Shown: positions 1 to 37,252 of the stretch, piece after piece
Position numbering within the stretch: the first letter of the stretch is position 1
How the letters are laid out: each line of letters opens with the position of its first letter
Made by a program: the position numbers and the translations under genes
Source: Patescibacteria group bacterium
Lineage (GTDB): Bacteria; Patescibacteriota; Microgenomatia; Levybacterales; UBA12049
DNA length: 37,252 nucleotides
Assembly: GCA_038058335.1 (NCBI GenBank)
Contig: JBBUBI010000028.1
Coordinates: forward strand, 1 to 37,252
Direction of reading: 5' to 3'
The notes under the pieces: generated by a model
What the model saw: only the letters and a program-made list of their open reading frames with translations
What the model was told of the DNA's origin: nothing
The model's database searches: none

Positions 1-1486
1 CTTCAAGACTTGCTCCTTTTTGGGGATTGGCATATTCTTCCATTACATTCCAATTACCTTCATATGCTACTTGATTACTTCCAAGATTGGCAGGAGATGT
101 ATAAGTGGAAAGAGTATTTTGTTTAATTTGCTCAGGAGAAGCAAAGCCATCAATGCGACTAAATCCTAAATATATCTCTGGAGTTTTTGTTTGAACTTGA
201 TAGGTTGGATTATTTATCTTGGGTGAAACATCTTTAGCTCCGGTTTCTTTGAGTAAGTCCTGGATTACTTTCTCAGTTTCATCATAAGCTCCCTCACCAA
301 AATGGGTGTAACGAATATAGCCCTCCTTATCAATAATGTATTTTGCTGGCCAATACCGATTATCGTAAGACCTCCATGTGGCAAAATCATTATCCTGAAC
401 AACCGGATATTTAATACCAAAATCGGATACGGCTTTTTTCACATTTGACTCACTTTTTTCAAACTCAAATTCCGGTGAGTGGACTCCGATAATCACAAGC
501 CCTTTGTCTTTATATTTTTCCCACCAATTCTTAAGATAGGGAAGCGTCCTCTGGCAATTGATGCATGAATAAGTCCAGAAATCAATAACTACAACTTTTC
601 CTTTAAGTTCGGCAAGGGCTAGCTGATTGCTATTTATCCAAGCGCCTCCGGGAATAATTCCCGGAGCCACTGGCCCTTTGATATTTAATAGATCTGAGGC
701 AGGCTTTCCCATATCTTCACTTTTCGTTTCTCCGCCCATATTATCAAGCTGTTTTTTAATTGCTTCATTATCTTCAAATTGAGTCAGCCCTACACCGTAG
801 TTGGGGAAAGTGTTCAAGATAAATGTCTGAAATTTTCTGTCAATATTAAAGAATATTCCAATCGCAGTAAGAATCATAAGTATTCCAAATACTTTCTGAA
901 TGTTCCCGAGATTTGAAAGAAGCCATGGTACTCGTTTTAGCACATTTTGTCCGCCAAGCATGATGAGAAACATCGGAATTGCAGTGCCCAAGGAGTAGGC
1001 AAGTGTAATCAGAAACGCATCAAAAGTAACAGTTCCCGTAATAGCAAGAGAGATGACTGATGCAAGTATGGGACCCACGCATGGCGTCCAAAGAAGGCCT
1101 ACGGAAAAACCTATCAACAATCCTCCTCCAAAACCTGTTCTGTTTTGACCAGTAGGCATAAATGCAGCAAGCTTTGAGAACAATCTTTCAAGAAGCAATT
1201 GGAATTGCGGAATAAGAAGTGATACACCAAACATCAAGATAACCAAAACAGAAAAAAACCTTAATGAATCTGCTGAAATCCCGCTAAGTCTTACGATCGA
1301 TGAAAGAAAAAGAGTAAAAAAAGTAAAACTTAAGACAAAACCAATCACAACTCCCATGGGACGGGATTTCCCTATATTCTGACCACCGATACTCGAAGTC
1401 AAAATAATAGGAAGTATCGGAAGAATACACGGTGAAAGTACAGTAATAACACCGGCAAGAAAAGCAAAGGCAATAAGTAAGATCAT
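1..1486 (-). CDS. CcdA/DsbD-type thiol-disulfide transporter fused to a C-terminal thioredoxin-like (TlpA/redoxin) domain; 3' end runs off the window
   Basis: Own translation of the minus strand from ATG at 1486..1484: MILLIAFAFLAGVITVLSPCILPILP... (CcdA-like, multi-TM), later ...GKVVVIDFWTYSCINCQRTLPYLKNWW... (CxxC redoxin fold). No stop before position 1, so it is absent from the ORF track. Confidence 0.8.
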   Translation of the reverse strand, partial: MILLIAFAFLAGVITVLSPCILPILPIILTSSIGGQNIGKSRPMGVVIGFVLSFTFFTLFLSSIVRLSGISADSLRFFSVLVILMFGVSLLIPQFQLLLERLFSKLAAFMPTGQNRTGFGGGLLIGFSVGLLWTPCVGPILASVISLAITGTVTFDAFLITLAYSLGTAIPMFLIMLGGQNVLKRVPWLLSNLGNIQKVFGILMILTAIGIFFNIDRKFQTFILNTFPNYGVGLTQFEDNEAIKKQLDNMGGETKSEDMGKPASDLLNIKGPVAPGIIPGGAWINSNQLALAELKGKVVVIDFWTYSCINCQRTLPYLKNWWEKYKDKGLVIIGVHSPEFEFEKSESNVKKAVSDFGIKYPVVQDNDFATWRSYDNRYWPAKYIIDKEGYIRYTHFGEGAYDETEKVIQDLLKETGAKDVSPKINNPTYQVQTKTPEIYLGFSRIDGFASPEQIKQNTLSTYTSPANLGSNQVAYEGNWNVMEEYANPQKGASLE

Positions 1487-1543
1487 ATTTATTTAACTAA
1501 TCTCTGATACTAGTTTTTGAAAATCATAAACTAGCATCGCAAA

Positions 1544-2056
1544 TTATTTAATATTTTTCAACAGCTCGTTAACTTGTCCGCCGTTCCATTTTACAACTTC
1601 TTTTCCCTCAGCATCAATTTGAACAAATGTGTGCTGGTATGTAATGCCATATTTCTGAGCCAAATCTTTTTCCTCCTGATCCGTCTCGGGATCATTATAA
1701 TTTACCCGTATTACGGTGACATCCTCCGGAATTCTATTTGTGTTTTCCTTTAAGTTGACATCCGTTGGTCTGCACGTAGGACACCAAGAAGCATAAAAAA
1801 ACAATACGCGGCGGTTATCTACAGCTCCTTCAAGAGCTACTCTTGAGTATTCGACATAACGGGCGGCGGTCATTTTATCATCCGCAATCTTGTCATCCTC
1901 AATAGTCCCGCTATCTTTTTCTGTCATGACATTCTCATCCTTAGTCATTTCAGCATCATTAGTTTTCTGAGACCCTTGATTTGCAAAAAAAAATCCCCCT
2001 CCAATGACAAGGACAGCTATAATACCCACAGCAATTAATATTGGATTCTTCATCAT
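1544..2056 (-). CDS. membrane-anchored thioredoxin-family protein
   Basis: N-terminal TM segment and the WCPTC active-site motif in ...VLFFYASWCPTCRP.... Strong SD (GGGAGGTGA) upstream of the ATG and a TTGACA-N17-TACTCT box upstream of that. Confidence 0.8.
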   Translation of the reverse strand: MMKNPILIAVGIIAVLVIGGGFFFANQGSQKTNDAEMTKDENVMTEKDSGTIEDDKIADDKMTAARYVEYSRVALEGAVDNRRVLFFYASWCPTCRPTDVNLKENTNRIPEDVTVIRVNYNDPETDQEEKDLAQKYGITYQHTFVQIDAEGKEVVKWNGGQVNELLKNIK

Positions 2057-2117
2057 TATCTTTCACCTCCCATCTTAAATAAGAGTAATAAATAAAAATG
2101 TGAATGTCAAGTAGGCT

Positions 2118-2471
2118 TTACATTTTGAAGTGCATGTAGATTCGTGAGGCAAGCTTGGCGAAAATCATTACAGAAAGCGCAATAATAAGCCAAGGATCAA
2201 TTTCATGACTTAATGCCTGAACTACTGTGCCAATTATCAATGCCCCTACTCCGGCAAGATAAGAAATTCTGCCTGCCATAAGAAGATGGGTCGTCTCTCT
2301 CTCATCAGAAGATTTTTCTTTCAAGATAAATGCTCCAAACGCCAGGAAAGCAACGATCATGCCCACTATTAGCATTGAGCTCACGCTTTCGGGCATACTT
2401 AAATGTCCGGGATTTAAGAATAGAATCGCAATTCCAAGAATAACAGCAGCGCTAATGCTTTCAATAATCAT
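2118..2471 (-). CDS. small multi-pass membrane protein co-transcribed with the XRE regulator
   Basis: 117-aa ORF with about four hydrophobic segments, starting 3 nt after the stop of the XRE gene. This pairing is typical of small XRE plus membrane-protein modules. Confidence 0.6.
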   Translation of the reverse strand: MIIESISAAVILGIAILFLNPGHLSMPESVSSMLIVGMIVAFLAFGAFILKEKSSDERETTHLLMAGRISYLAGVGALIIGTVVQALSHEIDPWLIIALSVMIFAKLASRIYMHFKM

Positions 2472-2473
2472 AA

Positions 2474-2677
2474 TTACACTTTAATAGTAAACAGCTTTTC
2501 AACGCTTATGTCAAAAAATTTTGCAATTTTTATAGCAAGAGCTACTGACGGAGTATAGTTTCCCTTCTCAATTGCAATAATCGTCTGCCTCGTCACTCCA
2601 ATCTCAGCAGCCAATTCCTCTTGAGTAATTTTTTTACTGTTTCTATATTTTTGTACAAAATTAAGAATTTCAGTCAT
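2474..2677 (-). CDS. XRE-family helix-turn-helix transcriptional regulator
   Basis: 67 aa with ...[41 protein letters not shown]..., a classic HTH_3 pattern. Confidence 0.85.
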
Positions 2678-2686
2678 CTTCTTTGC

Positions 2687-2695
2687 ATTTTAACA
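2687..2695 (-). promoter_or_regulatory. extended -10 box (TGTTAAAAT) for the XRE gene
   Basis: Minus-strand TGTTAAAAT lies 9 nt upstream of the ATG at 2677. No SD in between. Confidence 0.45.
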
Positions 2696-2741
2696 AATTT
2701 CCTTTCGTATCGCTAAGTACCTTCACCTTCAAAGGAGAATT

Positions 2742-2750
2742 TGCTATAAT
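2742..2750 (+). promoter_or_regulatory. extended -10 box (TGCTATAAT) for the 2758 ORF; predicts a leaderless mRNA
   Basis: Perfect TGnTATAAT, with 7 nt between the hexamer and the ATG at 2758. It is divergent from the XRE promoter. Confidence 0.5.
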
Positions 2751-2757
2751 ATCCGCC

Positions 2758-3243
2758 ATGCAACCACTCGAAGCAAGAAATACAAATATTGAAATGCATC
2801 CGGAAAGAAGAGTTGCCGAAATAGCGAAAGATTTTTTTATTGAAGCTAGCATTGGCAATCCTTTTTCGTTAGTAGGACAAGCCGCACGTATCGCAACCAG
2901 ATGCAGATACCTTGGTGTTAGGCCAGATTTTTTGGGGACAGACTTGCTAAGCCAACCGGACTTGATTTCAGAAATTCAAATAAAGGGAACTGAAATTCAT
3001 TCAGGGAGAAATATAAAACCTATCGGAGTGGGACAATTAAGGGATACAATAGAAATCGACTTCGCTTTTGCACAGGAATTGCTAATCCTAGATGCTGCTG
3101 AGCTAGAAAAATTATATACCCGTTTTGAGAATACTCCACCATCGCCGCAAAAAGAAGCCGAGCTGCTAGGCGAGGCTCAAAAAGCAATCGCATATGCAAA
3201 GCTACGCTTAAATTACATACGAGAAGACAAAGAAACATTTTAA
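2758..3243 (+). CDS. hypothetical protein (161 aa from the internal ATG)
   Basis: ORF-track ORF 2683..3243. The first 25 codons overlap the divergent XRE promoter and start, so I prefer ATG 2758 (MQPLEARN...), which sits just after a TGCTATAAT box. No recognisable motif. Confidence 0.5.
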   Translation: MQPLEARNTNIEMHPERRVAEIAKDFFIEASIGNPFSLVGQAARIATRCRYLGVRPDFLGTDLLSQPDLISEIQIKGTEIHSGRNIKPIGVGQLRDTIEIDFAFAQELLILDAAELEKLYTRFENTPPSPQKEAELLGEAQKAIAYAKLRLNYIREDKETF

Positions 3244-3334
3244 TAAATTATTATGGCAGTTCATCTTGAGCGAACAGACCAGTCCAGCATTATCAGAATC
3301 CCAGACTGAATCTATTTATCTTAAGAATTGTATA

Positions 3335-3343
3335 TGGTAGTAT
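3335..3343 (+). promoter_or_regulatory. extended -10 box (TGGTAGTAT) for pilB; leaderless geometry
   Basis: The hexamer ends 6 nt before the A of ATG 3350. No SD. Confidence 0.45.
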
Positions 3344-3349
3344 AAATAT

Positions 3350-5032
3350 ATGCTTCTGCCCGATGCTCAGTTAAAAGATCTACTACTTCATTCAGGTGCA
3401 ATTACTGAACAGGTCATTACTGAATTACAAAAATTTGCGAGCGATTCCCGAATCTCTCTTCAGGAAGCCACAATAGAAAAAGATGCAGTTTCGGATGAAA
3501 AATTGGGTCTTCTTATTGCAAATTACCTAAATTATCCTTTCGTATCTTTATCAAAAATTACAATTCCGGACCATATATTCGGAATCGTTCCAGAAAGACT
3601 AGCAAGAAAGCATAAGATAATTCCTTTTGCGCAGGATCAAGATGGATTAAAGCTTGCAATGGCAAGTCCAAATGATATTTCGATCCAGGAGATGATCGCA
3701 AAAAAAACTCAATCGAAGATTTCGCCTTATCTTGCTACGGAAAGGGATATTGACAATACACTGCAGTTATACAGAAAAGATTTGAAACAATCATTTGATG
3801 AGCTTCTCCAAAATGAAATAAACAAAAACACAGACGCCATAGGAGATGCCCCGATTGCAAAAATAATGGACTTACTTATTAAATATGCTTATCGGGATAA
3901 GGCATCTGACATTCATATCGAACCGGAAGAAAAAGATCTTTTGGTACGTTTTCGAATAGACGGAATTCTGCATGACGTACTATACCTTGATAAAAAGCTG
4001 CACGACCGGATCATGACCCGCATTAAAATACTTTCAAGACTGAGAACGGATGAGCATCTAAGCGCTCAGGACGGAAAGATGAGGGTTGTTGTTGATGATG
4101 AAAATTTGGATCTTCGTATTTCCATGATACCAATTGTCGAAGGCGAAAATGCAGTGCTAAGACTTCTGTCATCGCATTTTCGCCAATTCTCCCTTACTGA
4201 CCTGGGCATGAACGGCAAGGATTTAGAAAAAGTTAACGCAGCAATAAATAAATCATACGGAATGATCCTTTCCACCGGACCTACTGGAAGCGGAAAAACA
4301 ACGAGCATTTATGCAATTCTTAAAATTCTAAATACGAGAGAAAAAAATATTACGACCATAGAGGATCCGGTCGAATATAGAATTCAGGGAGTAAATCAAA
4401 TTCAAGTTAATCCGAAAACAAATCTTACATTTGCTGACGGGTTAAGAAGTATTCTCAGGCAAGATCCAAATGTTATTTTTGTCGGAGAGATAAGAGATAA
4501 TGAAACCGCAGGAATTGCCGTAAATGCTGCGCTAACTGGCCATTTAGTTGTCTCCACACTTCATACGAATGACGCGGCTACTGCTCTACCCAGACTTATA
4601 GATATGAAGGTTGAGCCCTTCCTGGTCGCATCAACTGTAAATATCATAATAGCCCAAAGGCTTGTAAGGAAAATTTGTGAGTCATGTAAGGTACAATTGA
4701 CAATTAAACACCATGGCATTGGAGGAATTATCCCTCAGGAAATGACTCTTAAGCATTTTGGTACTACAGAAAATATAACTATTTTCAAAGGACAGGGATG
4801 TAAAATCTGTCACTTTACCGGCTATATGGGCAGGATTGGAATTTTTGAAATTCTTGAAATGACTGAGCTGATTAAAAAACTTATTGCTGAAAAACATGAC
4901 TCCGATATAATTATGAAAGCAGCAATCGAAGAGGGAATGACCACCATGCTTGATGACGGACTGGATAAAATTGTCAAAGGATTCACGACGTTTGAGGAAG
5001 TGCTTAGAGTCACAAAAGTTGGAGGAGTATGA
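3350..5032 (+). CDS. pilB: type IV pilus assembly ATPase (PilB/GspE family)
   Basis: Walker A GPTGSGKTT, Walker B-like VIFVGEIRD, His box GHLVVSTLHTND and a tetracysteine motif (CESCK...CKICHFTGY). The N-terminal region resembles the GspE-N domain. Confidence 0.93.
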   Translation: MLLPDAQLKDLLLHSGAITEQVITELQKFASDSRISLQEATIEKDAVSDEKLGLLIANYLNYPFVSLSKITIPDHIFGIVPERLARKHKIIPFAQDQDGLKLAMASPNDISIQEMIAKKTQSKISPYLATERDIDNTLQLYRKDLKQSFDELLQNEINKNTDAIGDAPIAKIMDLLIKYAYRDKASDIHIEPEEKDLLVRFRIDGILHDVLYLDKKLHDRIMTRIKILSRLRTDEHLSAQDGKMRVVVDDENLDLRISMIPIVEGENAVLRLLSSHFRQFSLTDLGMNGKDLEKVNAAINKSYGMILSTGPTGSGKTTSIYAILKILNTREKNITTIEDPVEYRIQGVNQIQVNPKTNLTFADGLRSILRQDPNVIFVGEIRDNETAGIAVNAALTGHLVVSTLHTNDAATALPRLIDMKVEPFLVASTVNIIIAQRLVRKICESCKVQLTIKHHGIGGIIPQEMTLKHFGTTENITIFKGQGCKICHFTGYMGRIGIFEILEMTELIKKLIAEKHDSDIIMKAAIEEGMTTMLDDGLDKIVKGFTTFEEVLRVTKVGGV

Positions 5033-6081
5033 AAACAGAAAATATCACATTATCAAATAACGATCAATTAAATCTAATTAGTACATTTTCTACATTGATC
5101 AATGCAGGAATTCCTATTCTGGAAACAGTAGAATCTCTCCTAGAAGGCTCCAAGGGAAACATGAGAAAAATCCTAGAGTCAACGAGTGAAGATCTTGTTC
5201 AAGGAAAACCTCTTCATGTGTGTTTTTCAAAATTTCCTGGAGTTTTCGGAAAAGTAACGATAAATATTATTAAAGCTTCTGAAGAGGCGGGAACGCTTGA
5301 TGTAATACTAAAAGACTTGAGGAATCAGGTCCAGAAAGACATGGAATTTGTCGACAGAATAAAATCCGTCCTAATGTATCCGCTTATTATTTTGATAGTT
5401 TTTTTGGGCGTACTCCTTGTAATTCTTGTCGTAGTAATTCCAAAAATCGCTATTGTATTTGCGCAACTGAAGGCCGAGCTTCCTCTACCCACAAAAATTA
5501 TGATTTTTGCATCCAATGCAATCCTACACAACACAATTCCACTTATAGCTATACTTATAGCTTTAGGTGTTGGTTTCTATTTCTCATACAAAGTCCAGAG
5601 AGCAACAGTTCTCCGCGTGCTTTACTCACTTCCAATTGTTTCAACTATCGTTAAGGAGATTGATCTGACGCGATTTTTCAGGAGTATGTATCTATTGCTT
5701 AACTCAGGAATTATTATTACATCAGCCTTAGAGCTAGCAAAAGACGTAGTAATGCGAAAAGACATAGCACAATCAATAGCCTATGCGCAAGAATCTGTCC
5801 TGGCAGGCCGAAGACTCTCGGACGCATTCAAAGACAAAAAGCATCTTTACTCGGGCATCATGATCAAGATCATTGAAGCAGGGGAGAAAACAGGAACTCT
5901 AGACAAATCCATGCAAGACATGTCTGACTATATGGATTATCAAGTCTCAGGCATGCTCAAGACCCTTACCAGTCTTCTCGAACCAATAATGCTTGTTCTT
6001 ATGGCAACTTTGGTAGGGGGGATGATGATGTCAATTATCTCGCCTATTTACGGGATGATCAGCAATGTAGGCGGTAGATAA
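5029..6081 (+). CDS. pilC: type IV pilus inner-membrane platform protein (PilC/GspF family)
   Basis: 350 aa with two GspF-like repeats and three TM segments. ATGA overlap with pilB. Confidence 0.88.
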   Translation: MKTENITLSNNDQLNLISTFSTLINAGIPILETVESLLEGSKGNMRKILESTSEDLVQGKPLHVCFSKFPGVFGKVTINIIKASEEAGTLDVILKDLRNQVQKDMEFVDRIKSVLMYPLIILIVFLGVLLVILVVVIPKIAIVFAQLKAELPLPTKIMIFASNAILHNTIPLIAILIALGVGFYFSYKVQRATVLRVLYSLPIVSTIVKEIDLTRFFRSMYLLLNSGIIITSALELAKDVVMRKDIAQSIAYAQESVLAGRRLSDAFKDKKHLYSGIMIKIIEAGEKTGTLDKSMQDMSDYMDYQVSGMLKTLTSLLEPIMLVLMATLVGGMMMSIISPIYGMISNVGGR

Positions 6082-6083
6082 AA

Positions 6084-6575
6084 GTGAAAAAAACAATTGA
6101 ATCACAGCATGGAACTTCGCTTCTTGAACTCATTATGTTCATGGCTATTGGCTTACTTCTATTCGGATTTGTGACATTTAATTTTGTAAGCTTTCAACAA
6201 AAAACTTCTATTTCCACCTCTATTGACACCCTAATCTCAGATTTCAGCAGTCAACAAACAAAAGCAATGATCGGCGCAGAAAGCAGCGGCACGGGGAATA
6301 GTTACGGAGTATATTTTCAATCAGATAGATATATCCTTTTTGCAGGCTCTGCTTATTCCGGTGCAAATCCAACTAATTTTACTGTGATGCTGGATCCAAA
6401 CATAATTTTTACTGATATTACTTTTCCCGGAAGCGTATTGATTTTTTCACAATTATCAGGTGAAATAGCCGGATTTGCAGACGGAAGTAACACAATCGCA
6501 TTGCAAAGCTCACAGGGATCTGAAAAAAAAACACTTACAATTAATAAATACGGTGTGATAACTGAAATAAATTAA
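6084..6575 (+). CDS. prepilin-type minor pilin / pseudopilin
   Basis: GTG start. Class III signal ...SQHG|TSLLELIMFMAIGLLL with Glu at +5. Confidence 0.75.
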   Translation: MKKTIESQHGTSLLELIMFMAIGLLLFGFVTFNFVSFQQKTSISTSIDTLISDFSSQQTKAMIGAESSGTGNSYGVYFQSDRYILFAGSAYSGANPTNFTVMLDPNIIFTDITFPGSVLIFSQLSGEIAGFADGSNTIALQSSQGSEKKTLTINKYGVITEIN

Positions 6576-6577
6576 AT

Positions 6578-9484
6578 ATGAAAAATGGCCAATCTTTAGT
6601 TGAGCTACTGCTTGCAATAGCTCTTCTTGCAATTATTTTGCCTGGAATTTTAGTAGGATTTTTTGCAACTCGAGGCGGCAGAGCAACTCAAGACCAAAGA
6701 CAGCAGGCAACTGCTTATTTATACGAAGCTCAGGAGGCGATGCGCGTAATCAAAGCGAATGGATGGTCAAATTTATCAACCGGAACATATCATCCGATAC
6801 CAGCTGGAAATTCTTGGTCTCTTGCTAGCAGCTCTGAGCTTATCGATAATAATTTCACCCGTCAGATTGTTATTAGCGATATCTACAGAGACGCAAATGG
6901 CGATGTTGTTTCTCAGGGAGGAACAATTGATCCTTCGATAAAGCTTGCTGACATTACTGTTTCTTGGTCAAATCCATTTCCTGTGTCTGTAAATTCAAAA
7001 ACTTTTCTTACCCGCAACTCAAACAAAGCATTCTCAGAAACTACAGAGACAGATTTTAATGCAGGAACGCTTAGTCAAACACAAGTAACGAATGTCTCCG
7101 GCGGAGAAATAAAACTCGCAAATAATAATAAAGGTAAATGGTGTACTCCTGCTTTCTCAAGTGCCGCAATCGATTTGCCCGATGGGCCTCCGGTTGCCGT
7201 TGCTGCAACTGCGAGTACTGTATCAATAGATAATCCTAATGATGTTTTTGCTGCTGTTGCTCCGAGTGACGCTACTTCAACCAAGCTGGCTTATATCGCC
7301 GTAACGGCTAATGCAGATCCGCCCGTGCCAACTTTAAGAGGTACGTTCACTTTGGATCCGGCAAAGTACAGCTCACCATCTCTAGTTCCTTCAAATATTG
7401 GACTTGATAACAATTTTAAAACAAATGACGTTAAATATTATATTTCCCCCTCGGGAAAACTATACGCACTTCTTGCAACAAATAAACCTGATCGTGAAGT
7501 TATTGCAATTCAAATAAATGATGGAACTTCGGACTCTTTTCAGGATCCAACAAATAAAATCTACAAATACTGGACTTTTTTTGACACGAAGATATATGGC
7601 ACGGCTTTTAATAGTCCCAGCGCTAATTCCGCTGAAACCAGCAGCGCCGGAGACAATAATGGATTCCAAACTAGTCCTGCAAATGCCTATACCAATGATG
7701 GCTTATTTGCGGCTGATGCCAATAGCGGTAATAATACGGGTACCAGCTGCACAGGCATCGATAAAGACAAGCATCGCTATTATAATTATGGTTTTTCACT
7801 TCCAGCAGGCGCAACGATTAACGGTATTGAAATGAATTTAGTCGCTAAGGCGAACAGCACATCAGGTACTCCAAAAATGTGTGTAGAGCTCTCCTGGAAC
7901 GGCGGAACAACGTGGGCCACGGCAAAATCCACAAATAATCTAACCACCAGTTCGGCAAGTTATACCCTGGGCGGACCAACCGATACATGGGGACGGACGT
8001 GGAGCGATACAGACTTCACCGATTCCAATTTTAGAGTACGTGTTATAAATGTTGCCAGTAATACATCGCGTACTTTCTCATTAGATTATGCAGGAATAAA
8101 GGTGTATTACAACGGAATTTCTTCTGGTTCCAACGATCAGGCACCTTATGATTATGGAGCTCCAACTATTAATGTATTAGGGAATACGGGATATGCAGCG
8201 TCGGGTGGATATTTATATGTATTTGATTTAACCAACATTGATAGTAAGTCAGCAAGCAATGGGCTGGATCAGCTTGGCTGTCGAATTCAGCTGGACGGTT
8301 TTGACTGTAAGGCTGATCAAGGTGGTAAAAAATACAACGCAGGCCAAACCGGTACTACATGGAGTAATACGTCAGGTTCGATTCATCCTGATTGTTCAGA
8401 TGGAGGAAATATTGAGCTATATGCAACAAATGATATTTTTCCGGTACAATCGGAAAGCAGTACCTATATTTTTACGGCTATTGGTGGAATCACAAATCCG
8501 GAATTCGAAATAGTTAATACTACAAATGTTCCGAACGGCTCATCAAACCCTTCCATAAGCAGCTCCTCCTGCGGCAGAATATCCGGAGGAAATGCGGGCT
8601 GGAAAGTAATCAGTTCTTATGATTTCAATTCAGTCAGCTCAACAGAAGAAGCCGCAAATTCTATATTTGCCAATGGAGACGGTACGAGAGCTTATATCTC
8701 ATCAAACGGAGGAATTGACGGAGACGGAAACGGCCAGCCGGATAGCAAACAATATTATATTCTTAATACAACCAATAAAAGCAGTCCCGCCTTTCTTTCG
8801 GGTTCACCTTCTACTGGTCCATCAAGCGGATATTATAATTCCTCTGGAGCAAATGGCGAATTATATCCAAGGCGGGCAATGACTGTACAGAATGGAGTAC
8901 GGGCTGTATTGGTGGGAAAAGACGGAATTTCAAACGGCAATGATGCGGAAGAATATCAAGTCTTAGACAGCACGACAGAAGCAACTCCTACTTACTGCGG
9001 GGGACTTAATTACGATATCGGCTTCAATGACCTTACTTCTGTTTCAGAGCTCGATGGAGACAATTATGTTTATATGGTTGCGAATACAGCAGCAAATGAG
9101 CTTAAGATTATTCAAGGAGGTCCGGACAATGCCATATTTGTCCCATCCGGAACATTTGAATCTCAAGTCCTTTCTGCAGCCTCAGAAGCAATGTTTAATC
9201 GGTTCAATGTAAACGCCACGACTATGCCGCAAACAACTCTTACCTATCAAGTTGCGATAGCCAAAGCCATTAATAATAGCTGTTCTGGTGTTTCCTATTC
9301 TTATGTTGGACCGGATGGAACCTCGGGCACATATTTTACAACAAGCAGTGTATTGCCCGTAAGTACGAGCCCGACAGGCTATCAAAATCCAGGACAATGC
9401 GTAAGATATAAGACATATATGACTTCTGCCGATCAATTGCTGACACCAATTCTCTACGATATTTATTTTAATTATTCACCATGA
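6578..9484 (+). CDS. giant (968 aa) prepilin-like protein; candidate pilus-tip adhesin
   Basis: N-terminus MKNG|QSLVELLLAIALLAIILPG has a prepilin cleavage motif with Glu at +5. The rest is rich in Ser/Thr/Asn/Gly with scattered Cys, consistent with an extracellular beta-rich protein. Confidence 0.75.
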   Translation: MKNGQSLVELLLAIALLAIILPGILVGFFATRGGRATQDQRQQATAYLYEAQEAMRVIKANGWSNLSTGTYHPIPAGNSWSLASSSELIDNNFTRQIVISDIYRDANGDVVSQGGTIDPSIKLADITVSWSNPFPVSVNSKTFLTRNSNKAFSETTETDFNAGTLSQTQVTNVSGGEIKLANNNKGKWCTPAFSSAAIDLPDGPPVAVAATASTVSIDNPNDVFAAVAPSDATSTKLAYIAVTANADPPVPTLRGTFTLDPAKYSSPSLVPSNIGLDNNFKTNDVKYYISPSGKLYALLATNKPDREVIAIQINDGTSDSFQDPTNKIYKYWTFFDTKIYGTAFNSPSANSAETSSAGDNNGFQTSPANAYTNDGLFAADANSGNNTGTSCTGIDKDKHRYYNYGFSLPAGATINGIEMNLVAKANSTSGTPKMCVELSWNGGTTWATAKSTNNLTTSSASYTLGGPTDTWGRTWSDTDFTDSNFRVRVINVASNTSRTFSLDYAGIKVYYNGISSGSNDQAPYDYGAPTINVLGNTGYAASGGYLYVFDLTNIDSKSASNGLDQLGCRIQLDGFDCKADQGGKKYNAGQTGTTWSNTSGSIHPDCSDGGNIELYATNDIFPVQSESSTYIFTAIGGITNPEFEIVNTTNVPNGSSNPSISSSSCGRISGGNAGWKVISSYDFNSVSSTEEAANSIFANGDGTRAYISSNGGIDGDGNGQPDSKQYYILNTTNKSSPAFLSGSPSTGPSSGYYNSSGANGELYPRRAMTVQNGVRAVLVGKDGISNGNDAEEYQVLDSTTEATPTYCGGLNYDIGFNDLTSVSELDGDNYVYMVANTAANELKIIQGGPDNAIFVPSGTFESQVLSAASEAMFNRFNVNATTMPQTTLTYQVAIAKAINNSCSGVSYSYVGPDGTSGTYFTTSSVLPVSTSPTGYQNPGQCVRYKTYMTSADQLLTPILYDIYFNYSP

Positions 9485-10011
9485 CTTTATTTTCTAAATT
9501 AACCAGCAAGAAGGGAAGACGTGGATCTACTCTCATAGAGCTTTTACTATACATCGGGATTTTTTCAATTCTTACAGCCGTACTTTTTCAATTTTTTGGG
9601 ACTATCATCGATACACAGCTTGAATCACAAAGTACTTCATCAGTTCTATTGGATGGACAGTATGCTCTTAACCGATTTAATTATGATATTAAGCGGGCAG
9701 ATAGTATCATTTCACCTGCGATTGGAGAACAATCTTCAACGCTACAGCTATCCATCGACAGCATCACATATACGTATACCCTGATTGATGGAGATATTAC
9801 AATTGCAAGTAGTGGGACTCAGACCACGGACCAACTAAACAGCGTGAATACCAACTCTTCTAATCTCAGCTTTACTCATCTTGGAGATACTCAGAGCGGA
9901 AATGTTGAGACCATAACCATATCATTTACACTTGCAAGCGATATTGCCAACCGGGGGAATCCGGAAGCAAGAAATTATAAATCAACATTTGGTATTCGTC
10001 CAAGACAATAA
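9481..10011 (+). CDS. prepilin-type minor pilin
   Basis: ...KKGRRG|STLIELLLYIGIFSILTAVLF with Glu at +5. ATGA overlap with the preceding gene. Confidence 0.75.
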   Translation: MTLFSKLTSKKGRRGSTLIELLLYIGIFSILTAVLFQFFGTIIDTQLESQSTSSVLLDGQYALNRFNYDIKRADSIISPAIGEQSSTLQLSIDSITYTYTLIDGDITIASSGTQTTDQLNSVNTNSSNLSFTHLGDTQSGNVETITISFTLASDIANRGNPEARNYKSTFGIRPRQ

Positions 10012-10016
10012 GAAAT

Positions 10017-10400
10017 ATGCTAAATCAATTAATTAATTTAAGAAATTCCAAAGGACAAGCGCTCGTAACATTGCTGTTTTTTGTAATTATTGGTATAACA
10101 ATAATATCGGCAGAAGCAATCGTTCTTTACACAAACATCCTTTCTGCAAGCACGGCAGAGCAGGGAATGGATGCATATTATCTTGCAGAAAGCGGTATTG
10201 AAGAAGGATTAATTCGTTTAATTCGCGATCCAAGTTATAGTGGGGGATCGCTTACTGTTGGCTCAGGAACCGTTGACATACAAGTTGCAAGTGGGATAAT
10301 TACGGCAACTGGCACATTCCATAATGCCATCAGGAAAATTCAGGTAACAACGGCGAACATTAATGGTGCGATAGCGGTCGATTCCTGGGAGGAAATTTAA
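10017..10400 (+). CDS. PilX/GspK-like minor pilin lacking Glu+5
   Basis: ...NSKG|QALVTLLFFVIIGITII: hydrophobic pilin-like N-terminus with Thr instead of Glu at +5. Confidence 0.6.
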   Translation: MLNQLINLRNSKGQALVTLLFFVIIGITIISAEAIVLYTNILSASTAEQGMDAYYLAESGIEEGLIRLIRDPSYSGGSLTVGSGTVDIQVASGIITATGTFHNAIRKIQVTTANINGAIAVDSWEEI

Positions 10401-10401
10401 A

Positions 10402-11223
10402 ATGAATTCTTTAAATAAACAAACCATAGTTTGCTATATTGACAGCAGTAAAATTCTTTTTTATCTGGGCATGACTGGCGCGATACTTCAGCTTGACTTT
10501 CCACCGGAGGTTCTATCGTACATGGATCTTCTCCGCAAGGATAAATTTGAGCAGCTTATTGAAGTCTTTCTTCAACAAAACAAATTGGCTGGAGGCAATT
10601 GCATTATAATTTATTCTGCTAATTCATCCTTTGATAAAGATTTTGCGGAAAATGAATCCGGAAAGGATGATGCTGAAATACAGAAATTTATCGATATAGT
10701 TCCTTTCGAAGATGTCTTAAGTAAAGCTTACAAGCTAAACAAGAAAACAAAAGTTGTTGCTATAAACAATCGAATAAATGAGTCAATTAGATTTGTTCTG
10801 GAGAGAAACAAATTCCTTATTCACGCTATAATTCCGGTATCAATTCTTCAAGAAACTTTTCCAGAATTAAAAACGAACATTGACTTAGGATTTATATCTA
10901 GTAAGGCAGACTCGATAAAACAATTTAGTATTATAAGCGGCAGCGTAACTAATAGTAGTTTGACAGTTGAAAAGAAACCTGAATCAAAAGAAAAAAATAA
11001 GAGACCTTATGTGTTAGGAGGTGTATTCGGTGCCCTTCTTGTTATTTTAATCATAGTTATTGTAGCCAATCTCTCACAACCTCCTCCAAAAAAGCCTTCA
11101 GGAATAATTGGTTCACCACCACCACAGACACCAAGACCTGTAATAGAAGAAACATCCAGAAATGAGAACCCACCTGTGATAATGGAAACATCCTCAACCC
11201 CAAGTGGTGCTATAAATCAGTGA
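10402..11223 (+). CDS. bitopic membrane protein in the pilus operon (possible assembly component), with a Pro-rich C-terminal tail
   Basis: 273 aa, single TM VLGGVFGALLVILIIVIVANL near residue 205, then PPPKKPSGIIGSPPPQTPRPV.... SD GGGAGGAAA upstream. Any function is inferred from operon position only. Confidence 0.55.
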   Translation: MNSLNKQTIVCYIDSSKILFYLGMTGAILQLDFPPEVLSYMDLLRKDKFEQLIEVFLQQNKLAGGNCIIIYSANSSFDKDFAENESGKDDAEIQKFIDIVPFEDVLSKAYKLNKKTKVVAINNRINESIRFVLERNKFLIHAIIPVSILQETFPELKTNIDLGFISSKADSIKQFSIISGSVTNSSLTVEKKPESKEKNKRPYVLGGVFGALLVILIIVIVANLSQPPPKKPSGIIGSPPPQTPRPVIEETSRNENPPVIMETSSTPSGAINQ

Positions 11224-11255
11224 TTAAAAATCGAATCTAGCCTCAAAATTGCCTA

Positions 11256-11285
11256 TTGACAAGATGTTTTAATTATGTGAATAAT
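11256..11285 (+). promoter_or_regulatory. sigma70-like promoter of pilin copy 1 (TTGACA-N18-AATAAT)
   Basis: TTGACA at 11256..11261 and AATAAT at 11280..11285. Only 10 nt separate the -10 box from the ATG, with no SD. Confidence 0.55.
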
Positions 11286-11295
11286 TAATACATAC

Positions 11296-11802
11296 ATGAA
11301 AACAAATCTGCCCAGATTAGTTAAGACTCAATCTTCAAAAGGTTTTACTCTTATTGAGCTTCTCGTCGTTATCGGTATCCTAGCAATTCTTCTCTCGATC
11401 GTTCTTATCGCCATTAACCCAGCAAGACAATTTGGTCAGGCAAATGACACAAAAAGACAAAGTGCTGTAACTCAAATACTTAATGCAGTCGGAGCATATC
11501 ATGCTGATAATAAGGGGCAATTGCCACTTAATATTCCAGTATCACCAGCAGCAGCAGCACAAATAGCATGGGACGGTGTTACACCAAATGCACCAGGTAA
11601 TATCTGCGCTGCTCTATTGGGAACTGCTGGTGATGGATATATCCCTGCTCTACCAGTAGATCCAACACTTACTGGAGGAGACATTACTAATTGCGCAGCT
11701 TTATATGCTACTGGATACTTTATAGTGCAGGATGCAAACGGAAGAGTAACGGTATCAGCTCCAAGCTCAGAAGTTACCACTCCAATTACGATAACCCGAT
11801 AA
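11296..11802 (+). CDS. type IV major pilin, copy 1
   Basis: ...SSKG|FTLIELLVVIGILAILLSIVLIAINP, a canonical class III signal and alpha-1 helix. Two Cys (NICAAL...TNCAAL) could form a C-terminal disulfide loop. Confidence 0.9.
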   Translation: MKTNLPRLVKTQSSKGFTLIELLVVIGILAILLSIVLIAINPARQFGQANDTKRQSAVTQILNAVGAYHADNKGQLPLNIPVSPAAAAQIAWDGVTPNAPGNICAALLGTAGDGYIPALPVDPTLTGGDITNCAALYATGYFIVQDANGRVTVSAPSSEVTTPITITR

Positions 11803-11818
11803 TTTACACATACAATCT

Positions 11819-12049
11819 ATGGCAGTAAAAAAATCGTCTGAACATTCTAAGGGCAAGCATCACGAACACAATCTGAAAGCTTTAACTTCATTTATGGTAT
11901 TAGCAATTGGCTTCGGAGTCTTTTTTCTTTTCTACCAAAATCAAGAAAATCTTACAGACCCATCTATTGTTAAGCAATTCATATTACTCGTAATTGTGCT
12001 ATCAGCGTTTTTATTTGGTCTATTATATCTTCTCAATCCTAAAAAATAG
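11819..12049 (+). CDS. small two-TM membrane protein downstream of the pilin
   Basis: 76-aa ORF with two hydrophobic segments. A truncated remnant of it follows pilin copy 2. Confidence 0.55.
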   Translation: MAVKKSSEHSKGKHHEHNLKALTSFMVLAIGFGVFFLFYQNQENLTDPSIVKQFILLVIVLSAFLFGLLYLLNPKK

Positions 12050-12187
12050 TTTATGTAGGATTAGCTCCTTTGTGATTATTTTTCTAAGTTATTACCATAG
12101 AAACTAATGTAATTTATATTTAAAAATAAAATATTTAATTAAAATTTTCCAACTACCTATTCCCTAATCTAGCCTCAAAATTGCCTA

Positions 12188-12217
12188 TTGACAAGATGTT
12201 TTAATTATGTGAATAAT
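12188..12217 (+). promoter_or_regulatory. sigma70-like promoter of pilin copy 2
   Basis: Identical TTGACA-N18-AATAAT element, duplicated with the cassette. Confidence 0.55.
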
Positions 12218-12227
12218 TAATACATAC

Positions 12228-12740
12228 ATGAAAAGAAATCTGCCCAGATTAGTTAAGACTCAATCTTCAAAGGGTTTTACATTAATTGAACTTCTAGTCG
12301 TAATCGGAATTTTAGCAATCCTTCTCTCTATTGTTCTTATAGCCATTAACCCAGCAAGACAATTTGGTCAGGCAAATGACACAAAAAGACAAAGCGCTGT
12401 AACTCAAATACTTAATGCAGTCGGAGCATATCATGCTGATAATAAAGGGCAATTGCCACCTAATATTCCAGTAGGAGTCGTTGGAACCAATGAGGTTCAA
12501 ATCGCATGGGATGGTATTACTGCAAATGCACCAGGTAATATTTGCTCTGCTCTATTGGGAACTGCTGGTGATGGATATATCCCTGCTCTACCAGTAGATC
12601 CAACGCTTACTGGAGGAGACATTACTAATTGCTCAATTGCATATGCTACTGGATACTTTATAGTACAGGATGCAAACGGAAGAGTAACAGTAATTGCTCC
12701 AAGCTCAGAAGTTACCACTCCAATTCAAATAACCAGATAA
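12228..12740 (+). CDS. type IV major pilin, copy 2 (variant central region)
   Basis: The N-terminal ~77 aa are almost identical to copy 1. The central segment differs (PNIPVGVVGTNEVQIAWDGITANA vs LNIPVSPAAAAQIAWDGVTPNA). Confidence 0.9.
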   Translation: MKRNLPRLVKTQSSKGFTLIELLVVIGILAILLSIVLIAINPARQFGQANDTKRQSAVTQILNAVGAYHADNKGQLPPNIPVGVVGTNEVQIAWDGITANAPGNICSALLGTAGDGYIPALPVDPTLTGGDITNCSIAYATGYFIVQDANGRVTVIAPSSEVTTPIQITR

Positions 12741-12756
12741 TTTATACATATAATCT

Positions 12757-12871
12757 ATGGCAGTAAAAAAATCTTACAGATCCATCTATTGTTAAGCAAT
12801 TCATTTTACTCGTAATTGTGCTATCTGCCTTTCTATTTGGACTTCTTTATCTTCTTAATCCAAAAAAATAA
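12757..12871 (+). pseudogene. deletion remnant of the small membrane ORF
   Basis: ATGGCAGTAAAAAAATC is joined directly to TTACAGA.... This lacks the 116 nt present at 11836..11951 in copy 1, shifts the frame and gives MAVKKSYRSIYC-stop. Confidence 0.8.
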
Positions 12872-12875
12872 ACAC

Positions 12876-13745
12876 TTACGGAAGACTTTCGCAGACTACT
12901 CCATCTCTATCCGAATCCAGTTTGTGCGGATCGATACCTGGCTCGCCATTTTCAATGAAAAAATCCTGCGCTTCTCTCTGGGTCGCAAAATCCTTACAAT
13001 CCCTATCTCCCTCAATACTCTTCGAACTTCCGACCTGCGAGGTCGATGAGCCTGAAACCTGCGAGGTTGAATTTGAGATTGAATTTTGACAAGAATTATC
13101 TGCCCAAAGCCCACGTTTTTCATTTTGTGCTTCTAGCTGAGCATTCTTGTAGGAAGATTGATATTTATAAGGAGTATTGTACGTGTATTCGTAAGCATAT
13201 CCTTGAGATATCATTTGCAAACCGTAATCAACATTTCCATCATCTGCAAAAACATAACGAAGAAGCCTTTGGTATTTATCACGCTCCCCTTGACCCTCAT
13301 CTTTTTCAAGCCAAGCTTGGTAATTTTTTGACTTGAAATATTCTTTCGCTTTATTTGATGCTTCAATTCCAAAACACTCAACACCAGTCCTTGGATCTAC
13401 AGTCTCCGGAGTATTGATGCCGATTATCCTTATCGTTTGATTTTGACCGTTCAAATTGACTGTAATCGTATCTCCATCCACAACTTTCACAATCATCGCT
13501 TGCTCTAAATTTCTTAGAGAAGCAGTGTTTTCTTCAAGCCGTGAAGACAAAGAGGGAGCAGGGGAGTTGGGAAGATTTAATTCTGGTGTAGGACTTTCAA
13601 TCTGCTCCTTATTATTAGTACTCAGTACTTCTTGACCTACATCATCTAAAGACTTCTTGGAAAGAGGAAGAATTATGATTAAAATCGTGAATATTACAAT
13701 TGAAGCCAGTCCAATTATTCTTCTATTCACAATAGAACTATACAA
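12876..13745 (-). CDS. membrane-anchored or secreted thermonuclease (SNase-like) with a C-terminal Excalibur Ca-binding domain
   Basis: ...VVDGDTITV...IRIIGINTPE...RDKYQRLLRYVF...GLWAD (staphylococcal-nuclease pattern) plus DSDRDGVVCE (Excalibur DxDxDGxxCE). N-terminal TM segment. The start is non-ATG (TTG 13745 or GTG 13730). Confidence 0.8.
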   Translation of the reverse strand: MYSSIVNRRIIGLASIVIFTILIIILPLSKKSLDDVGQEVLSTNNKEQIESPTPELNLPNSPAPSLSSRLEENTASLRNLEQAMIVKVVDGDTITVNLNGQNQTIRIIGINTPETVDPRTGVECFGIEASNKAKEYFKSKNYQAWLEKDEGQGERDKYQRLLRYVFADDGNVDYGLQMISQGYAYEYTYNTPYKYQSSYKNAQLEAQNEKRGLWADNSCQNSISNSTSQVSGSSTSQVGSSKSIEGDRDCKDFATQREAQDFFIENGEPGIDPHKLDSDRDGVVCESLP

Positions 13746-13872
13746 CAGGAATATTTTCCAAGCAAATTTAGGTTCTGATTATTTAGGTGCCGTACCTGTA
13801 ACACCTGGAAGGTGAAACAAGATCGCTACCTTCTTACGCTTCAGTTAGCAGTGAAATACTTTTCGGACAATC

Positions 13873-14838
13873 CTAAGCTCTGACTAGACGGCAGGTGGGG
13901 ATGGAAATTTGGATTTGGAAGAATCTGAAGTTAAGCGTTTTAATCTGCGTCGAGCAAGTCACTGTAAAAAGCCTTGGAAAGGGTAATGGCGAAGGAACAG
14001 GCGACACGATCGGAGTTATTGTTGGCACTGCAGTTGGTGCAACTGTAACCGTAGGGATAGCTGTAGGCTCTGTAGTTGGTGTGGGAATAGATGTTGGTTC
14101 GATTGTAGGCGTAGGAACTTCAGTAGGAACAACCGTTGGCTCAAGAGTTGGTGTGGGAACTTCTGACGGAGTAGGCACAGCTACAGGCTCAACGCTTGAA
14201 GAGCTATTCTGAGGTTGAGAAATAGTCCTCACGATAAAATCTGCGGAATTATCATCTGTATCCTCTGCATTACCTAAAAACTCATCAATTCCAGCTATAT
14301 CCATAGAGACAATAGTTGAGGAAGAATTTGCCTTTCTCTCAACACTTTGCCCGGCAGAAGGCGTTGCTGGCGGAGCTCCTTCCCCAAGAGTATGAAGAGC
14401 AACTCCAATTGTAAGCGCATCAATTATAGTTCCTGTATTCAGGGCTCCATCACGAAGCGCAATTGTGTTGTTGTTCGAAATTGTGTCTGCTGAATGCTTA
14501 TCGCATCCTAAATTTGAGGAAATATGATTAAAACACCAAAGTAAAAAACCGTGCGAAGCAATTACATCACTTGCGCCAAAATTGACAATTAGTGTATCCG
14601 TTGATCCGCTGCTAGTCCTCTTAACAAGATTAAAGCTCGATAAATTAACAGGCAGAGAAGTCGGATTGTAGAGTTCGATAAAATCAGCGCTTGCCGAAGC
14701 TCCCGCTATCTGAACCTCGGAAATTACTATACTAGTCGCAGTAGCTGATTCGGCTTTGGAAGCTGTGTTGAAGAAAATAACCAGACCTCCGATCAGTAAA
14801 ACCGCGGGCAAAAGCCAGAGCAGGTTGACCTTTTTCAT
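13873..14838 (-). CDS. secreted lamin-tail-domain (LTD) protein with a Pro/Thr-rich repeat tail
   Basis: Signal-like N-terminus, then ...VISEVQIAG...ADFIELYNPTSLPVNLSSFNLV... (LTD signature) and (E)PT-rich repeats PTPTLEPTVVPTEVPTPTIEPTSIPTPTTEPT. Confidence 0.7.
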   Translation of the reverse strand: MKKVNLLWLLPAVLLIGGLVIFFNTASKAESATATSIVISEVQIAGASASADFIELYNPTSLPVNLSSFNLVKRTSSGSTDTLIVNFGASDVIASHGFLLWCFNHISSNLGCDKHSADTISNNNTIALRDGALNTGTIIDALTIGVALHTLGEGAPPATPSAGQSVERKANSSSTIVSMDIAGIDEFLGNAEDTDDNSADFIVRTISQPQNSSSSVEPVAVPTPSEVPTPTLEPTVVPTEVPTPTIEPTSIPTPTTEPTAIPTVTVAPTAVPTITPIVSPVPSPLPFPRLFTVTCSTQIKTLNFRFFQIQISIPTCRLVRA

Positions 14839-14928
14839 ATTAAAGTTATCTTAATGTTAAAAGATAAACTCAGTCAATTATGCAAATAATAATCAAAAGA
14901 TATCAGTCTAGACCAATTTAAAAAAATG

Positions 14929-15000
14929 AGCGGGAAACGGGGATCGAACCCGCGACCTTCTCGTTGGCAACGAGACGCTCTACCACTGAGCTACTCCCGC
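14929..15000 (-). tRNA. tRNA-Gly(GCC)
   Basis: Reverse complement GCGGGAGTAGCTCAGTGGTAGAGCG TCTCG TTGCCAA CGAGA AGGTC GCGGGTTCGATCCCCGT TTCCCGC T folds as a cloverleaf with U73. No CCA encoded. Confidence 0.9.
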
Positions 15001-15093
15001 ACTTCGTCACTTCGTTCCTCAGTGCAAGCTTTTTATAATAACACAATTGCTTATTCTGAGCAAAATCAGTTTACCCTGAGCAAAGTGAATGAG

Positions 15094-15166
15094 TGCCGAG
15101 AGTGTGAGTCGAACACACATGGCCTGTTCTTCAGACAGGTGCCTTGACCACCTTGGCTATCTCGGC
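15094..15166 (-). tRNA. tRNA-Phe(GAA)
   Basis: Reverse complement GCCGAGA TA GCCAAGGTGGTCAAGGC A CCTGT CTGAAGA ACAGG CCAT GTGTG TTCGACT CACAC TCTCGGC A. Atypical D-arm. No CCA encoded. Confidence 0.8.
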
Positions 15167-15192
15167 TTGCTTGCATTTCATTTGTCAAAATG

Positions 15193-15265
15193 TGGGCGAT
15201 GCAGGTCTCGAACCCGCGACATTTGCGATGTAAACGCAACGCTCTACCAACTGAGCTAATCGCCC
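15193..15265 (-). tRNA. tRNA-Val(TAC)
   Basis: Reverse complement GGGCGAT TA GCTCAGTTGGTAGAGC G TTGCG TTTACAT CGCAA ATGTC GCGGG TTCGAGA CCTGC ATCGCCC A. No CCA encoded. Confidence 0.9.
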
Positions 15266-15288
15266 TTAACTATAACATAGAGTGTTTG

Positions 15289-15375
15289 TACCGAGGACAG
15301 GACTTGAACCTGCACGCCTTATTTAAGGGCACAAGAACCTCAATCTTGCGTGTCTACCAATTTCACCACCTCGGC
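15289..15375 (-). tRNA. tRNA-Leu(GAG)
   Basis: Reverse complement GCCGAGGTGGTGAAATTGGTAGACACG CAAGA TTGAGGT TCTTG with a long variable arm, then GCAGGTTCAAGTCCTGT CCTCGGT A. No CCA encoded. Confidence 0.88.
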
Positions 15376-15384
15376 AGGATAAAC

Positions 15385-15393
15385 ATTATAGCA
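15385..15393 (-). promoter_or_regulatory. extended -10 box (TGCTATAAT) inside the tRNA array, upstream of tRNA-Leu(GAG)
   Basis: Minus-strand TGCTATAAT. The predicted start is about 3 nt upstream of the mature 5' end at 15375. It overlaps a perfect 15-nt palindrome, tagcaaaatttgcta (15389..15403). Confidence 0.4.
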
Positions 15394-15408
15394 AAATTTG
15401 CTAAATTG

Positions 15409-15491
15409 TGCCCGAGGGGAGACTTGAACTCCCATGCTCTTGCGAGCACTAACTCCTGAAGCTAGCGCGTCTACCGTTTCGCCACCCGGGC
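15409..15491 (-). tRNA. tRNA-Leu(CAG)
   Basis: Reverse complement GCCCGGGTGGCGAAACGGTAGACGCG CTAGC TTCAGGA GTTAG with a long variable arm, then GGGAGTTCAAGTCTCCC CTCGGGC A. No CCA encoded. A TGATAAAAT box lies about 20 nt upstream. Confidence 0.88.
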
Positions 15492-15635
15492 TTTTATGAA
15501 TGTGCCTTCAAATTTTATCAGAAATAAAACTATATTAAAAGGATTTGAGAATAAGCTTATTAGCCTCGGGAACTTGACCCAGATCCAATCGGGGTTGACA
15601 AAAAGTTGCTGATTGTGCAAGATATAAACACTTGC

Positions 15636-16208
15636 ATGAAGAAGTTTTTACTGTCCATACTCTTCTTTACAACTACCCCTTTAGTGCTTTTTCTAAGCAT
15701 AGTTTTTCTATCGTATTTTTCATTCCAAAGCGGTAAGACTTCACTCTTTGGCTATCCCCACAACTCCGTCGCATTCGCAGCTCTTCCCACAGCTGACTTT
15801 CAACTTGAAGACCAGATACTTTCAAAAGATGCCCGAGTAGAAAGCCTAAGGGCTTTTCTTAAGAAGCATAATTCGCCTCTGGAGGATCATTCTGAGGAAT
15901 TTGTAGATTCGGCAGAAAAATACAGCCTTGATTACCGGCTCCTGCCGGCTATAGCCATGCAGGAATCCAATCTTTGTAAGAAAACACCTAAGGGATCAAA
16001 TAACTGCTGGGGCTTTGGCATTTATGGCAAGAAGGTTACCAAGTTCCCTAACTACGAAGAGGCGATTGATACCGTGTCAAAAACGTTAGCAGAGAATTAT
16101 CACTCAATTGGTCTTACCACACCTGAAGAGATTATGACCAAATATACTCCTTCAAACAATGGAGAGTGGGCAGAAAGCGTAAATTACTTCATGAATCAGC
16201 TCTACTAA
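15636..16208 (+). CDS. secreted lysozyme-like (GH73 / lytic-transglycosylase-type ES motif) protein, paralog 1
   Basis: I prefer ATG 15636 (MKKFLLSILFF..., signal or TM-like) over the TTG at 15606. ...YRLLPAIAMQESNLCKK...NNCWGFGIYG... aligns with the paralog at 16376. Confidence 0.6.
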   Translation: MKKFLLSILFFTTTPLVLFLSIVFLSYFSFQSGKTSLFGYPHNSVAFAALPTADFQLEDQILSKDARVESLRAFLKKHNSPLEDHSEEFVDSAEKYSLDYRLLPAIAMQESNLCKKTPKGSNNCWGFGIYGKKVTKFPNYEEAIDTVSKTLAENYHSIGLTTPEEIMTKYTPSNNGEWAESVNYFMNQLY

Positions 16209-16223
16209 TCCCATAGTTTACCA

Positions 16224-16252
16224 CTTGACAAACCTATAGTTCTGTAGTATAA
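16224..16252 (+). promoter_or_regulatory. perfect consensus sigma70 promoter (TTGACA-N17-TATAAT)
   Basis: TTGACA at 16224..16229, a 17-nt spacer, and TATAAT at 16247..16252. Confidence 0.6.
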
Positions 16253-16261
16253 TACTTTCAG

Positions 16262-16307
16262 ATCCTAAGGTATGCCATATCCAAATGCATACGTTAGGAT
16301 TTTTTTA
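16262..16307 (+). terminator. intrinsic terminator-like hairpin plus U7
   Basis: atcctaaggtatgc (16262..16275) pairs with gcatacgttaggat (16287..16300): 14 bp with one mismatch. It is followed by ttttttt (16301..16307). Confidence 0.6.
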
Positions 16308-16375
16308 TGGCTTGAAAAAGCCTACCTTATAAATCTGCGTTAAGATCCTGTCCATTTTTTTGTTCAATAACCCAT

Positions 16376-16915
16376 ATGAAAATTAAATTTATTATATTTT
16401 TATTTATATTTCTTGCACTCTTTGCGACTAAGGCTGATGCATTCAGTAAATCATCTGCTGTGCTTGCGCAAGCTGAATTAAAAGACATAAATGACGAAAG
16501 AGTGAATAAGCTCAAGGCATACCTTGAAGCCAACAATTCACCTATTGCATCTGATGCTAGAGTCTTTGTAGAAACGGCTGATCAATACAATCTTGACTGG
16601 AAACTCGTCGCAGCTATTTCAGGACTTGAATCAGGTTTTGGAAATCATATTCCTGCAAATTCATACAATGCATGGGGCTGGGGAGTCTATGGCGGAAAAG
16701 TTACATACTTTACCTCATGGGAAGATGGAATTAGAACCATATCTCAGGGACTCAGAGAAAGATACATGAACGAGCGCGGAGCACAAAACGTATACCAGAT
16801 CGGGAGTACCTATGCGGCAAGTCCTACATGGGCACAAAGAGTAATAATGTTTATGGATAGGATTGAGAATTACACAGCGCTTGATTCGATAGAAAGTCTT
16901 TCAATTACGCTATAA
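16376..16915 (+). CDS. secreted lysozyme-like protein, paralog 2
   Basis: Signal peptide MKIKFIIFLFIFLALFATKADA. ...WKLVAAISGLESGFGNHIPANSYNAWGWGVYG... is homologous to 15636..16208. Confidence 0.65.
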   Translation: MKIKFIIFLFIFLALFATKADAFSKSSAVLAQAELKDINDERVNKLKAYLEANNSPIASDARVFVETADQYNLDWKLVAAISGLESGFGNHIPANSYNAWGWGVYGGKVTYFTSWEDGIRTISQGLRERYMNERGAQNVYQIGSTYAASPTWAQRVIMFMDRIENYTALDSIESLSITL

Positions 16916-16936
16916 AAGCAGTATAATTGACTGCGA

Positions 16937-17021
16937 GCGGATGTGGCGGAATTGGCAGACGCGCATGGTTTAGGACCATGTGGGGTAACCCTTGGAGGTT
17001 CAAGTCCTCTCATCCGCACCA
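16937..17021 (+). tRNA. tRNA-Leu(TAG) with encoded CCA
   Basis: GCGGATGTGGCGGAATTGGCAGACGCG CATGG TTTAGGA CCATG with a long variable arm, then GGAGGTTCAAGTCCTCT CATCCGC A CCA. TATAAT at 16922..16927 puts the predicted start about 3 nt upstream. Confidence 0.9.
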
Positions 17022-17031
17022 AAAATATTTC

Positions 17032-17700
17032 TTATGGACAGTATTGGCTAAGTGCTACATTCAATTGAGCTATATAGGATTGAGAAGAATATGCAGATAC
17101 GCAGTTATTTAATGAAGCATTAAATTTAACCGAGCATGTATCAAGACAGGCTTTATATTCATCTTGAATTACCATGCACTCATCCCATTGTTCAGTTAAA
17201 TAGAGATTGTCACAGTTATATTGCAGTTTGCAAGTATCATCACAAGTACGTGCTGTAAAGTTGACTGCATCAGAACAAATTTTAAATAGCCCCTGCGTTG
17301 TTTCTATTTGGGCATCCAAGTTAGTTACTGTGTTTGCCCCATCTTCATAACAATAATATGTTCCATTATTATACTTAACCGTCACAGCCACTTTATTTTT
17401 TTGGGGTTGCTGAATAGTTGGCTGAATTTGAAAAGTTGTGGATTTGGTTGGAGTAGGAGACGAAACGACTGGTTTATTGTTATTGGTTATTATTGTTGAT
17501 TTAATGGTAGGAGATGATGACAGGGTTGGAGAAACTAATGTTGTCTTTACCCCTTTTACATTGCTTTCTTTCTTAACTGAAGTGGACTTATTTAATAGAA
17601 GATATTGCGAGAAAACAATAGCTCCAATTGTCATGATAAGTACTCCGCATGCAATTACTATCTTTGTCTTGTAAGTGTTTGATAATAATTTAATTTTCAT
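17032..17700 (-). CDS. secreted or anchored Cys-rich hypothetical protein
   Basis: I prefer ATG 17700 (MKIKLLSNTYKTKIVIACGVLIMTIGAIVF...), because the longer ORF-track start overlaps the upstream gene. Ser/Thr/Pro linker followed by a C-terminal domain with about 11 Cys. Confidence 0.55.
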   Translation of the reverse strand: MKIKLLSNTYKTKIVIACGVLIMTIGAIVFSQYLLLNKSTSVKKESNVKGVKTTLVSPTLSSSPTIKSTIITNNNKPVVSSPTPTKSTTFQIQPTIQQPQKNKVAVTVKYNNGTYYCYEDGANTVTNLDAQIETTQGLFKICSDAVNFTARTCDDTCKLQYNCDNLYLTEQWDECMVIQDEYKACLDTCSVKFNASLNNCVSAYSSQSYIAQLNVALSQYCP

Positions 17701-17701
17701 A

Positions 17702-17896
17702 TTACCTTTCCAAAGCGTTCTTAATATCAAGCAAATAGTCCGTTGAGGCAGTAGAATAATGTGTATCGCTATATATCTCTTTGAGAGTGCCATTGATAAT
17801 ATAAAGCGCTACGAGAATTGCCATAAGTGCGCTAAATATAGCCCATAAAGCAAATGAATTATGGTTTTTACCATCCTCTTGTTCAAAATCTTCCAT
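17702..17896 (-). CDS. small single-TM hypothetical protein
   Basis: 64-aa ORF with TM segment FALWAIFSALMAILVALYII. Its stop abuts the next start. Confidence 0.45.
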   Translation of the reverse strand: MEDFEQEDGKNHNSFALWAIFSALMAILVALYIINGTLKEIYSDTHYSTASTDYLLDIKNALER

Positions 17897-17959
17897 ATTG
17901 TCTATATAGTGTTAAACAAAAATTCCTATCTGCATTATATTTTTTCTCAAAATCTACAC

Positions 17960-18592
17960 TTATTTTTTTAATACTTTCCAAGCTCTATTAAGCCATTCCA
18001 ATGTATACGTTTTACCAAAAATTACATATAGGAGAGTTTCATAAATGAGGCTCACTGATACATAAACCCCCGAAAGACCTAAGACCAATATCCAAAAAAC
18101 TGTTTGCCAGCTTCCGTTAGTTGAATTTACAACATTTGGAGAATAAATGCCCCCAGGATACTGAGCTTTTACATTGCTTATGATAATACCCCTGTTTTCG
18201 TTATTGTTAATAAACCATTCCTTGTCAAAATCGCTATAAACTTCCGCCTTCTCATAAAATCTTGCAGTTCCCTCTTTACCATAGCGGTATTTCAAGCCTC
18301 TTCCTATTTCTTCTTCACAAATATAGTTAGCTTTTTCAGTAAAATTTATTAAATTTAAGTTATAACTATTTGGTATTTTTCTAATATATTCATCAACAGC
18401 ATCGTAGGTTAAAGTTTTATTGCTGGGAAAGCATGTTATATAGCTTCTGCTGTCATCAAGATAATCATAGGGTTTATATATCCATGCTGCTATACCAACG
18501 ATTGCAACTAGTAATAGAAATGCGGTTATATAAGCCACTTTTATAAACCTAAATAATATATTTCCCTCTAAATTGTTCTGGTTTAATTTCAC
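17960..18592 (-). CDS. hypothetical two-TM membrane protein
   Basis: 210-aa ORF with a GTG start and N- and C-terminal TM segments. Very AT-rich. Confidence 0.5.
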   Translation of the reverse strand: MKLNQNNLEGNILFRFIKVAYITAFLLLVAIVGIAAWIYKPYDYLDDSRSYITCFPSNKTLTYDAVDEYIRKIPNSYNLNLINFTEKANYICEEEIGRGLKYRYGKEGTARFYEKAEVYSDFDKEWFINNNENRGIIISNVKAQYPGGIYSPNVVNSTNGSWQTVFWILVLGLSGVYVSVSLIYETLLYVIFGKTYTLEWLNRAWKVLKK

Positions 18593-18598
18593 TATGGG

Positions 18599-18604
18599 AT
18601 TATA
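18599..18604 (-). promoter_or_regulatory. -10 box TATAAT; leaderless geometry for the 18592 ORF
   Basis: Minus-strand TATAAT, with 6 nt to the G of GTG at 18592. Confidence 0.4.
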
Positions 18605-18701
18605 GTCTATTTATATAACGATTGCAAGTATAAATATGAGGCTAAAAATCAAATCAATCGTATGGTTTTTGTTTGACTGATAATTTACCCTCAAATATAC
18701 G

Positions 18702-18917
18702 ATGGGATATAAAATCAATCAACAGTTGGGAGAAAAGATAGCAAGAGAGCGGAAAAGACGAAATATGACGCAAGAAGAACTTGCTGCAAAAGTAAAAGTA
18801 CAAACTGCAACGATTAGCAATATCGAACGAGGGGAAACAGATACTTCCGTTTATACCATATATAAAATTGCTGAAGCGCTAAAAATGCACATCAAAGAAC
18901 TTTTTACTTTTCGCTAG
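18702..18917 (+). CDS. XRE-family HTH regulator
   Basis: ...RKRRNMTQEELAAKVKVQTATISNIERGETDTSVYTIYKIAEAL.... Confidence 0.8.
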   Translation: MGYKINQQLGEKIARERKRRNMTQEELAAKVKVQTATISNIERGETDTSVYTIYKIAEALKMHIKELFTFR

Positions 18918-18988
18918 TTATTTTCTACAAACTTCATTTTGTGTAAATTTTCTTAGATTTTGAGGTTGACTTGAAGCTATTTAGGCTA

Positions 18989-19018
18989 TTGACAATAAAT
19001 TAGATACTGGGTTATAAA
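18989..19018 (+). promoter_or_regulatory. promoter-like element TTGACA-N18-TATAAA in a convergent intergenic region
   Basis: TTGACA at 18989..18994 and TATAAA at 19013..19018. It points into the hairpin at 19031 and then antisense into the DUF3800-like gene. Confidence 0.35.
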
Positions 19019-19030
19019 TAGATTATAGAC

Positions 19031-19064
19031 AAGGGGACTAGGGCTTTCCTGGGCCCCTTTTCTT
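19031..19064 (+). terminator. GC-rich hairpin plus T-run (terminator for the XRE gene, possibly bidirectional)
   Basis: aagggg (19031..19036) pairs with cccctt (19054..19059), with further inner pairs (C38-G52, T39-G51, A40-T50, G41-C49, G42-C48). The run then reads ttttctt. Confidence 0.55.
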
Positions 19065-19812
19065 ATGGGAAAATTTTGAGTCCATAATTTAGAAATTGCC
19101 TACTTCTGGGACCTTTGTGGATTTTCTTTTCAATAATATCAAAAGCTTTGTTTTCTTGAGTTTTATCAAGTACCCATCTTCCAATAGGATAAGCGACTAA
19201 GTCTGCTATCTGCATACCAATGATATTTTGCACTTTTTGATTAAATGATAAATCTACAAGTTTGGATTGAATTTCATCCTTTTTAAATAATTGATGATCA
19301 GTGTTTCTAAATTCTTCATAAACCTCTGCTAATTTTTCGTCATTGTGAGTTTGTCTCGATTCAATACGGAAAATCATCTTTCCCCCACTTCTGCCGAGAT
19401 ACATCACTGATCGTTCAAGAATAAATTGCAAACATAAATGATATGGATTTCCCGGGGAAACATACTGATTCTTTAAATTATTTTTCTCTATAACAGCAGA
19501 GATTATTGTAAAATCAAGCTTCTCCATCAAAACATCTAAATCCTTGTAAAATGCTTTTCTTTTCTTCATATCTACTAGGCAGGAGAAATCCTTTTTCTGT
19601 TTTCTAATATCATAGGATCGTAAGATGATATTTGTTTTCCCAAAATGTTTAATTTTGAGTTCATTCGCCTCTGGCTCAACAACTTTAGAATAATAATCAA
19701 AATCAAAAATACAGCCAGCTAATACGAACATGGGGTATGAAGAGTCAATTTTATCAAGACTATGGTCTCCCGATTCGTCCAAAAACATTACGTACATAAT
19801 GATAAGTAGCAT
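19063..19812 (-). CDS. DUF3800-like protein
   Basis: The N-terminal ...MFLDESGDH... motif resembles the conserved DESG start of DUF3800. The true start may be ATG 19797 or 19788 rather than 19812. Confidence 0.6.
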   Translation of the reverse strand: MLLIIMYVMFLDESGDHSLDKIDSSYPMFVLAGCIFDFDYYSKVVEPEANELKIKHFGKTNIILRSYDIRKQKKDFSCLVDMKKRKAFYKDLDVLMEKLDFTIISAVIEKNNLKNQYVSPGNPYHLCLQFILERSVMYLGRSGGKMIFRIESRQTHNDEKLAEVYEEFRNTDHQLFKKDEIQSKLVDLSFNQKVQNIIGMQIADLVAYPIGRWVLDKTQENKAFDIIEKKIHKGPRSRQFLNYGLKIFP

Positions 19813-19927
19813 ACCATATTTATCGCTTGTATTAAATTGTTAAGCTTTTGACAAAGCAGGCTAAATCTTGAATGCTGTGTCATATTGAGTAGAATTGTGA
19901 AAACGCTAGCCTTAACCTCTCAAAATC

Positions 19928-19936
19928 TGTTATAAT
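19928..19936 (+). promoter_or_regulatory. extended -10 box (TGTTATAAT) upstream of trigger factor
   Basis: Perfect TGnTATAAT. It lies about 35 nt upstream of ATG 19971. Confidence 0.45.
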
Positions 19937-19970
19937 CGGTTCAATCTGCACATCATTGAGTGCACTAAAT

Positions 19971-20798
19971 ATGGAGTCAACAATAACACGCGAGGATGAT
20001 GGAACTATAATACTAAATATTAGTATCCCTCAGACACTTATTAAGAAAACTACCGCTGAAATAGTAGATCAGACAGTAAAGAGCGCAAATGTACCCGGTT
20101 TTAGAAAAGGTAAAGCTCCAAAAAAGATTGTTTCTGAACGAATTGATAAGGAAAAAATAAAAGAAGAAGTTCTTAAGAAACTTTTGCCGGAGTCTTATGC
20201 AAACGCCGTAAAAAAGCATGATATCAAGCCAATAATAAACCCCAGAATTCACGTAGAAGAATTGGCTGATGATAAAGACTGGAAATTTACCGCTTCAGTC
20301 TGTGAAGCCCCTAGAATTGATCTAAACGGCTACAAAGAAAATATTAAAAAAATTACTGCAAAAAGCAAGATTATTATCCCCGGCAAGGAGAAACAAGAAC
20401 CATCGCTTGATGAAATAATCGGAGAGTTACAAAAAAGCGTTAAGGTAAATATTTCAAAAATAATCGTAGAACAAGAAGTTGAGAGACTTCTGGCACAGAT
20501 GCTCGATGAGATAAAAAGACTTGGACTTACACTTGACCAATATCTTGCCTCAACCAAAAAAACCGTAGAAGACCTTAAAAAAGACTTTGAAGAAAAAGCC
20601 ACACGCGACATTTCACTAGAATTTACGCTTCAAAAAATTGCGGAAGAGGAAAAAGTTACAGTAGAAGAGACTGAAATTCAAGAGGCGATAAATAAAGCTA
20701 AGGATGAGGCTGAGAAGAAAAATCTCGAAACCAACAGATATCTTCTGGCTAGTATAATAAGGCAACAGAAGACGCTTGATTTTCTTAAGAATTTGTGA
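19971..20798 (+). CDS. tig: trigger factor, short form without an obvious PPIase domain
   Basis: Ribosome-binding signature GFRKGKAP in the N-terminal domain, then a helical C-terminal-like region. About 275 aa in total. I prefer ATG 19971 over the TTG at 19956. Confidence 0.75.
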   Translation: MESTITREDDGTIILNISIPQTLIKKTTAEIVDQTVKSANVPGFRKGKAPKKIVSERIDKEKIKEEVLKKLLPESYANAVKKHDIKPIINPRIHVEELADDKDWKFTASVCEAPRIDLNGYKENIKKITAKSKIIIPGKEKQEPSLDEIIGELQKSVKVNISKIIVEQEVERLLAQMLDEIKRLGLTLDQYLASTKKTVEDLKKDFEEKATRDISLEFTLQKIAEEEKVTVEETEIQEAINKAKDEAEKKNLETNRYLLASIIRQQKTLDFLKNL

Positions 20799-20815
20799 TA
20801 GTTTAAGCTACTGAA

Positions 20816-21457
20816 ATGAATACTCCTATCAAAACAAAGAAAAAGCAAGGTTTCGCAAATCAAAATCCTCTTGAAATAGTAAAAGGGCTTGGCTCAAGTG
20901 TGGCAAGCTCGTTTGTTGACGATCTAGGAAAAGGAGGCATTAACAATGCCTGGAATGACCTCCTGGGAATAGGGGAGAGGGGAGAATCTCAAAACAAATT
21001 CAGCGGTGACCTCTCAGAAGGACAAGAGCTCAAATTGAACAAAAAAGATAAAAAATCTGAGCACAATACAGCAGCGCCTGCGATAGACTATCACAGAGAA
21101 ATTGCCGAATCGGACAGAATTGCATCAAATGAAAATCAACAGGTAATGCAATCCCAAATTCAGGAGATTCTATTTGAGCTTAAAAAAATAACCGAAGCCT
21201 CAGCAGAAATGGCTATGGAATTTAAGGAAGTTACTATAGAGCAACGGATCGAAAATCCAGGTGAGTATCATGTAAACTTTTTCCAATGGATGCTGTCAGT
21301 CGTAAGAGCTGCAAGAGCAAAAATAGAAGATTCAGGCGCTTGGCTTAATACAATGAAGAGTAAGAAGGGACAAAGAAATTATTGGTCAATGTTTAAGAAA
21401 CACGGAACTACTTTTGGACTTTCAAATGAGCGCGTCGTGGCTACTCAGGCAGGATAA
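20816..21457 (+). CDS. hypothetical protein
   Basis: 213-aa ORF with no motif I recognise. A TAAGCT box ends 6 nt upstream of the ATG. Confidence 0.55.
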   Translation: MNTPIKTKKKQGFANQNPLEIVKGLGSSVASSFVDDLGKGGINNAWNDLLGIGERGESQNKFSGDLSEGQELKLNKKDKKSEHNTAAPAIDYHREIAESDRIASNENQQVMQSQIQEILFELKKITEASAEMAMEFKEVTIEQRIENPGEYHVNFFQWMLSVVRAARAKIEDSGAWLNTMKSKKGQRNYWSMFKKHGTTFGLSNERVVATQAG

Positions 21458-21495
21458 ATCCTCTTAACCGAATTCCATGGAAGATCCAACTGGCC

Positions 21496-23028
21496 TCAGC
21501 TAGTTGTTTGTAAATCGAAGTAACTAACTGCTTCGTGAGTAGATAGATCTTTGCGAATTTCCAGAACTTGCTCAGGAGTTAACGACTCAATTTCCTCTTT
21601 GGACAAACCCTGCTCAACCATCTCCCGAGCTATAAAAGACATAATTCCTGACTTAACCTGACTGTAGTCTTTATCCCCGAATTTTTTCTCAAAATATGAA
21701 ATAGCAAGATCAAAATATCCTTTTTTGGCTAGGCGTTTAATACCATCCTCATATAATTCGTAAGACGTCCCAAAAAAATCATCGATCTCATCATAATCCT
21801 CATGAAATCTATCAATCGCATTAAAAGCCTCTACATATCCGTGTTCACCGACAAGTCCTACGTCTTCTACCGCATCAGAAATAGCGAATAGAATTTCTGC
21901 TTTTTGATCGTCCTCCAACTCGGAGAAAGCATTTCTTGTATCGAGCATAATCCCAGAATTTTCTCCTAATTTTCCAGATTTTTTCATCGCAATAAAGATA
22001 GAGGGATATATTTTTTCATAAAACTCGTCATCGTAGATTTCTGGAATTTCTGATATTTTATCAATTGTTGGTTGGGGATTTATTCCCTCATCCGCTTCTT
22101 TAACTGCCTTTGCCGCAAGTGCCTGTGCATACGCTATTTTAGAGCTCATTGCCCACGCAGTTTTTGCTGCGCCTTCTATATTACCCAGGTTAATCTGTTC
22201 ATCGAATACCTTCCCTAATGTTTCCCTGATTTCTCTATACTTATAATCCATTCTTATTTTCCAAGGAATATTTTTATCAGACGCAGAACCACTTTCTAAA
22301 TCAAACTGATTAATTAATCTTACAGCATCATCAAGATATCCACAGGAAATATAAGCTTCTGCCAATTGTTTCTGAACACTATTATCGCTCGTGCCCCATT
22401 GTCGTATTCCCTCTGCTTTTCTTATTTCTTCTTCTGCCTTTTCAAATGCGATTCCTGGATTAAGGTTTGCTTTGTGTAAAACTCTTGCAATTCTTCCATA
22501 CTGTATAACTTTCAGAAAAAAATTATTGCCGTCGCGGGGAATATTCTTCGAAATTCTATCCATTGCTTCTTCCAAAATTTGCGTAGGATTTTCTCCTTGG
22601 CTTATTAAGGTCTCTCCCGCATATATATACGCTGATGTTGCCCAAAGTGAGTCGTCTGATTCGGGACGAGGAAGAAGCCCCCTCATTTCATCAAAATCTC
22701 CCAACATTCCATAAACGTTTGCTAAGCTTATACTTGCGCTGTCTTGATATCTTCTTTCATTAGGCAATTTATCCTTAGCCCTAATCATAGGTTCAAGTAC
22801 TGATTCCGGAGATATACTTACTTCTGTCATATTCCCTGCTACTTCTAGCAAAGCATTTATTGCCTCATCTATTCTTGTCGTTTCAGCAACTCCTATTGCC
22901 TTTTGAAACAGAACTCTCCCTTTGTGAGCAAGGATTATTCTTTCGGCTAGGGTCGGCTCTGGAGAGATCCTTTGAGAAGTTTCTAAAATACCAATTATGG
23001 GAATGCGTCTATCTGCCTCTTGGCTCAT
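21496..23028 (-). CDS. hypothetical acidic, all-helical (repeat-like) cytoplasmic protein
   Basis: 510-aa ORF with no TM segment and no recognisable catalytic motif. Confidence 0.6.
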   Translation of the reverse strand: MSQEADRRIPIIGILETSQRISPEPTLAERIILAHKGRVLFQKAIGVAETTRIDEAINALLEVAGNMTEVSISPESVLEPMIRAKDKLPNERRYQDSASISLANVYGMLGDFDEMRGLLPRPESDDSLWATSAYIYAGETLISQGENPTQILEEAMDRISKNIPRDGNNFFLKVIQYGRIARVLHKANLNPGIAFEKAEEEIRKAEGIRQWGTSDNSVQKQLAEAYISCGYLDDAVRLINQFDLESGSASDKNIPWKIRMDYKYREIRETLGKVFDEQINLGNIEGAAKTAWAMSSKIAYAQALAAKAVKEADEGINPQPTIDKISEIPEIYDDEFYEKIYPSIFIAMKKSGKLGENSGIMLDTRNAFSELEDDQKAEILFAISDAVEDVGLVGEHGYVEAFNAIDRFHEDYDEIDDFFGTSYELYEDGIKRLAKKGYFDLAISYFEKKFGDKDYSQVKSGIMSFIAREMVEQGLSKEEIESLTPEQVLEIRKDLSTHEAVSYFDLQTTS

Positions 23029-23036
23029 TCCTAATC

Positions 23037-23064
23037 ATTATAATTTAATATTTGCTTTTGTCAA
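23037..23064 (-). promoter_or_regulatory. near-consensus promoter TTGACA-N16-TATAAT for the 510-aa gene
   Basis: Minus strand: TTGACA at 23064..23059 and TATAAT at 23042..23037, with 8 nt to the ATG at 23028. Confidence 0.55.
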
Positions 23065-23096
23065 ATTGAAAAAATGTTGTTTTAACAAAAGTATTT

Positions 23097-23105
23097 TGTT
23101 AAAAT
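23097..23105 (+). promoter_or_regulatory. extended -10 box (TGTTAAAAT) for the nested tRNA locus
   Basis: TAAAAT at 23100..23105. The predicted start near 23112 is 2 nt upstream of the outer tRNA-like 5' end at 23114. Confidence 0.45.
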
Positions 23106-23113
23106 CTCTAAGC

Positions 23114-23314
23114 GGATCCATAGCTCAGTTGGAACGGAAGTTTTCAAACTGAGTTCGCTTGCTTGACAAGCGTGGAGAGAGCGTTGCATAAATTTGGAGC
23201 TGTAGCTCAGTTGGTTAGAGCGCTTCATTGACATTGAAGAGGTCACAGGTTCGAATCCTGTCAGCTCCACTGACATTGCAAAGGTCAGTGGTTCGAATCC
23301 ACTTGGATCCACCA
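23114..23314 (+). tRNA. interrupted tRNA-Val(GAC)-like gene (outer) with encoded CCA
   Basis: - 5' half: GGATCCA TA GCTC [52-nt D-loop] GAGC G TTGCA, ending at 23188.
- Insert: 81 nt (23189..23269).
- 3' half: CTGACAT TGCAA AGGTC AGTGG TTCGAAT CCACT TGGATCC A CCA (23270..23314).
- All four stems are fully complementary across the interruption. Confidence 0.5.
23196..23269 (+). tRNA. tRNA-Val(GAC), intact (inner)
   Basis: GGAGCTG TA GCTC AGTTGGTTA GAGC G CTTCA TTGACAT TGAAG AGGTC ACAGG TTCGAAT CCTGT CAGCTCC A: 74 nt, canonical cloverleaf, no CCA encoded. Confidence 0.92.
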
Positions 23315-23421
23315 TAAACTCCGAGGTTTCCTAGGTGTCGATATAAATCCACCTCCCAGGTGGGATTGGTCATAATCCGGAATGTGATTCTAGCAAAACA
23401 TCTAGCTAATTACAATTTCTT

Positions 23422-23430
23422 TGATATACT
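23422..23430 (+). promoter_or_regulatory. extended -10 box (TGATATACT); leaderless geometry for the 23437 ORF
   Basis: Same 9-mer as upstream of tyrS. 6 nt to the G of GTG at 23437. Confidence 0.4.
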
Positions 23431-23436
23431 ATAGCT

Positions 23437-23667
23437 GTGACTAGATTTCAGCAGGCTACTAAAGCAGTCAGAGATATATTGATCAATAATTTTCTCGGAG
23501 GCCTTGCATGGGCAGTAGGAGTAACAATAGGATTTTCCCTTATTATTTTTCTTCTTACAACTGTACTTAAGAACGTAAATTGGATTCCCTTCATAGGCGA
23601 TTTTCTATCAAATCTCACAAGCTATGTACTTTCAAATTTACAAACCAATCCTCAATTGGTAAAATAG
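23437..23667 (+). CDS. small two-TM membrane protein
   Basis: 76-aa ORF with a GTG start and two hydrophobic segments. Confidence 0.5.
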   Translation: MTRFQQATKAVRDILINNFLGGLAWAVGVTIGFSLIIFLLTTVLKNVNWIPFIGDFLSNLTSYVLSNLQTNPQLVK

Positions 23668-23675
23668 TCCCTCAT

Positions 23676-24890
23676 ATGGATAATTCGAAAAATCATCAGC
23701 AGATAGGAAAAGAACAAGATCTATTTACATTCTCTGATCTCGTAGGCTCCGGACTTCCTCTTTTTACACCCAAGGGCACAGTTCTCAAGCGAGTTTTGAA
23801 TACATACATAGATGATCTTCTGCAGAAAGAAGGGTACCAATTTGTGTCTATTCCTCATATCGCAAAAAAAGATTTGTATGAGAAGTCCGGACATCTTGAG
23901 AAATTCTCAGAAGATATGTTTCCCGTGATGAAGGCAAAAGGCAGAGAGTATATGCTAAAACCCGCAAATTGCCCGCACCACATTCAGATTTTTGCCCGAA
24001 AACCATGGTCATATAGAGATATGCCCCAAAGATACGCTGAAAGCACCACTCAGTACAGATCAGAACTCTCAGGCGAGCTTGAGGGACTTGCAAGAGTACT
24101 TTCGCTGACACTCGATGACTCGCATGTGTTTGCAAGGCCTGATCAAGTGCGAGAGGAGTTCAGAAAAGCACTAAGCCTAAACCAGCAGATGCTGAAGGAT
24201 TTCAAGCTTGAAAATTGGATAAGACTCTCAGCTTGGGATCCGAAGGATAAAGCAAAATACTTGGGAGATGAAAAAACCTGGGAGGAAATGCAAAGCCTTA
24301 TGGAAGATATACTTAAAGAACTTAAGATAAATTACAAAAAAGTAGAAGGAGAAGCAGCCTTTTACGGACCCAAGATGGATCTTATGATCACAGACTCTCT
24401 AGGCAAGGAATGGCAGCTTTCAACTATCCAGGTTGATTTCAACCTTCCTGCAAGATTTGAACTTTCCTACGTAGATGAAAATGGTCAGGATCAAAGACCG
24501 GTAATGCTTCATAGAGCAACCTTTGGATCATACGAAAGATTCCTTGCAATGATAATTGAGCATTTTCAAGGAGCTTTTCCGCTTTGGCTCTCTCCAGTAC
24601 AAGCAGTGATTCTTCCGATTGCAGACAGACATGCCGAGAAAGCAAACGAGATCAAAGATACGCTTTTGGAAGCAGGGATTCGGGTTGAGGCAGACAGCAG
24701 ATCAGAAACTCTTCAATCAAAAATTCGGCAGGTGTCTTTACAAAAAGTGCCCTACATGGGTATAATAGGGGACAAAGAAATTGAAACTAAAAGCCTATCT
24801 ATCCGCACGAGGGATGGAAAAGATCTAGGACAATTAGAAATTTCTAAGTTTCTTAATTTAATTAAAGAAGAAATTGATAAAAAGACATAA
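23676..24890 (+). CDS. thrS: threonyl-tRNA synthetase, catalytic plus anticodon-binding domains only
   Basis: From ATG 23676: MDNSKNHQQIGKEQDLFTF... aligns with the start of the class II core of bacterial ThrRS. Zn ligand contexts CPHH, DDSH and LHRA are present. The ORF-track start at 23580 overlaps the upstream gene. A TGGTAAAAT box lies 10 nt upstream of the ATG. Confidence 0.88.
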   Translation: MDNSKNHQQIGKEQDLFTFSDLVGSGLPLFTPKGTVLKRVLNTYIDDLLQKEGYQFVSIPHIAKKDLYEKSGHLEKFSEDMFPVMKAKGREYMLKPANCPHHIQIFARKPWSYRDMPQRYAESTTQYRSELSGELEGLARVLSLTLDDSHVFARPDQVREEFRKALSLNQQMLKDFKLENWIRLSAWDPKDKAKYLGDEKTWEEMQSLMEDILKELKINYKKVEGEAAFYGPKMDLMITDSLGKEWQLSTIQVDFNLPARFELSYVDENGQDQRPVMLHRATFGSYERFLAMIIEHFQGAFPLWLSPVQAVILPIADRHAEKANEIKDTLLEAGIRVEADSRSETLQSKIRQVSLQKVPYMGIIGDKEIETKSLSIRTRDGKDLGQLEISKFLNLIKEEIDKKT

Positions 24891-25491
24891 AAGAAAGCCG
24901 GACAACAGAAAGTTTTACAGAATAAACGAGCGAATATTTGCCAATACAATGCGGGTATTGGGTCCGGATGGAAAACAAATAGGTATACTCAGCAAGTATG
25001 AAGCTCTGAAAAGAGCAAAAGAAGAAAACCTAGATCTCGTAGAAATTGCACCTTCGGCGACTCCTCCAGTCGCAAAGATAATTGACTTTAATAAGTTCAT
25101 GTATCAGGAGGAAAAACGCAAGAAAGAAGAGAAGAAAAAGTCCAGCAAATCCGGGACAAAAGAGTTAAGGCTTGGACCATTTATGGACGACAATGACCTG
25201 ATGGTGATCGTCAGAAGGGCCCGGGAGCTTTTGGGCGATGGAAATAAGATCAAATTTGTGGTAAAATTCGCAGGTAGGCAAATCACTCACCCTGAATTCG
25301 GTGAGGAGGTTTTGGGAAAAGCAATAAATGAACTTTCAGATGTATCAAAAATTGAAAGAGAAAAGCGTTTTGAAGGAAGACAGCTTATTGCTATAATTTC
25401 TCCAGGAGGAAAAAGCCCAAAGCCTACAGATAAAAAAGAGGATCTAAATAATAAGAATGCCAAAGAAGAAAATAAAGAAATCAGTCAGTAG
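24874..25491 (+). CDS. infC: translation initiation factor IF-3 with a non-AUG start and a Lys-rich C-terminal tail
   Basis: ...YRINERIFANTMRVLGPDGKQIGILSKYEALKRAKEENLDLVEI...PPVAKIIDFNKFMYQ.... No in-frame ATG lies upstream of the conserved RINE motif. Candidate starts are TTG 24874 or ATA 24877. Confidence 0.88.
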   Translation: MIKRHKRKPDNRKFYRINERIFANTMRVLGPDGKQIGILSKYEALKRAKEENLDLVEIAPSATPPVAKIIDFNKFMYQEEKRKKEEKKKSSKSGTKELRLGPFMDDNDLMVIVRRARELLGDGNKIKFVVKFAGRQITHPEFGEEVLGKAINELSDVSKIEREKRFEGRQLIAIISPGGKSPKPTDKKEDLNNKNAKEENKEISQ

Positions 25492-25654
25492 AAGATTTAA
25501 GGTTACCAAAAATGGTAAAGTTATGTTTTCTCATCAGTACAAAAGCCATCTTAAACTTAATAAGTCCAAGAGAAGATTGAGAAGACAGAAAGAACCAGGT
25601 CAATTGACTGGAAAATTTGCAAAGAAAATAAAACAGATGTTAGGAGAAGCATAG
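25457..25654 (+). CDS. rpmI: ribosomal protein L35
   Basis: MPKKKIKKSVSRRFKVTKNGKV.... Overlaps the infC tail by 35 nt. Confidence 0.9.
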   Translation: MPKKKIKKSVSRRFKVTKNGKVMFSHQYKSHLKLNKSKRRLRRQKEPGQLTGKFAKKIKQMLGEA

Positions 25655-25708
25655 GACAGAGTATAGTAAATAGAGTTTAGAAAATAGTTCAACTAAACGC
25701 TAATAAAT

Positions 25709-26059
25709 ATGCCAAGAGTAAAACGAGGAGTCGTATCAAGAAGAAAGCACAATAAGCTTCACAGCCTTACAAAGGGATACAGAGGTACCAAGAGTAGACT
25801 GGTTAAGGCTGCAAAAGAAGCAGAGCTTCATGCCAGGTCTTATGCTTATCATGGAAGAAAACTCAAGAAACGAGACTTCAGAACGCTTTGGATTACTCGT
25901 ATTGCAGAAGCGGCCAAAAAGGAAGGCCTGTCATACAGCGTACTCATGAATAAGCTTAGAAAATCCAAAATTGACCTTGACAGAAAAATCTTAAGCGATC
26001 TTGTCACAAACGATCCCGAAGTATTCAAAAAGGTTGTTGACTCAGTTCGAAGCGCCTGA
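25709..26059 (+). CDS. rplT: ribosomal protein L20
   Basis: MPRVKRGVVSRRKHNKLHSLTKGYRG...YAYHGRKLKKRDFRTLWITRI.... Confidence 0.93.
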   Translation: MPRVKRGVVSRRKHNKLHSLTKGYRGTKSRLVKAAKEAELHARSYAYHGRKLKKRDFRTLWITRIAEAAKKEGLSYSVLMNKLRKSKIDLDRKILSDLVTNDPEVFKKVVDSVRSA

Positions 26060-26065
26060 TAGAAT
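26057..26065 (+). promoter_or_regulatory. extended -10 box (TGATAGAAT) overlapping the rplT stop; drives the leader peptide
   Basis: TAGAAT at 26060..26065, with 6 nt to the A of ATG 26072 and no SD. Confidence 0.5.
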
Positions 26066-26071
26066 ATCTTT

Positions 26072-26116
26072 ATGCAAAAGCAAATATTTTTTTCATTTTA
26101 TTTTACCTTCGCTTAG
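26072..26116 (+). CDS. Phe-rich leader peptide (pheM-like), 14 aa
   Basis: ATG CAA AAG CAA ATA TTT TTT TCA TTT TAT TTT ACC TTC GCT TAG translates to MQKQIFFSFYFTFA: 5 Phe in 14 residues. The stop codon lies in the loop of the first hairpin, directly upstream of pheS-pheT. Confidence 0.65.
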   Translation: MQKQIFFSFYFTFA

Positions 26117-26132
26117 GCGAGGGTAGTTTTTT
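26104..26132 (+). terminator. hairpin 1:2 plus U6 (rplT terminator / attenuator segments 1 and 2)
   Basis: taccttcgc (26104..26112) pairs with gcgagggta (26117..26125): 9 bp including one G-U pair, with loop ttag. It is followed by gtttttt. Confidence 0.65.
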
Positions 26133-26143
26133 GCAAAAAATAC

Positions 26144-26190
26144 ACCTTCGCACTTCCGGAAAATTTCGGAAAACAAGCGAGGGTTTTTTT
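26144..26190 (+). terminator. hairpin 3:4 plus U7 (attenuator terminator)
   Basis: accttcgc (26144..26151) pairs with gcgagggt (26177..26184). An inner helix forms between ttccg and cggaa (26154..26158 / 26167..26171). The run then reads ttttttt. Segment 3 has the same sequence as segment 1, so it can also pair with segment 2. Confidence 0.65.
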
Positions 26191-26211
26191 ATTTTAAGGA
26201 GGTATGGATGC

Positions 26212-26400
26212 ATGGGTAAAGAAAATATAGAAAATTCAATGCTTGTAACTAGGGTTATTACTGCTATGAACACATTGATTGACGCGAAGAGAACAAGTCC
26301 GGAGAGCGCTTTACACGAAAAAGCATTGATAAGAGTTGCGGGAATGGCAGCAAACGAATCCGGTGCGATTGAAATAATGTCTAGGCTGCAAGAAGGCTAG
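26212..26400 (+). CDS. hypothetical 62-aa protein between the attenuator and pheS
   Basis: AAGGAGG at 26196..26202, 9 nt upstream of ATG 26212. It reads MGKENIENSMLVTRVITAMNTLIDAKR.... The ORF-track start at 26131 would read through the terminator. Confidence 0.5.
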   Translation: MGKENIENSMLVTRVITAMNTLIDAKRTSPESALHEKALIRVAGMAANESGAIEIMSRLQEG

Positions 26401-26406
26401 TAAGTA

Positions 26407-26415
26407 TGGTATTCT
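26407..26415 (+). promoter_or_regulatory. extended -10 box (TGGTATTCT); leaderless geometry for pheS
   Basis: TATTCT at 26410..26415, with 6 nt to the A of ATG 26422. Confidence 0.35.
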
Positions 26416-26421
26416 TATTTT

Positions 26422-27459
26422 ATGGAAGAAGAGCTTATTGGAATTAAAAATTCTGCGGTTTCGCTGATACTTGAAGCTGTAGATCCCAAAGAAATTGAAG
26501 AGATAAAAATTCAATTTCTTGGACGAAGCGGAAGGCTGACAACTGCGATTAAGGAAATCCCCAAACTTTCCAAAGAAAAAATACCTGATGTAGGAAGACT
26601 TGCCAATGAAGTCAAGAAAACCATTGAAGAAACTCTTGAGGAAAAAGACGCAACTCTAAGACAAATTAAAACTCAAAGAGTAAAAGAAAAAATAGACACT
26701 TCGCTTCCTGGAGTAAAACCCAATATCGGACATCTTCACCCGCTTACTCAGGTTATTTACGACGTTGTAGATGTTTTCAAGAGTCTTGGCTATCAAGCTA
26801 CTGATGGTCCTGAAATAGAAACAGATTATTATAATTTCGAAGCACTTAATATCCCAAAAGATCATCCTGCGCGGGATACGCAACAAACATTTTACCTTGA
26901 TACAAGAAATTCAAAGGTAAATCCAGGAGAAATAATACTCCGAACTCAAACTTCAGCAATGCAAGGAAGAGTTATGGAAAAGACAAAGCCTCCGGTACGG
27001 GTAATAATCCCAGGCAAATGTTTCAGATACGAGCAAGTAGATGCATCACACGGATTTGAGTTTTGGCAAGTTGAAGGATTTTGTGTTGATGAAAATATCA
27101 AGCTGACTGACCTCTTCGGCACTATTGATTATGTACTCCGAAAGCTAATGGGCGAAGATATAAAACTAAAATTTGCCACAACCAACTTTCCATTCGTCGA
27201 GCCGGGAGTTGACACCTATATGGAATGTACTGTTTGCAAAGGAAAGGGCTGTAGCTTCTGCAAGCAGTCCGGATGGAGCGAGATTATGCCGGCCGGCATG
27301 ATACACCCAAACGTGCTAAAAGCTGTAGGCTATGACAGTAAGAAAGTCTCAGGCTTTGCCTTCGCCATCGGGCTTTCAAGACTTGTCACGCTTAGGTATC
27401 AAATGGAAGACCTGCGTCTTTTAATCAATCCGGACTTAAGAATTCTAGAACAATTTTAA
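26422..27459 (+). CDS. pheS: phenylalanyl-tRNA synthetase alpha subunit
   Basis: Class II motifs, for example ...HPARDTQQTFYL...GKCFRYEQVDASHGFEFWQVEG...GFAFAIGLSRL.... Confidence 0.93.
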   Translation: MEEELIGIKNSAVSLILEAVDPKEIEEIKIQFLGRSGRLTTAIKEIPKLSKEKIPDVGRLANEVKKTIEETLEEKDATLRQIKTQRVKEKIDTSLPGVKPNIGHLHPLTQVIYDVVDVFKSLGYQATDGPEIETDYYNFEALNIPKDHPARDTQQTFYLDTRNSKVNPGEIILRTQTSAMQGRVMEKTKPPVRVIIPGKCFRYEQVDASHGFEFWQVEGFCVDENIKLTDLFGTIDYVLRKLMGEDIKLKFATTNFPFVEPGVDTYMECTVCKGKGCSFCKQSGWSEIMPAGMIHPNVLKAVGYDSKKVSGFAFAIGLSRLVTLRYQMEDLRLLINPDLRILEQF

Positions 27460-27543
27460 ATTTGAAATTTACAATTTGAAATGAAATCTAAATATTTAAA
27501 AAATGAAAATTCAATATAAATTAAAAATTTTAAATTATAAATT

Positions 27544-29427
27544 ATGCTAGCGCCTTTATCCTGGCTTAAAGAATACGTTGAAATCAAATCTACTCCTGAG
27601 AAATTGGGAGACAGACTTACCGAGGTGGGACTCGGAACAGAAAGAATTGAAAAAACAAAAGACGATGTGATTTTTGATTTTGAAATTACACCGAATAGGC
27701 CAGATCTACTTTCAATAATTGGTATCGCAAGAGAAATCGCAGCAGTAGAGAACAAAACTATTAAGCTTCCTAAGCTATCTAATCTTAAAAGTATAAAACC
27801 AGAGAAAATACTTCCTCTTAAAATCATTTCAGATTTTAAAATTAATCCAAGATTTACCGGAATAATAATTGACGGAATTACCGTCAAGGACTCGCCGGAG
27901 TGGCTCAAGGAAAAGCTGATCAAAATGGGACAACGTCCGATAAATAATATTGTAGACATAACAAATTACGTAATGCTTGAACTGGGTAATCCCATCCATG
28001 CTTTTGATTTTAAAAAAATAAAAGGCGCGACCATTAAAGTTCATAAGACTTTAGGCGGAGAAAAATTTACAAGTGTTGATGGCATATCTTATCATCTGCC
28101 AAACGGGGCCGTAGTGATATCAGACGAGGAGAAAATTATAGATCTTTGCGGAATAAAAGGCGGAGAAAATTCAGGAACTTATGAAAGTACAAAAACCATC
28201 TTCCTGAGAGCTCCTGTTGAGCTTCCATCTCTTGTACGCAAAACTTCACAATCTCTAGGACTTCGCTCTGAAGCTTCAAGTATTTTCGAAAGGGGAGTAA
28301 ACGCCGGAGGCGCTGTGGAAGCTCTTTCCCGATGCACCGAGCTGATTTTGGAAATTGCAGGCGGAGAAATAGCAAGTCCTCTTTACGATATTAAAAAGCA
28401 GGACTTTAAGCCCTGGCTTGTTCAACTTGATCTTACAAGACTGAACAAGATTCTGGGCATTGAGATTCCAAAAACCAAAGTTGTAGAGATACTTGAGAGT
28501 TTGAATTTAAAAACTAAGAAAATATCAGAAGAAAAACTTAGAGTTACAATTCCTACTTACAGAAATGACCTCCAAATCGAAGAAGATATAATTGAAGAAG
28601 TTGCAAGGCTATATGGATATAACAATTTTCCAAAAACCCTGCCTTCAGGACAAATACCAACACAGACAGTTCCATATTTTAAAGATTATAACCTTGAAGA
28701 AAAGGTAAAACAGATATTTAAAGCAGGCGGATTTTCCGAAGTTTATACTTATAGCTTGGTTTCGGAAAATGATTTTGAAGAAAATGAAATTAATCCCGAT
28801 AAAGCATTACGAGTAGACAATCCTGTCAGTCGGGAATTTGAGTATCTGAGGACTACTCACAAAATAAATTTAAGGAAAGCTTTTGCTCAAAATCTGCCAA
28901 ACTCCGATAGAGTAAGTCTTTTTGAGCTTGGCAAAGTTTATCTTGGCTCATCAATTGACAAAACTGATGAGCCCTATTTTCTTTCAGGCATATCAAATAG
29001 TAAAAGCTATTTTGAAATAAAAGGGCTTCTTGAGAAACTCTTTGAAGAATTTGGAGTCAAAGACCAAGTAATAGACTATATTCAAATTCTAGAAGAAGGC
29101 ATATTCTTCGAACTAAACTTTGATGAGTTTATATCGAAAATAAACCTAAGCAAGAAATTTATTCCTCTTCCAAAATACCCTCCGATAATTGAGGACATTA
29201 CTCTTACAGTTACAAACGAAACCCCAACGGGTGATATAATTGAGGAAATTAGAAAACAAAGTTTGCTTATTGAGAATGTAACACTAAAAGATACATTTGA
29301 AAATAATAAAACATTTCACATTGTCTACCAAAACAAAGAAGGAAATTTGACTACCAAAGAGGTCGCAAAAATAAGAGAACAACTCCTAAAATCCCTAGAA
29401 GAAAAATTCAAAATTAAGATCGGTTAA
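27544..29427 (+). CDS. pheT: phenylalanyl-tRNA synthetase beta subunit, short form
   Basis: MLAPLSWLKEYVEI... (B1 domain), then directly ...FEITPNRPDLLSIIGIAREIA.... B3/4, B5 and the C-terminal anticodon-binding-like region are present. At 627 aa, the OB-fold tRNA-binding insert appears absent. Confidence 0.88.
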   Translation: MLAPLSWLKEYVEIKSTPEKLGDRLTEVGLGTERIEKTKDDVIFDFEITPNRPDLLSIIGIAREIAAVENKTIKLPKLSNLKSIKPEKILPLKIISDFKINPRFTGIIIDGITVKDSPEWLKEKLIKMGQRPINNIVDITNYVMLELGNPIHAFDFKKIKGATIKVHKTLGGEKFTSVDGISYHLPNGAVVISDEEKIIDLCGIKGGENSGTYESTKTIFLRAPVELPSLVRKTSQSLGLRSEASSIFERGVNAGGAVEALSRCTELILEIAGGEIASPLYDIKKQDFKPWLVQLDLTRLNKILGIEIPKTKVVEILESLNLKTKKISEEKLRVTIPTYRNDLQIEEDIIEEVARLYGYNNFPKTLPSGQIPTQTVPYFKDYNLEEKVKQIFKAGGFSEVYTYSLVSENDFEENEINPDKALRVDNPVSREFEYLRTTHKINLRKAFAQNLPNSDRVSLFELGKVYLGSSIDKTDEPYFLSGISNSKSYFEIKGLLEKLFEEFGVKDQVIDYIQILEEGIFFELNFDEFISKINLSKKFIPLPKYPPIIEDITLTVTNETPTGDIIEEIRKQSLLIENVTLKDTFENNKTFHIVYQNKEGNLTTKEVAKIREQLLKSLEEKFKIKIG

Positions 29428-29429
29428 CA

Positions 29430-31775
29430 CTACGGAGTAGGCATGAGAGTCATTGTTGCCGAAGGCTCGGATGTTGGCGTAGGATTATTATTTCCACCTG
29501 AAACTTGATGCTCAGATGTCTCCGTAGGCGGATGATACTTTTCATCTCCCGGATATTGCCCGGCAAGCCAAGCATTAATACCCTCCTGCCATCTATTTTT
29601 TCCATCAGTCGACATAGGATCAACCTCGGCAAATACAATATAATCTTTGGTATCGTACTCTCTTGCATCGATCTCGGACTGACTCGCGAGCTTCTTATTA
29701 TCCTTCTTGGATAACTTCACTTTCTGATAAATACTACCCGGTCCCGTAGGCTCAGTGCCTTTCAGGAAATACTCTGACCTAGTCGACTGACCTCCCACAG
29801 GAAGCCCGCCACCTAGGGAATCAATTTCAAGAGCAATTACACTGTCCGGCTTATTTGGCTGTTCATCTTTTTTGTCCTTAAGAACATGCGTCATTATCTT
29901 ATTCCAGATGGGAGATGCACCTGTCACACCTGAGGCAATTGCAGGATTCATCGGACTATTGTCGTTATTTCCTACCCACACTCCTACGACATACGAAGGC
30001 GTAAAACCGATTGTCCAGTTGTCTCTCTTCTGATCCGTAGTACCAGTCTTGACCGAAACATTTTTTCCGGAAATATTCAGAAACGACCTTGCTCCGAAAA
30101 CAATTGATCTGGCATTGTTATCTAGAAGTATATGAGAGATAAGAAATGCAACGCCTTCTGACAAGACTTTTTGTCCGTCTTTTTTCTTATGCTCAAAAAT
30201 CTTCTTGCCCCCTGATTCAGTTACTTTAAGAATAGTTACTGGATCTTGCTTCACTCCTTTGTTTGCAAAAACAGAATACGCAGTAACCTCATCAAGCAGC
30301 GTCGTCTCGCGTCCTCCAAGCACCAATGACAGTCCTACGTTTTTCATATTTGCAGTTGTAGGCTCCCAATTTCGTATTCCCATTGAATATCCCTTCTGCA
30401 TTACATCCTGCAGCCCTACTTTTGCGAGCATCTTTACAGCAGGAAGGTTTATCGAATTTCCCAATGCAAATCTTACCTGCATTGGCCCCCTGAATTTTCC
30501 GTCATAATTTACAGGTATATAAATCGGGTGAGCCTCCTCACCCGTGGGAAATTCTGTCTTAACATCCATAAGAAGCGTTGCGGGAGAGTAACCCTTTTCA
30601 AAAGCAGTAGCATAGATAATAGGCTTAAGTGAAGATCCCGGCTGTCTGTTGGCAAGAGTTGTATTGAAGTTACCGTCGTTTTCAGTTTCAAAATAGTCCT
30701 TGCTTCCTACCATTGAAAGTATTTCACCTGTTTTCGGATCCATTACAACCGCTGAGCCATTCCCGACTCGATAACCCTTAAGCTTAGTGATCTCTTCCTT
30801 AACAATCTTCTCTGCTTCTTTTTGTATATCATAATCAAGCGTTGTGGTTACTTGAAGACCGCCTTGTTCAACCGCTGATTCACCAAACTGCTTAGCTAAG
30901 ATCTGTTTAACATATATGACGAAATGGGGAGCCTTGATGCTCTCATCTCTTTTTGTAAATTTCTTCGTCTTTATTTCCTCAAGAGCCCTCTCGCTTTCTT
31001 CTTTTGTAATATATTTCTCTTCCTTCATTTGCTTGAGCACCGCTTCGGTTCTGTCTATGTAATACTTATTTCCCGAATATGGAGAATAAATGCTAGGCGC
31101 CTGAGGAAGTCCTGCGAGAAATGCGCTTTCGGCTAGATTAAGATCTTTTACGTCTTTTCCAAAATAGCTCTGAGATGCCGCCTCAACTCCGATATTCGCG
31201 CCTCCGTAGGGTACATCATTGAGATACATTTCAAGTATCTGATCTTTGGAATATTTCTGACTTACCTGAATCGAAAGCATAAGTTCTTTTATTTTTCGGG
31301 GAAGTGTCCGCTCGGAAGAAAGTAAAACTGTCTTAACAAGCTGCTGCGTAATCGTAGACCCTCCAGTAAGCCCGCGAAGAAGAATAGCATCGCGCAAAAC
31401 TCTTACATATCCCCAGACAGAAAATCCCTGATTTTTGTAAAAATCCTTATCCTCAATTGATATTGTTCCTTCTTTTAGATGATCAGGAATATCTTTTAAC
31501 TTTACATATGTTCTGTTCTCCTCTTGAAAAACAGAGTAGAGAAGCTTACCTTTTCTGTCGTAAATTCTAGTGGAATTACCAAGCTGCGCATCGGAGAGCT
31601 TGCCGGGTTGAGGAAGGTCTTTGCCATACCAAAGAAACAGGACTATCGTAAACAAAACTAAACCGATAAATCCAAACAGAGCGTACCTTGAGAGCTTGCT
31701 ATAGAGAAGGATTTTGGATCGGTCACTTGTCCGCATTCTTGACCGTCTGCTTACCTTCCTTGCGTAATCGCGCAT
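29430..31775 (-). CDS. ponA: class A penicillin-binding protein (glycosyltransferase + transpeptidase)
   Basis: GT51 motifs (EDKDFYKNQG, GGSTITQQLVK) and transpeptidase motifs SSLKP and KTGTT. I prefer ATG 31775 (MRDYARKV...), because the GTG at 31802 would place a TGGTATAAT box inside the coding region. Confidence 0.88.
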   Translation of the reverse strand: MRDYARKVSRRSRMRTSDRSKILLYSKLSRYALFGFIGLVLFTIVLFLWYGKDLPQPGKLSDAQLGNSTRIYDRKGKLLYSVFQEENRTYVKLKDIPDHLKEGTISIEDKDFYKNQGFSVWGYVRVLRDAILLRGLTGGSTITQQLVKTVLLSSERTLPRKIKELMLSIQVSQKYSKDQILEMYLNDVPYGGANIGVEAASQSYFGKDVKDLNLAESAFLAGLPQAPSIYSPYSGNKYYIDRTEAVLKQMKEEKYITKEESERALEEIKTKKFTKRDESIKAPHFVIYVKQILAKQFGESAVEQGGLQVTTTLDYDIQKEAEKIVKEEITKLKGYRVGNGSAVVMDPKTGEILSMVGSKDYFETENDGNFNTTLANRQPGSSLKPIIYATAFEKGYSPATLLMDVKTEFPTGEEAHPIYIPVNYDGKFRGPMQVRFALGNSINLPAVKMLAKVGLQDVMQKGYSMGIRNWEPTTANMKNVGLSLVLGGRETTLLDEVTAYSVFANKGVKQDPVTILKVTESGGKKIFEHKKKDGQKVLSEGVAFLISHILLDNNARSIVFGARSFLNISGKNVSVKTGTTDQKRDNWTIGFTPSYVVGVWVGNNDNSPMNPAIASGVTGASPIWNKIMTHVLKDKKDEQPNKPDSVIALEIDSLGGGLPVGGQSTRSEYFLKGTEPTGPGSIYQKVKLSKKDNKKLASQSEIDAREYDTKDYIVFAEVDPMSTDGKNRWQEGINAWLAGQYPGDEKYHPPTETSEHQVSGGNNNPTPTSEPSATMTLMPTP

Positions 31776-31782
31776 ACTCCCA

Positions 31783-31791
31783 ATTATACCA
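31783..31791 (-). promoter_or_regulatory. extended -10 box (TGGTATAAT) for the PBP gene
   Basis: Minus-strand perfect TGnTATAAT, with 7 nt to the A of ATG 31775. Confidence 0.5.
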
Positions 31792-31830
31792 ATACTAGCC
31801 ACTAGTTGCTAGTCGCTTAGTCACTGGCTA

Positions 31831-31839
31831 TGATATACT
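31831..31839 (+). promoter_or_regulatory. extended -10 box (TGATATACT) for tyrS; leaderless geometry
   Basis: TATACT at 31834..31839, with 6 nt to the A of ATG 31846. It is divergent from the PBP promoter. Confidence 0.5.
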
Positions 31840-31845
31840 GAGCTC

Positions 31846-33009
31846 ATGGATAAAATTGAAGAATTACTGACTTGCGGAGTCGCAAATATCATTCCGAGCA
31901 GGGATAAACTCAAAGAACTTCTTACAACTGATAAGAAATTAAACGTTTATTTCGGAATCGATCCAACTGCCACGCGAATTCATTTAGGCCACGCGGTACC
32001 CCTGCGAGTACTTCAGAAATTTTCAGATCTTGGTCATAATGTAACTTTTCTAATCGGCGACTTTACAGCGCTTATCGGTGACACATCCGACAAAGACACT
32101 GAAAGGCCGGTTCTAACTACCGAGCAGATTGAAAAGAATTTCCAAACTTATAGAGATCAAGCTGAGAAAATTTTGGATTTTTCAAACATCAAAGTCAGAT
32201 ACAATAGCGAGTGGCTCGATAATCTTTCATCAAGAGATTTTATAAAACTTGCTCAGCAGTTTTCGTTTGGCGATTTTGCATCGCGCGAACTTGTCAAAAA
32301 AAGACTTTCTTCATCCAAATACGTAGGGCTCCATGAGGGGCTTTATCCTGCGATGCAAGGATACGACAGCTATTTCCTAGATACCGACGTCCAAATCGGA
32401 GGAACCGACCAAACTTTCAATATGCAGGCAGGAAGAATATTGCAAAAAAACTGGAGAGATAAAGAATCTTATGTACTAGCAACTGAATTCCTTCTCGGAA
32501 CAGACGGAAGAAAAATGAGCAAGACCTGGAACAACGCTATTTGGCTTGAGGATAATCCAAATGAAATGTACGTTAAGATAATGGCGATAAATGATGACCT
32601 GATAATTCCGTATTTTACTCTTGCTACTAACCTAGCATTGACCGCAATTGAAAATATAAAAAGCGAATTAGACAGAGGAGGAAGTTTGCTTAATGCAAAA
32701 AAAGAACTCGCTAGACAAATTATAAAAGAGCTCCACGGAGAAAAAGATGCGGAAGATGCAGAGAATAATTTCACCAAAACCCCAGAAGCGCAAATCGTGA
32801 CAGTTGGACATGAAAAAGCAAGTTTAATTGACGCTTTGATATATACAAATCTTGCACAAAGCAAGTCTGATGCAAAAAGATTAATTGAACAGGGTGGAGT
32901 GTCAATTGATGGGAAGGTCAAAAGCGATCCAAGTGAAATTCTGGATCTGGAAAAAGAAAAGGTTATAAAAGTTGGAAAATTCAAATCTGCAAAACTAAAA
33001 TCTTCGTGA
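31846..33009 (+). CDS. tyrS: tyrosyl-tRNA synthetase
   Basis: HIGH-type motif (RIHLGH), KMSKT motif and a C-terminal S4-like domain (KSDAKRLIEQGGVSIDGKV). Confidence 0.9.
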   Translation: MDKIEELLTCGVANIIPSRDKLKELLTTDKKLNVYFGIDPTATRIHLGHAVPLRVLQKFSDLGHNVTFLIGDFTALIGDTSDKDTERPVLTTEQIEKNFQTYRDQAEKILDFSNIKVRYNSEWLDNLSSRDFIKLAQQFSFGDFASRELVKKRLSSSKYVGLHEGLYPAMQGYDSYFLDTDVQIGGTDQTFNMQAGRILQKNWRDKESYVLATEFLLGTDGRKMSKTWNNAIWLEDNPNEMYVKIMAINDDLIIPYFTLATNLALTAIENIKSELDRGGSLLNAKKELARQIIKELHGEKDAEDAENNFTKTPEAQIVTVGHEKASLIDALIYTNLAQSKSDAKRLIEQGGVSIDGKVKSDPSEILDLEKEKVIKVGKFKSAKLKSS

Positions 33010-33015
33010 TAGAAT
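33007..33015 (+). promoter_or_regulatory. extended -10 box (TGATAGAAT) overlapping the tyrS stop
   Basis: Same 9-mer and same spacing as at 26057. 6 nt to the A of ATG 33022. Confidence 0.45.
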
Positions 33016-33021
33016 ATATTT

Positions 33022-33132
33022 ATGGAAATATTTAGAAAGCACCAGTGGGTTTGGAAAATAATTGTAGTCATCGCAACTGTTGCACTTATCGCTACATCAT
33101 TCCTCCCATCTCTGTCTCTGCTTTTTCAATAA
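33022..33132 (+). CDS. candidate 36-aa single-TM peptide (not in the ORF track)
   Basis: ATG 33022 to TAA 33130..33132 encodes MEIFRKHQWVWKIIVVIATVALIATSFLPSLSLLFQ. It is preceded by the TGATAGAAT box and ends 6 nt before recG. Confidence 0.4.
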   Translation: MEIFRKHQWVWKIIVVIATVALIATSFLPSLSLLFQ

Positions 33133-33138
33133 TTATTT

Positions 33139-35205
33139 ATGAACGTAAATACGCCTATCGCAGGAATCGGCGGAATCTACAAGAAGTATGCCGGAAGACT
33201 TGAAAAGCTTGGAATAAAAAAGCTAGAAGATTTTCTTTTTCACATTCCATTCAGATATGAAGACTTTTCTCTGATATCAAAAATCAGTAGCGTCCAAGCA
33301 GGGGAGATAGTCACGATTCAAGGAGAAATTACGGAAATTAAAAATGAATACACAAGAAAATGGAAAAATCTGCAGAAAGCAAAGGTTGCAGATGAAACTG
33401 ATGAGATTGATATCATTTGGTTTAATCAGCCATATATTCCGAAGACTCTAAAAAAAGGCGATCGTGTATCCCTATCAGGCAAAGTTAAATTCGCTCTCAA
33501 TAAGCTCGTCCTCGAAACTCCGGAATTTGAAGTTATAAACGGAAATACAATCCATACCGGTCGTCTCGTGCCAATCTATCCTGAGACACGAGGAATATCT
33601 TCGAAATGGATAAGAAGACAAGTCTATAAGTTACTTCATGAGTCTGATCTCATCTCCATGGATACAATGCCAAATGAGATACTAACGAAAAACTCTTTTA
33701 TGAAACTCGCAGATGCCTTAAATAAAATTCATTTTCCTAACTCTCTTGATGAAGTAGGGGAGGCGAGAAAGAGACTTTCGTTTGACGAACTCTTTATGCT
33801 TCAGCTTAAAGGAATCATAAAAAAAGAAGATTGGAAGAAAAAAACCGTAACAAATAGTTTTAAGATTGTTGATTTTCAAAATAAAATAGAAGAATTTTTG
33901 GAAAGCCTTCCGTTTGAACTAACCAATGCCCAAAAAAAAGCAGTTGAGGAAATTCTTAAGGATCTTAAATCAAAAAAGCCCATGAATAGGCTTCTTGAAG
34001 GAGACGTAGGAAGCGGGAAAACTGTCGTTGCCGCAATTGCGATGCATATCGCTTGCCTCAATGGATTTCAGTCAGTCATAATGGCACCGACTGAAATCCT
34101 AGCAAATCAACATTTCGATACTATCTCCAAACTTCTTACTCCTTTGGGAGTTACCGTCGCTTTAAAAACAGGAAGTATCAAGTATAAAGTAGCAAGTATT
34201 AAGTATAAAAAAGAAAAAATACATAATACAAACTACATAATAAAAAATACTGATATTCTTATTGGAACTCACGCGGTTTTATCAGATAAAATAAACTTTG
34301 ATAAGCTTGGACTTGTAATTATTGATGAACAACAAAGATTTGGAGTAAGACAAAGATCTATTATTAGAGGCAAAGGCAAAAGTCCCCATCTTCTCACTAT
34401 GACCGCAACTCCAATCCCCAGAACAATAGCACTTACTTTGTATGGAGATCTGGATCTCTCATTTCTCGATGAAATGCCTCATGGAAGAAAGATTGTCAAA
34501 ACATGGCTTACGCCTGAAGAGAAGAGAAGCGGAGCATACCAATGGATCGAAAAAGAACTTAAGAAAAATAAATCTCAAGCATTTATAATTTGTCCGTTTA
34601 TTGAGGAGTCTGAGACTATGACTACAGTAAAAGCCGCGACAAAAGAATTTGAAATACTTAAAACCAAGATTTTCCCGAAGCTCAAGCTTGCGCTTTTACA
34701 TGGAAAGCTCAAAAGTAAAGAAAAGGAACAAATTCTTACAGATTTCAAGAATAAAAAATATGACATCTTGGTCGCAACTCCTGTTGTTGAAGTAGGCATC
34801 GATATTCCGAACGCAACTATTATGGTCATCGAAGCATCCGAGCGGTTTGGACTCTCTCAGCTTCATCAGCTTCGGGGAAGAGTGGGGAGGAGTAATATGC
34901 AATCATATTGCTTGTTATTTACTGAGGCAAAAAACACAAAAACACTAGAAAGACTTAGAGGAATGGAAAGAATCCATATCGGAGCAGAACTTGCCGAGCT
35001 TGACCTAAGGCTCAGGGGGCCGGGTGAAATATTTGGAACAACACAGCACGGAATTGCCGAACTTAAAATCGCATCATTTTCCGATTTACCTCTGATTCAA
35101 AAAGCAAAAAAAGAAGCAGAGGATATTTTTCCAAAACTAAAATCATATCCAAAATTATCTGAAAAATTGCAATCAGAAAACCTCTCCCAAATCTCCCCTG
35201 ATTAA
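33139..35205 (+). CDS. recG: ATP-dependent DNA helicase RecG
   Basis: Wedge-like N-terminus and helicase motifs GDVGSGKT, DEQQRFG, TATPIPRT and QLRGRVGR. Confidence 0.92.
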   Translation: MNVNTPIAGIGGIYKKYAGRLEKLGIKKLEDFLFHIPFRYEDFSLISKISSVQAGEIVTIQGEITEIKNEYTRKWKNLQKAKVADETDEIDIIWFNQPYIPKTLKKGDRVSLSGKVKFALNKLVLETPEFEVINGNTIHTGRLVPIYPETRGISSKWIRRQVYKLLHESDLISMDTMPNEILTKNSFMKLADALNKIHFPNSLDEVGEARKRLSFDELFMLQLKGIIKKEDWKKKTVTNSFKIVDFQNKIEEFLESLPFELTNAQKKAVEEILKDLKSKKPMNRLLEGDVGSGKTVVAAIAMHIACLNGFQSVIMAPTEILANQHFDTISKLLTPLGVTVALKTGSIKYKVASIKYKKEKIHNTNYIIKNTDILIGTHAVLSDKINFDKLGLVIIDEQQRFGVRQRSIIRGKGKSPHLLTMTATPIPRTIALTLYGDLDLSFLDEMPHGRKIVKTWLTPEEKRSGAYQWIEKELKKNKSQAFIICPFIEESETMTTVKAATKEFEILKTKIFPKLKLALLHGKLKSKEKEQILTDFKNKKYDILVATPVVEVGIDIPNATIMVIEASERFGLSQLHQLRGRVGRSNMQSYCLLFTEAKNTKTLERLRGMERIHIGAELAELDLRLRGPGEIFGTTQHGIAELKIASFSDLPLIQKAKKEAEDIFPKLKSYPKLSEKLQSENLSQISPD
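34174..34215 (+). repeat. in-frame 21-nt tandem duplication inside recG
   Basis: agtatcaagtataaagtagca followed by agtattaagtataaaaaagaa, encoding SIKYKVA and SIKYKKE. Confidence 0.7.
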
Positions 35206-35208
35206 ATA

Positions 35209-35237
35209 TTGACATACATCTAATCGTTGGTTATGCT
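35209..35237 (+). promoter_or_regulatory. promoter TTGACA-N17-TATGCT upstream of the HD-domain gene
   Basis: TTGACA at 35209..35214 and TATGCT at 35232..35237, with 10 nt to ATG 35248. Confidence 0.5.
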
Positions 35238-35247
35238 TTAGCGGATA

Positions 35248-35991
35248 ATGACAACCTTAGAAAAATCCCCAGCTTACCGACCTCCAATTCCGGAAAACTT
35301 AAGAACAGAATATGAAAGAGGACTCGCAAGAATTCTGAGATGGGAACATGGAATTTTAAGCTCCAGCACGTAAGAATCCGATTTGGATCATGTAAGAGAT
35401 ATGCTTCTTATTCTTGAAGATATCGGACATCAATTTATACATATTCCAAGTGAAGTAAATTTCACTACAGTTTCGCATATGATTTATATCCATGATGCAG
35501 GAGAAATTTTGGCAGGCGATTTGACGCATTCACATCCAAATTACGATGAAGTCAGGCCAAGAGTTAAAAGGAGGGAGGTCGCTGCTTTCAGATTATTATC
35601 AAGATCTTTGGAAGATGAACCAACAAAAACTGCCGTGAGGGATTTGTATAGAAGAGTGCACGCTAAATCTCCTGAAGATAAGGAAGCACAGCTTACGGAT
35701 TACATTGATAAAGTTCAAGCCGTGAGATTTGGTCTTATCAATGTTTTCCCACCTAGCACTATGAAAAATCCAGAGAGAAGACGAATACAGCTGAATCACA
35801 CAATGACCACTCTTTTCAAACCAGCAAATGGATTGGTCAACTCACTTGACTCTTCTTATTCGAGAGCAGAAGCAATAGGACTCATAAAAGAAGAGTTGAG
35901 GAATTTTTTAGTTCAGGGATATAAAAAACACGAAATTCAACCATATCTTGATTTATTCTTGCAAACTTCGGTAAACGGAGCTTCTAAATAA
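35248..35991 (+). pseudogene. HD-domain hydrolase (YfbR-like 5'-nucleotidase pattern) interrupted by an in-frame TAA
   Basis: ATG 35248 ...LARILRWEHGILSSST, TAA at 35371..35373, then ESDLDHVRDMLLI...IHDAGEILAGDL... in the same frame. The RW-x10-ExxxxH and HD...GD motifs span the stop. Confidence 0.6.
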
Positions 35992-36019
35992 AATTGTTGC
36001 AAGTAAAGCTAGATTGAGG

Positions 36020-36025
36020 TAAAAT
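36020..36025 (+). promoter_or_regulatory. -10 box TAAAAT; leaderless geometry for rpmF
   Basis: 6 nt to the A of ATG 36032. TTGCAA lies 17 nt upstream as a possible -35 box. Confidence 0.45.
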
Positions 36026-36031
36026 AGGCAA

Positions 36032-36256
36032 ATGCCACAAGAACCAAAGAAAAGACATTCAAGGCAAAGACAAGGGAAGAGACGACATTCTATAAATTTT
36101 GGAATTCCTCACGGAGTACTCTGTGAGAATTGCGGTGCAAATAATATGCCCCACGTTATCTGCAAGAAATGCGGATTTTATCAGGGAAGGCAAGTTTTGA
36201 ATCTTGAAAAGAAAGTAAAGAATAAAGATGAAGAACCCGCTGGACCCCAGGCATAA
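36032..36256 (+). CDS. rpmF: ribosomal protein L32 with a C-terminal extension
   Basis: MPQEPKKRHSRQRQGKRR... plus a zinc ribbon CENCG...CKKCG. Confidence 0.88.
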   Translation: MPQEPKKRHSRQRQGKRRHSINFGIPHGVLCENCGANNMPHVICKKCGFYQGRQVLNLEKKVKNKDEEPAGPQA

Positions 36257-36581
36257 GAAAAGACAAAAGACAGTAGAGGATCTTTTCAAAAACAGTTTTT
36301 TCAAACAATCAGCAGGCGAAGGCGCAAAGCAGGTAAGACTTAATTTGGATGAAATTGACGAAAGTATTAAAAAAGCTGCGCCTGAATTTCCAATTGATAA
36401 GATCAATAGAGTTGATTTGGCAATACTGAGACTTGCGGTATTTGAACTTATGATTGAAAAAAAAGAACCTCCAAAGGTAATCGTCGATGAAGCAATCGAA
36501 CTTGCCAAGGAATACGGCGGAGACAAAAGTCCTGGATTTGTAAATGGCGCATTGGGCAAAATAGTAGGAAATTTAAAATGA
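36228..36581 (+). CDS. nusB: NusB-like transcription antitermination factor (short)
   Basis: ...RVDLAILRLAVFELMIEKKEPPKVIVDEAIELAKEYGGDKSPGFVNGALGKIV. Overlaps rpmF by 29 nt. Confidence 0.8.
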   Translation: MKNPLDPRHKKRQKTVEDLFKNSFFKQSAGEGAKQVRLNLDEIDESIKKAAPEFPIDKINRVDLAILRLAVFELMIEKKEPPKVIVDEAIELAKEYGGDKSPGFVNGALGKIVGNLK

Positions 36582-36623
36582 TCCTTCGACCTTGCTCAGG
36601 ATCATAGTGAGCTAATCGAATCT

Positions 36624-37252
36624 ATGACTAAACTACCTGATTTTAAAAATAAAGATCTTTTTGAACAGGCTTTTATACACAGATCTTATCTTAATGAGAC
36701 AAAAGAAGCACTTTCTTCAAATGAAAGGCTTGAGTTTCTGGGAGACAGCGTTCTTTCATTTGTAGTTTCTAAATATTTATATTCAAAATATCCAAATTTT
36801 GACGAAGGCATTCTGACCAATCTACGCGCAACTCTCGTAAACACAATCACGCTTGCTCAAGTCGCCAGAGAGCTTAATCTGGGCGATCTCCTTAAGCTCT
36901 CAAAAGGCGAAGAGGAGTCAAAAGGAAGAGAAAATACAAGCCTTCTCGCTGACTCGTTTGAAGCATTTATAGGCGCTTTGTTTTTGGATCAGGGAGCCGA
37001 GGCGGTATCAGATTTCTTAACCGCCGTACTTCTTCCCAAAGCAGAGTTTTTTCTGTCAAAAAAGGCCTTGAAGGATTCAAAAAGTCTGCTTCAGGAATCA
37101 ATACAAGCCAAAAATCAAACCTCACCCGTTTATAAAGTCATTAAGGAGGAAGGACCACCTCACAAGAAGCTATTTACTGTAGGCGCGTATCTTGACGGAA
37201 AATTGCTGGGACAGGGAACAGGCAAGTCAAAACAAGAAGCTGAAAAAGTCGC
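36624..37252 (+). CDS. rnc: ribonuclease III; 3' end runs off the window
   Basis: Own translation from ATG 36624: MTKLPDFKNKDLFEQAFIHRSYLNE...NERLEFLGDSVLSFVVS... (RNase III signature), then the start of the dsRBD ...PVYKVIKEEGPPHKKLFTV.... No stop in the window, so it is absent from the ORF track. Confidence 0.9.
   Translation, partial: MTKLPDFKNKDLFEQAFIHRSYLNETKEALSSNERLEFLGDSVLSFVVSKYLYSKYPNFDEGILTNLRATLVNTITLAQVARELNLGDLLKLSKGEEESKGRENTSLLADSFEAFIGALFLDQGAEAVSDFLTAVLLPKAEFFLSKKALKDSKSLLQESIQAKNQTSPVYKVIKEEGPPHKKLFTVGAYLDGKLLGQGTGKSKQEAEKV

Follow-up and report, generated by a model that had tools for sequence, protein, structure and literature searches.

Extended -10 boxes in fixed register with start codons point to widespread leaderless mRNAs in a Levybacteria genome

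In the genome of a member of Candidatus Levybacteria (CPR/Patescibacteria), the recurrence of extended -10 promoters set at start codons very probably reflects widespread leaderless or near-leaderless mRNAs. Leaderless transcripts are predicted for ~29% (29-36%) of the transcription-unit-first genes, and a further ~9% are predicted to carry leaders of 3-6 nt.

Genome, gene set and controls

The host is an ultra-small groundwater bacterium whose assembly comprises 850 kb in 74 contigs with 38% GC; the window refers to the whole 37,252-nucleotide stretch of contig JBBUBI010000028.1 (assembly GCA_038058335.1) that was analysed. The DNA runs that contain this organism are groundwater metagenomes. 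Searches of RNA runs did not find it, the sole match being one run of unknown kind with pilin fragments of a relative (90-96% identical).

Gene starts were crude longest-ORF calls (n=879), and the percentages over genes given here are therefore approximate. The negative control consisted of 6040 internal in-frame start codons of the same genome, and the spacing control was the in-frame spacer N15, used both in this genome and in the survey of Patescibacteria. Boxes were also counted in front of 557 transcription-unit-first genes, as far as 150 nt upstream. A reversed-pattern control was dropped as too lenient (11 matches in this genome versus 20-33 at other spacers).

Position of the box relative to start codons

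The initial annotation had proposed that TGnTAnnnT recurs 6-7 nt before start codons, and the genome-wide counts bear out an enrichment at N6 relative to other offsets. The box precedes 78 of the 879 longest-ORF starts (8.9%) at exactly N6, against 1.7±1.3 in shuffled upstream regions, and the shorter TAnnnT does so at 156 starts (17.7%; shuffles, 31.9±5.6). Among the 6040 internal in-frame starts, the extended box at N6 is found in 0.0%, internal controls overall ranging from 0.0 to 0.9%. When gene calls are left aside, ATG follows TGnTAnnnT at spacer 6 in 101 cases, compared with ~33 at other spacers, ~20 at other in-frame spacers and 24 at N15. Indeed, it is the position of TGnTAnnnT that is enriched, not its abundance in the window, where bare matches are about as frequent as in shuffled sequence (106 versus 96±9); the earlier caution that -10-like words are frequent in AT-rich DNA was justified.

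Upstream of the 557 transcription-unit-first genes, 69 extended boxes lie at N6, 28 at N7-8 and 39 at N9-12, and counts farther away are close to background. Leaders of ~3-4 nt had been proposed for several genes of the window, and the N9-12 boxes (39 versus ~3 expected) establish such a class as genuine genome-wide. The in-frame offsets N0 and N9 are slightly raised, as expected from stops upstream of longest ORFs.

Promoter geometry of the N6 sites

Aligned on their start codons, the 156 N6 sites display a full sigma-70 layout in which the A of ATG falls at +1. TAtAAT is the consensus of the hexamer at -12 to -7, which is preceded by T at -15 in 102 sites and G at -14 in 87. TTG occurs exactly at -35 in 33 sites (~21%), compared with ~3 (0-7) at other offsets, leaving a spacer of 17 nt; this excess over genes without a box is significant (Fisher p=1.4e-6). 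Position -1 is mostly a pyrimidine (G in just 5 of 156), and the start codons comprise 133 ATG (85%), 16 GTG (10%) and 7 TTG (4.5%), giving a purine at +1 in 149 sites. The elements of an extended -10 sigma-70 promoter are thus all found: TG at -15/-14, TAnnnT at -12 to -7 and a -35 TTG with a ~17-nt spacer. A 6-nt spacer corresponds to what is known from 49 bacteria, whose transcription start sites are centred 7 bp past the -10 element (PMC12641261).

Sites in the window

The sites are collected in Table 1. All 12 sites of the initial annotation are present at their coordinates, and two of them are weak, namely TAAGCT at 20804 and the box before rnc. The former lies 17 nt past the stop of the upstream gene and could be compared with one orthologue, the only one available. 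The latter has the hexamer GCTAAT and so does not match TGnTAnnnT; as rnc follows nusB, it is probably operon-internal.

Table 1. Boxes, spacers and start codons of the predicted leaderless or short-leader genes in the window
Element	Box or hexamer	Span	Strand	Spacer	Start	Gene or product	Remark
TGTTAAAAT	2687-2695	2675..2695	-	9 nt	ATG 2677	XRE/HTH_3 regulator	predicted leader ~3 nt
TGCTATAAT	2742-2750	2742..2760	+	N7	ATG 2758	161-aa hypothetical	predicted leaderless
TGGTAGTAT	3335-3343	3335..3352	+	N6	ATG 3350	pilB (T2SSE ATPase)	
TTGACA-N18-AATAAT		11256..11298	+	10 nt	ATG 11296	pilin	predicted leader ~3-4 nt
TATAAT	18599-18604	18590..18604	-	N6	GTG 18592	210-aa hypothetical	
TAAGCT	20804-20809	20804..20818	+	N6	ATG 20816	DUF5660 protein	weak instance
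TTGACA-N16-TATAAT	23064-23037 (whole element)	23026..23064	-	8 nt	ATG 23028	510-aa protein	
TGATATACT	23422-23430	23422..23439	+	N6	GTG 23437	76-aa DUF5665 membrane protein	
TGGTAAAAT		23657..23678	+	10 nt	ATG 23676	thrS	predicted leader ~3-4 nt; thrS domains found
TGATAGAAT	26057-26065	26057..26074	+	N6	ATG 26072	14-codon Phe-rich ORF	
TGGTATTCT	26407-26415	26407..26424	+	N6	ATG 26422	pheS	
TGGTATAAT	31783-31791	31773..31791	-	N7	ATG 31775	PBP1A (transglycosylase + transpeptidase)	
TGATATACT	31831-31839	31831..31848	+	N6	ATG 31846	tyrS	
TGATAGAAT	33007-33015	33007..33132	+	N6	ATG 33022	36-aa transmembrane ORF (33022-33132)	
TAAAAT	36020-36025	36020..36034	+	N6	ATG 36032	rpmF (ribosomal protein L32)	TTGCAA 17 nt upstream
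TGAGCTAAT	36608-36616	36608..36626	+	N7	ATG 36624	rnc	doubtful instance

Several boxes coincide with the end of the preceding gene: the TGA of the box at 26057-26065 is the rplT stop codon (with TTGACT 17 nt upstream), that of the box at 33007-33015 is the tyrS stop codon, and the thrS box overlaps the DUF5665 stop codon, with TTTACA 17 nt upstream of its hexamer. The second pilin gene (ATG 12228) has an upstream sequence identical to that of the first. The spacing predicts that the 510-aa gene is leaderless or has a 1-2-nt leader. The 161-aa protein has no Pfam family, and no orthologue was found in the fetched loci. The promoter of the XRE/HTH_3 gene is divergent from the one at 2742.

The positions of the boxes also bear on annotation, since the longest-ORF starts at 2683, 23580, 26131 and 31802 are probably too long. 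Two of the proposed corrections hold up: moving thrS from 23580 to 23676 removes the overlap of the longer ORF with the 76-aa ORF at 23437-23667, itself a real gene given its Pfam match to DUF5665 (E=1e-12), and moving PBP1A from 31802 to 31775 agrees with the orthologues, 24 of 32 of which have a box 6-12 nt upstream of the aligned start. The shifts from 2683 to 2758 and from 26131 to 26212 are plausible. Small genuine genes such as the 76-aa DUF5665 gene and the conserved 36-aa ORF at 33022 are missed in annotation, and gene finders that score Shine-Dalgarno (SD) sequences or take the longest ORF will misplace starts in metagenome-assembled CPR genomes.

Gene context and use of Shine-Dalgarno sequences

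The signal belongs to transcription-unit-first genes. The N6 box is found at 24% of divergent genes and at 36% and 25% of those preceded by gaps of 16-40 and 41-100 nt, versus 4% of overlapping genes. Many first-in-operon genes had been described as lacking an SD sequence, and this agrees with the 4-7% of divergent or 16-100-nt-spaced genes that carry SD 4-mers upstream, versus 18% of internal control codons. At internal genes the proportion is 25% versus 18% in the control. Clear SD sequences are found at 2056, 10402 and 26212 and in 20 of 33 rplT orthologues. As ~60% of the transcription-unit-first genes have neither box nor SD, leaderless initiation is a large class, not everything.

A check of the anti-SD and of ribosomal protein S1 had been suggested. 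No 16S gene is present in the assembly, so relatives of the same family and order were used; their 16S tails are GGATCACCTCCTTTCT, a canonical anti-SD, and an S1 homologue is present, so there is no obvious specialisation of the translation machinery.

Conservation in related genomes

In tyrS, TGnTATACT stands at exactly N6 in ~40 of 62 species with an aligned ATG start, at 57-69% protein identity and with unrelated flanks. A box at N6-12 is found in 37 of 46 pheS and 35 of 46 rpmF orthologues, as in those of PBP1A, and in 2 of 51 orthologues of the internal gene pheT. It is not conserved before pheT, rplT or rnc (for the last, N6-8 in only 8 of 58). At least 15 of 40 relatives conserve the peptide of the 36-aa ORF, and in every one of these TAnnnT stands 6-7 nt upstream of the ATG. 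Pooling 80 Microgenomates loci gave ATG counts of 145 at N6 and 97 at N7 over a background of ~45, and in a survey of 150 Patescibacteria genomes N6 outnumbers the N15 control in 64 (p<0.001). These comparisons indicate that Levybacteria and other Microgenomates have inherited the layout, which in Patescibacteria at large is common, not universal.

Proposed mechanism and alternative explanations

We propose that TGnTAnnnT is the extended -10 element of the housekeeping (sigma-70-type) promoter, as the initial annotation had read it; the sigma-70 geometry, the bias towards transcription-unit-first genes and the spacing kept in orthologues from dozens of species, whose flanks are not kept, all favour this. 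The element would lie at -15 to -7 from the A/G of the start codon in ~20% of all genes and ~29% of transcription-unit-first genes, and RNA polymerase would initiate on the first base of AUG/GUG, giving an mRNA with neither 5' UTR nor SD. From the observed motif, geometry, gene context and conservation we infer the exact transcription start and the mode of ribosome loading. Ribosomes would bind the 5'-terminal AUG directly, a step carried over here from other bacteria, where it is established for leaderless mRNAs. In the ~9% of transcription-unit-first genes with a box 9-12 nt upstream, leaders would be 3-6 nt long, which leaves no room for an SD. Genes inside operons would be translated through overlap or coupling and, in a minority, through SD pairing with the conventional anti-SD.

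It is rather improbable that these true promoters start a few nucleotides before the codon, giving very short leaders (1-5 nt) that are not strictly leaderless. In all bacteria the spacing between -10 and start can shift by 1-2 nt either way, the N7-8 and N9-12 classes are genuine here, and the boxes of tRNA genes are 8-11 nt away from the mature 5' end; however, the main class forms one sharp N6 peak with a pyrimidine at -1 and a purine at +1, as is canonical when transcription begins on the A. Individual promoters may initiate 1-2 nt off this A. As a 1-5-nt leader with no SD is functionally leaderless, such a start would refine leaderless initiation, not replace it. We give very little credence to a reading of the box as a translation signal, in which a non-SD ribosome or S1 site comparable to GeneMarkS-2 group B would sit ~10 nt upstream of the starts of leadered mRNAs. 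Weak SD use in this genome, the existence of an S1 homologue and the A/T-rich regions generally found upstream of starts would suit it, but such a signal would be expected before operon-internal genes too, which the overlapping genes and the pheT orthologues contradict, and it would need neither TG at -15/-14 nor TTG exactly 17 nt upstream. Moreover, the consensus is the textbook TGnTATAAT and tRNA genes carry the same box.

Finally, a statistical artefact can be rejected with near certainty, whether it were to stem from AT-rich composition, from the in-frame stops (TAA, TAG, TGA) that bound longest ORFs or from over-extended starts. The abundance of -10-like words in the window and the mild rise at N0 and N9 are what it would predict, but the N6 peak survives the test made independently of gene calls, exceeds both the shuffled regions and the in-frame N15 control, and has its box conserved at orthologous starts. 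Stop codons cannot explain the motif, because -13 is A in just 60 of 156 sites and -10 is mostly T.

Relation to known systems

Leaderless expression is well known in Actinobacteria and Deinococcus, and because the mechanism is already so familiar the gain here is one of scope, not of principle. Lomsadze et al. 2018 (PMC6028130) describe a GeneMarkS-2 group C, mainly Actinobacteria (90%) and Deinococcus-Thermus (97%), in which the first genes of operons have a Pribnow (-10) box 6-8 nt ahead of their start codon, 25-50% of operons are predicted to be leaderless and other genes use an RBS. Our genome shares the box ~6-8 nt before starts, with a predicted leaderless share of ~29-36% of transcription-unit-first genes. 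In contrast to the mostly high-GC group C, it is a 38% GC CPR genome; its promoter is mostly of the extended TGn type, the N6 mode is very sharp, and SD use in its other genes is weak. The same paper cites mapped leaderless transcriptomes of Mycobacterium tuberculosis, M. smegmatis, Corynebacterium glutamicum, Streptomyces coelicolor and Deinococcus deserti, in which >25% of transcripts begin at the start codon with a 5' AUG/GUG and a -10 ~6-8 nt upstream, the layout predicted here. The mapped cases rest on dRNA-seq and proteogenomics, whereas ours is built from sequence geometry, gene context and conservation, and housekeeping genes are included (aminoacyl-tRNA synthetases, ribosomal protein L32, PBP1A and the pilus ATPase). 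Compared with extended -10 sigma-70 promoters (TG at -15/-14 before TAnnnT, -35 weak or optional), the promoter itself is ordinary; what is distinctive is its fixed register to the start codon.

The only CPR start-site set found in the literature, that of N. lyticus, was inferred indirectly from coverage. A literature search on leaderless transcripts and SD use in Patescibacteria/CPR, Saccharibacteria and Microgenomates found no report, the N. lyticus transcriptome paper (PMID 35975994) and the GeneMarkS-2 supplementary tables lying outside its scope. This is thus a known kind of architecture, of the group C type, in a lineage for which no report was found.

On balance, we lean slightly towards leaderless or near-leaderless initiation being an old, lineage-wide trait of most Patescibacteria/CPR, together with the Phe-rich leader peptide, stop-packed promoters and gene-wise toggling. 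If so, the CPR would be the third major leaderless-rich bacterial clade after Actinobacteria and Deinococcus-Thermus, and the trait would belong to strongly reduced, AT-rich genomes with only a minor role for SD pairing. Promoters would be squeezed onto the stop codons upstream, even a regulatory leader peptide (the 14-codon Phe-rich ORF before pheS) would have a leaderless RNA as its template, and single genes would toggle between box-N6-ATG and SD-bearing mini-leaders, as tyrS does in Gottesmanbacteria. The layout bears on translation initiation in extremely reduced bacteria with trimmed ribosomes, and it brings a large deep-branching phylum into the discussion of a possible ancestral origin of leaderless initiation. 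Furthermore, the emerging genetics of Patescibacteria gains a ready minimal expression cassette in the 20-nt module TGnTAtaaT-N6-ATG.

tRNA genes

The tRNA genes carry the same box 8-11 nt before their mature 5' end. The minus-strand box TGTTATAGT, first placed at 15271-15279, actually lies at 15269-15277 (-), 3 nt before tRNA-Val(tac). Leaderless tRNAs, starting at tRNA +1 and needing no RNase P, were considered and rejected, as the boxes lie 8-11 nt away, not 6, and RNase P RNA is present.

Position of the -10 box relative to start codons

The window contains 106 matches to the extended -10 box TGnTAnnnT vs 96±9 expected; since the bare word is not enriched, the question becomes one of the position of the motif. 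The assembly to which the window belongs as contig C28 (850,808 bp in 74 contigs, 38% GC, estimated completeness 96.5%) was covered to 92% by a simple set of 931 genes, taken as codon-usage-scored longest ORFs; the DNA sequencing runs that contain the window are groundwater metagenomes. In this gene set, the extended box lies exactly 6 nt before the start codon (N6, counted from the end of the box) for 8.9% of starts vs 0.0% of 6040 internal in-frame ATG, GTG or TTG codons, and the hexamer TAnnnT for 17.7% vs 0.9% of the same codons. Shuffling each 60-nt upstream region gave 1.7±1.3 extended boxes and 31.9±5.6 hexamers at N6, vs 78 and 156 observed. Counted over the whole genome independently of gene calls, TGnTAnnnT followed by ATG occurs 101 times at the 6-nt spacer (~33 at other spacers and ~20 at other in-frame spacers) and TATAAT followed by ATG 62, 40 and 37 times at spacers 6, 7 and 8 vs ~15. 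The initial annotation had read such boxes, 6-7 nt before starts, as a sign of widespread leaderless mRNAs, and enrichment at this offset is indeed present genome-wide.

The 156 N6 sites were aligned on their start codons (ATG 85%, GTG 10%, TTG 4.5%). Their consensus is T(-15) G(-14) n T A t A A T (-12..-7), with a pyrimidine at position -1 (G in just 5 sites) and a purine at position +1 in 149 of them. TTG stands exactly at -35, that is with the canonical 17-nt spacer, in 33 sites, and 0-7 times at each other offset from -50 to -19 (p=1.4e-6, Fisher, N6 sites vs transcription-unit-first genes without a box). By their layout, the N6 sites follow textbook sigma-70 numbering, with +1 predicted on the A of the ATG. 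A compendium of 49 bacterial start-site maps places the centre of the start-site distribution 7 bp past the downstream end of the -10 element (PMC12641261), which equals a 6-nt spacer. From this geometry, and from what is known of leaderless mRNAs elsewhere, we infer where transcription starts and how ribosomes are loaded.

Gene context and predicted leaderless fraction

N6 boxes precede 24% of the genes with a divergent upstream neighbour, 36% of those lying 16-40 nt and 25% of those lying 41-100 nt after a same-strand gene, and only 4% of those overlapping their upstream neighbour. For 557 candidate transcription-unit-first genes, the 150 nt before the start contain 69 extended boxes at N6, 28 at N7-8 and 39 at N9-12, falling past N12 to 0.8-1.4 per position vs 0.73 expected; most recognisable promoters in the genome therefore abut the start codon. 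From the excess over shuffles, ~21% of all genes and ~29% of transcription-unit-first genes are predicted to be leaderless (N6-8), and a further ~9% to have leaders of 3-6 nt.

At 26057-26059, at 33007-33009 and at 10 further sites genome-wide, the upstream stop codon lies inside the -10 box of the next gene. At the first two positions it is the TGA of TGATAGAAT, which ends rplT and tyrS respectively; further examples come from the six genes behind 12-nt gaps, four of which read TGATATAAT or TGATATACT, N6, start. The embedded stop codons imply that promoters are packed into gaps of 7-14 nt. ATGA-type overlaps by 4 nt were counted in 59 gene pairs over the whole genome.

Distribution in the lineage and comparison with known systems

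In 80 pooled Microgenomates loci (1.3 Mb), the extended box is followed by ATG 145 times at N6 and 97 times at N7, vs a background of ~45. We extended the count to 150 evenly sampled Patescibacteria genomes, with the in-frame N15 offset as control. The N6/N15 ratio has a median of 2.1, reaches at least 2 in 84 genomes, is significant (p<0.001) in 64 of the 150 and is near 1 in 22, which cluster by family, while the source genome ranks 13th of 151 with a ratio of 4.1. This box layout is thus common, though not universal, in the phylum. The literature searched, which covers the relevant sources incompletely, contained no paper describing leaderless genes in Patescibacteria/CPR.

In the "group C" genomes of the GeneMarkS-2 paper (PMC6028130), operon-leading genes have a Pribnow box at 6-8 nt from the start codon, and 25-50% of operons are leaderless. 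The present genome matches this architecture. It differs in lineage and base composition (38% GC), in that the extended TGn form dominates, and in a weak use of the Shine-Dalgarno (SD) sequence. The finding should help both genome annotation and the genetics of CPR.

Conservation at single genes and correction of starts

All 12 combinations of box, spacer and start listed for the window were found in place, although the box before rnc, with the hexamer GCTAAT, does not fit TGnTAnnnT; this instance is doubtful since only 8 of 58 rnc orthologues have an N6-8 box. A minus-strand box mentioned as a caveat does exist, at 15269-15277, two bases from where it had been placed. The names proposed for pilB, pilC, pheS, pheT, PBP1A, tyrS, rpmF, rnc, infC and the XRE regulator match Pfam, which further recognises thrS, recG, nusB, an HD-domain protein, DUF5660 and DUF5665.

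Of the tyrS-bearing contigs in public genomes, the closest are labelled Candidatus Levybacteria or Levyibacteriota and the more distant Gottesman-, Woese- and Amesbacteria, which places the organism in Microgenomates within CPR/Patescibacteria. The tyrS gene was compared over 80 species-level loci (57-69% protein identity). TGnTATACT or TGnTATAAT lies exactly N6 from the aligned ATG in ~40 of the 80, and the sequence upstream of this conserved box is unrelated between species. Gottesmanbacteria-labelled loci (L023, L042, L046, L066, L073; tyrS ~10 kb into each) carry TGnTATAG, then AAGGAGG, 5-7 nt and ATG, an arrangement that reads as a mini-leader with SD and not as box-N6-ATG; on this comparison, tyrS has moved during evolution between a predicted leaderless layout and an SD mini-leader. 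Boxes at N6-12 were also found in 37/46 orthologues of pheS, 24/32 of PBP1A and 35/46 of rpmF, and in only 2/51 of the operon-internal pheT; an SD precedes rplT in 20/33.

The peptide of the small ORF downstream of tyrS (see table) is kept in at least 15 of the 40 relatives compared, each copy having TAnnnT 6-7 nt before its ATG. It matches no Pfam family and is so short that customary length filters would drop it from ORF lists. Conservation of both peptide and box is direct support for translation starting at the ATG next to the box.

Features of the window and of two other contigs (C21, C47) of the same assembly
Feature	Position	Context	Description
DUF5665 protein	GTG 23437		76 aa, Pfam
Phe-rich ORF to pheS	26057-26425		box-N6-ATG opens 14-codon Phe-rich ORF
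Terminator-like hairpin 1	26103-26126	after Phe-rich ORF	followed by T-run
Terminator-like hairpin 2	~26146-26190	after Phe-rich ORF	
62-aa ORF	26212-26400	after both hairpins; then pheS with own box-N6-ATG	SD-led
CTAGT/GCTAG-type repeats	31792-31830	PBP1A-tyrS divergent spacer (70 nt)	…ACTAGCCACTAGTTGCTAGTCGCTTAGTCAC…
Small ORF MEIFRKHQWVWKIIVVIATVALIATSFLPSLSLLFQ	33022-33132	between tyrS and recG	36 aa, one transmembrane helix
S1 homologue	C21:1740-2819		359 aa, 3-4 S1 domains
RNase P RNA	C47:9765-10146		86 bits, under Rfam cut-off of 100

Several longer ORFs had been shortened in the initial annotation. The thrS start at 23676 is supported by the position of the DUF5665 gene, with which the longer ORF would overlap, and the PBP1A start at 31775 is borne out by boxes in orthologues; starts 2758 and 26212 are plausible corrections. 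In the closest relatives (L001-L003), the region before tyrS has repeats similar to those of the PBP1A-tyrS spacer, which may be a shared operator. Judged by its layout, the Phe-rich ORF with its hairpins looks like a pheS attenuator, of which the leader peptide itself would be leaderless. With the box directly before it, pheS would then have two promoters.

Translation apparatus, SD sequences and tRNA genes

The 16S gene is absent from the assembly, and the anti-SD was read from eight 16S genes of relatives belonging to its family or order: seven read through to GGATCACCTCCTTTCT, a canonical anti-SD, at the 3' end and the eighth locus stops short of it. The S1 homologue is short (S1 of E. coli has six domains) and its gene is preceded by a strong AAGGAGG SD. 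Overall SD use is weak: SD 4-mers precede 25% of overlapping genes vs 18% of control codons, and 4-7% of divergent genes and genes spaced 16-100 nt, the box-rich classes, while SD-like words at operon-internal genes are barely above the internal-codon control. Over the whole genome, ~60% of transcription-unit-first genes have neither SD nor -10 box within 12 nt; upstream of genes without a box, the sequence is merely A-rich, with T at -1.

Finally, tRNA genes also have -10-like boxes, at a distance of 8-11 nt upstream of the mature 5' end (14928-15520 on the minus strand, and among 41 genome-wide). They were found at 13 of the 41, seven being extended, and at this distance the predicted pre-tRNA leaders are just 2-5 nt.

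Follow-up and report, generated by a model that had tools for sequence, protein, structure and literature searches.

How CPR bacteria choose their partner cells has been addressed experimentally in oral Saccharibacteria only. There, two minor pilins, PilX1 with a jelly-roll of the CBM/lectin-like type and PilX2 with a 7-bladed propeller, both bind to the cell wall of the host and to peptidoglycan, and efficient host binding needs PilX2; according to the authors of the work on Nanosynbacter lyticus TM7x, these pilins are poorly conserved beyond Saccharibacteria (PMC11623550; bioRxiv 10.64898/2026.10.06.756255). Modular pilins have also been described in Streptococcus sanguinis, where PilB carries a vWA and PilC a lectin module (Raynaud et al., 2021; PMC8179133, PMC9934059).

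The window analysed here, a stretch of DNA of 37,252 nucleotides from a Levybacteria-like bacterium (Microgenomates, CPR), encodes a pilin of 968 aa, hereafter the giant pilin. We hold it to be rather probable that this protein is a modular type IV minor pilin located near the pilus tip and, as we propose, binding glycans. Large modular tip pilins are already known in related bacteria, and the giant pilin belongs to that kind. Like PilX1 and PilX2 of TM7x it is a CPR type IV minor pilin, the largest in its locus, with a raised content of G+A+S+T (~36-40 %). Unlike them, it combines a predicted propeller and a jelly-roll in one chain, the jelly-roll being nested, and its leader is canonical with Glu+5, whereas PilX1 and PilX2 were described as lacking a predicted PilD signal. 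PilX2 has a heptabladed propeller made of RCC1 repeats; in the giant pilin and in 45 orthologues a propeller-like region is supported, and Pfam detected no RCC1 repeats. As the TM7x pilins are poorly conserved beyond Saccharibacteria, the kinship is best regarded as analogy, homology not being established beyond the pilin stem.

The giant pilin also fits the definition of a modular pilin (Raynaud et al., 2021), consisting of a pilin part and a domain found outside T4P, namely the module of residues 341-514. It shares with the pilins of that survey an N-terminal 'carrier', an 'effector' module that is also used outside T4P, predicted exposure at the tip and an effector of the lectin/CBM type. 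Those proteins are simple bimodular ones, however, whereas the giant pilin has three distal units, one of them nested, and with 968 aa it surpasses the survey's extreme of 860 residues (PMC8179133). The preliminary description had called this size unusual, which is true in a merely relative sense, because large modular pilins have already been described. Surveys of modular pilins miss the family since its distal domains have no InterPro or Pfam signature.

The minor-pilin gene cluster

In the window, the operon order is pilB-pilC-pilin-GIANT-pilin-pilin, and the genes of the cluster adjoin or overlap one another:

3350..5032, + strand: PilB-type assembly ATPase (T2SSE and MshEN)
5029..6081, + strand: PilC/GspF platform protein (T2SSF)
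6084..6575, + strand: 163-aa minor pilin with Glu+5 and a weak GspH/PpdA-like match
6578..9484, + strand: giant pilin gene, whole, encoding the 968-aa modular minor pilin (mature ~102 kDa, pI 4.5)
9481..10011, + strand: 176-aa minor pilin with Glu+5, an N_methyl match and a weak GspJ-like match; ATGA overlap with the stop of the giant pilin gene
10017..10400, + strand: 127-aa pilin-like protein whose residue +5 is Thr
10402..11223, + strand: 273-aa protein, not a pilin, with a single TM segment and a tail rich in Pro; conserved in the cluster
11296..11802, + strand: major pilin, copy A (168 aa); promoter-like site of its own at 11256-11285
12228..12740, + strand: major pilin, copy B (170 aa); promoter-like site of its own at 12188-12217

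The order ATPase-PilC-pilin(E5)-GIANT(E5)-pilin(E5)-small pilin(no E5)-TM protein-major pilin recurs, with few exceptions, in 67 loci, a count that includes the window and two other loci examined singly. The position of the giant pilin between two minor pilins of ordinary size, with the ATGA overlap, had been pointed out in the preliminary description; the 163-aa gene indeed ends at 6575 and the 176-aa gene starts at 9481, and the survey of relatives proposed there found the position fixed in the 67 loci. Neither PilD (Peptidase_A24) nor PilT was found in the source assembly (96.5 % complete, 74 contigs); both are present in 20/20 relatives. Just downstream of the cluster, a lamin-tail-domain protein and a secreted nuclease (SNase + Excalibur) are encoded on the opposite strand.

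Glu+5 is absent from every orthologue detected at the position of the 127-aa pilin in the 67 loci (~125-150 aa), and this protein is predicted to be the cap subunit, in the GspK/PilX position. GspK/PilX, CofB and Thermus ComZ resemble the giant pilin in being minor pilins of the filament tip that are enlarged with extra domains. However, GspK and PilX lack Glu+5, whereas the giant pilin possesses it; in the comparison with large GspK-like proteins proposed earlier, it is the 127-aa pilin two genes downstream that shows the cap-type absence of Glu+5. The extra domains differ as well. GspK has an alpha-domain, CofB a beta-repeat and a sandwich, and ComZ a DNA-binding beta-solenoid; in none of them is a jelly-roll nested in a propeller.

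Pilin stem and distal domains

The giant pilin gene has 968 codons from an ATG start, with no N and zero internal stops. A whole-protein AlphaFold2 (AF2) model of its product (pLDDT 82) shows four parts, which together with the sequence features divide the gene as follows:

6578..6589, + strand: leader peptide MKNG, 4 residues with Gly at its end; prepilin-peptidase site predicted from sequence before Q5
6590..6760, + strand: alpha-1 helix, residues 5-61, with hydrophobic alpha-1N carrying Glu+5, then amphipathic alpha-1C (AF2 and profile matches)
6761..7132, + strand: globular pilin head, a beta-sheet, residues 62-185 (AF2 strands 69-180)
7133..7597, + strand: beta-propeller-like region, N-terminal part, residues 186-340, with the invariant motif KWC-P...DLPDGPPVAVA
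7598..8119, + strand: nested jelly-roll module, residues 341-514 (~172 aa), with the Asp-box LSWNGGTTW and the conserved Cys pair C391, C435
8120..9157, + strand: beta-propeller-like region, C-terminal part, residues 515-860, best conserved of all parts (mean pairwise identity 67 %)
9158..9484, + strand: C-terminal beta domain, residues 861-968, with C902 and C941, plus the stop; common to the ~650-aa short relatives

The N-terminus reads MKNG/QSLVELLLAIALLAIILPG, with Gly-1 and Glu+5, and contains a class III signal (MKNG/QSLVE-LLLAIALLAIILPG) in which a short leader is followed by a hydrophobic stretch. Leaders of the orthologues comprise 4-25 residues, terminate in G and precede x-x-[LIV]-[LIV]-E; Glu+5 occurs in 65/67 large pilins surveyed, and in the other 2 the leader was undetected by the pattern. 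With the N-terminal methylation models (PF07963 / TIGR02532) the giant pilin scores 17.0 bits, which is below the cut-off of 21.2; PF07963 matches 22/45 orthologues at E<=0.1 (best 4.5e-5), and TIGR02532 matches 7/19 orthologue stems. Profile matches of the giant pilin to ComGE, GspI, GspH and the N_methyl motif are weak and consistent, the best NCBIfam matches of the stem being ComGE, and the alpha-1 profile matches Thermus PilA, geopilin and PilE1. The pilin motif alone was found in Pfam, NCBIfam and PDB sequence searches with the whole protein and four sub-regions. In the AF2 model, the 57-residue helix (5-61) and the beta head, with strands at 69-154, form a lollipop-like layout; between residues 41 and 140 pLDDT is mostly 82-90, falling to 67-69 at 101-120.

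These findings uphold the bona fide prepilin N-terminus of the preliminary description, to which the leader with Glu+5, the AF2 helix and head, the profile matches and the synteny all testify; structure prediction gave no sign of the non-pilin N-terminus that had been named as a possible objection. Two further statements made there also proved correct. The protein is rich in Ser, Thr, Gly and Asn (S 11.7, T 9.8, G 9.3, N 8.9 %), and its single hydrophobic segment is the N-terminal one, the Kyte-Doolittle maximum elsewhere being 0.89 (19-residue window). At 39.7 %, the content of G+A+S+T resembles that of other pilins; PilB and PilC have 24-25 %. The product of 6578..9484 is, by prediction, a genuine type IV pilus subunit, a reading that no available test contradicted, and its processing by the prepilin peptidase at the predicted cleavage site and its polymerisation into the filament would be expected.

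The all-beta region formed by residues 186-340 and 515-860 may be read as a roughly 7-bladed propeller, judging from strand counts and low-TM fold matches. Foldseek matches of the whole chain are propeller-containing proteins (DDB1, WD40-type) and phage tail proteins, usable at the level of the fold class only because TM is low (<=0.22); PilY1 is not among the top 50 of them. LVIVD repeats are matched in 4/45 orthologues and in P0150. The mature protein is acidic, as is each of its domains (pI 4.1-5.3; D+E 84 vs K+R 55). Scattered Cys pairs had been remarked upon earlier; 10 Cys are present, each invariant in 45 orthologues, with C391/C435 as one conserved pair.

A discrete beta-sandwich module had likewise been suspected, at residues ~390-510. 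The module is real, and predicted to be a jelly-roll, but it extends over residues ~341-514, as delimited by the homology limits, by orthologues missing exactly 342-514 and by a stand-alone model (pLDDT 95.6, pTM 0.91). The best PDB matches of this model in Foldseek are CBM4-2 (2y6j, 1k42), CBM32, CBM22, CBM15 and CBM16 (E 3e-4 to 3e-3, TM 0.43-0.55), and with an identity of 10-17 % and TM about 0.5 the likeness to CBM structures exists at fold level only. The modelling thus suggests a beta-jelly-roll with a CBM-like fold and makes carbohydrate binding a candidate function. Jelly-roll folds are found in capsids and toxins as well. The module resembles CBM4/CBM9/CBM22/CBM32 in being a predicted beta-jelly-roll of ~170 residues that occurs on secreted hydrolases, often in tandem. 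Unlike these, it lies outside all CBM Pfam families, with no match even at E<=1 (PF02018 included), and has its own strongly conserved signature, GDNNGF...KDKH.FYNY...LSWNGG.TW...DTWGR.W...FRVR...; neither Pfam nor NCBIfam holds a model of it. A homology of the module to sialidases was rejected, as its profile matched the Asp-box alone in PDB (E 0.013), which is a shared motif.

At 50-69 % identity, the module recurs at the C-termini of secreted hydrolases of Nitrospirota, Chloroflexota and Acidobacteriota. Its carriers in other phyla are S8 and M14 peptidases, deacetylases, amylases, phosphatases and Kelch/PKD/FN3 proteins, and the secreted proteins have 1-10 copies. This distribution at the ends of secreted enzymes matches that of targeting or binding domains and therefore counts in favour of a binding role. 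In the module tree, the pilin-borne copies fall into two clades with non-pilin modules between them; because the backbone is weak, no donor or direction is assigned.

Conservation and exchange of the distal part

The giant pilin has database matches in 457 clusters, of which the best 120 contain proteins of 945-1035 aa (one 710-aa fragment excepted) that are 55-85 % identical over 96-100 % of the query. Full-length orthologues occur by the hundreds in Microgenomates (Levy-, Woese-, Shapiro- and Roizmanbacteria). A fusion of two genes by an assembly error, the other objection foreseen in the preliminary description, is rejected in view of these full-length orthologues of like size and the same gene order in 67 loci.

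The distal domains had been suspected of hypervariability. Instead they are the best conserved ones, with mean pairwise identities of 64-67 % vs 48-49 % in the pilin part, and across the order they match the PilB ATPase in conservation (56-76 %), far above the neighbouring pilins. Such conservation would fit an invariant ligand, and equally a structural or assembly role. What varies in the distal part appears to do so through the exchange of whole domains or alleles. Among three relatives that are equidistant by PilB (84-88 %) and PilC (78-83 %), two have the long form and one has a form of 651 aa. The latter, from the same genus, is 72-78 % identical in the stem and ~30 % past it; over residues 1-120 of the giant pilin, the identity to the same-genus short allele is 72 %. 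The pilin head follows genome relatedness, and these patterns point to a mosaic of carrier and effector in which the stem would be the vertically inherited 'carrier'.

The site at which the module is inserted varies too. Among 64 orthologues it holds the module in 44, is empty in 16 and holds a CBM_4_9-like domain in 3 (Pfam E 1.4e-4); the remaining 1 has the module in an adjacent loop. With CBM_4_9 (PF02018), whose cut-off is 25.9 bits, the alternative insert of orthologue L072 reaches 22.7 bits. By parsimony, these states require ~12 changes, and the insertion site thus seems to behave as a display socket.

Place in the pilus and possible functions

In the mechanism that we propose, the prepilin peptidase would cut off the 4-residue leader, and the alpha-1 helix and the small pilin head would dock the giant pilin into a minor-pilin priming complex, together with the two Glu+5 pilins of 163 and 176 aa and the cap without Glu+5 (127 aa). 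Since this complex would initiate each filament, it would come to lie at the pilus tip or immediately below it; the giant pilin is probably not the topmost subunit, because it has Glu+5. Its ~780 distal residues would be too large for the filament interior and hence project outwards, as an acidic, disulfide-stabilised beta-propeller-like body and a C-terminal beta domain, with the CBM-like jelly-roll plugged into one propeller loop. Jointly, these parts may bind a conserved ligand, either a glycan or a cell-wall component, that partner cells or surfaces present, and retraction by PilT, which is known from relatives, would then draw the cell in. The giant pilin, analogous to PilX1 and PilX2 of Saccharibacteria, would most probably be what the pilus uses to grip other cells.

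Alternatively, the giant pilin may be a PilY1-like assembly factor, in effect a minor pilin covalently fused to a PilY1-type propeller, with the propeller acting as a structural plug that primes assembly and counters retraction and with ligand binding secondary or absent. We consider this unlikely. The PilY1/PilC tip adhesins of diderm T4aP resemble the giant pilin in having a large beta-propeller with four core minor pilins at the tip and variable, modular accessory domains. Several observations suit this alternative. PilY1 and minor pilins prime T4aP assembly (Treuner-Lange, 2020, as cited in PMC11623550). The place of the giant pilin among four minor pilins is invariant, and its distal region is conserved like PilB, as co-evolving internal contacts would yield. 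PF05567 had no match in 21 genomes, but the control genomes gave none either, so that the absence of a separate PilY1 is unproven by this search. PilY1 itself is a non-pilin that docks on the minor-pilin complex, whereas the predicted propeller of the giant pilin is covalently joined to a pilin. The comparison with PilY1 proposed earlier yielded no PF05567 match in the giant pilin (E<=0.01) or in 45 orthologues (E<=0.1). Moreover, a purely structural role leaves unexplained a socket that alternates between two kinds of CBM-like domain or none, nor does it account for the genome of the same genus that combines the same machinery with a quite different distal part of 651 aa. TM7x can extrude filaments without its propeller pilin PilX2 (PMC11623550).

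It is improbable that the giant pilin is a pilus-borne enzyme, whose catalytic propeller (a glycoside hydrolase, a lyase or an Asp-box sialidase-like domain) would be targeted by the module so that the tip cuts or remodels the partner wall. The association of the module with secreted hydrolases elsewhere would agree with this function, as would the very high conservation of the distal domains, their motifs resembling Asp-boxes and the numerous D, E, R, H and Y residues that are invariant in them; carbohydrate-active enzymes commonly have a CBM nested in their catalytic domain. However, searches of Pfam, NCBIfam and PDB sequences returned zero enzyme-family matches, the whole-chain fold matches are non-enzymatic (DDB1, phage tail, WD40-type), and the Asp-box is a structural motif that many non-enzymes have. 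Least credible of all is a DNA receptor of a competence-type pilus, which would catch extracellular DNA in the manner of Thermus ComZ, to be taken up by a nucleotide-auxotrophic CPR cell. The nuclease and the lamin-tail protein downstream, dprA close to the cluster in locus L003 and the ComGE matches of the stem would accord with such a receptor, but it is considered unlikely because every domain of the giant pilin is acidic. Furthermore, a DNA-binding fold or motif was not found in the giant pilin, the domains swapped into the socket are CBM-like, and the nuclease and LTD neighbours are not kept beside the cluster in L003 or L005.

The reading as a glycan-binding minor pilin near the tip can be extended, tentatively and with considerable doubt, to the distal part being a host-range determinant of Microgenomates episymbionts that is traded between them much as receptor-binding proteins are among phages. 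Ancient classes of alleles (about 650, 810, 970 and 1070 aa) would recombine onto the vertical stem, as would plug-in CBM-like cassettes, and strains of one genus would thereby grip different partners with nearly identical pilus machines. The 172-residue module would then represent a new and widespread family of carbohydrate-binding domains, present also in secreted hydrolases of Nitrospirota and Chloroflexota.

For the far larger, uncultivated Microgenomates, the family offers a concrete candidate for partner attachment, a ~100-kDa pilin whose exposed part is exchanged among close relatives while the machinery stays constant. Its ~780 distal residues, including the widespread 172-residue domain, have no Pfam/NCBIfam model, and pipelines label the proteins 'PulG' or 'hypothetical'. 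As a defined family, the module would provide annotation for well over a thousand secreted proteins in several phyla. The source organism is an ultrasmall groundwater bacterium. Its genome, like that of TM7x, has two T4P loci, each with one large pilin, and a paralogous pilin head is encoded on contig C4 of the same genome (E 4e-19).

The large pilin gene and its surroundings

The gene of the large pilin is an uninterrupted reading frame of 968 codons with an ATG start and zero ambiguous bases. It belongs to a pilus cluster flanked by redox and nuclease genes:

2-1486, minus strand: DsbD/CcdA-redoxin fusion, directly upstream of pilB
1544-2056, minus strand: anchored thioredoxin, directly upstream of pilB
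3350-5032, plus strand: PilB ATPase
5029-6081, plus strand: PilC
between PilC and the large pilin, plus strand: 163-aa pilin
6578-9484, plus strand: large pilin, 968 aa
directly after the large pilin, plus strand: 176-aa pilin
after the 176-aa pilin, plus strand: 127-aa pilin-like protein
after the 127-aa protein, plus strand: 273-aa protein with a single TM
cluster end, plus strand: two near-identical major pilins, each with its own promoter-like site
12876-13745, minus strand: secreted SNase + Excalibur nuclease, convergent with the pilus cluster
13873-14838, minus strand: lamin-tail-domain (LTD) protein, convergent with the pilus cluster

The N-terminus, MKNG|QSLVELLLAIALLAIILPG, combines Gly-1 and Glu+5 with about 20 hydrophobic residues and a predicted pilin lollipop, which confirms the prepilin N-terminus recognized in the preliminary description. 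Further sequence observations made there also held: no second hydrophobic segment follows (Kyte-Doolittle maximum past residue 40, 0.89), Ser, Thr, Gly, and Asn are enriched, and the stop codon overlaps the start of the 176-aa pilin gene by ATGA. The gap to the preceding 163-aa pilin-like gene is 2 bp. In its G+A+S+T content (39.7 %) the protein resembles the adjacent pilins (33-38 %) and differs from PilB and PilC (24-25 %). The mature protein (~102 kDa, pI 4.5) is acidic in every domain, and all of its 10 Cys are invariant. The upstream redoxin fusion and thioredoxin, also present in a relative (L088:3483-5692), may provide disulfide chemistry for these residues. The nuclease/LTD neighborhood is not conserved at the related loci L003 or L005. 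Both major-pilin copies have identical, near-consensus promoter-like sites (TTGACA-18-AATAAT; 11256-11285 and 12188-12217, plus strand), and no site of comparable quality was seen for the minor-pilin genes, a difference consistent with the major pilins being transcribed separately and more strongly.

A homologue search retrieved 457 clusters. The best 120 of these comprise proteins of 945-1035 aa, except one 710-aa fragment, with 55-85 % identity across 96-100 % of the query; their named sources are Patescibacteria, Microgenomates, or Levybacteria MAGs. Further members in a GTDB genome scan are recorded under Levyibacteriota, Woesebacteria, Shapirobacteria, Roizmanbacteria, and Microgenomates. 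For dozens of MAG records (L007-L061 and others) whose locus is clearly of CPR type, the title reads "uncultured Gammaproteobacteria" or "Pseudomonadales", probably a placeholder or wrong taxonomic label. Order-wide, the family is represented in 62 of 121 genomes, with approximate counts of 19 for the long, 5 for the module-less, and 35 for the short form. Nearly all of 67 surveyed loci share one gene order: ATPase (~560 aa), PilC (~350 aa), a pilin (~160 aa, Glu+5), the large pilin (Glu+5), a pilin (~165-190 aa, Glu+5), a small pilin (~122-150 aa), a non-pilin protein (220-400 aa), and the major pilin(s). An assembly artefact is ruled out by this survey and by the full-length homologues among the best 120 clusters. 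The conserved pilin set is thus similar to the priming complexes GspH/I/J/K or FimU/PilV/W/X, each with four members. In contrast to these, the subunit without Glu+5 is not the giant but the smallest pilin, which never has this residue where it was detected in the 67 loci and, by analogy, is presumed to be the cap.

Predicted architecture and the nested module

AlphaFold2, based on a 45-orthologue alignment (mean pLDDT 81.6, pTM 0.62), predicts a helix (residues 5-61), strands completing a pilin lollipop (69-180), and an all-beta chain thereafter to the C-terminus. In the PDB, profiles of the N-terminal stem match the alpha-1 helices of Thermus PilA, geopilin, and S. sanguinis PilE1; the NCBIfam models matched are ComGE (16 of 19 stems), GspI, GspH, and TIGR02532. 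These matches are weak or sub-threshold, yet point to one class, the pilins. Whole-chain Foldseek neighbors were propeller-containing proteins (DDB1, CPSF160, SF3B3, pre-ribosomal WD40 proteins, podophage tail proteins) at TM <=0.22, low values being expected for a multidomain query. LVIVD propeller repeats were recognized in 4 of 45 orthologues and one 1027-aa relative. Four-stranded units in the DSSP string suggest about seven propeller blades, spread over residues 186-340 and 515-860; residues 861-968 would make up a C-terminal beta domain.

An exhaustive HMMER search with the whole protein (5523 matches, E<=1e-3) returned relatives over the full length, ~630-700-aa relatives aligned solely at residues ~1-260 and ~620/690-968, and many unrelated proteins aligned solely at residues 341-512 (42-69 % identity). 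The unnamed beta-sandwich of the preliminary description therefore exists, but homology and a stand-alone model place it at residues 341-514 instead of 390-510. No Pfam or NCBIfam model for this ~172-residue module was found. A search restricted to it retrieved 1227 proteins with 1-10 copies, most commonly as the last domain. Partners include S8 and M14 peptidases, metallophosphatases, polysaccharide deacetylases, an amylase, Kelch, PKD, FN3, He_PIG, and RHS, and organisms with the module outside pilins include Manganitrophaceae/Nitrospirota, Chloroflexota, and Acidobacteriota. Non-pilin proteins such as P0175 (3109 aa), P0173, P0286, and P0289 contain 5-10 tandem, more divergent copies, and the 181-aa P0269 is essentially the module by itself. 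At the sequence level, the sole similarity to solved structures is a sialidase Asp-box motif (LSWNGGTTW). The stand-alone model, built from 25 diverse copies (pLDDT 95.6, pTM 0.91), has as its best PDB neighbors beta-jelly-roll carbohydrate-binding modules (CBM4-2, CBM32, CBM22, CBM15, CBM16, CBM35/36; E 3e-4 to 3e-3, TM 0.43-0.55). Judged by this predicted fold, the module is a previously undescribed, widespread CBM-like domain.

Conservation and domain exchange

In orthologues of ~790-835 aa the missing segment is precisely residues 342-514, and positions equivalent to ~341 and ~515 are joined directly. This insertion site, or socket, was mapped on a tree that covered 64 large pilins and left out the insert. 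It holds the 172-aa module at 44 loci and is empty at 16. At three (L065, L066, L072) it carries a different ~150-aa domain starting with NG(S/N)FETG, whose L072 copy, the only one scanned, matched Pfam CBM_4_9 slightly below threshold (E 1.4e-4), and at one (L068) the module is shifted one loop earlier. About 12 parsimony changes are needed for this distribution. The strongest argument for a possible use of this predicted surface in ligand binding is that one loop alternately carries two unrelated CBM-like domains. At two module-less loci the large pilin is separated from the following pilin by an extra secreted protein of 595 or 747 aa (L053:11524-13311, L073:11516-13759); the two proteins have a C-terminal region with a Cys-rich motif in common, and the L073 protein has NHL-like repeats in addition.

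Hypervariability of the distal domains, suggested for survey in the preliminary description, was not found within the long form. Mean pairwise identity is 48.6 % in alpha-1, 48.9 % in the pilin head, 64.8 % in the N-terminal and 67.2 % in the C-terminal propeller part, 64.0 % in the module, and 47.5 % in the C-terminal domain. Even in distant genomes (PilB 55-70 %, PilC 48-61 %) propeller and module retain 54-76 % identity, about the ATPase level and far above other minor pilins (28-48 %). Of three equally close relatives (PilB 84-88 %, PilC 78-83 %), L089 and L088 encode the long form, whereas in the same-genus genome G001 (L087) a 651-aa form occupies the identical syntenic slot. It lacks the module and much of the middle region, and its identity to the giant falls from 78 % (residues 1-80) through 62 % (81-120) and 50 % (121-160) to ~25-40 % further on. 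The carrier thus appears to follow the genome, and the distal effector to have been exchanged among old allele classes, perhaps by recombination, transfer, or differential loss. Together, these sequence comparisons point to a conserved pilin stem on which domains and alleles are swapped.

Possible function and a second pilus locus

Modular pilins are an established concept, exemplified by S. sanguinis PilB and PilC; a survey found >1,200 examples, the most extreme with 860 residues (PMC8179133). The present family is larger and, having domains without signatures, goes unnoticed in surveys of this type. In the saccharibacterium TM7x, host cell walls and peptidoglycan are the ligands of two such pilins, PilX1 (pilin plus jelly-roll) and PilX2 (pilin plus 7-bladed RCC1 propeller), of which PilX2 is required for efficient host binding but dispensable for filament extrusion (PMC11623550; bioRxiv 10.64898/2026.10.06.756255). 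The giant, in contrast, unites both domain kinds in one chain with a canonical leader. Neither it nor the 45 orthologues contain an RCC1 or PF05567 signature. By analogy it would work like these pilins, although membership of their families is not demonstrable. Giant modular minor pilins of this kind are a genuine Microgenomates family, well conserved and hitherto without annotation.

The best-supported reading, which we consider reasonably probable, is that the leader is cleaved, the stem enters the minor-pilin priming complex, and the bulky acidic propeller with its CBM-like plug-in would project from the tip region and bind a conserved ligand, either a glycan or a cell-wall component. A PilY1-like role in priming or anti-retraction is unlikely, and an enzyme borne on the pilus more doubtful still. 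The least probable function, that of a DNA receptor, might be indicated by the nuclease and LTD protein adjoining the cluster, but the giant is acidic. Retraction ATPase PilT (TIGR01420 over cut-off) and PilD (Peptidase_A24) were each found in 20 of 20 relatives, and neither was found in the assembly studied here (850,808 bp, 74 contigs, 96.5 % complete), probably owing to an assembly gap.

A second T4P-like locus in the same genome encodes another large pilin (contig C4:1298-2983, minus strand; at least 555 aa, with an N-run breaking the sequence) and ATPase fragments (C4:4486-4734 and C41:93-962). This genome thus has two pilus systems with one big pilin each, as does TM7x. The head of the C4 pilin is homologous to that of the giant (E 4e-19); beyond it, YRIWDGSSWS / VQVWDGRCWG-type repeats form a different propeller-like domain.

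Follow-up and report, generated by a model that had tools for sequence, protein, structure and literature searches.

A tRNA-Val(GAC) gene nested inside an interrupted tRNA-Val(GAC) gene of a Patescibacteria genome most likely reflects repeated invasion and replacement

The locus considered here lies in a DNA stretch of 37,252 nucleotides (the whole of which is called the window) from a Levybacteria-like genome of the Patescibacteria (CPR) from Hainich groundwater. As listed in Table 1, it consists of an intact tRNA-Val(GAC) gene nested in a second tRNA-Val(GAC) gene, the outer one, which carries a further insert in its D-loop. Such a nesting had been proposed by a sequence-only reading of this DNA, and it is borne out by re-reading the sequence, by RF00005 and by ARAGORN after excision of the inserts. 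In fact the inner gene matches the full model 1-71 of RF00005 with 77.8 bits and E = 1.3e-15 (the gathering threshold being 29 bits), it is called tRNA-Val(GAC) by ARAGORN, and it is presumed to be the working tRNA-Val(GAC) gene. The genes near the locus, such as those for trigger factor, IF3 and PBP among the window ORFs compared with Pfam, are bacterial, and an archaeal origin of the DNA is ruled out by these neighbours.

Table 1. Features of the nested tRNA-Val(GAC) locus and its surroundings, in window positions
Feature	Position	Strand	Remarks
Extended -10 promoter element TGTTAAAAT	23097..23105	+	read directly; precedes the whole nested unit
Outer tRNA-Val(GAC), 5' half	23114-23188	+	GGATCCA TA GCTC (52-nt D-loop) GAGC G TTGCA
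Outer tRNA, piece 1	23114..23132	+	acceptor 5' strand GGATCCA, TA, D-stem 5' strand GCTC, D-loop start AGTTGG
Structured D-loop insert, 43 nt	23133..23175	+	lies in the outer D-loop; hairpin 1 AGTTT/AAACT (23139-23150), hairpin 2 CGCTTG/CAAGCG (23156-23172)
Outer tRNA, piece 2	23176..23188	+	D-loop end AGA, D-stem 3' strand GAGC, G26, anticodon-stem 5' strand TTGCA
Spacer TAAATTT	23189..23195	+	between outer 5' half and inner tRNA; equivalent in L166 is TGATTA
Inner intact tRNA-Val(GAC), without encoded CCA	23196..23269	+	RF00005, ARAGORN
Outer tRNA, 3' half	23270..23314	+	anticodon loop CTGACAT, TGCAA, variable loop AGGTC, T-arm AGTGG TTCGAAT CCACT, acceptor TGGATCC, A73, encoded CCA
Minus-strand promoter TTGTAA-17-TAGAAT with TG	23387..23415	-	promoter scan and comparison with L166, L169 and L171

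In the outer gene all 21 of the 21 stem pairs are standard, no substitution is disruptive, and both A73 and an encoded CCA are present; the CCA is absent from five of the six other tRNA genes of the window, which means that CCA addition must operate in this genome. The stems of the inner gene (GGAGCTG/CAGCTCC, CTTCA/TGAAG and ACAGG/CCTGT) differ from those of the outer gene with compensation, and 17 of the 74 positions differ altogether, so that, as had been claimed before, an att-type duplication of the inner 3' half does not account for the outer gene. The same compensated differences rule out a tandem duplication, which would also require two separate events, and a retro-insertion of mature tRNA is ruled out by the missing CCA of the inner gene, the C after its A73 being common to nearly all tRNA genes here.

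The borders of the inserts call for two amendments. There is indeed an insertion at the 31/32 junction given by the sequence-only reading, but one base is ambiguous, and an 81-nt insert at 32/33 (TTGCA T/AAATTT...CCAC/TGACAT) can be read equally well, in which case T23189 is nucleotide 32 of the outer gene and C23270 is the trailer of the inner one. This alternative restores the loop TTGACAT that is found in all relatives, and a C stands directly 3' of nearly all tRNA genes here. Likewise the expanded D-loop of 52 nt is present, but it is better described by a discrete insert of 43 nt which has a homologue in the related genome L166 (L numbers designate the genomes and loci compared, which were chosen around thrS), and whose boundary is ambiguous by 4 nt owing to a flanking TGGA repeat. 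Downstream of the unit, the minus-strand promoter is a relic; it is homologous to the promoter of a minus-strand tRNA-Val(GAC) gene in L166, L169 and L171, and no tRNA follows it in the window.

The tRNA finders do not see the outer gene as encoded, since there is no RF00005 match even at E <= 10 and no ARAGORN call. When the inner insert alone is deleted, intron-free ARAGORN still finds no tRNA there and its intron mode returns a poorer alternative fold, while deletion of both inserts in silico, a check that the sequence-only reading had proposed, yields a 77-nt tRNA-Val(GAC) with CCA. In the minimum free energy fold predicted for the 219-nt transcript, the acceptor, anticodon and T stems of the outer gene form alongside the inner cloverleaf, the inner tRNA branches off the outer anticodon stem via the unpaired TAAATTT, and the D-loop insert makes two simple hairpins with no exon-intron helix; with the inner tRNA removed, the outer halves are predicted to co-fold through the acceptor stem. 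A simple promoter scan gives no promoter-like site between 23114 and 23196, and the sole promoter-like element for the unit is the resident one at 23097-23105.

Considering that Logan contigs of several relatives break in or beside the tRNA locus, so that shared k-mers are evidently hard to assemble there, one may ask whether two alleles that coexist at tRNA-Val(GAC) were merged in the assembly. We regard the chance of such an artefact as negligible, because the locus sequence is identical in three ENA assemblies from replicate samples, the D-loop insert is matched exactly in two Logan contigs, and the junctions GTTGCATAAATTTGGAGCTG and GCTCCACTGACATTGC together with the D-loop insert are foreign to both allele types; moreover L166 has a homologous arrangement that has diverged, and six further genomes from different studies have analogous ones. 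The strain L176, which is 98.65% identical, also has the locus with zero differences; where it does differ from the window, it does so in recombination patches that lie elsewhere, and it is therefore uninformative on constraint.

The comparison with relatives assigns the two genes to different sources. The outer sequence is, judged by identity, the orthologue of an intact gene in relatives: its spliced form is identical to the uninterrupted tRNA-Val(GAC) genes of L177 at 70/74 and of L169 at 69/74 positions, and to the inner gene at 57/74, which upholds the earlier claim that the flanks of the inner gene are not random. An uninterrupted gene of the outer type stands behind the same promoter in the close relatives L086, L169 and L177; the outer halves are 90% (5') and 88% (3') identical to the intact gene of L086, and piece 1 is identical in L166 and in the uninterrupted genes of L086 and L177. 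The promoter and leader ttttgttaaaatctcttagc also stand 5' of an uninterrupted GGATCCA-type tRNA in L086/L167, and TGnTAnAAT elements are found about 10 nt upstream of tRNA-Val in other relatives. The inner gene, on the same kind of evidence, is from a different sequence lineage than the host gene. It agrees at 73/74 positions with the tRNA-Val(GAC) of L010, whose ThrRS is merely 74% identical to that of the window, and its type (GGAGYTG / ACAGG-CCTGT) is also the inner gene in L089, L166 and L170; in L175 this type is the sole gene, behind a promoter and leader that are exactly those of the outer type in L087. The cargo between tRNA-Val and thrS varies among relatives, which makes the region a variable hotspot. 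A GIY-YIG gene directly follows the invading-type tRNA in L010/L096 only, the protein of L010 being a bare catalytic domain of 86 aa, and a tblastn search for GIY-YIG near other tRNA-Val loci matched L010/L096 plus an unrelated copy in L018.

The closest counterpart is L166, where a homologous nested arrangement has both insertions in common with the window. As the L166 contig stops inside the inner tRNA, the comparison covers the unit up to that point, without the outer 3' half, and within this range the unit has identical blocks of 25, 33 and 27 nt, the second of them in the D-loop insert. The outer 5' half is identical except for three substitutions in the 5' strand of the anticodon stem, and in the insert hairpin 1 is swapped for GGC/GCC with the remainder identical; across the window, L166 and L055 this hairpin varies in sequence but keeps its hairpin form. 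The differences are clustered in a small number of dense patches, scattered changes being absent, and between the two genomes the nested unit differs in its promoter and is reversed in its orientation. At four-fold sites of thrS, by comparison, the window and L166 are 44.5% identical, and with both insertions shared over such a divergence it is doubtful that the outer gene is a very recent pseudogene, as the sequence-only reading had suggested among three options, although an insertion-disrupted pseudogene remains the best supported of the three. Measured against these sites, the outer 5' half appears unexpectedly more conserved than neutral DNA should be, which would point to either purifying selection on the outer RNA or a unit that has recently spread laterally.

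Seven further related loci have arrangements that are nested, tandem or fragmented, with insertions at 23/24, 31/32 and 37/38. More specifically, the nesting is at 31/32 in L166 and L055, at 31/x in L099, at 23/24 in L089 and L170, and at 37/38 in L014 (= L102); the inner genes always have the orientation of the host gene, and the nested loci are scattered among un-nested relatives on the ThrRS tree. A generic search for interrupted tRNAs in all loci returned tRNA-Val(GAC) cases only, and as these loci are centred on thrS this says little on other tRNAs. Two sites recur, namely 31/32 (window/L166, L055, L099 and a palindrome in L170) and 23/24 (L089 and L170), and the insertions into outer genes lie mostly in loops or loop edges with 31/32 as the hotspot, a placement that is also expected from a structure still under selection. 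Decay of the outer stems without compensation, which had been set beforehand as the sign against a functional outer gene, is found in three of these loci: in L089 18 of the 21 pairs remain, G10A has occurred, G18 is altered and the anticodon stem is broken; in L055 the 3' strand of the D-stem is gone; and in L099 the anticodon loop and the 3' stem strand are absent. Going by these lesions, the outer copies in the three genomes are clearly dead.

In several relatives small GC-rich palindromic elements have also settled in the outer gene. The outer gene of L170 carries a 20-nt palindrome CCTGCCTGCCGGCAGGCAGG at 31/32 and a 41-nt relative of it in the T-loop, and its exons are exact around three inserts; its close relative L169 (ThrRS 95.6% identical) is still uninterrupted, so that the intactness of these exons is due to recency. 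Palindromes of the form CCTGCC...GGCAGG occur among relatives in-frame in pheS (L167 and L170, at two sites), in intergenic DNA and in the outer tRNA, and the copies are missing from close relatives or sister genomes. In L089, L170 and L014 the inner tRNA lies between two arms of a palindromic element, and neither the 81-nt nor the 43-nt insert of the window has such arms. A probable relative of the 43-nt insert, with GAGTTCGCYTGC in common, is located in the variable loop of L055; no further copies were found in the window or in loci beyond the nested ones, either by exact motif in 165 loci or by blastn-short in about 180, and the other inserts likewise had no further copies beyond the nested loci in the window and the loci compared. 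Viral contigs scanned for the inner 3' half and for the palindrome gave no match, hence there is no sign of a phage origin.

Taken as a whole, the nesting is most likely a result of repeated tRNA-gene invasion and replacement and not a spliced tRNA. In the reading that we favour, with a probability of roughly 0.65, the resident tRNA-Val(GAC) gene was broken by two insertions, its promoter now drives a replacement tRNA, and the outer halves serve as leader and trailer. One insertion would be the 43-bp hairpin element in the D-loop; the other, 81 bp long, would have entered the anticodon loop at its 5' edge (31/32 or 32/33) and would comprise a short A/T spacer and a complete tRNA-Val(GAC) gene. 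Transcription would start a few bases before 23114 and give a single transcript running from the outer 5' half through the inner tRNA to the end of the outer 3' half, in which RNase P would cut the inner 5' end and an RNase Z-type activity would cut after A73; the CCA-adding enzyme would then complete the inner tRNA for decoding, and the outer halves would be by-products that are never rejoined. At the level of the clade, small mobile DNA may repeatedly invade the tRNA-Val(GAC) gene, where the insertion would be tolerated because it comes with a replacement tRNA that reads in the direction of the resident promoter. Such an insertion could then spread among alleles by recombination through the flanking tRNA 'exons', and the outer gene would decay after the invasion at lineage-specific rates, the window copy being still undecayed.

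The predicted fold, in which the outer stems pair and the halves co-fold around the inner tRNA, lends itself to another view, namely that the outer halves are kept as a tRNA-shaped clamp of leader and trailer which never decodes, its possible value being to protect the precursor, to guide or order the cuts of RNase P and RNase Z, or to leave a stable CCA-ended 3' fragment. A tRNA-shaped processing scaffold had been named among the earlier options, and the blocks identical to L166 despite near-saturated synonymous divergence, as well as the hairpin 1 that keeps its structure under sequence change, speak for it. However, an un-nested gene behind the same promoters suffices in L086, L169, L175 and L177, and the loss of outer pairing is tolerated in the nested L089, L055 and L099. 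In addition, the patchy differences from L166 agree better with a unit whose common ancestor is recent than with selection over a long time, and its different promoters and opposite orientation there indicate movement, so we consider a retained clamp unlikely.

Considerably less probable still is that the outer gene is a working tRNA, from which the inner tRNA would excise itself as an 'intron' by RNase P and RNase Z, with the pieces ligated or used as a two-piece tRNA and the D-loop insert removed or tolerated, as a counterpart of the archaeal multi-intron and split tRNAs. Its intact stems, A73 and CCA, the acceptance of the joined exons by ARAGORN, the preference of inserts for loops, the exact exons of L170 and the conservation of the 5' exon relative to L166 would all suit such a tRNA. 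Against this, cleavage by the two enzymes would yield one end that bears a 6-7-nt tail with a 3'-OH and another that bears a 5'-phosphate, and we know of no bacterial pathway that trims and joins such ends in tRNA. The split or intron-like tRNA proposed by the sequence-only reading also finds no counterpart in the searches. No bulge-helix-bulge, defined as two 3-nt bulges around a 4-bp helix, is predicted at the exon-intron boundaries of either insert; Rfam at gathering and permissive thresholds detects no ribozyme, intron or tmRNA in the window and six nested or tandem loci, where it matches intact tRNAs only; and Intron_gpI has no match in the same set, the insert being 81 nt and a tRNA where a group I intron would have a ribozyme core of about 200 nt or more in the anticodon loop. 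The 33 ORFs of the 37-kb window, compared with Pfam, include no EndA, no RtcB or other RNA ligase, no integrase and no homing endonuclease. A working outer tRNA is moreover unneeded because an intact tRNA with the same anticodon is present, its counterparts in L089, L055 and L099 are the dead copies described above, and the exact exons of L170 reflect recency.

Returning to invasion and replacement, a bolder version can be put forward tentatively, and we think it rather doubtful: the inner gene may belong to a selfish, homing-like lineage of tRNA-Val(GAC) cassettes with preferred sites at 31/32 and 23/24, which would be a new class of mobile DNA with a tRNA as its only cargo. Such cassettes would need no splicing, as they would carry the function that they destroy and borrow the promoter of the host; they might sometimes travel between the arms of GC-rich palindromic mini-elements and spread across genomes via recombination through the tRNA 'exons', and the window, with its outer halves intact, would bear the mark of a recent invasion. 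No mobility enzyme is found among the window ORFs compared with Pfam.

If invasion and replacement is the true history, a tRNA gene has here been taken over from inside by a copy of the same isoacceptor, which uses the resident promoter and leaves a tRNA-shaped shell around itself. For annotation this implies that such shells can be mistaken for split or intron-containing bacterial tRNAs, and several short-read contigs stop at or inside the locus. That the nesting recurs, at preferred sites, in no fewer than five lineages would point to an unrecognised mechanism of targeting or recombination, and with palindromic elements involved that also enter pheS in-frame, CPR bacteria may possess a novel type of mini-element that carries a tRNA. 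The locus further offers a natural series for the disruption of tRNA genes, which to our knowledge has so far been studied almost only in archaea; and if the outer RNA were functional after all, it would be the first bacterial split tRNA.

Full-text literature searches returned no account of one tRNA gene nested in another, be it in bacteria at large or in CPR, and the locus is best placed by comparison with several known systems, each of which it resembles in part. The disrupted tRNAs of archaea and red algae contain non-canonical introns or are split or permuted, and their bulge-helix-bulge motifs are cut by EndA and joined by RtcB. As in the archaeal ones, insertions occur here at the D-loop, 31/32, 37/38 and the T-loop, the exons rebuild a cloverleaf and the inserts look mobile; the host however is bacterial, the bulge-helix-bulge and window genes for EndA and RtcB are lacking, one of the 'introns' is a tRNA with the same anticodon, and the exons decay in relatives. 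The palindromic elements of Rickettsia insert in-frame into protein-coding genes, and like these and REP, REPIN and MITE elements, the GC-rich palindromes of the relatives sit in-frame in pheS, in intergenic DNA and in the outer tRNA, whereas the inserts of the window are armless and no transposase was identified; we know of no description of a palindromic mini-element with a tRNA gene at its centre.

In phage T4 the free-standing homing endonuclease SegB drives the inheritance of a tRNA gene region. Similar to homing are the precise swap of allele type behind unchanged flanks (L175 vs L087), the hotspot at one phosphodiester bond (31/32), the occurrence of the unit behind two resident promoters (window vs L166) and the GIY-YIG gene right after the invading-type tRNA in L010, but no endonuclease gene is present at or near the window locus, and the GIY-YIG link is a lead. 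The tRNA-Trp intron of haloarchaea carries a C/D box RNA, and with such intron-borne RNAs and with tRNA punctuation the locus shares nested RNA genes and an embedded tRNA that would direct the cuts of RNase P and RNase Z; the flanking RNA is here, in contrast, a tRNA of the same anticodon with no indication of use. Finally, integrative elements that target tRNA genes are alike in that mobile DNA hits a tRNA gene and resupplies the lost function while the old fragments stay alongside, as at the tRNA-Thr locus of Caldiarchaeum, where a mobile element displaced a 5' fragment of the tRNA and supplied a fresh copy (PMC3293823), and also in the variable hotspot around the locus, seen here in the cargo between tRNA-Val and thrS of the relatives. 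What sets the present case apart is that an integrase, an element body and an attL/attR-type direct repeat of the tRNA 3' segment are all missing, the two 3' halves differing in T-stem and acceptor, and that the insertion of 81 bp is essentially a whole tRNA gene, directly flanked by both halves of the old one.

The nesting proposed by the sequence-only reading, in which an intact tRNA-Val(GAC) (the inner gene) lies between the halves of a second one (the outer gene), is correct in its anatomy by direct reading of 23097-23330, as listed in the table. Against Rfam tRNA the inner gene reaches 77.8 bits, and ARAGORN calls it too. The outer gene as encoded is detected by neither, and removal of the inner insert alone is insufficient for a call; with the inner and D-loop inserts both deleted in silico, ARAGORN calls a 77-nt tRNA-Val(GAC) with 21/21 stem pairs and CCA. 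The proposed 31/32 junction is possible but ambiguous by one base, since 32/33 is equally valid (TTGCA T/AAATTT...CCAC/TGACAT) and gives a TTGACAT loop, the loop present in every relative. As for the 3' ends, five of the six other tRNA genes of the window and the inner gene (14928-15491, 16937-17021, 23196-23270) have a discriminator base, then C, then non-CCA sequence, and a full CCA is encoded only by tRNA-Leu(TAG) and the outer tRNA-Val.

Features of the nested locus, its neighbourhood and the related loci (L-numbers denote thrS-linked loci of related genomes; other positions refer to the window)
Feature	Position	Strand	Sequence or content	Basis
Outer 5' half	23114-23188	+	GGATCCA TA GCTC, 52-nt D-loop, GAGC G TTGCA	direct reading
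D-loop insert, 43 nt	23133-23175		hairpin 1 AGTTT/AAACT, hairpin 2 CGCTTG/CAAGCG	
Spacer	23189-23195	+	TAAATTT	direct reading
Inner tRNA-Val(GAC)	23196-23269	+	74 nt	Rfam and ARAGORN
Outer 3' half	23270-23314	+	CTGACAT TGCAA AGGTC AGTGG TTCGAAT CCACT TGGATCC A CCA	direct reading
Promoter-like site	23387-23415	-	TTGTAA-17-TAGAAT with TG	
510-aa ORF	21496-23028	-		
Promoter of 510-aa ORF	23037-23064		perfect TTGACA/TATAAT	
Pilus gene cluster	3350-12740		type II/IV secretion ATPase (T2SSE), T2SSF platform protein, several N-methyl-motif pseudopilin-like ORFs	
Uninterrupted tRNA	L086:1547-1623			
Degenerate tRNA locus	L010:2660-3083 (same as L096:475-895)			
Invading-type tRNA-Val(GAC)	L010:2746-2820			
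Truncated 5' halves and tRNA-Val(CAC)	L040:2012-2304			
GC-rich palindromes	L167:6733-6752; L170:4044-4064; L169:2733-2770; L170:53-72 and 98-138			

Hainich groundwater (well H52) is the source of the contig, the genes around the nested locus are bacterial (trigger factor, DUF5660, DUF5665, thrS, infC, rplT, pheST, PBP and type IV pilus genes), and the closest source-named relatives of its ThrRS bear the label Levybacteria or Patescibacteria. The nested locus is identical across three ENA assemblies of replicate samples, the D-loop insert is present exactly in two Logan contigs, and a strain differing by 1.35% overall (L176) has zero differences within the locus. Moreover, the junctions and the D-loop insert match neither allele type, and therefore the nesting is not a chimeric assembly; the probability of an assembly artefact is practically negligible. 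Over 21176-25695 this co-occurring strain shows 98.65% identity to the window, with 61 differences, 35 of them within the 231-nt DUF5665 gene (15% divergence) and one in the 2.2 kb upstream; the pattern suggests recombination with a diverged relative, in a patch that begins 130 nt downstream of the nested locus. Logan short-read contigs from several studies (L166, L170, L171-L174, L004, L005) end inside or directly beside the tRNA-Val(GAC) locus, which would be explained by nested or duplicated tRNA sequence, and assemblies may capture loci of this kind less often than others. A 510-aa ORF that matches no Pfam family significantly is situated between the DUF5660 gene and the tRNA promoter; it is absent from relatives, which have other cargo at this place, for example a toxin-antitoxin pair in L086, and the tRNA-Val neighbourhood is a variable hotspot.

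In a close relative (L086/L167, ThrRS 84%), the same extended -10 element and leader as in the window, ttttgttaaaatctcttagc, are followed by an uninterrupted tRNA-Val(GAC) of the GGATCCA type with CCA, and this type is likewise uninterrupted in L169 and L177, there on the other strand. The spliced outer sequence matches L177 at 70/74 positions and L169 at 69/74, but its own inner gene at only 57/74. At the level of sequence comparison, the outer gene is thereby shown to be the resident gene, orthologous to intact genes elsewhere. A simple promoter scan found no promoter-like site from the outer start to the inner gene, and with a single promoter-like element, the resident one, it is this promoter that must drive the inner gene.

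The inner gene is of a different lineage, being 73/74 identical to the tRNA-Val(GAC) of L010, whose ThrRS identity is just 74%. This invading type (GGAGYTG...ACAGG/CCTGT) is also the inner gene in L089, L166 and L170, and in L175 it is the sole gene, behind a promoter and leader cctattttggtagaattgtaaagctt that in exactly this form precede the outer type in L087, L090 and L093. With this shared context and different tRNA types, the allele types replace one another at orthologous sites. In the uninterrupted tRNA of L086, the acceptor and T stems are those of the outer gene in the window and the anticodon stem (CTTCA/TGAAG) is that of the inner one; L166 shows the converse mixing. The two cases together suggest that the allele types have undergone gene conversion, or that a nested locus has collapsed into a chimera.

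Nesting is more general than the sequence-only reading could know. We compared thrS-linked loci from GTDB genomes, metagenomes and Logan/ENA assemblies, about 45 of them Levybacteria-like, and nested tRNA-Val(GAC) recurs in L166 (ThrRS 85% to the window; inner gene at 31/32, the same D-loop insert, opposite strand), L170 (83%; at 23/24, with a 20-nt palindrome at 31/32 and a 41-nt one in the T-loop), L089 (79%; at 23/24, decayed outer gene), L055 (80%; at 31/32, two further inserts), L099 (75%; at 31/x, an 11-bp inverted repeat flanking the inner gene) and L014, the same as L102 (71%; at 37/38, a 21-nt T-loop insert). Inner and outer genes are co-oriented in every case. In the ThrRS tree, nested loci are interspersed among un-nested ones, with the window and L166 as sisters and L170 very close to the un-nested L169 (95.6% ThrRS identity), and at least five separate events or transfers are required. 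The 31/32 site holds an inner gene in three or four lineages and a palindrome in L170, a recurrence that suggests site-specific targeting. No enzyme for it was found, the only candidate being an 86-aa GIY-YIG (PF01541) ORF in L010/L096. In these loci a degenerate tRNA (6-bp anticodon stem, 6-nt loop, 44 bits) stands in tandem with the invading type after a 10-nt gap, and the ORF starts 2 nt after the latter's call in L010; the tRNA and ORF possibly form a homing-type module. In a different Patescibacteria MAG (L040, ThrRS 46%), which to judge by its isolate name, H52-bin113, is from the same Hainich well, an intact tRNA-Val(CAC) is preceded by two truncated 5' halves, GGATCCGTAGCTCAGTGG, with GC-rich D-loop inserts of 65 or 84 nt (72% GC), and no matching 3' half is in sight.

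The GC-rich inserts of the relatives form one family, CCTGCC(C/T)GCC...GGC(A/G)GGC(A/G)GG, for example CCTGCCTGCCGGCAGGCAGG, found in intergenic DNA (L169), inside outer tRNA-Val and in pheS, where they are in-frame insertions of 18-21 nt (6-7 codons) at two different sites (L167, L170), missing from sister genomes and the window; the palindromes are thus mobile mini-elements. Three relatives (L089, L170 and L014) have the inner tRNA flanked by the two arms of such an element; the window's own inserts have no such arms. The D-loop insert of the window also occurs in L166, with hairpin 1 replaced there and hairpin 2 the same, and has both ends and the 12-mer GAGTTCGCYTGC in common with an insert in the variable loop of L055; by our own estimate, less than one exact match to this motif is expected by chance over all loci.

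The conservation of the nested unit is harder to account for. Between the window and L166, where thrS four-fold sites are near saturation (44.5% identity), the nested units contain three difference-free blocks, of 25 nt (outer acceptor strand, 5' part of the D-arm and first 6 nt of the D-loop insert), 33 nt (hairpin 2 and D-stem 3' strand) and 27 nt (inner 5' part, position 7 excepted), with three dense patches of change beside them, in hairpin 1, in the outer anticodon-stem strand plus spacer, and in the inner anticodon stem. The blocks could reflect purifying selection on the outer RNA. Probably the better account is that the unit spread laterally in recent times and then underwent a few patch events, because scattered changes are absent, the unit sits in different contexts, and the distribution of tRNA-Val allele types disagrees with the ThrRS tree. 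The unit has an L086-type promoter in the window and an L169/L171-type one on the other strand in L166. The minus-strand promoter-like site of the window is homologous to the promoter of the minus-strand tRNA-Val(GAC) in L166, L169 and L171, so that a relic of that type persists there; no tRNA follows it in the window, which suggests a second tRNA-Val position lost or relocated. The pilus cluster may encode a type IV pilus or an apparatus for DNA uptake, which would bear on how the tRNA alleles spread laterally.

Since block conservation has these two possible causes, a structured leader-trailer with some selective value keeps a small probability and a functional interrupted tRNA a still smaller one. 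Several outer genes have decayed: the parsed sequence of L089 keeps 18/21 pairs, with G10A, an altered G18 and TTATA/TTCAG as its anticodon stem; in L055 the 3' strand of the D-stem is gone; and L099 is without the anticodon loop and the anticodon-stem 3' strand. All 21 pairs are kept in the outer genes of the window and L014. We favour, with a probability of roughly 0.65, the reading that the resident tRNA-Val(GAC) gene was disrupted and now houses its own replacement, which it also expresses. One transcript would span the whole nested unit, RNase P would cut at 23195/23196 and an RNase Z-type activity at 23269/23270, the inner tRNA would be completed by CCA addition, and the outer halves would be discarded; more tentatively, the insertion might have spread by recombination through the outer 'exons'.

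The sequence-only reading knew of no such architecture in bacteria, and our full-text literature search likewise found no report of nested tRNA genes there. A group I intron is ruled out by insert size and Rfam. The geometry is like that of archaeal multi-intron tRNAs, but here there is no bulge-helix-bulge motif and the host is a bacterium. The palindromes of the relatives behave like Rickettsia palindromic elements and look, on our analysis, like a family of that kind in Levybacteria. On the favoured reading, the class of event is one in which mobile DNA disrupts a tRNA gene and the function is replaced. The logic is alike in integrative elements that target tRNA genes and restore them, although here there is no integrase and no att repeat, and the inserted DNA, unlike theirs, contains hardly anything beyond one complete tRNA gene; the logic also resembles that of the Caldiarchaeum tRNA-Thr case (PMC3293823).

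Follow-up and report, generated by a model that had tools for sequence, protein, structure and literature searches.

A putative phenylalanine-responsive, ribosome-mediated transcription attenuator between rplT and pheS in a Levybacteria genome

CPR bacteria have tiny genomes with few recognisable regulators, largely lack amino-acid biosynthesis and are uncultured, and to our knowledge almost nothing is known about how their genes are regulated. The DNA considered here, hereafter the window, is a 37,252-nt stretch (JBBUBI010000028.1 of assembly GCA_038058335.1, forward strand; Patescibacteria, Levybacterales, UBA12049) from an uncultured groundwater "Levybacteria" bacterium; this genome and its relatives come from assemblies of Hainich groundwater (wells H41, H52 and H32). 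At the junction of rplT, the final gene of a thrS-infC-rpmI-rplT operon, with the phenylalanyl-tRNA synthetase genes pheS and pheT, the spacer contains a short Phe-rich open reading frame (ORF) followed by repeated RNA arms. This raises the question of whether the spacer senses the supply of charged tRNA-Phe for pheS and pheT, as had been suggested in an earlier note on the sequence, or has another role, such as ending transcription of the rplT operon. The features on which the answer depends are listed here.

25709..26059, + strand: rplT (ribosomal protein L20, 116 aa; NCBIfam TIGR01032, 128 bits), stop codon 26057-26059
26037..26065, + strand: predicted leader promoter, TTGACT (26037-42), 17-nt spacer and extended -10 TGaTAGAAT (26057-65)
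26072..26116, + strand: leader ORF MQKQIFFSFYFTFA, 14 codons with 5 Phe and 1 Tyr, ATG at 26072 and TAG at 26114-26116
26105..26112, + strand: segment 1 (ACCTTCGC, the codons Thr-Phe-Ala), 5' arm of hairpin 1:2
26117..26124, + strand: segment 2 (GCGAGGGT), starting right after the TAG, partner of segment 1 or 3
26127..26140, + strand: U6-GC-A6 mini-hairpin in the spacer between segments 2 and 3 (U6 26127-26132, A6 26135-26140), extending the predicted 2:3 antiterminator
26144..26151, + strand: segment 3 (ACCTTCGC), partner of segment 2 (antiterminator) or segment 4 (terminator)
26154..26171, + strand: inner stem-loop of the terminator (UUCCGGA / UUCGGAA)
26177..26190, + strand: segment 4 (GCGAGGGT) and T-run, 3' arm and tail of the intrinsic terminator
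26196..26400, + strand: Shine-Dalgarno (SD) sequence AAGGAGG (26196-26202) and 62-aa ORF (26212-26400), first cistron after the putative attenuator
26407..26415, + strand: promoter-like extended -10 TGgTATTCT, 6 nt upstream of the pheS ATG at 26422
26422-27459, + strand: pheS (NCBIfam TIGR00468), presumed regulated gene
27544-29427, + strand: pheT (NCBIfam TIGR00472), presumed regulated gene

The Phe-rich 14-codon ORF was confirmed as originally described, in its coordinates and in the position of its stop, which lies within the loop of hairpin 1 (4 nt, 26113-26116). Its Phe fraction of 0.36 is the highest among the 413 ATG mini-ORFs of the 37-kb window. The binomial chance of such richness is 4e-4 per ORF, which amounts to about 0.2 such ORFs by chance in a window; Phe richness alone is not overwhelming, and it counts as significant because of the context and conservation of the leader. 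Every coordinate of the proposed four-segment layout, with its repeated arms, U6, A6 and U7, was also right. ACCTTCGC begins at 26105 and again at 26144, and GCGAGGGT at 26117 and again at 26177, with no further copies of either 8-mer on either strand of the 37-kb window. The T-run (26184-26190) consists of 7 T, the first of which doubles as the last base of segment 4.

Constraint folding bore out the claim that the helices 1:2, 2:3 and 3:4 are mutually exclusive, and gave them similar stabilities, with energies of -14.9, -14.0 to -15.4 and -18.0 to -18.6 kcal/mol, respectively. The region folds far better than shuffled versions of itself (z = -5.8), none of the 200 shuffles being as good. Since 3:4 is more stable than 2:3 at equilibrium, the attenuation model requires kinetic, co-transcriptional control, as do the trp and pheM attenuators. 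With a ribosome footprint extending 12 nt beyond the A site, stalls at codons 9-11 mask 26105-26114, and hence segment 1 only; by the same arithmetic, one that has reached the stop codon covers 26117-26126, and hence segment 2. Segment 1 would stay exposed if the ribosome stopped earlier, at the first Phe codons (6 and 7). When the masking ribosome was included in equilibrium folding of the window, the antiterminator had the lowest energy when the stall was at Phe6, Phe7 or Phe9, and did not when it was at Tyr10 or Phe11. The same simulation of the validated pheM attenuator of E. coli, run as a control, was equally patchy, predicting the antiterminator at 2 of 7 stall positions.

The leader ORF has no SD site, and it had been noted as apparently leaderless. 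This view is backed by a promoter whose -35 lies inside the 3' end of rplT, which overlaps the rplT stop codon, and which matches 10 of 12 consensus positions in addition to the TG of the extended -10. Its -10 ends 6 nt upstream of the ATG, and the transcript is predicted to start at or beside A26072. The layout TTGA(C/G)N-17-TAnnnT, with a -35, a 17-nt spacer and a -10, precedes the ATG in all nine leaders checked; the distance from the -10 to the ATG is 6-7 nt in eight of these and 10 nt in L171. So short a distance from promoter to ATG predicts a leaderless leader transcript, and a -10-to-ATG arrangement of the leaderless type is common at operon-first genes of the window.

Conservation in orthologous rplT-pheS spacers, on which the earlier note had staked its proposal, was found in relatives that came mostly from exact-protein look-ups; scans of genomes and metagenomes with PheS gave at least 7 and 3 close relatives, respectively. 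Seven sequences, the window and L084, L167, L168, L169, L170 and L171 (PheS 85-97% identical), share what is here called the type-1 design. The mini-ORF and all four segments are kept in all six further relatives, with 1:2, 2:3 and 3:4 each 94-100% paired and segment 4 100% paired across the seven sequences. Substitutions in the arms are only transitions that preserve all alternative pairings (U-G to U-A, C-G to U-G); in L084, the same G-to-A change occurs at the matching position of both segment 2 and segment 4. Double-sided covariation was found at 0 of 26 pairs of the three main helices in these seven closely related sequences, and shuffle controls for covariation are uninformative because the columns barely vary. 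Support for the helices comes from conservation and one-sided changes, and since the seven sequences are closely related, this conservation could partly reflect recent common ancestry.

The type-1 leader sequences drift, while the frame stays open, Phe/aromatic-rich and ending in FTFA and a stop codon inside hairpin 1 (leaders MQKQTFFSFYFTFA, MKKLNKTIWFYFTFA, MQNTNRTFWFYFTFA, MQKKNKFYIIHFTFA and MLMELQLFKFYFIQHQNLGEEFTFA). The leaders have 14, 15 or 25 codons, and each indel (3 and 33 nt) is therefore a multiple of three. The inner stem of the terminator persists in relatives with other sequences (AUCCC/GGGAU, CCCG/CGGG, CCCC/GGGG, AUCCG/CGGAU), and the U6-7 after the 3:4 helix is conserved in all of them. 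The U6-GC-A6 mini-hairpin is swapped in relatives for other spacer helices that extend 2:3. The U-run said to follow hairpin 1:2 is present in the window as U6, but it is not conserved: relatives have 3-6 U at a variable distance, and L083 has an insertion in its place. Hairpin 1 with U6 as a conserved second terminator was rejected for this reason, and hairpin 1 is better read as an anti-antiterminator or pause helix. In the degenerate locus L085, a deletion of about 60 nt has removed the -10, the leader and segments 1-2, leaving 3:4 and U6 as a plain rplT terminator.

Additional evidence comes from two further designs, unrelated in sequence, in which Phe-rich leaders are found at the same place in sister lineages. 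In type 2 (L165, L172), the leaders MHSKKIFFVFFFNSRTGE and MFRNKQIFIFSCLAGRQAFFSQTGE, each followed by a stop codon, run over the stop codon of rplT, their reading frame accommodates an insertion of 21 nt, and the Phe leader lies directly upstream of pheS with no small ORF between them. In type 3 (L006, L173, L174), the leader reads MQVPTIT(Q/R)(T/A)AFFKFFFT and stop, and is accompanied by RNA arms GGGGAGGT / (A/C)(C/T)CTCCCC / GGG(G)AG(G)T with U5-6, among which there are compensatory changes. Both tRNA-Phe and pheS lie downstream at these loci, the tRNA-Phe gene beginning 7-11 nt past the terminator and lacking a promoter of its own. The L173 leader is about 400 nt from rplT, with another terminator between them, and has its own promoter matching 11 of 12 consensus positions.

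These data make it probable, with good confidence, that the element is a ribosome-mediated transcription attenuator of the trp/his/pheM type that senses charged tRNA-Phe. This interpretation, already put forward from the window sequence, appears well supported by the comparative evidence, namely the leader, the exclusive helices, the U-tailed 3:4 helix and the relatives. From the observed sequence features, folding energies, conservation and promoter geometry, we infer a start site, stalling, a kinetic choice of helix and an effect on pheST expression, as follows. The promoter over the end of rplT would start the RNA on the AUG of the 14-codon leader or one base away from it, and a 70S ribosome would therefore load on the leaderless 5' end. 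When Phe-tRNA-Phe is plentiful, the ribosome would reach the TAG abutting segment 2 and either cover segment 2 or depart, allowing 1:2 to re-form; segment 3 would then pair with segment 4, and RNA polymerase would terminate at the T-run (26184-26190). When Phe-tRNA-Phe is scarce, the ribosome would stall with Phe9, Tyr10 or Phe11 in the A site, covering segment 1 and leaving segment 2 free. The 2:3 helix would form once segment 3 is made and pre-empt 3:4, so that polymerase would enter the 62-aa ORF and pheST. Untranslated transcripts from the rplT operon would fold 1:2 and 3:4 and stop, so that the element would double as the terminator of that operon.

There are parallels with E. coli pheM. 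Both have the gene order infC-rpmI-rplT, leader, pheS-pheT; both leaders have 14 codons with 5 Phe, the first at codon 6; segment 2 nearly duplicates segment 4, with two copies of GGAGGCU in E. coli and two of GCGAGGGT here; and both end in a U-tailed terminator and respond alike to ribosome masking in the simulation. The two differ in that E. coli pheM is preceded by a 5' UTR with a ribosome-binding region and by a separate terminator for rplT, whereas here the leader promoter runs over the stop codon of rplT, a leaderless start is predicted, and an SD-led small ORF and a second, pheS-proximal promoter follow the terminator. The host is also a CPR bacterium rather than a gamma-proteobacterium. 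The Rfam family RF01859 (Phe_leader) gave a full-length match of 16.7 bits (E = 4) in the window, short of the gathering score of 55, and none of 10 relatives reached the threshold, while E. coli pheM scored 75 bits in the same run. Homology to E. coli pheM was rejected on these scores, and the element is treated as an analogue. Thus, the description of the locus as pheM-like holds for its logic and gene order but not for descent; the PheM peptide sequence given in the earlier note was correct. The locus is apparently a convergent case of a known type of control, independently evolved in a minimal-genome lineage.

Other known systems offer partial parallels. The T-box riboswitch of Firmicutes pheS similarly raises pheST read-through at a terminator/antiterminator switch when tRNA-Phe is scarce or uncharged, but it binds the tRNA directly and does not need translation. 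A T-box was rejected here: at gathering thresholds, Rfam matched only tRNAs across the whole window, and a permissive scan of 25950-26450 gave only sub-threshold noise, with no T-box among the weak matches. Ribosome-mediated attenuators have been predicted, by comparison only, ahead of the synthetase genes trpS and leuS of Streptomyces (PMC1262725). As here, a synthetase gene would be controlled in a lineage outside the gamma-proteobacteria, but the amino acids and phylum differ and the sequences are unrelated. In mycobacteria, leaderless polycysteine sORFs of the 'Cys ribulon' form the first cistron, and stalling on them remodels the downstream RNA (10.1101/834739). The leader described here would likewise be a sensory sORF rich in one amino acid, and is predicted to be leaderless, but the element ends in a canonical hairpin and U-run, which makes transcription termination its likely output. 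None of the predicted helices includes the SD (26196-26202).

Interpretation of what the attenuator controls is complicated by the genes that follow it. The earlier note placed the element between rplT and pheS, but the SD-led 62-aa ORF intervenes before pheS is reached. The SD, start and length of this ORF are conserved in L083 and L084. A search of 5.8 billion proteins gave only 2 homologues, the ORF evolves fast (dN/dS 0.3-0.7), and it has no Pfam or NCBIfam match. An SD-led ORF directly follows the T-run at all type-1 loci, with sizes of 62, 67, 100, 100, 121 and 125 aa, only three of the ORFs being clearly homologous. In addition, pheS, which has no SD site, is preceded by a promoter predicted to give a leaderless mRNA; of 21 relatives checked, 16 have the layout TGnTAnnnT-N6-8-ATG ahead of pheS, whether or not they carry the attenuator. 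Because pheS retains this conserved promoter and the 62-aa ORF intervenes, the attenuator probably supplements a basal level of pheST transcription and is not the sole control of these genes. Read-through transcripts may contribute little PheS unless re-initiation after the small ORF translates pheS.

These observations lend some weight to the idea that the attenuator is real but that its target is the SD-led small ORF (26212-26400 and its counterparts), with pheS expressed essentially from its own leaderless promoter. The near-universal TGnTAnnnT-N6-ATG of pheS, the internal position of the SD-less pheS AUG on read-through RNA, and the ORF placed right after every type-1 T-run are all consistent with such a target. 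Nevertheless, it is unlikely, given that the small ORFs are poorly conserved, that type-2 loci place a Phe leader ahead of pheS with no small ORF at all, and that type-3 loci have tRNA-Phe and pheS downstream; Phe decoding, not a small protein, is the common denominator of the three designs.

Two further explanations dispense with sensing altogether. Duplication of one hairpin arm could have produced two constitutive tandem terminators of thrS-infC-rpmI-rplT, with the Phe-rich ORF a by-product of T-rich sequence. While hairpin 1 with U6 fits a terminator consensus, the 3:4 helix serves that plain role in L085, about 0.2 such Phe-rich mini-ORFs per window would arise by chance, and the arms lack double-sided covariation, this explanation is very improbable: the ORF stays open in seven type-1 sequences despite the 3- and 33-nt length changes, and in type 2 despite its insertion; the U-run of hairpin 1 is replaced in L083; and a promoter at fixed spacing to the ATG, upstream of both hairpins, makes no sense for a mere terminator. 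Moreover, unrelated Phe-rich leaders recur in L165/L172 and L006/L173, in L173 far from rplT. Alternatively, the conserved ORF, with its own promoter and hydrophobic aromatic product, might encode a functional small peptide, such as a membrane peptide or toxin, and the hairpins might merely end a short transcript. This can be given scarcely any credence, since conservation is confined to Phe/aromatic richness and to the C-terminal TFA, which is segment 1 itself, while the length and the N-terminal half are free to change; sequence-unrelated Phe-rich peptides also occupy the same locus in sister lineages, always beside Phe-decoding genes.

Ribosome-mediated attenuation responsive to Phe thus remains the preferred interpretation. 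The literature searched, of incomplete coverage, contained no report of attenuation by leader peptides, either in Patescibacteria/CPR or ahead of tRNA genes, and the element might tentatively be regarded as the first such attenuator found for CPR bacteria. It is possible, at somewhat less than even odds, that the Levybacteria / Microgenomates clade has a fast-diversifying set of mostly leaderless Phe-leader attenuators, with at least three unrelated architectures, that tune PheRS and, in sister lineages, tRNA-Phe supply. Such a set, if real, would constitute the first case of ribosome-mediated attenuation in CPR bacteria, and therefore evidence of transcription-translation coupling there, as well as the first leader-peptide attenuator over a tRNA gene (the L006, L173 and L174 loci), an arrangement at which these loci hint. 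The leader would also add one more case of a leaderless sensory ORF outside Actinobacteria, and an E. coli-like solution seemingly arose independently at the same gene junction. A conserved Phe-sensing attenuator would show that CPR bacteria monitor tRNA charging through the translating ribosome, and that the coupling of their transcription to translation is tight enough for attenuation to work kinetically.

The earlier note described a Phe-rich leader ORF and a four-segment RNA switch between rplT and pheS, and the ORF, segment and A6 positions and the U6 and U7 runs that it claimed all read exactly so in the window sequence.

25709-26059, forward: rplT (TIGR01032), TGA stop at 26057-59
26037-26065, forward: predicted leader promoter (promoter scan), TTGACT at 26037, 17 nt, TGaTAGAAT, -10 hexamer ending at 26065
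26072 (ATG), forward: leader ORF, ATG CAA AAG CAA ATA TTT TTT TCA TTT TAT TTT ACC TTC GCT TAG
26105-26112 and 26144-26151, forward: segments 1 and 3, two copies of the 8-mer ACCTTCGC
26117-26124 and 26177-26184, forward: segments 2 and 4, two copies of the 8-mer GCGAGGGT
26127-26132, forward: U6 in the spacer between segments 2 and 3
26135-26140, forward: A6 in the same spacer
26184-26190, forward: 7-T run after segment 4
26212-26400 (26196-26400 including the Shine-Dalgarno site), forward: 62-aa ORF, first cistron past the T-run
26407-26424, forward: extended -10 of pheS, TGnTAnnnT 6-8 nt before the start codon

Genes in the window are ordered thrS (short form), infC, rpmI, rplT, the element, the 62-aa ORF, pheS and pheT (short form), at ~38% GC. 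The nearest PheS among the matches listed come from Candidatus Levybacteria/Microgenomates MAGs, and Hainich groundwater contigs carry the identical sequence, which together place the host among the CPR (Patescibacteria) bacteria. ThrRS (23580-24890, ~400-436 aa) matches the bacterial model at profile positions 170-564 only, and the match of PheT (27544-29427, 627 aa) begins at position 157; the customary N-terminal domains are therefore missing from both, a trait typical of CPR bacteria with reduced genomes. Elsewhere, a ~930-bp tandem duplication (11234-12773; copies 91-94% identical) bears a ~175-aa ORF in each copy (11281-11802; 12213-12740).

The leader product, MQKQIFFSFYFTFA, has the highest Phe fraction among the 413 ATG mini-ORFs of the window. 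Since ~0.2 such ORFs per window are expected by chance (binomial), this richness is not decisive alone, and its significance must rest on context and conservation. No further copy of either 8-mer exists in the 37-kb window, both strands considered. The mutually exclusive pairings proposed from these repeated arms hold up in folding, where the isolated helices have similar stability: -14.9 kcal/mol for 1:2 (hairpin 1), -14.0 to -15.4 for 2:3 (the antiterminator) and -18.0 to -18.6 for 3:4 (the terminator), which includes an inner 7-bp stem. The hairpin 1 tetraloop contains the leader stop codon, and folding of the 141-nt region against shuffles gave z = -5.8.

Look-ups of PheS relatives recovered three leader designs. 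The window's own, type 1, is shared by six further complete loci (L084 and L167-L171; PheS 85-97% identical) and a partial one, L083. Both the mini-ORF and the four segments are kept in all six, the check that the earlier note had proposed, and each alternative helix is 94-100% paired in 7/7 sequences. Where the arms do differ, at a few positions, the changes are exactly of the kind that leaves all alternative pairings intact: segment 2 has A or G facing U, segment 1 has C-to-U facing G, and L084 has the identical G-to-A in segments 2 and 4. No double-sided change was seen in these helices among the seven sequences, so the arms show conservation, not covariation. Compensatory variation does occur in the terminator's inner stem (UUCCGGA/UUCGGAA, AUCCC/GGGAU, CCCG/CGGG, CCCC/GGGG, AUCCG/CGGAU), and spacer pairing lengthens 2:3 in several relatives, to -15 to -17 kcal/mol. 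Despite drift in sequence and length, the leader stays open and aromatic-rich (MQKQTFFSFYFTFA, MKKLNKTIWFYFTFA, MQNTNRTFWFYFTFA, MQKKNKFYIIHFTFA and the 25-codon MLMELQLFKFYFIQHQNLGEEFTFA); length differences are all multiples of three, and the stop always lies in the hairpin 1 loop. In L085 (85%), the alignment shows a ~60-nt deletion removing the -10, leader and segments 1-2; what is retained, 3:4 and U6, is a plain rplT terminator.

The element is likely a Phe-responsive, ribosome-mediated attenuator, which supports the interpretation in the earlier note, with corrections to the role of hairpin 1, the relation to pheM and the first downstream cistron. With a footprint assumed to extend ~12 nt downstream of the A site's first base, a ribosome stalled at Phe9, Tyr10 or Phe11 would cover segment 1, leaving segment 2 free and favoring 2:3, while a ribosome at the TAG would cover segment 2, favoring 3:4 and termination. 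By the same arithmetic, segment 1 stays exposed when the ribosome halts at Phe6 or Phe7. Equilibrium folding with ribosome masks gave the antiterminator at some stall positions only, since 3:4 has a greater intrinsic stability than 2:3. E. coli pheM, put through the same simulation, was equally patchy (antiterminator at 2/7 positions). Since this holds for a validated system too, the decision must be kinetic, and we infer such a choice of helix here by analogy with classical systems. Hairpin 1 was also considered as a second terminator. The U6 that the earlier note placed after it is present in the window, but the run varies in relatives (3-6 U, at no fixed distance) and is replaced in L083 by a 20-nt GC palindrome. 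Because this run is unconserved while the U6-7 after 3:4 is invariant, the terminator reading was rejected in favor of an anti-antiterminator or pause helix. Membership in the pheM family was likewise rejected: with the Rfam RF01859 model, E. coli pheM gives 75 bits and the element 16.7 (E = 4), and no relative reached the 55-bit gathering threshold. What stands of the claimed likeness is the logic and the position between rplT and pheS, where pheM encodes its 14-residue peptide; in pheM, too, segment 2 (GGAGGCU) duplicates segment 4. Judged by this analogy, the element is pheM-like in function, outside the pheM family.

The predicted leaderless start of the ORF is supported by the promoter layout, with the -10 ending 6 nt upstream of the ATG. 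In 8/9 leaders the -35/17/-10 arrangement stops 6-7 nt short of the ATG (10 nt in L171). The Val-Asp codons of L20 account for part of the -35 conservation. Many operon-first genes in the window share a -10-N6-8-ATG style (starts 2758, 3350, 23028 and 31775 on the reverse strand, 31846, and pheS at 26422), so a leaderless leader is expected; GGAGG instead precedes operon-internal genes. Expression from leaderless mRNAs therefore seems common in this genome.

The 62-aa ORF contains no Phe. Its Shine-Dalgarno site, start and length are kept in L083 and L084; a search of 5.8 billion proteins found just two homologues, family profile searches gave no match, and its dN/dS is 0.3-0.7 versus 0.07 for pheS. 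Other type-1 loci hold 67-125-aa ORFs in this slot, three sharing a four-Cys motif (ITPC..C..AT..GC...IGPIY...VCP.Q.G) and the rest barely alignable. Since pheS keeps its own TGnTAnnnT 6-8 nt before the ATG in 16/21 relatives, attenuator present or not, the attenuator most likely adds Phe-starvation-inducible transcription atop a basal leaderless pheS mRNA. On read-through RNA, one possibility is that pheS is translated by re-initiation 21 nt past the small-ORF stop. In L171, a NUDIX hydrolase gene (2540-3004) lies between pheS and pheT.

The two other designs are as follows.

L165/L166 and L172 (PheS 84-87%): type 2, leaders MHSKKIFFVFFFNSRTGE and MFRNKQIFIFSCLAGRQAFFSQTGE, each ending in a stop (L165 1351-1407; L172 1341-1418), unrelated in sequence to type 1
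L006 3703-3952, L173 1225-1478 and L174 ~786-1039 (L173/L174 PheS 82% identical to L006): type 3, leaderless leader MQVPTIT(Q/R)(T/A)AFFKFFFT and stop, terminator/antiterminator switch, tRNA-Phe(GAA)

Because the type-2 ATG overlaps the rplT stop (ATGnnTAG), the leader is probably translationally coupled, without a promoter of its own. Its 5' terminator arm (AACUCCC) lies inside the ORF, immediately past the Phe run, which suggests that a stalled ribosome occludes the terminator directly. In type 3, the leader is followed by GGGGAGGT, (A/C)(C/T)CTCCCC and GGG(G)AG(G)T with U5-6, and the two lineages differ compensatorily in the terminator and in the stem enclosing the Phe codons. The tRNA-Phe gene starts 7-11 nt past the U-run, and pheS, with its own -10, comes next. 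In L173, ~400 nt and another terminator separate rplT from the module, whose promoter (TTGACA-17-TATACT, 11/12 matches) ends 7 nt before the leader ATG; no further promoter-like site was found between this promoter and the tRNA gene, L006 also being inspected. Such a layout suggests that leader-peptide attenuation governs a tRNA gene here. In the window, by comparison, tRNA-Phe (15093-15166) is part of a reverse-strand cluster of five tRNA genes (14928-15491; Gly, Phe-GAA, Val, Leu, Leu), not behind the attenuator. Three relatives carry a 20-21-nt GC-rich perfect palindrome, CCTGCCTGCCGGCAGGCAGG, that is absent from the window and may be a small mobile element. Its insertion sites differ: in L083 the spacer of the attenuator (23-42), in L172 the leader ORF (1372-1392, an in-frame 21-nt insertion) and in L085 the pheS coding region (3738-3757), where it is also in frame and yields 351-aa PheS variants.

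No leader was found at L002, L003, L007, L086 and L175, or at L001, L004 and L005, whose pheS lies behind a different gene; the version in L087 is weak, with 3 Phe. Phe-rich leaders recur in three unrelated sequence contexts, always adjoining Phe-decoding genes. This recurrence is the strongest argument that the Phe codons are the feature under selection. Classical attenuators have also been predicted at synthetase genes in Streptomyces (trpS, leuS; PMC1262725), and mycobacteria have leaderless sensory sORFs that act on translation (10.1101/834739). The literature searched, incomplete in coverage, yielded no leader-peptide attenuation in CPR bacteria or ahead of a tRNA gene. The window element is probably a convergent case of a known kind of attenuator, of added interest for its CPR host, its leaderless design, the diverse architectures and the linkage to tRNA-Phe in sister lineages.
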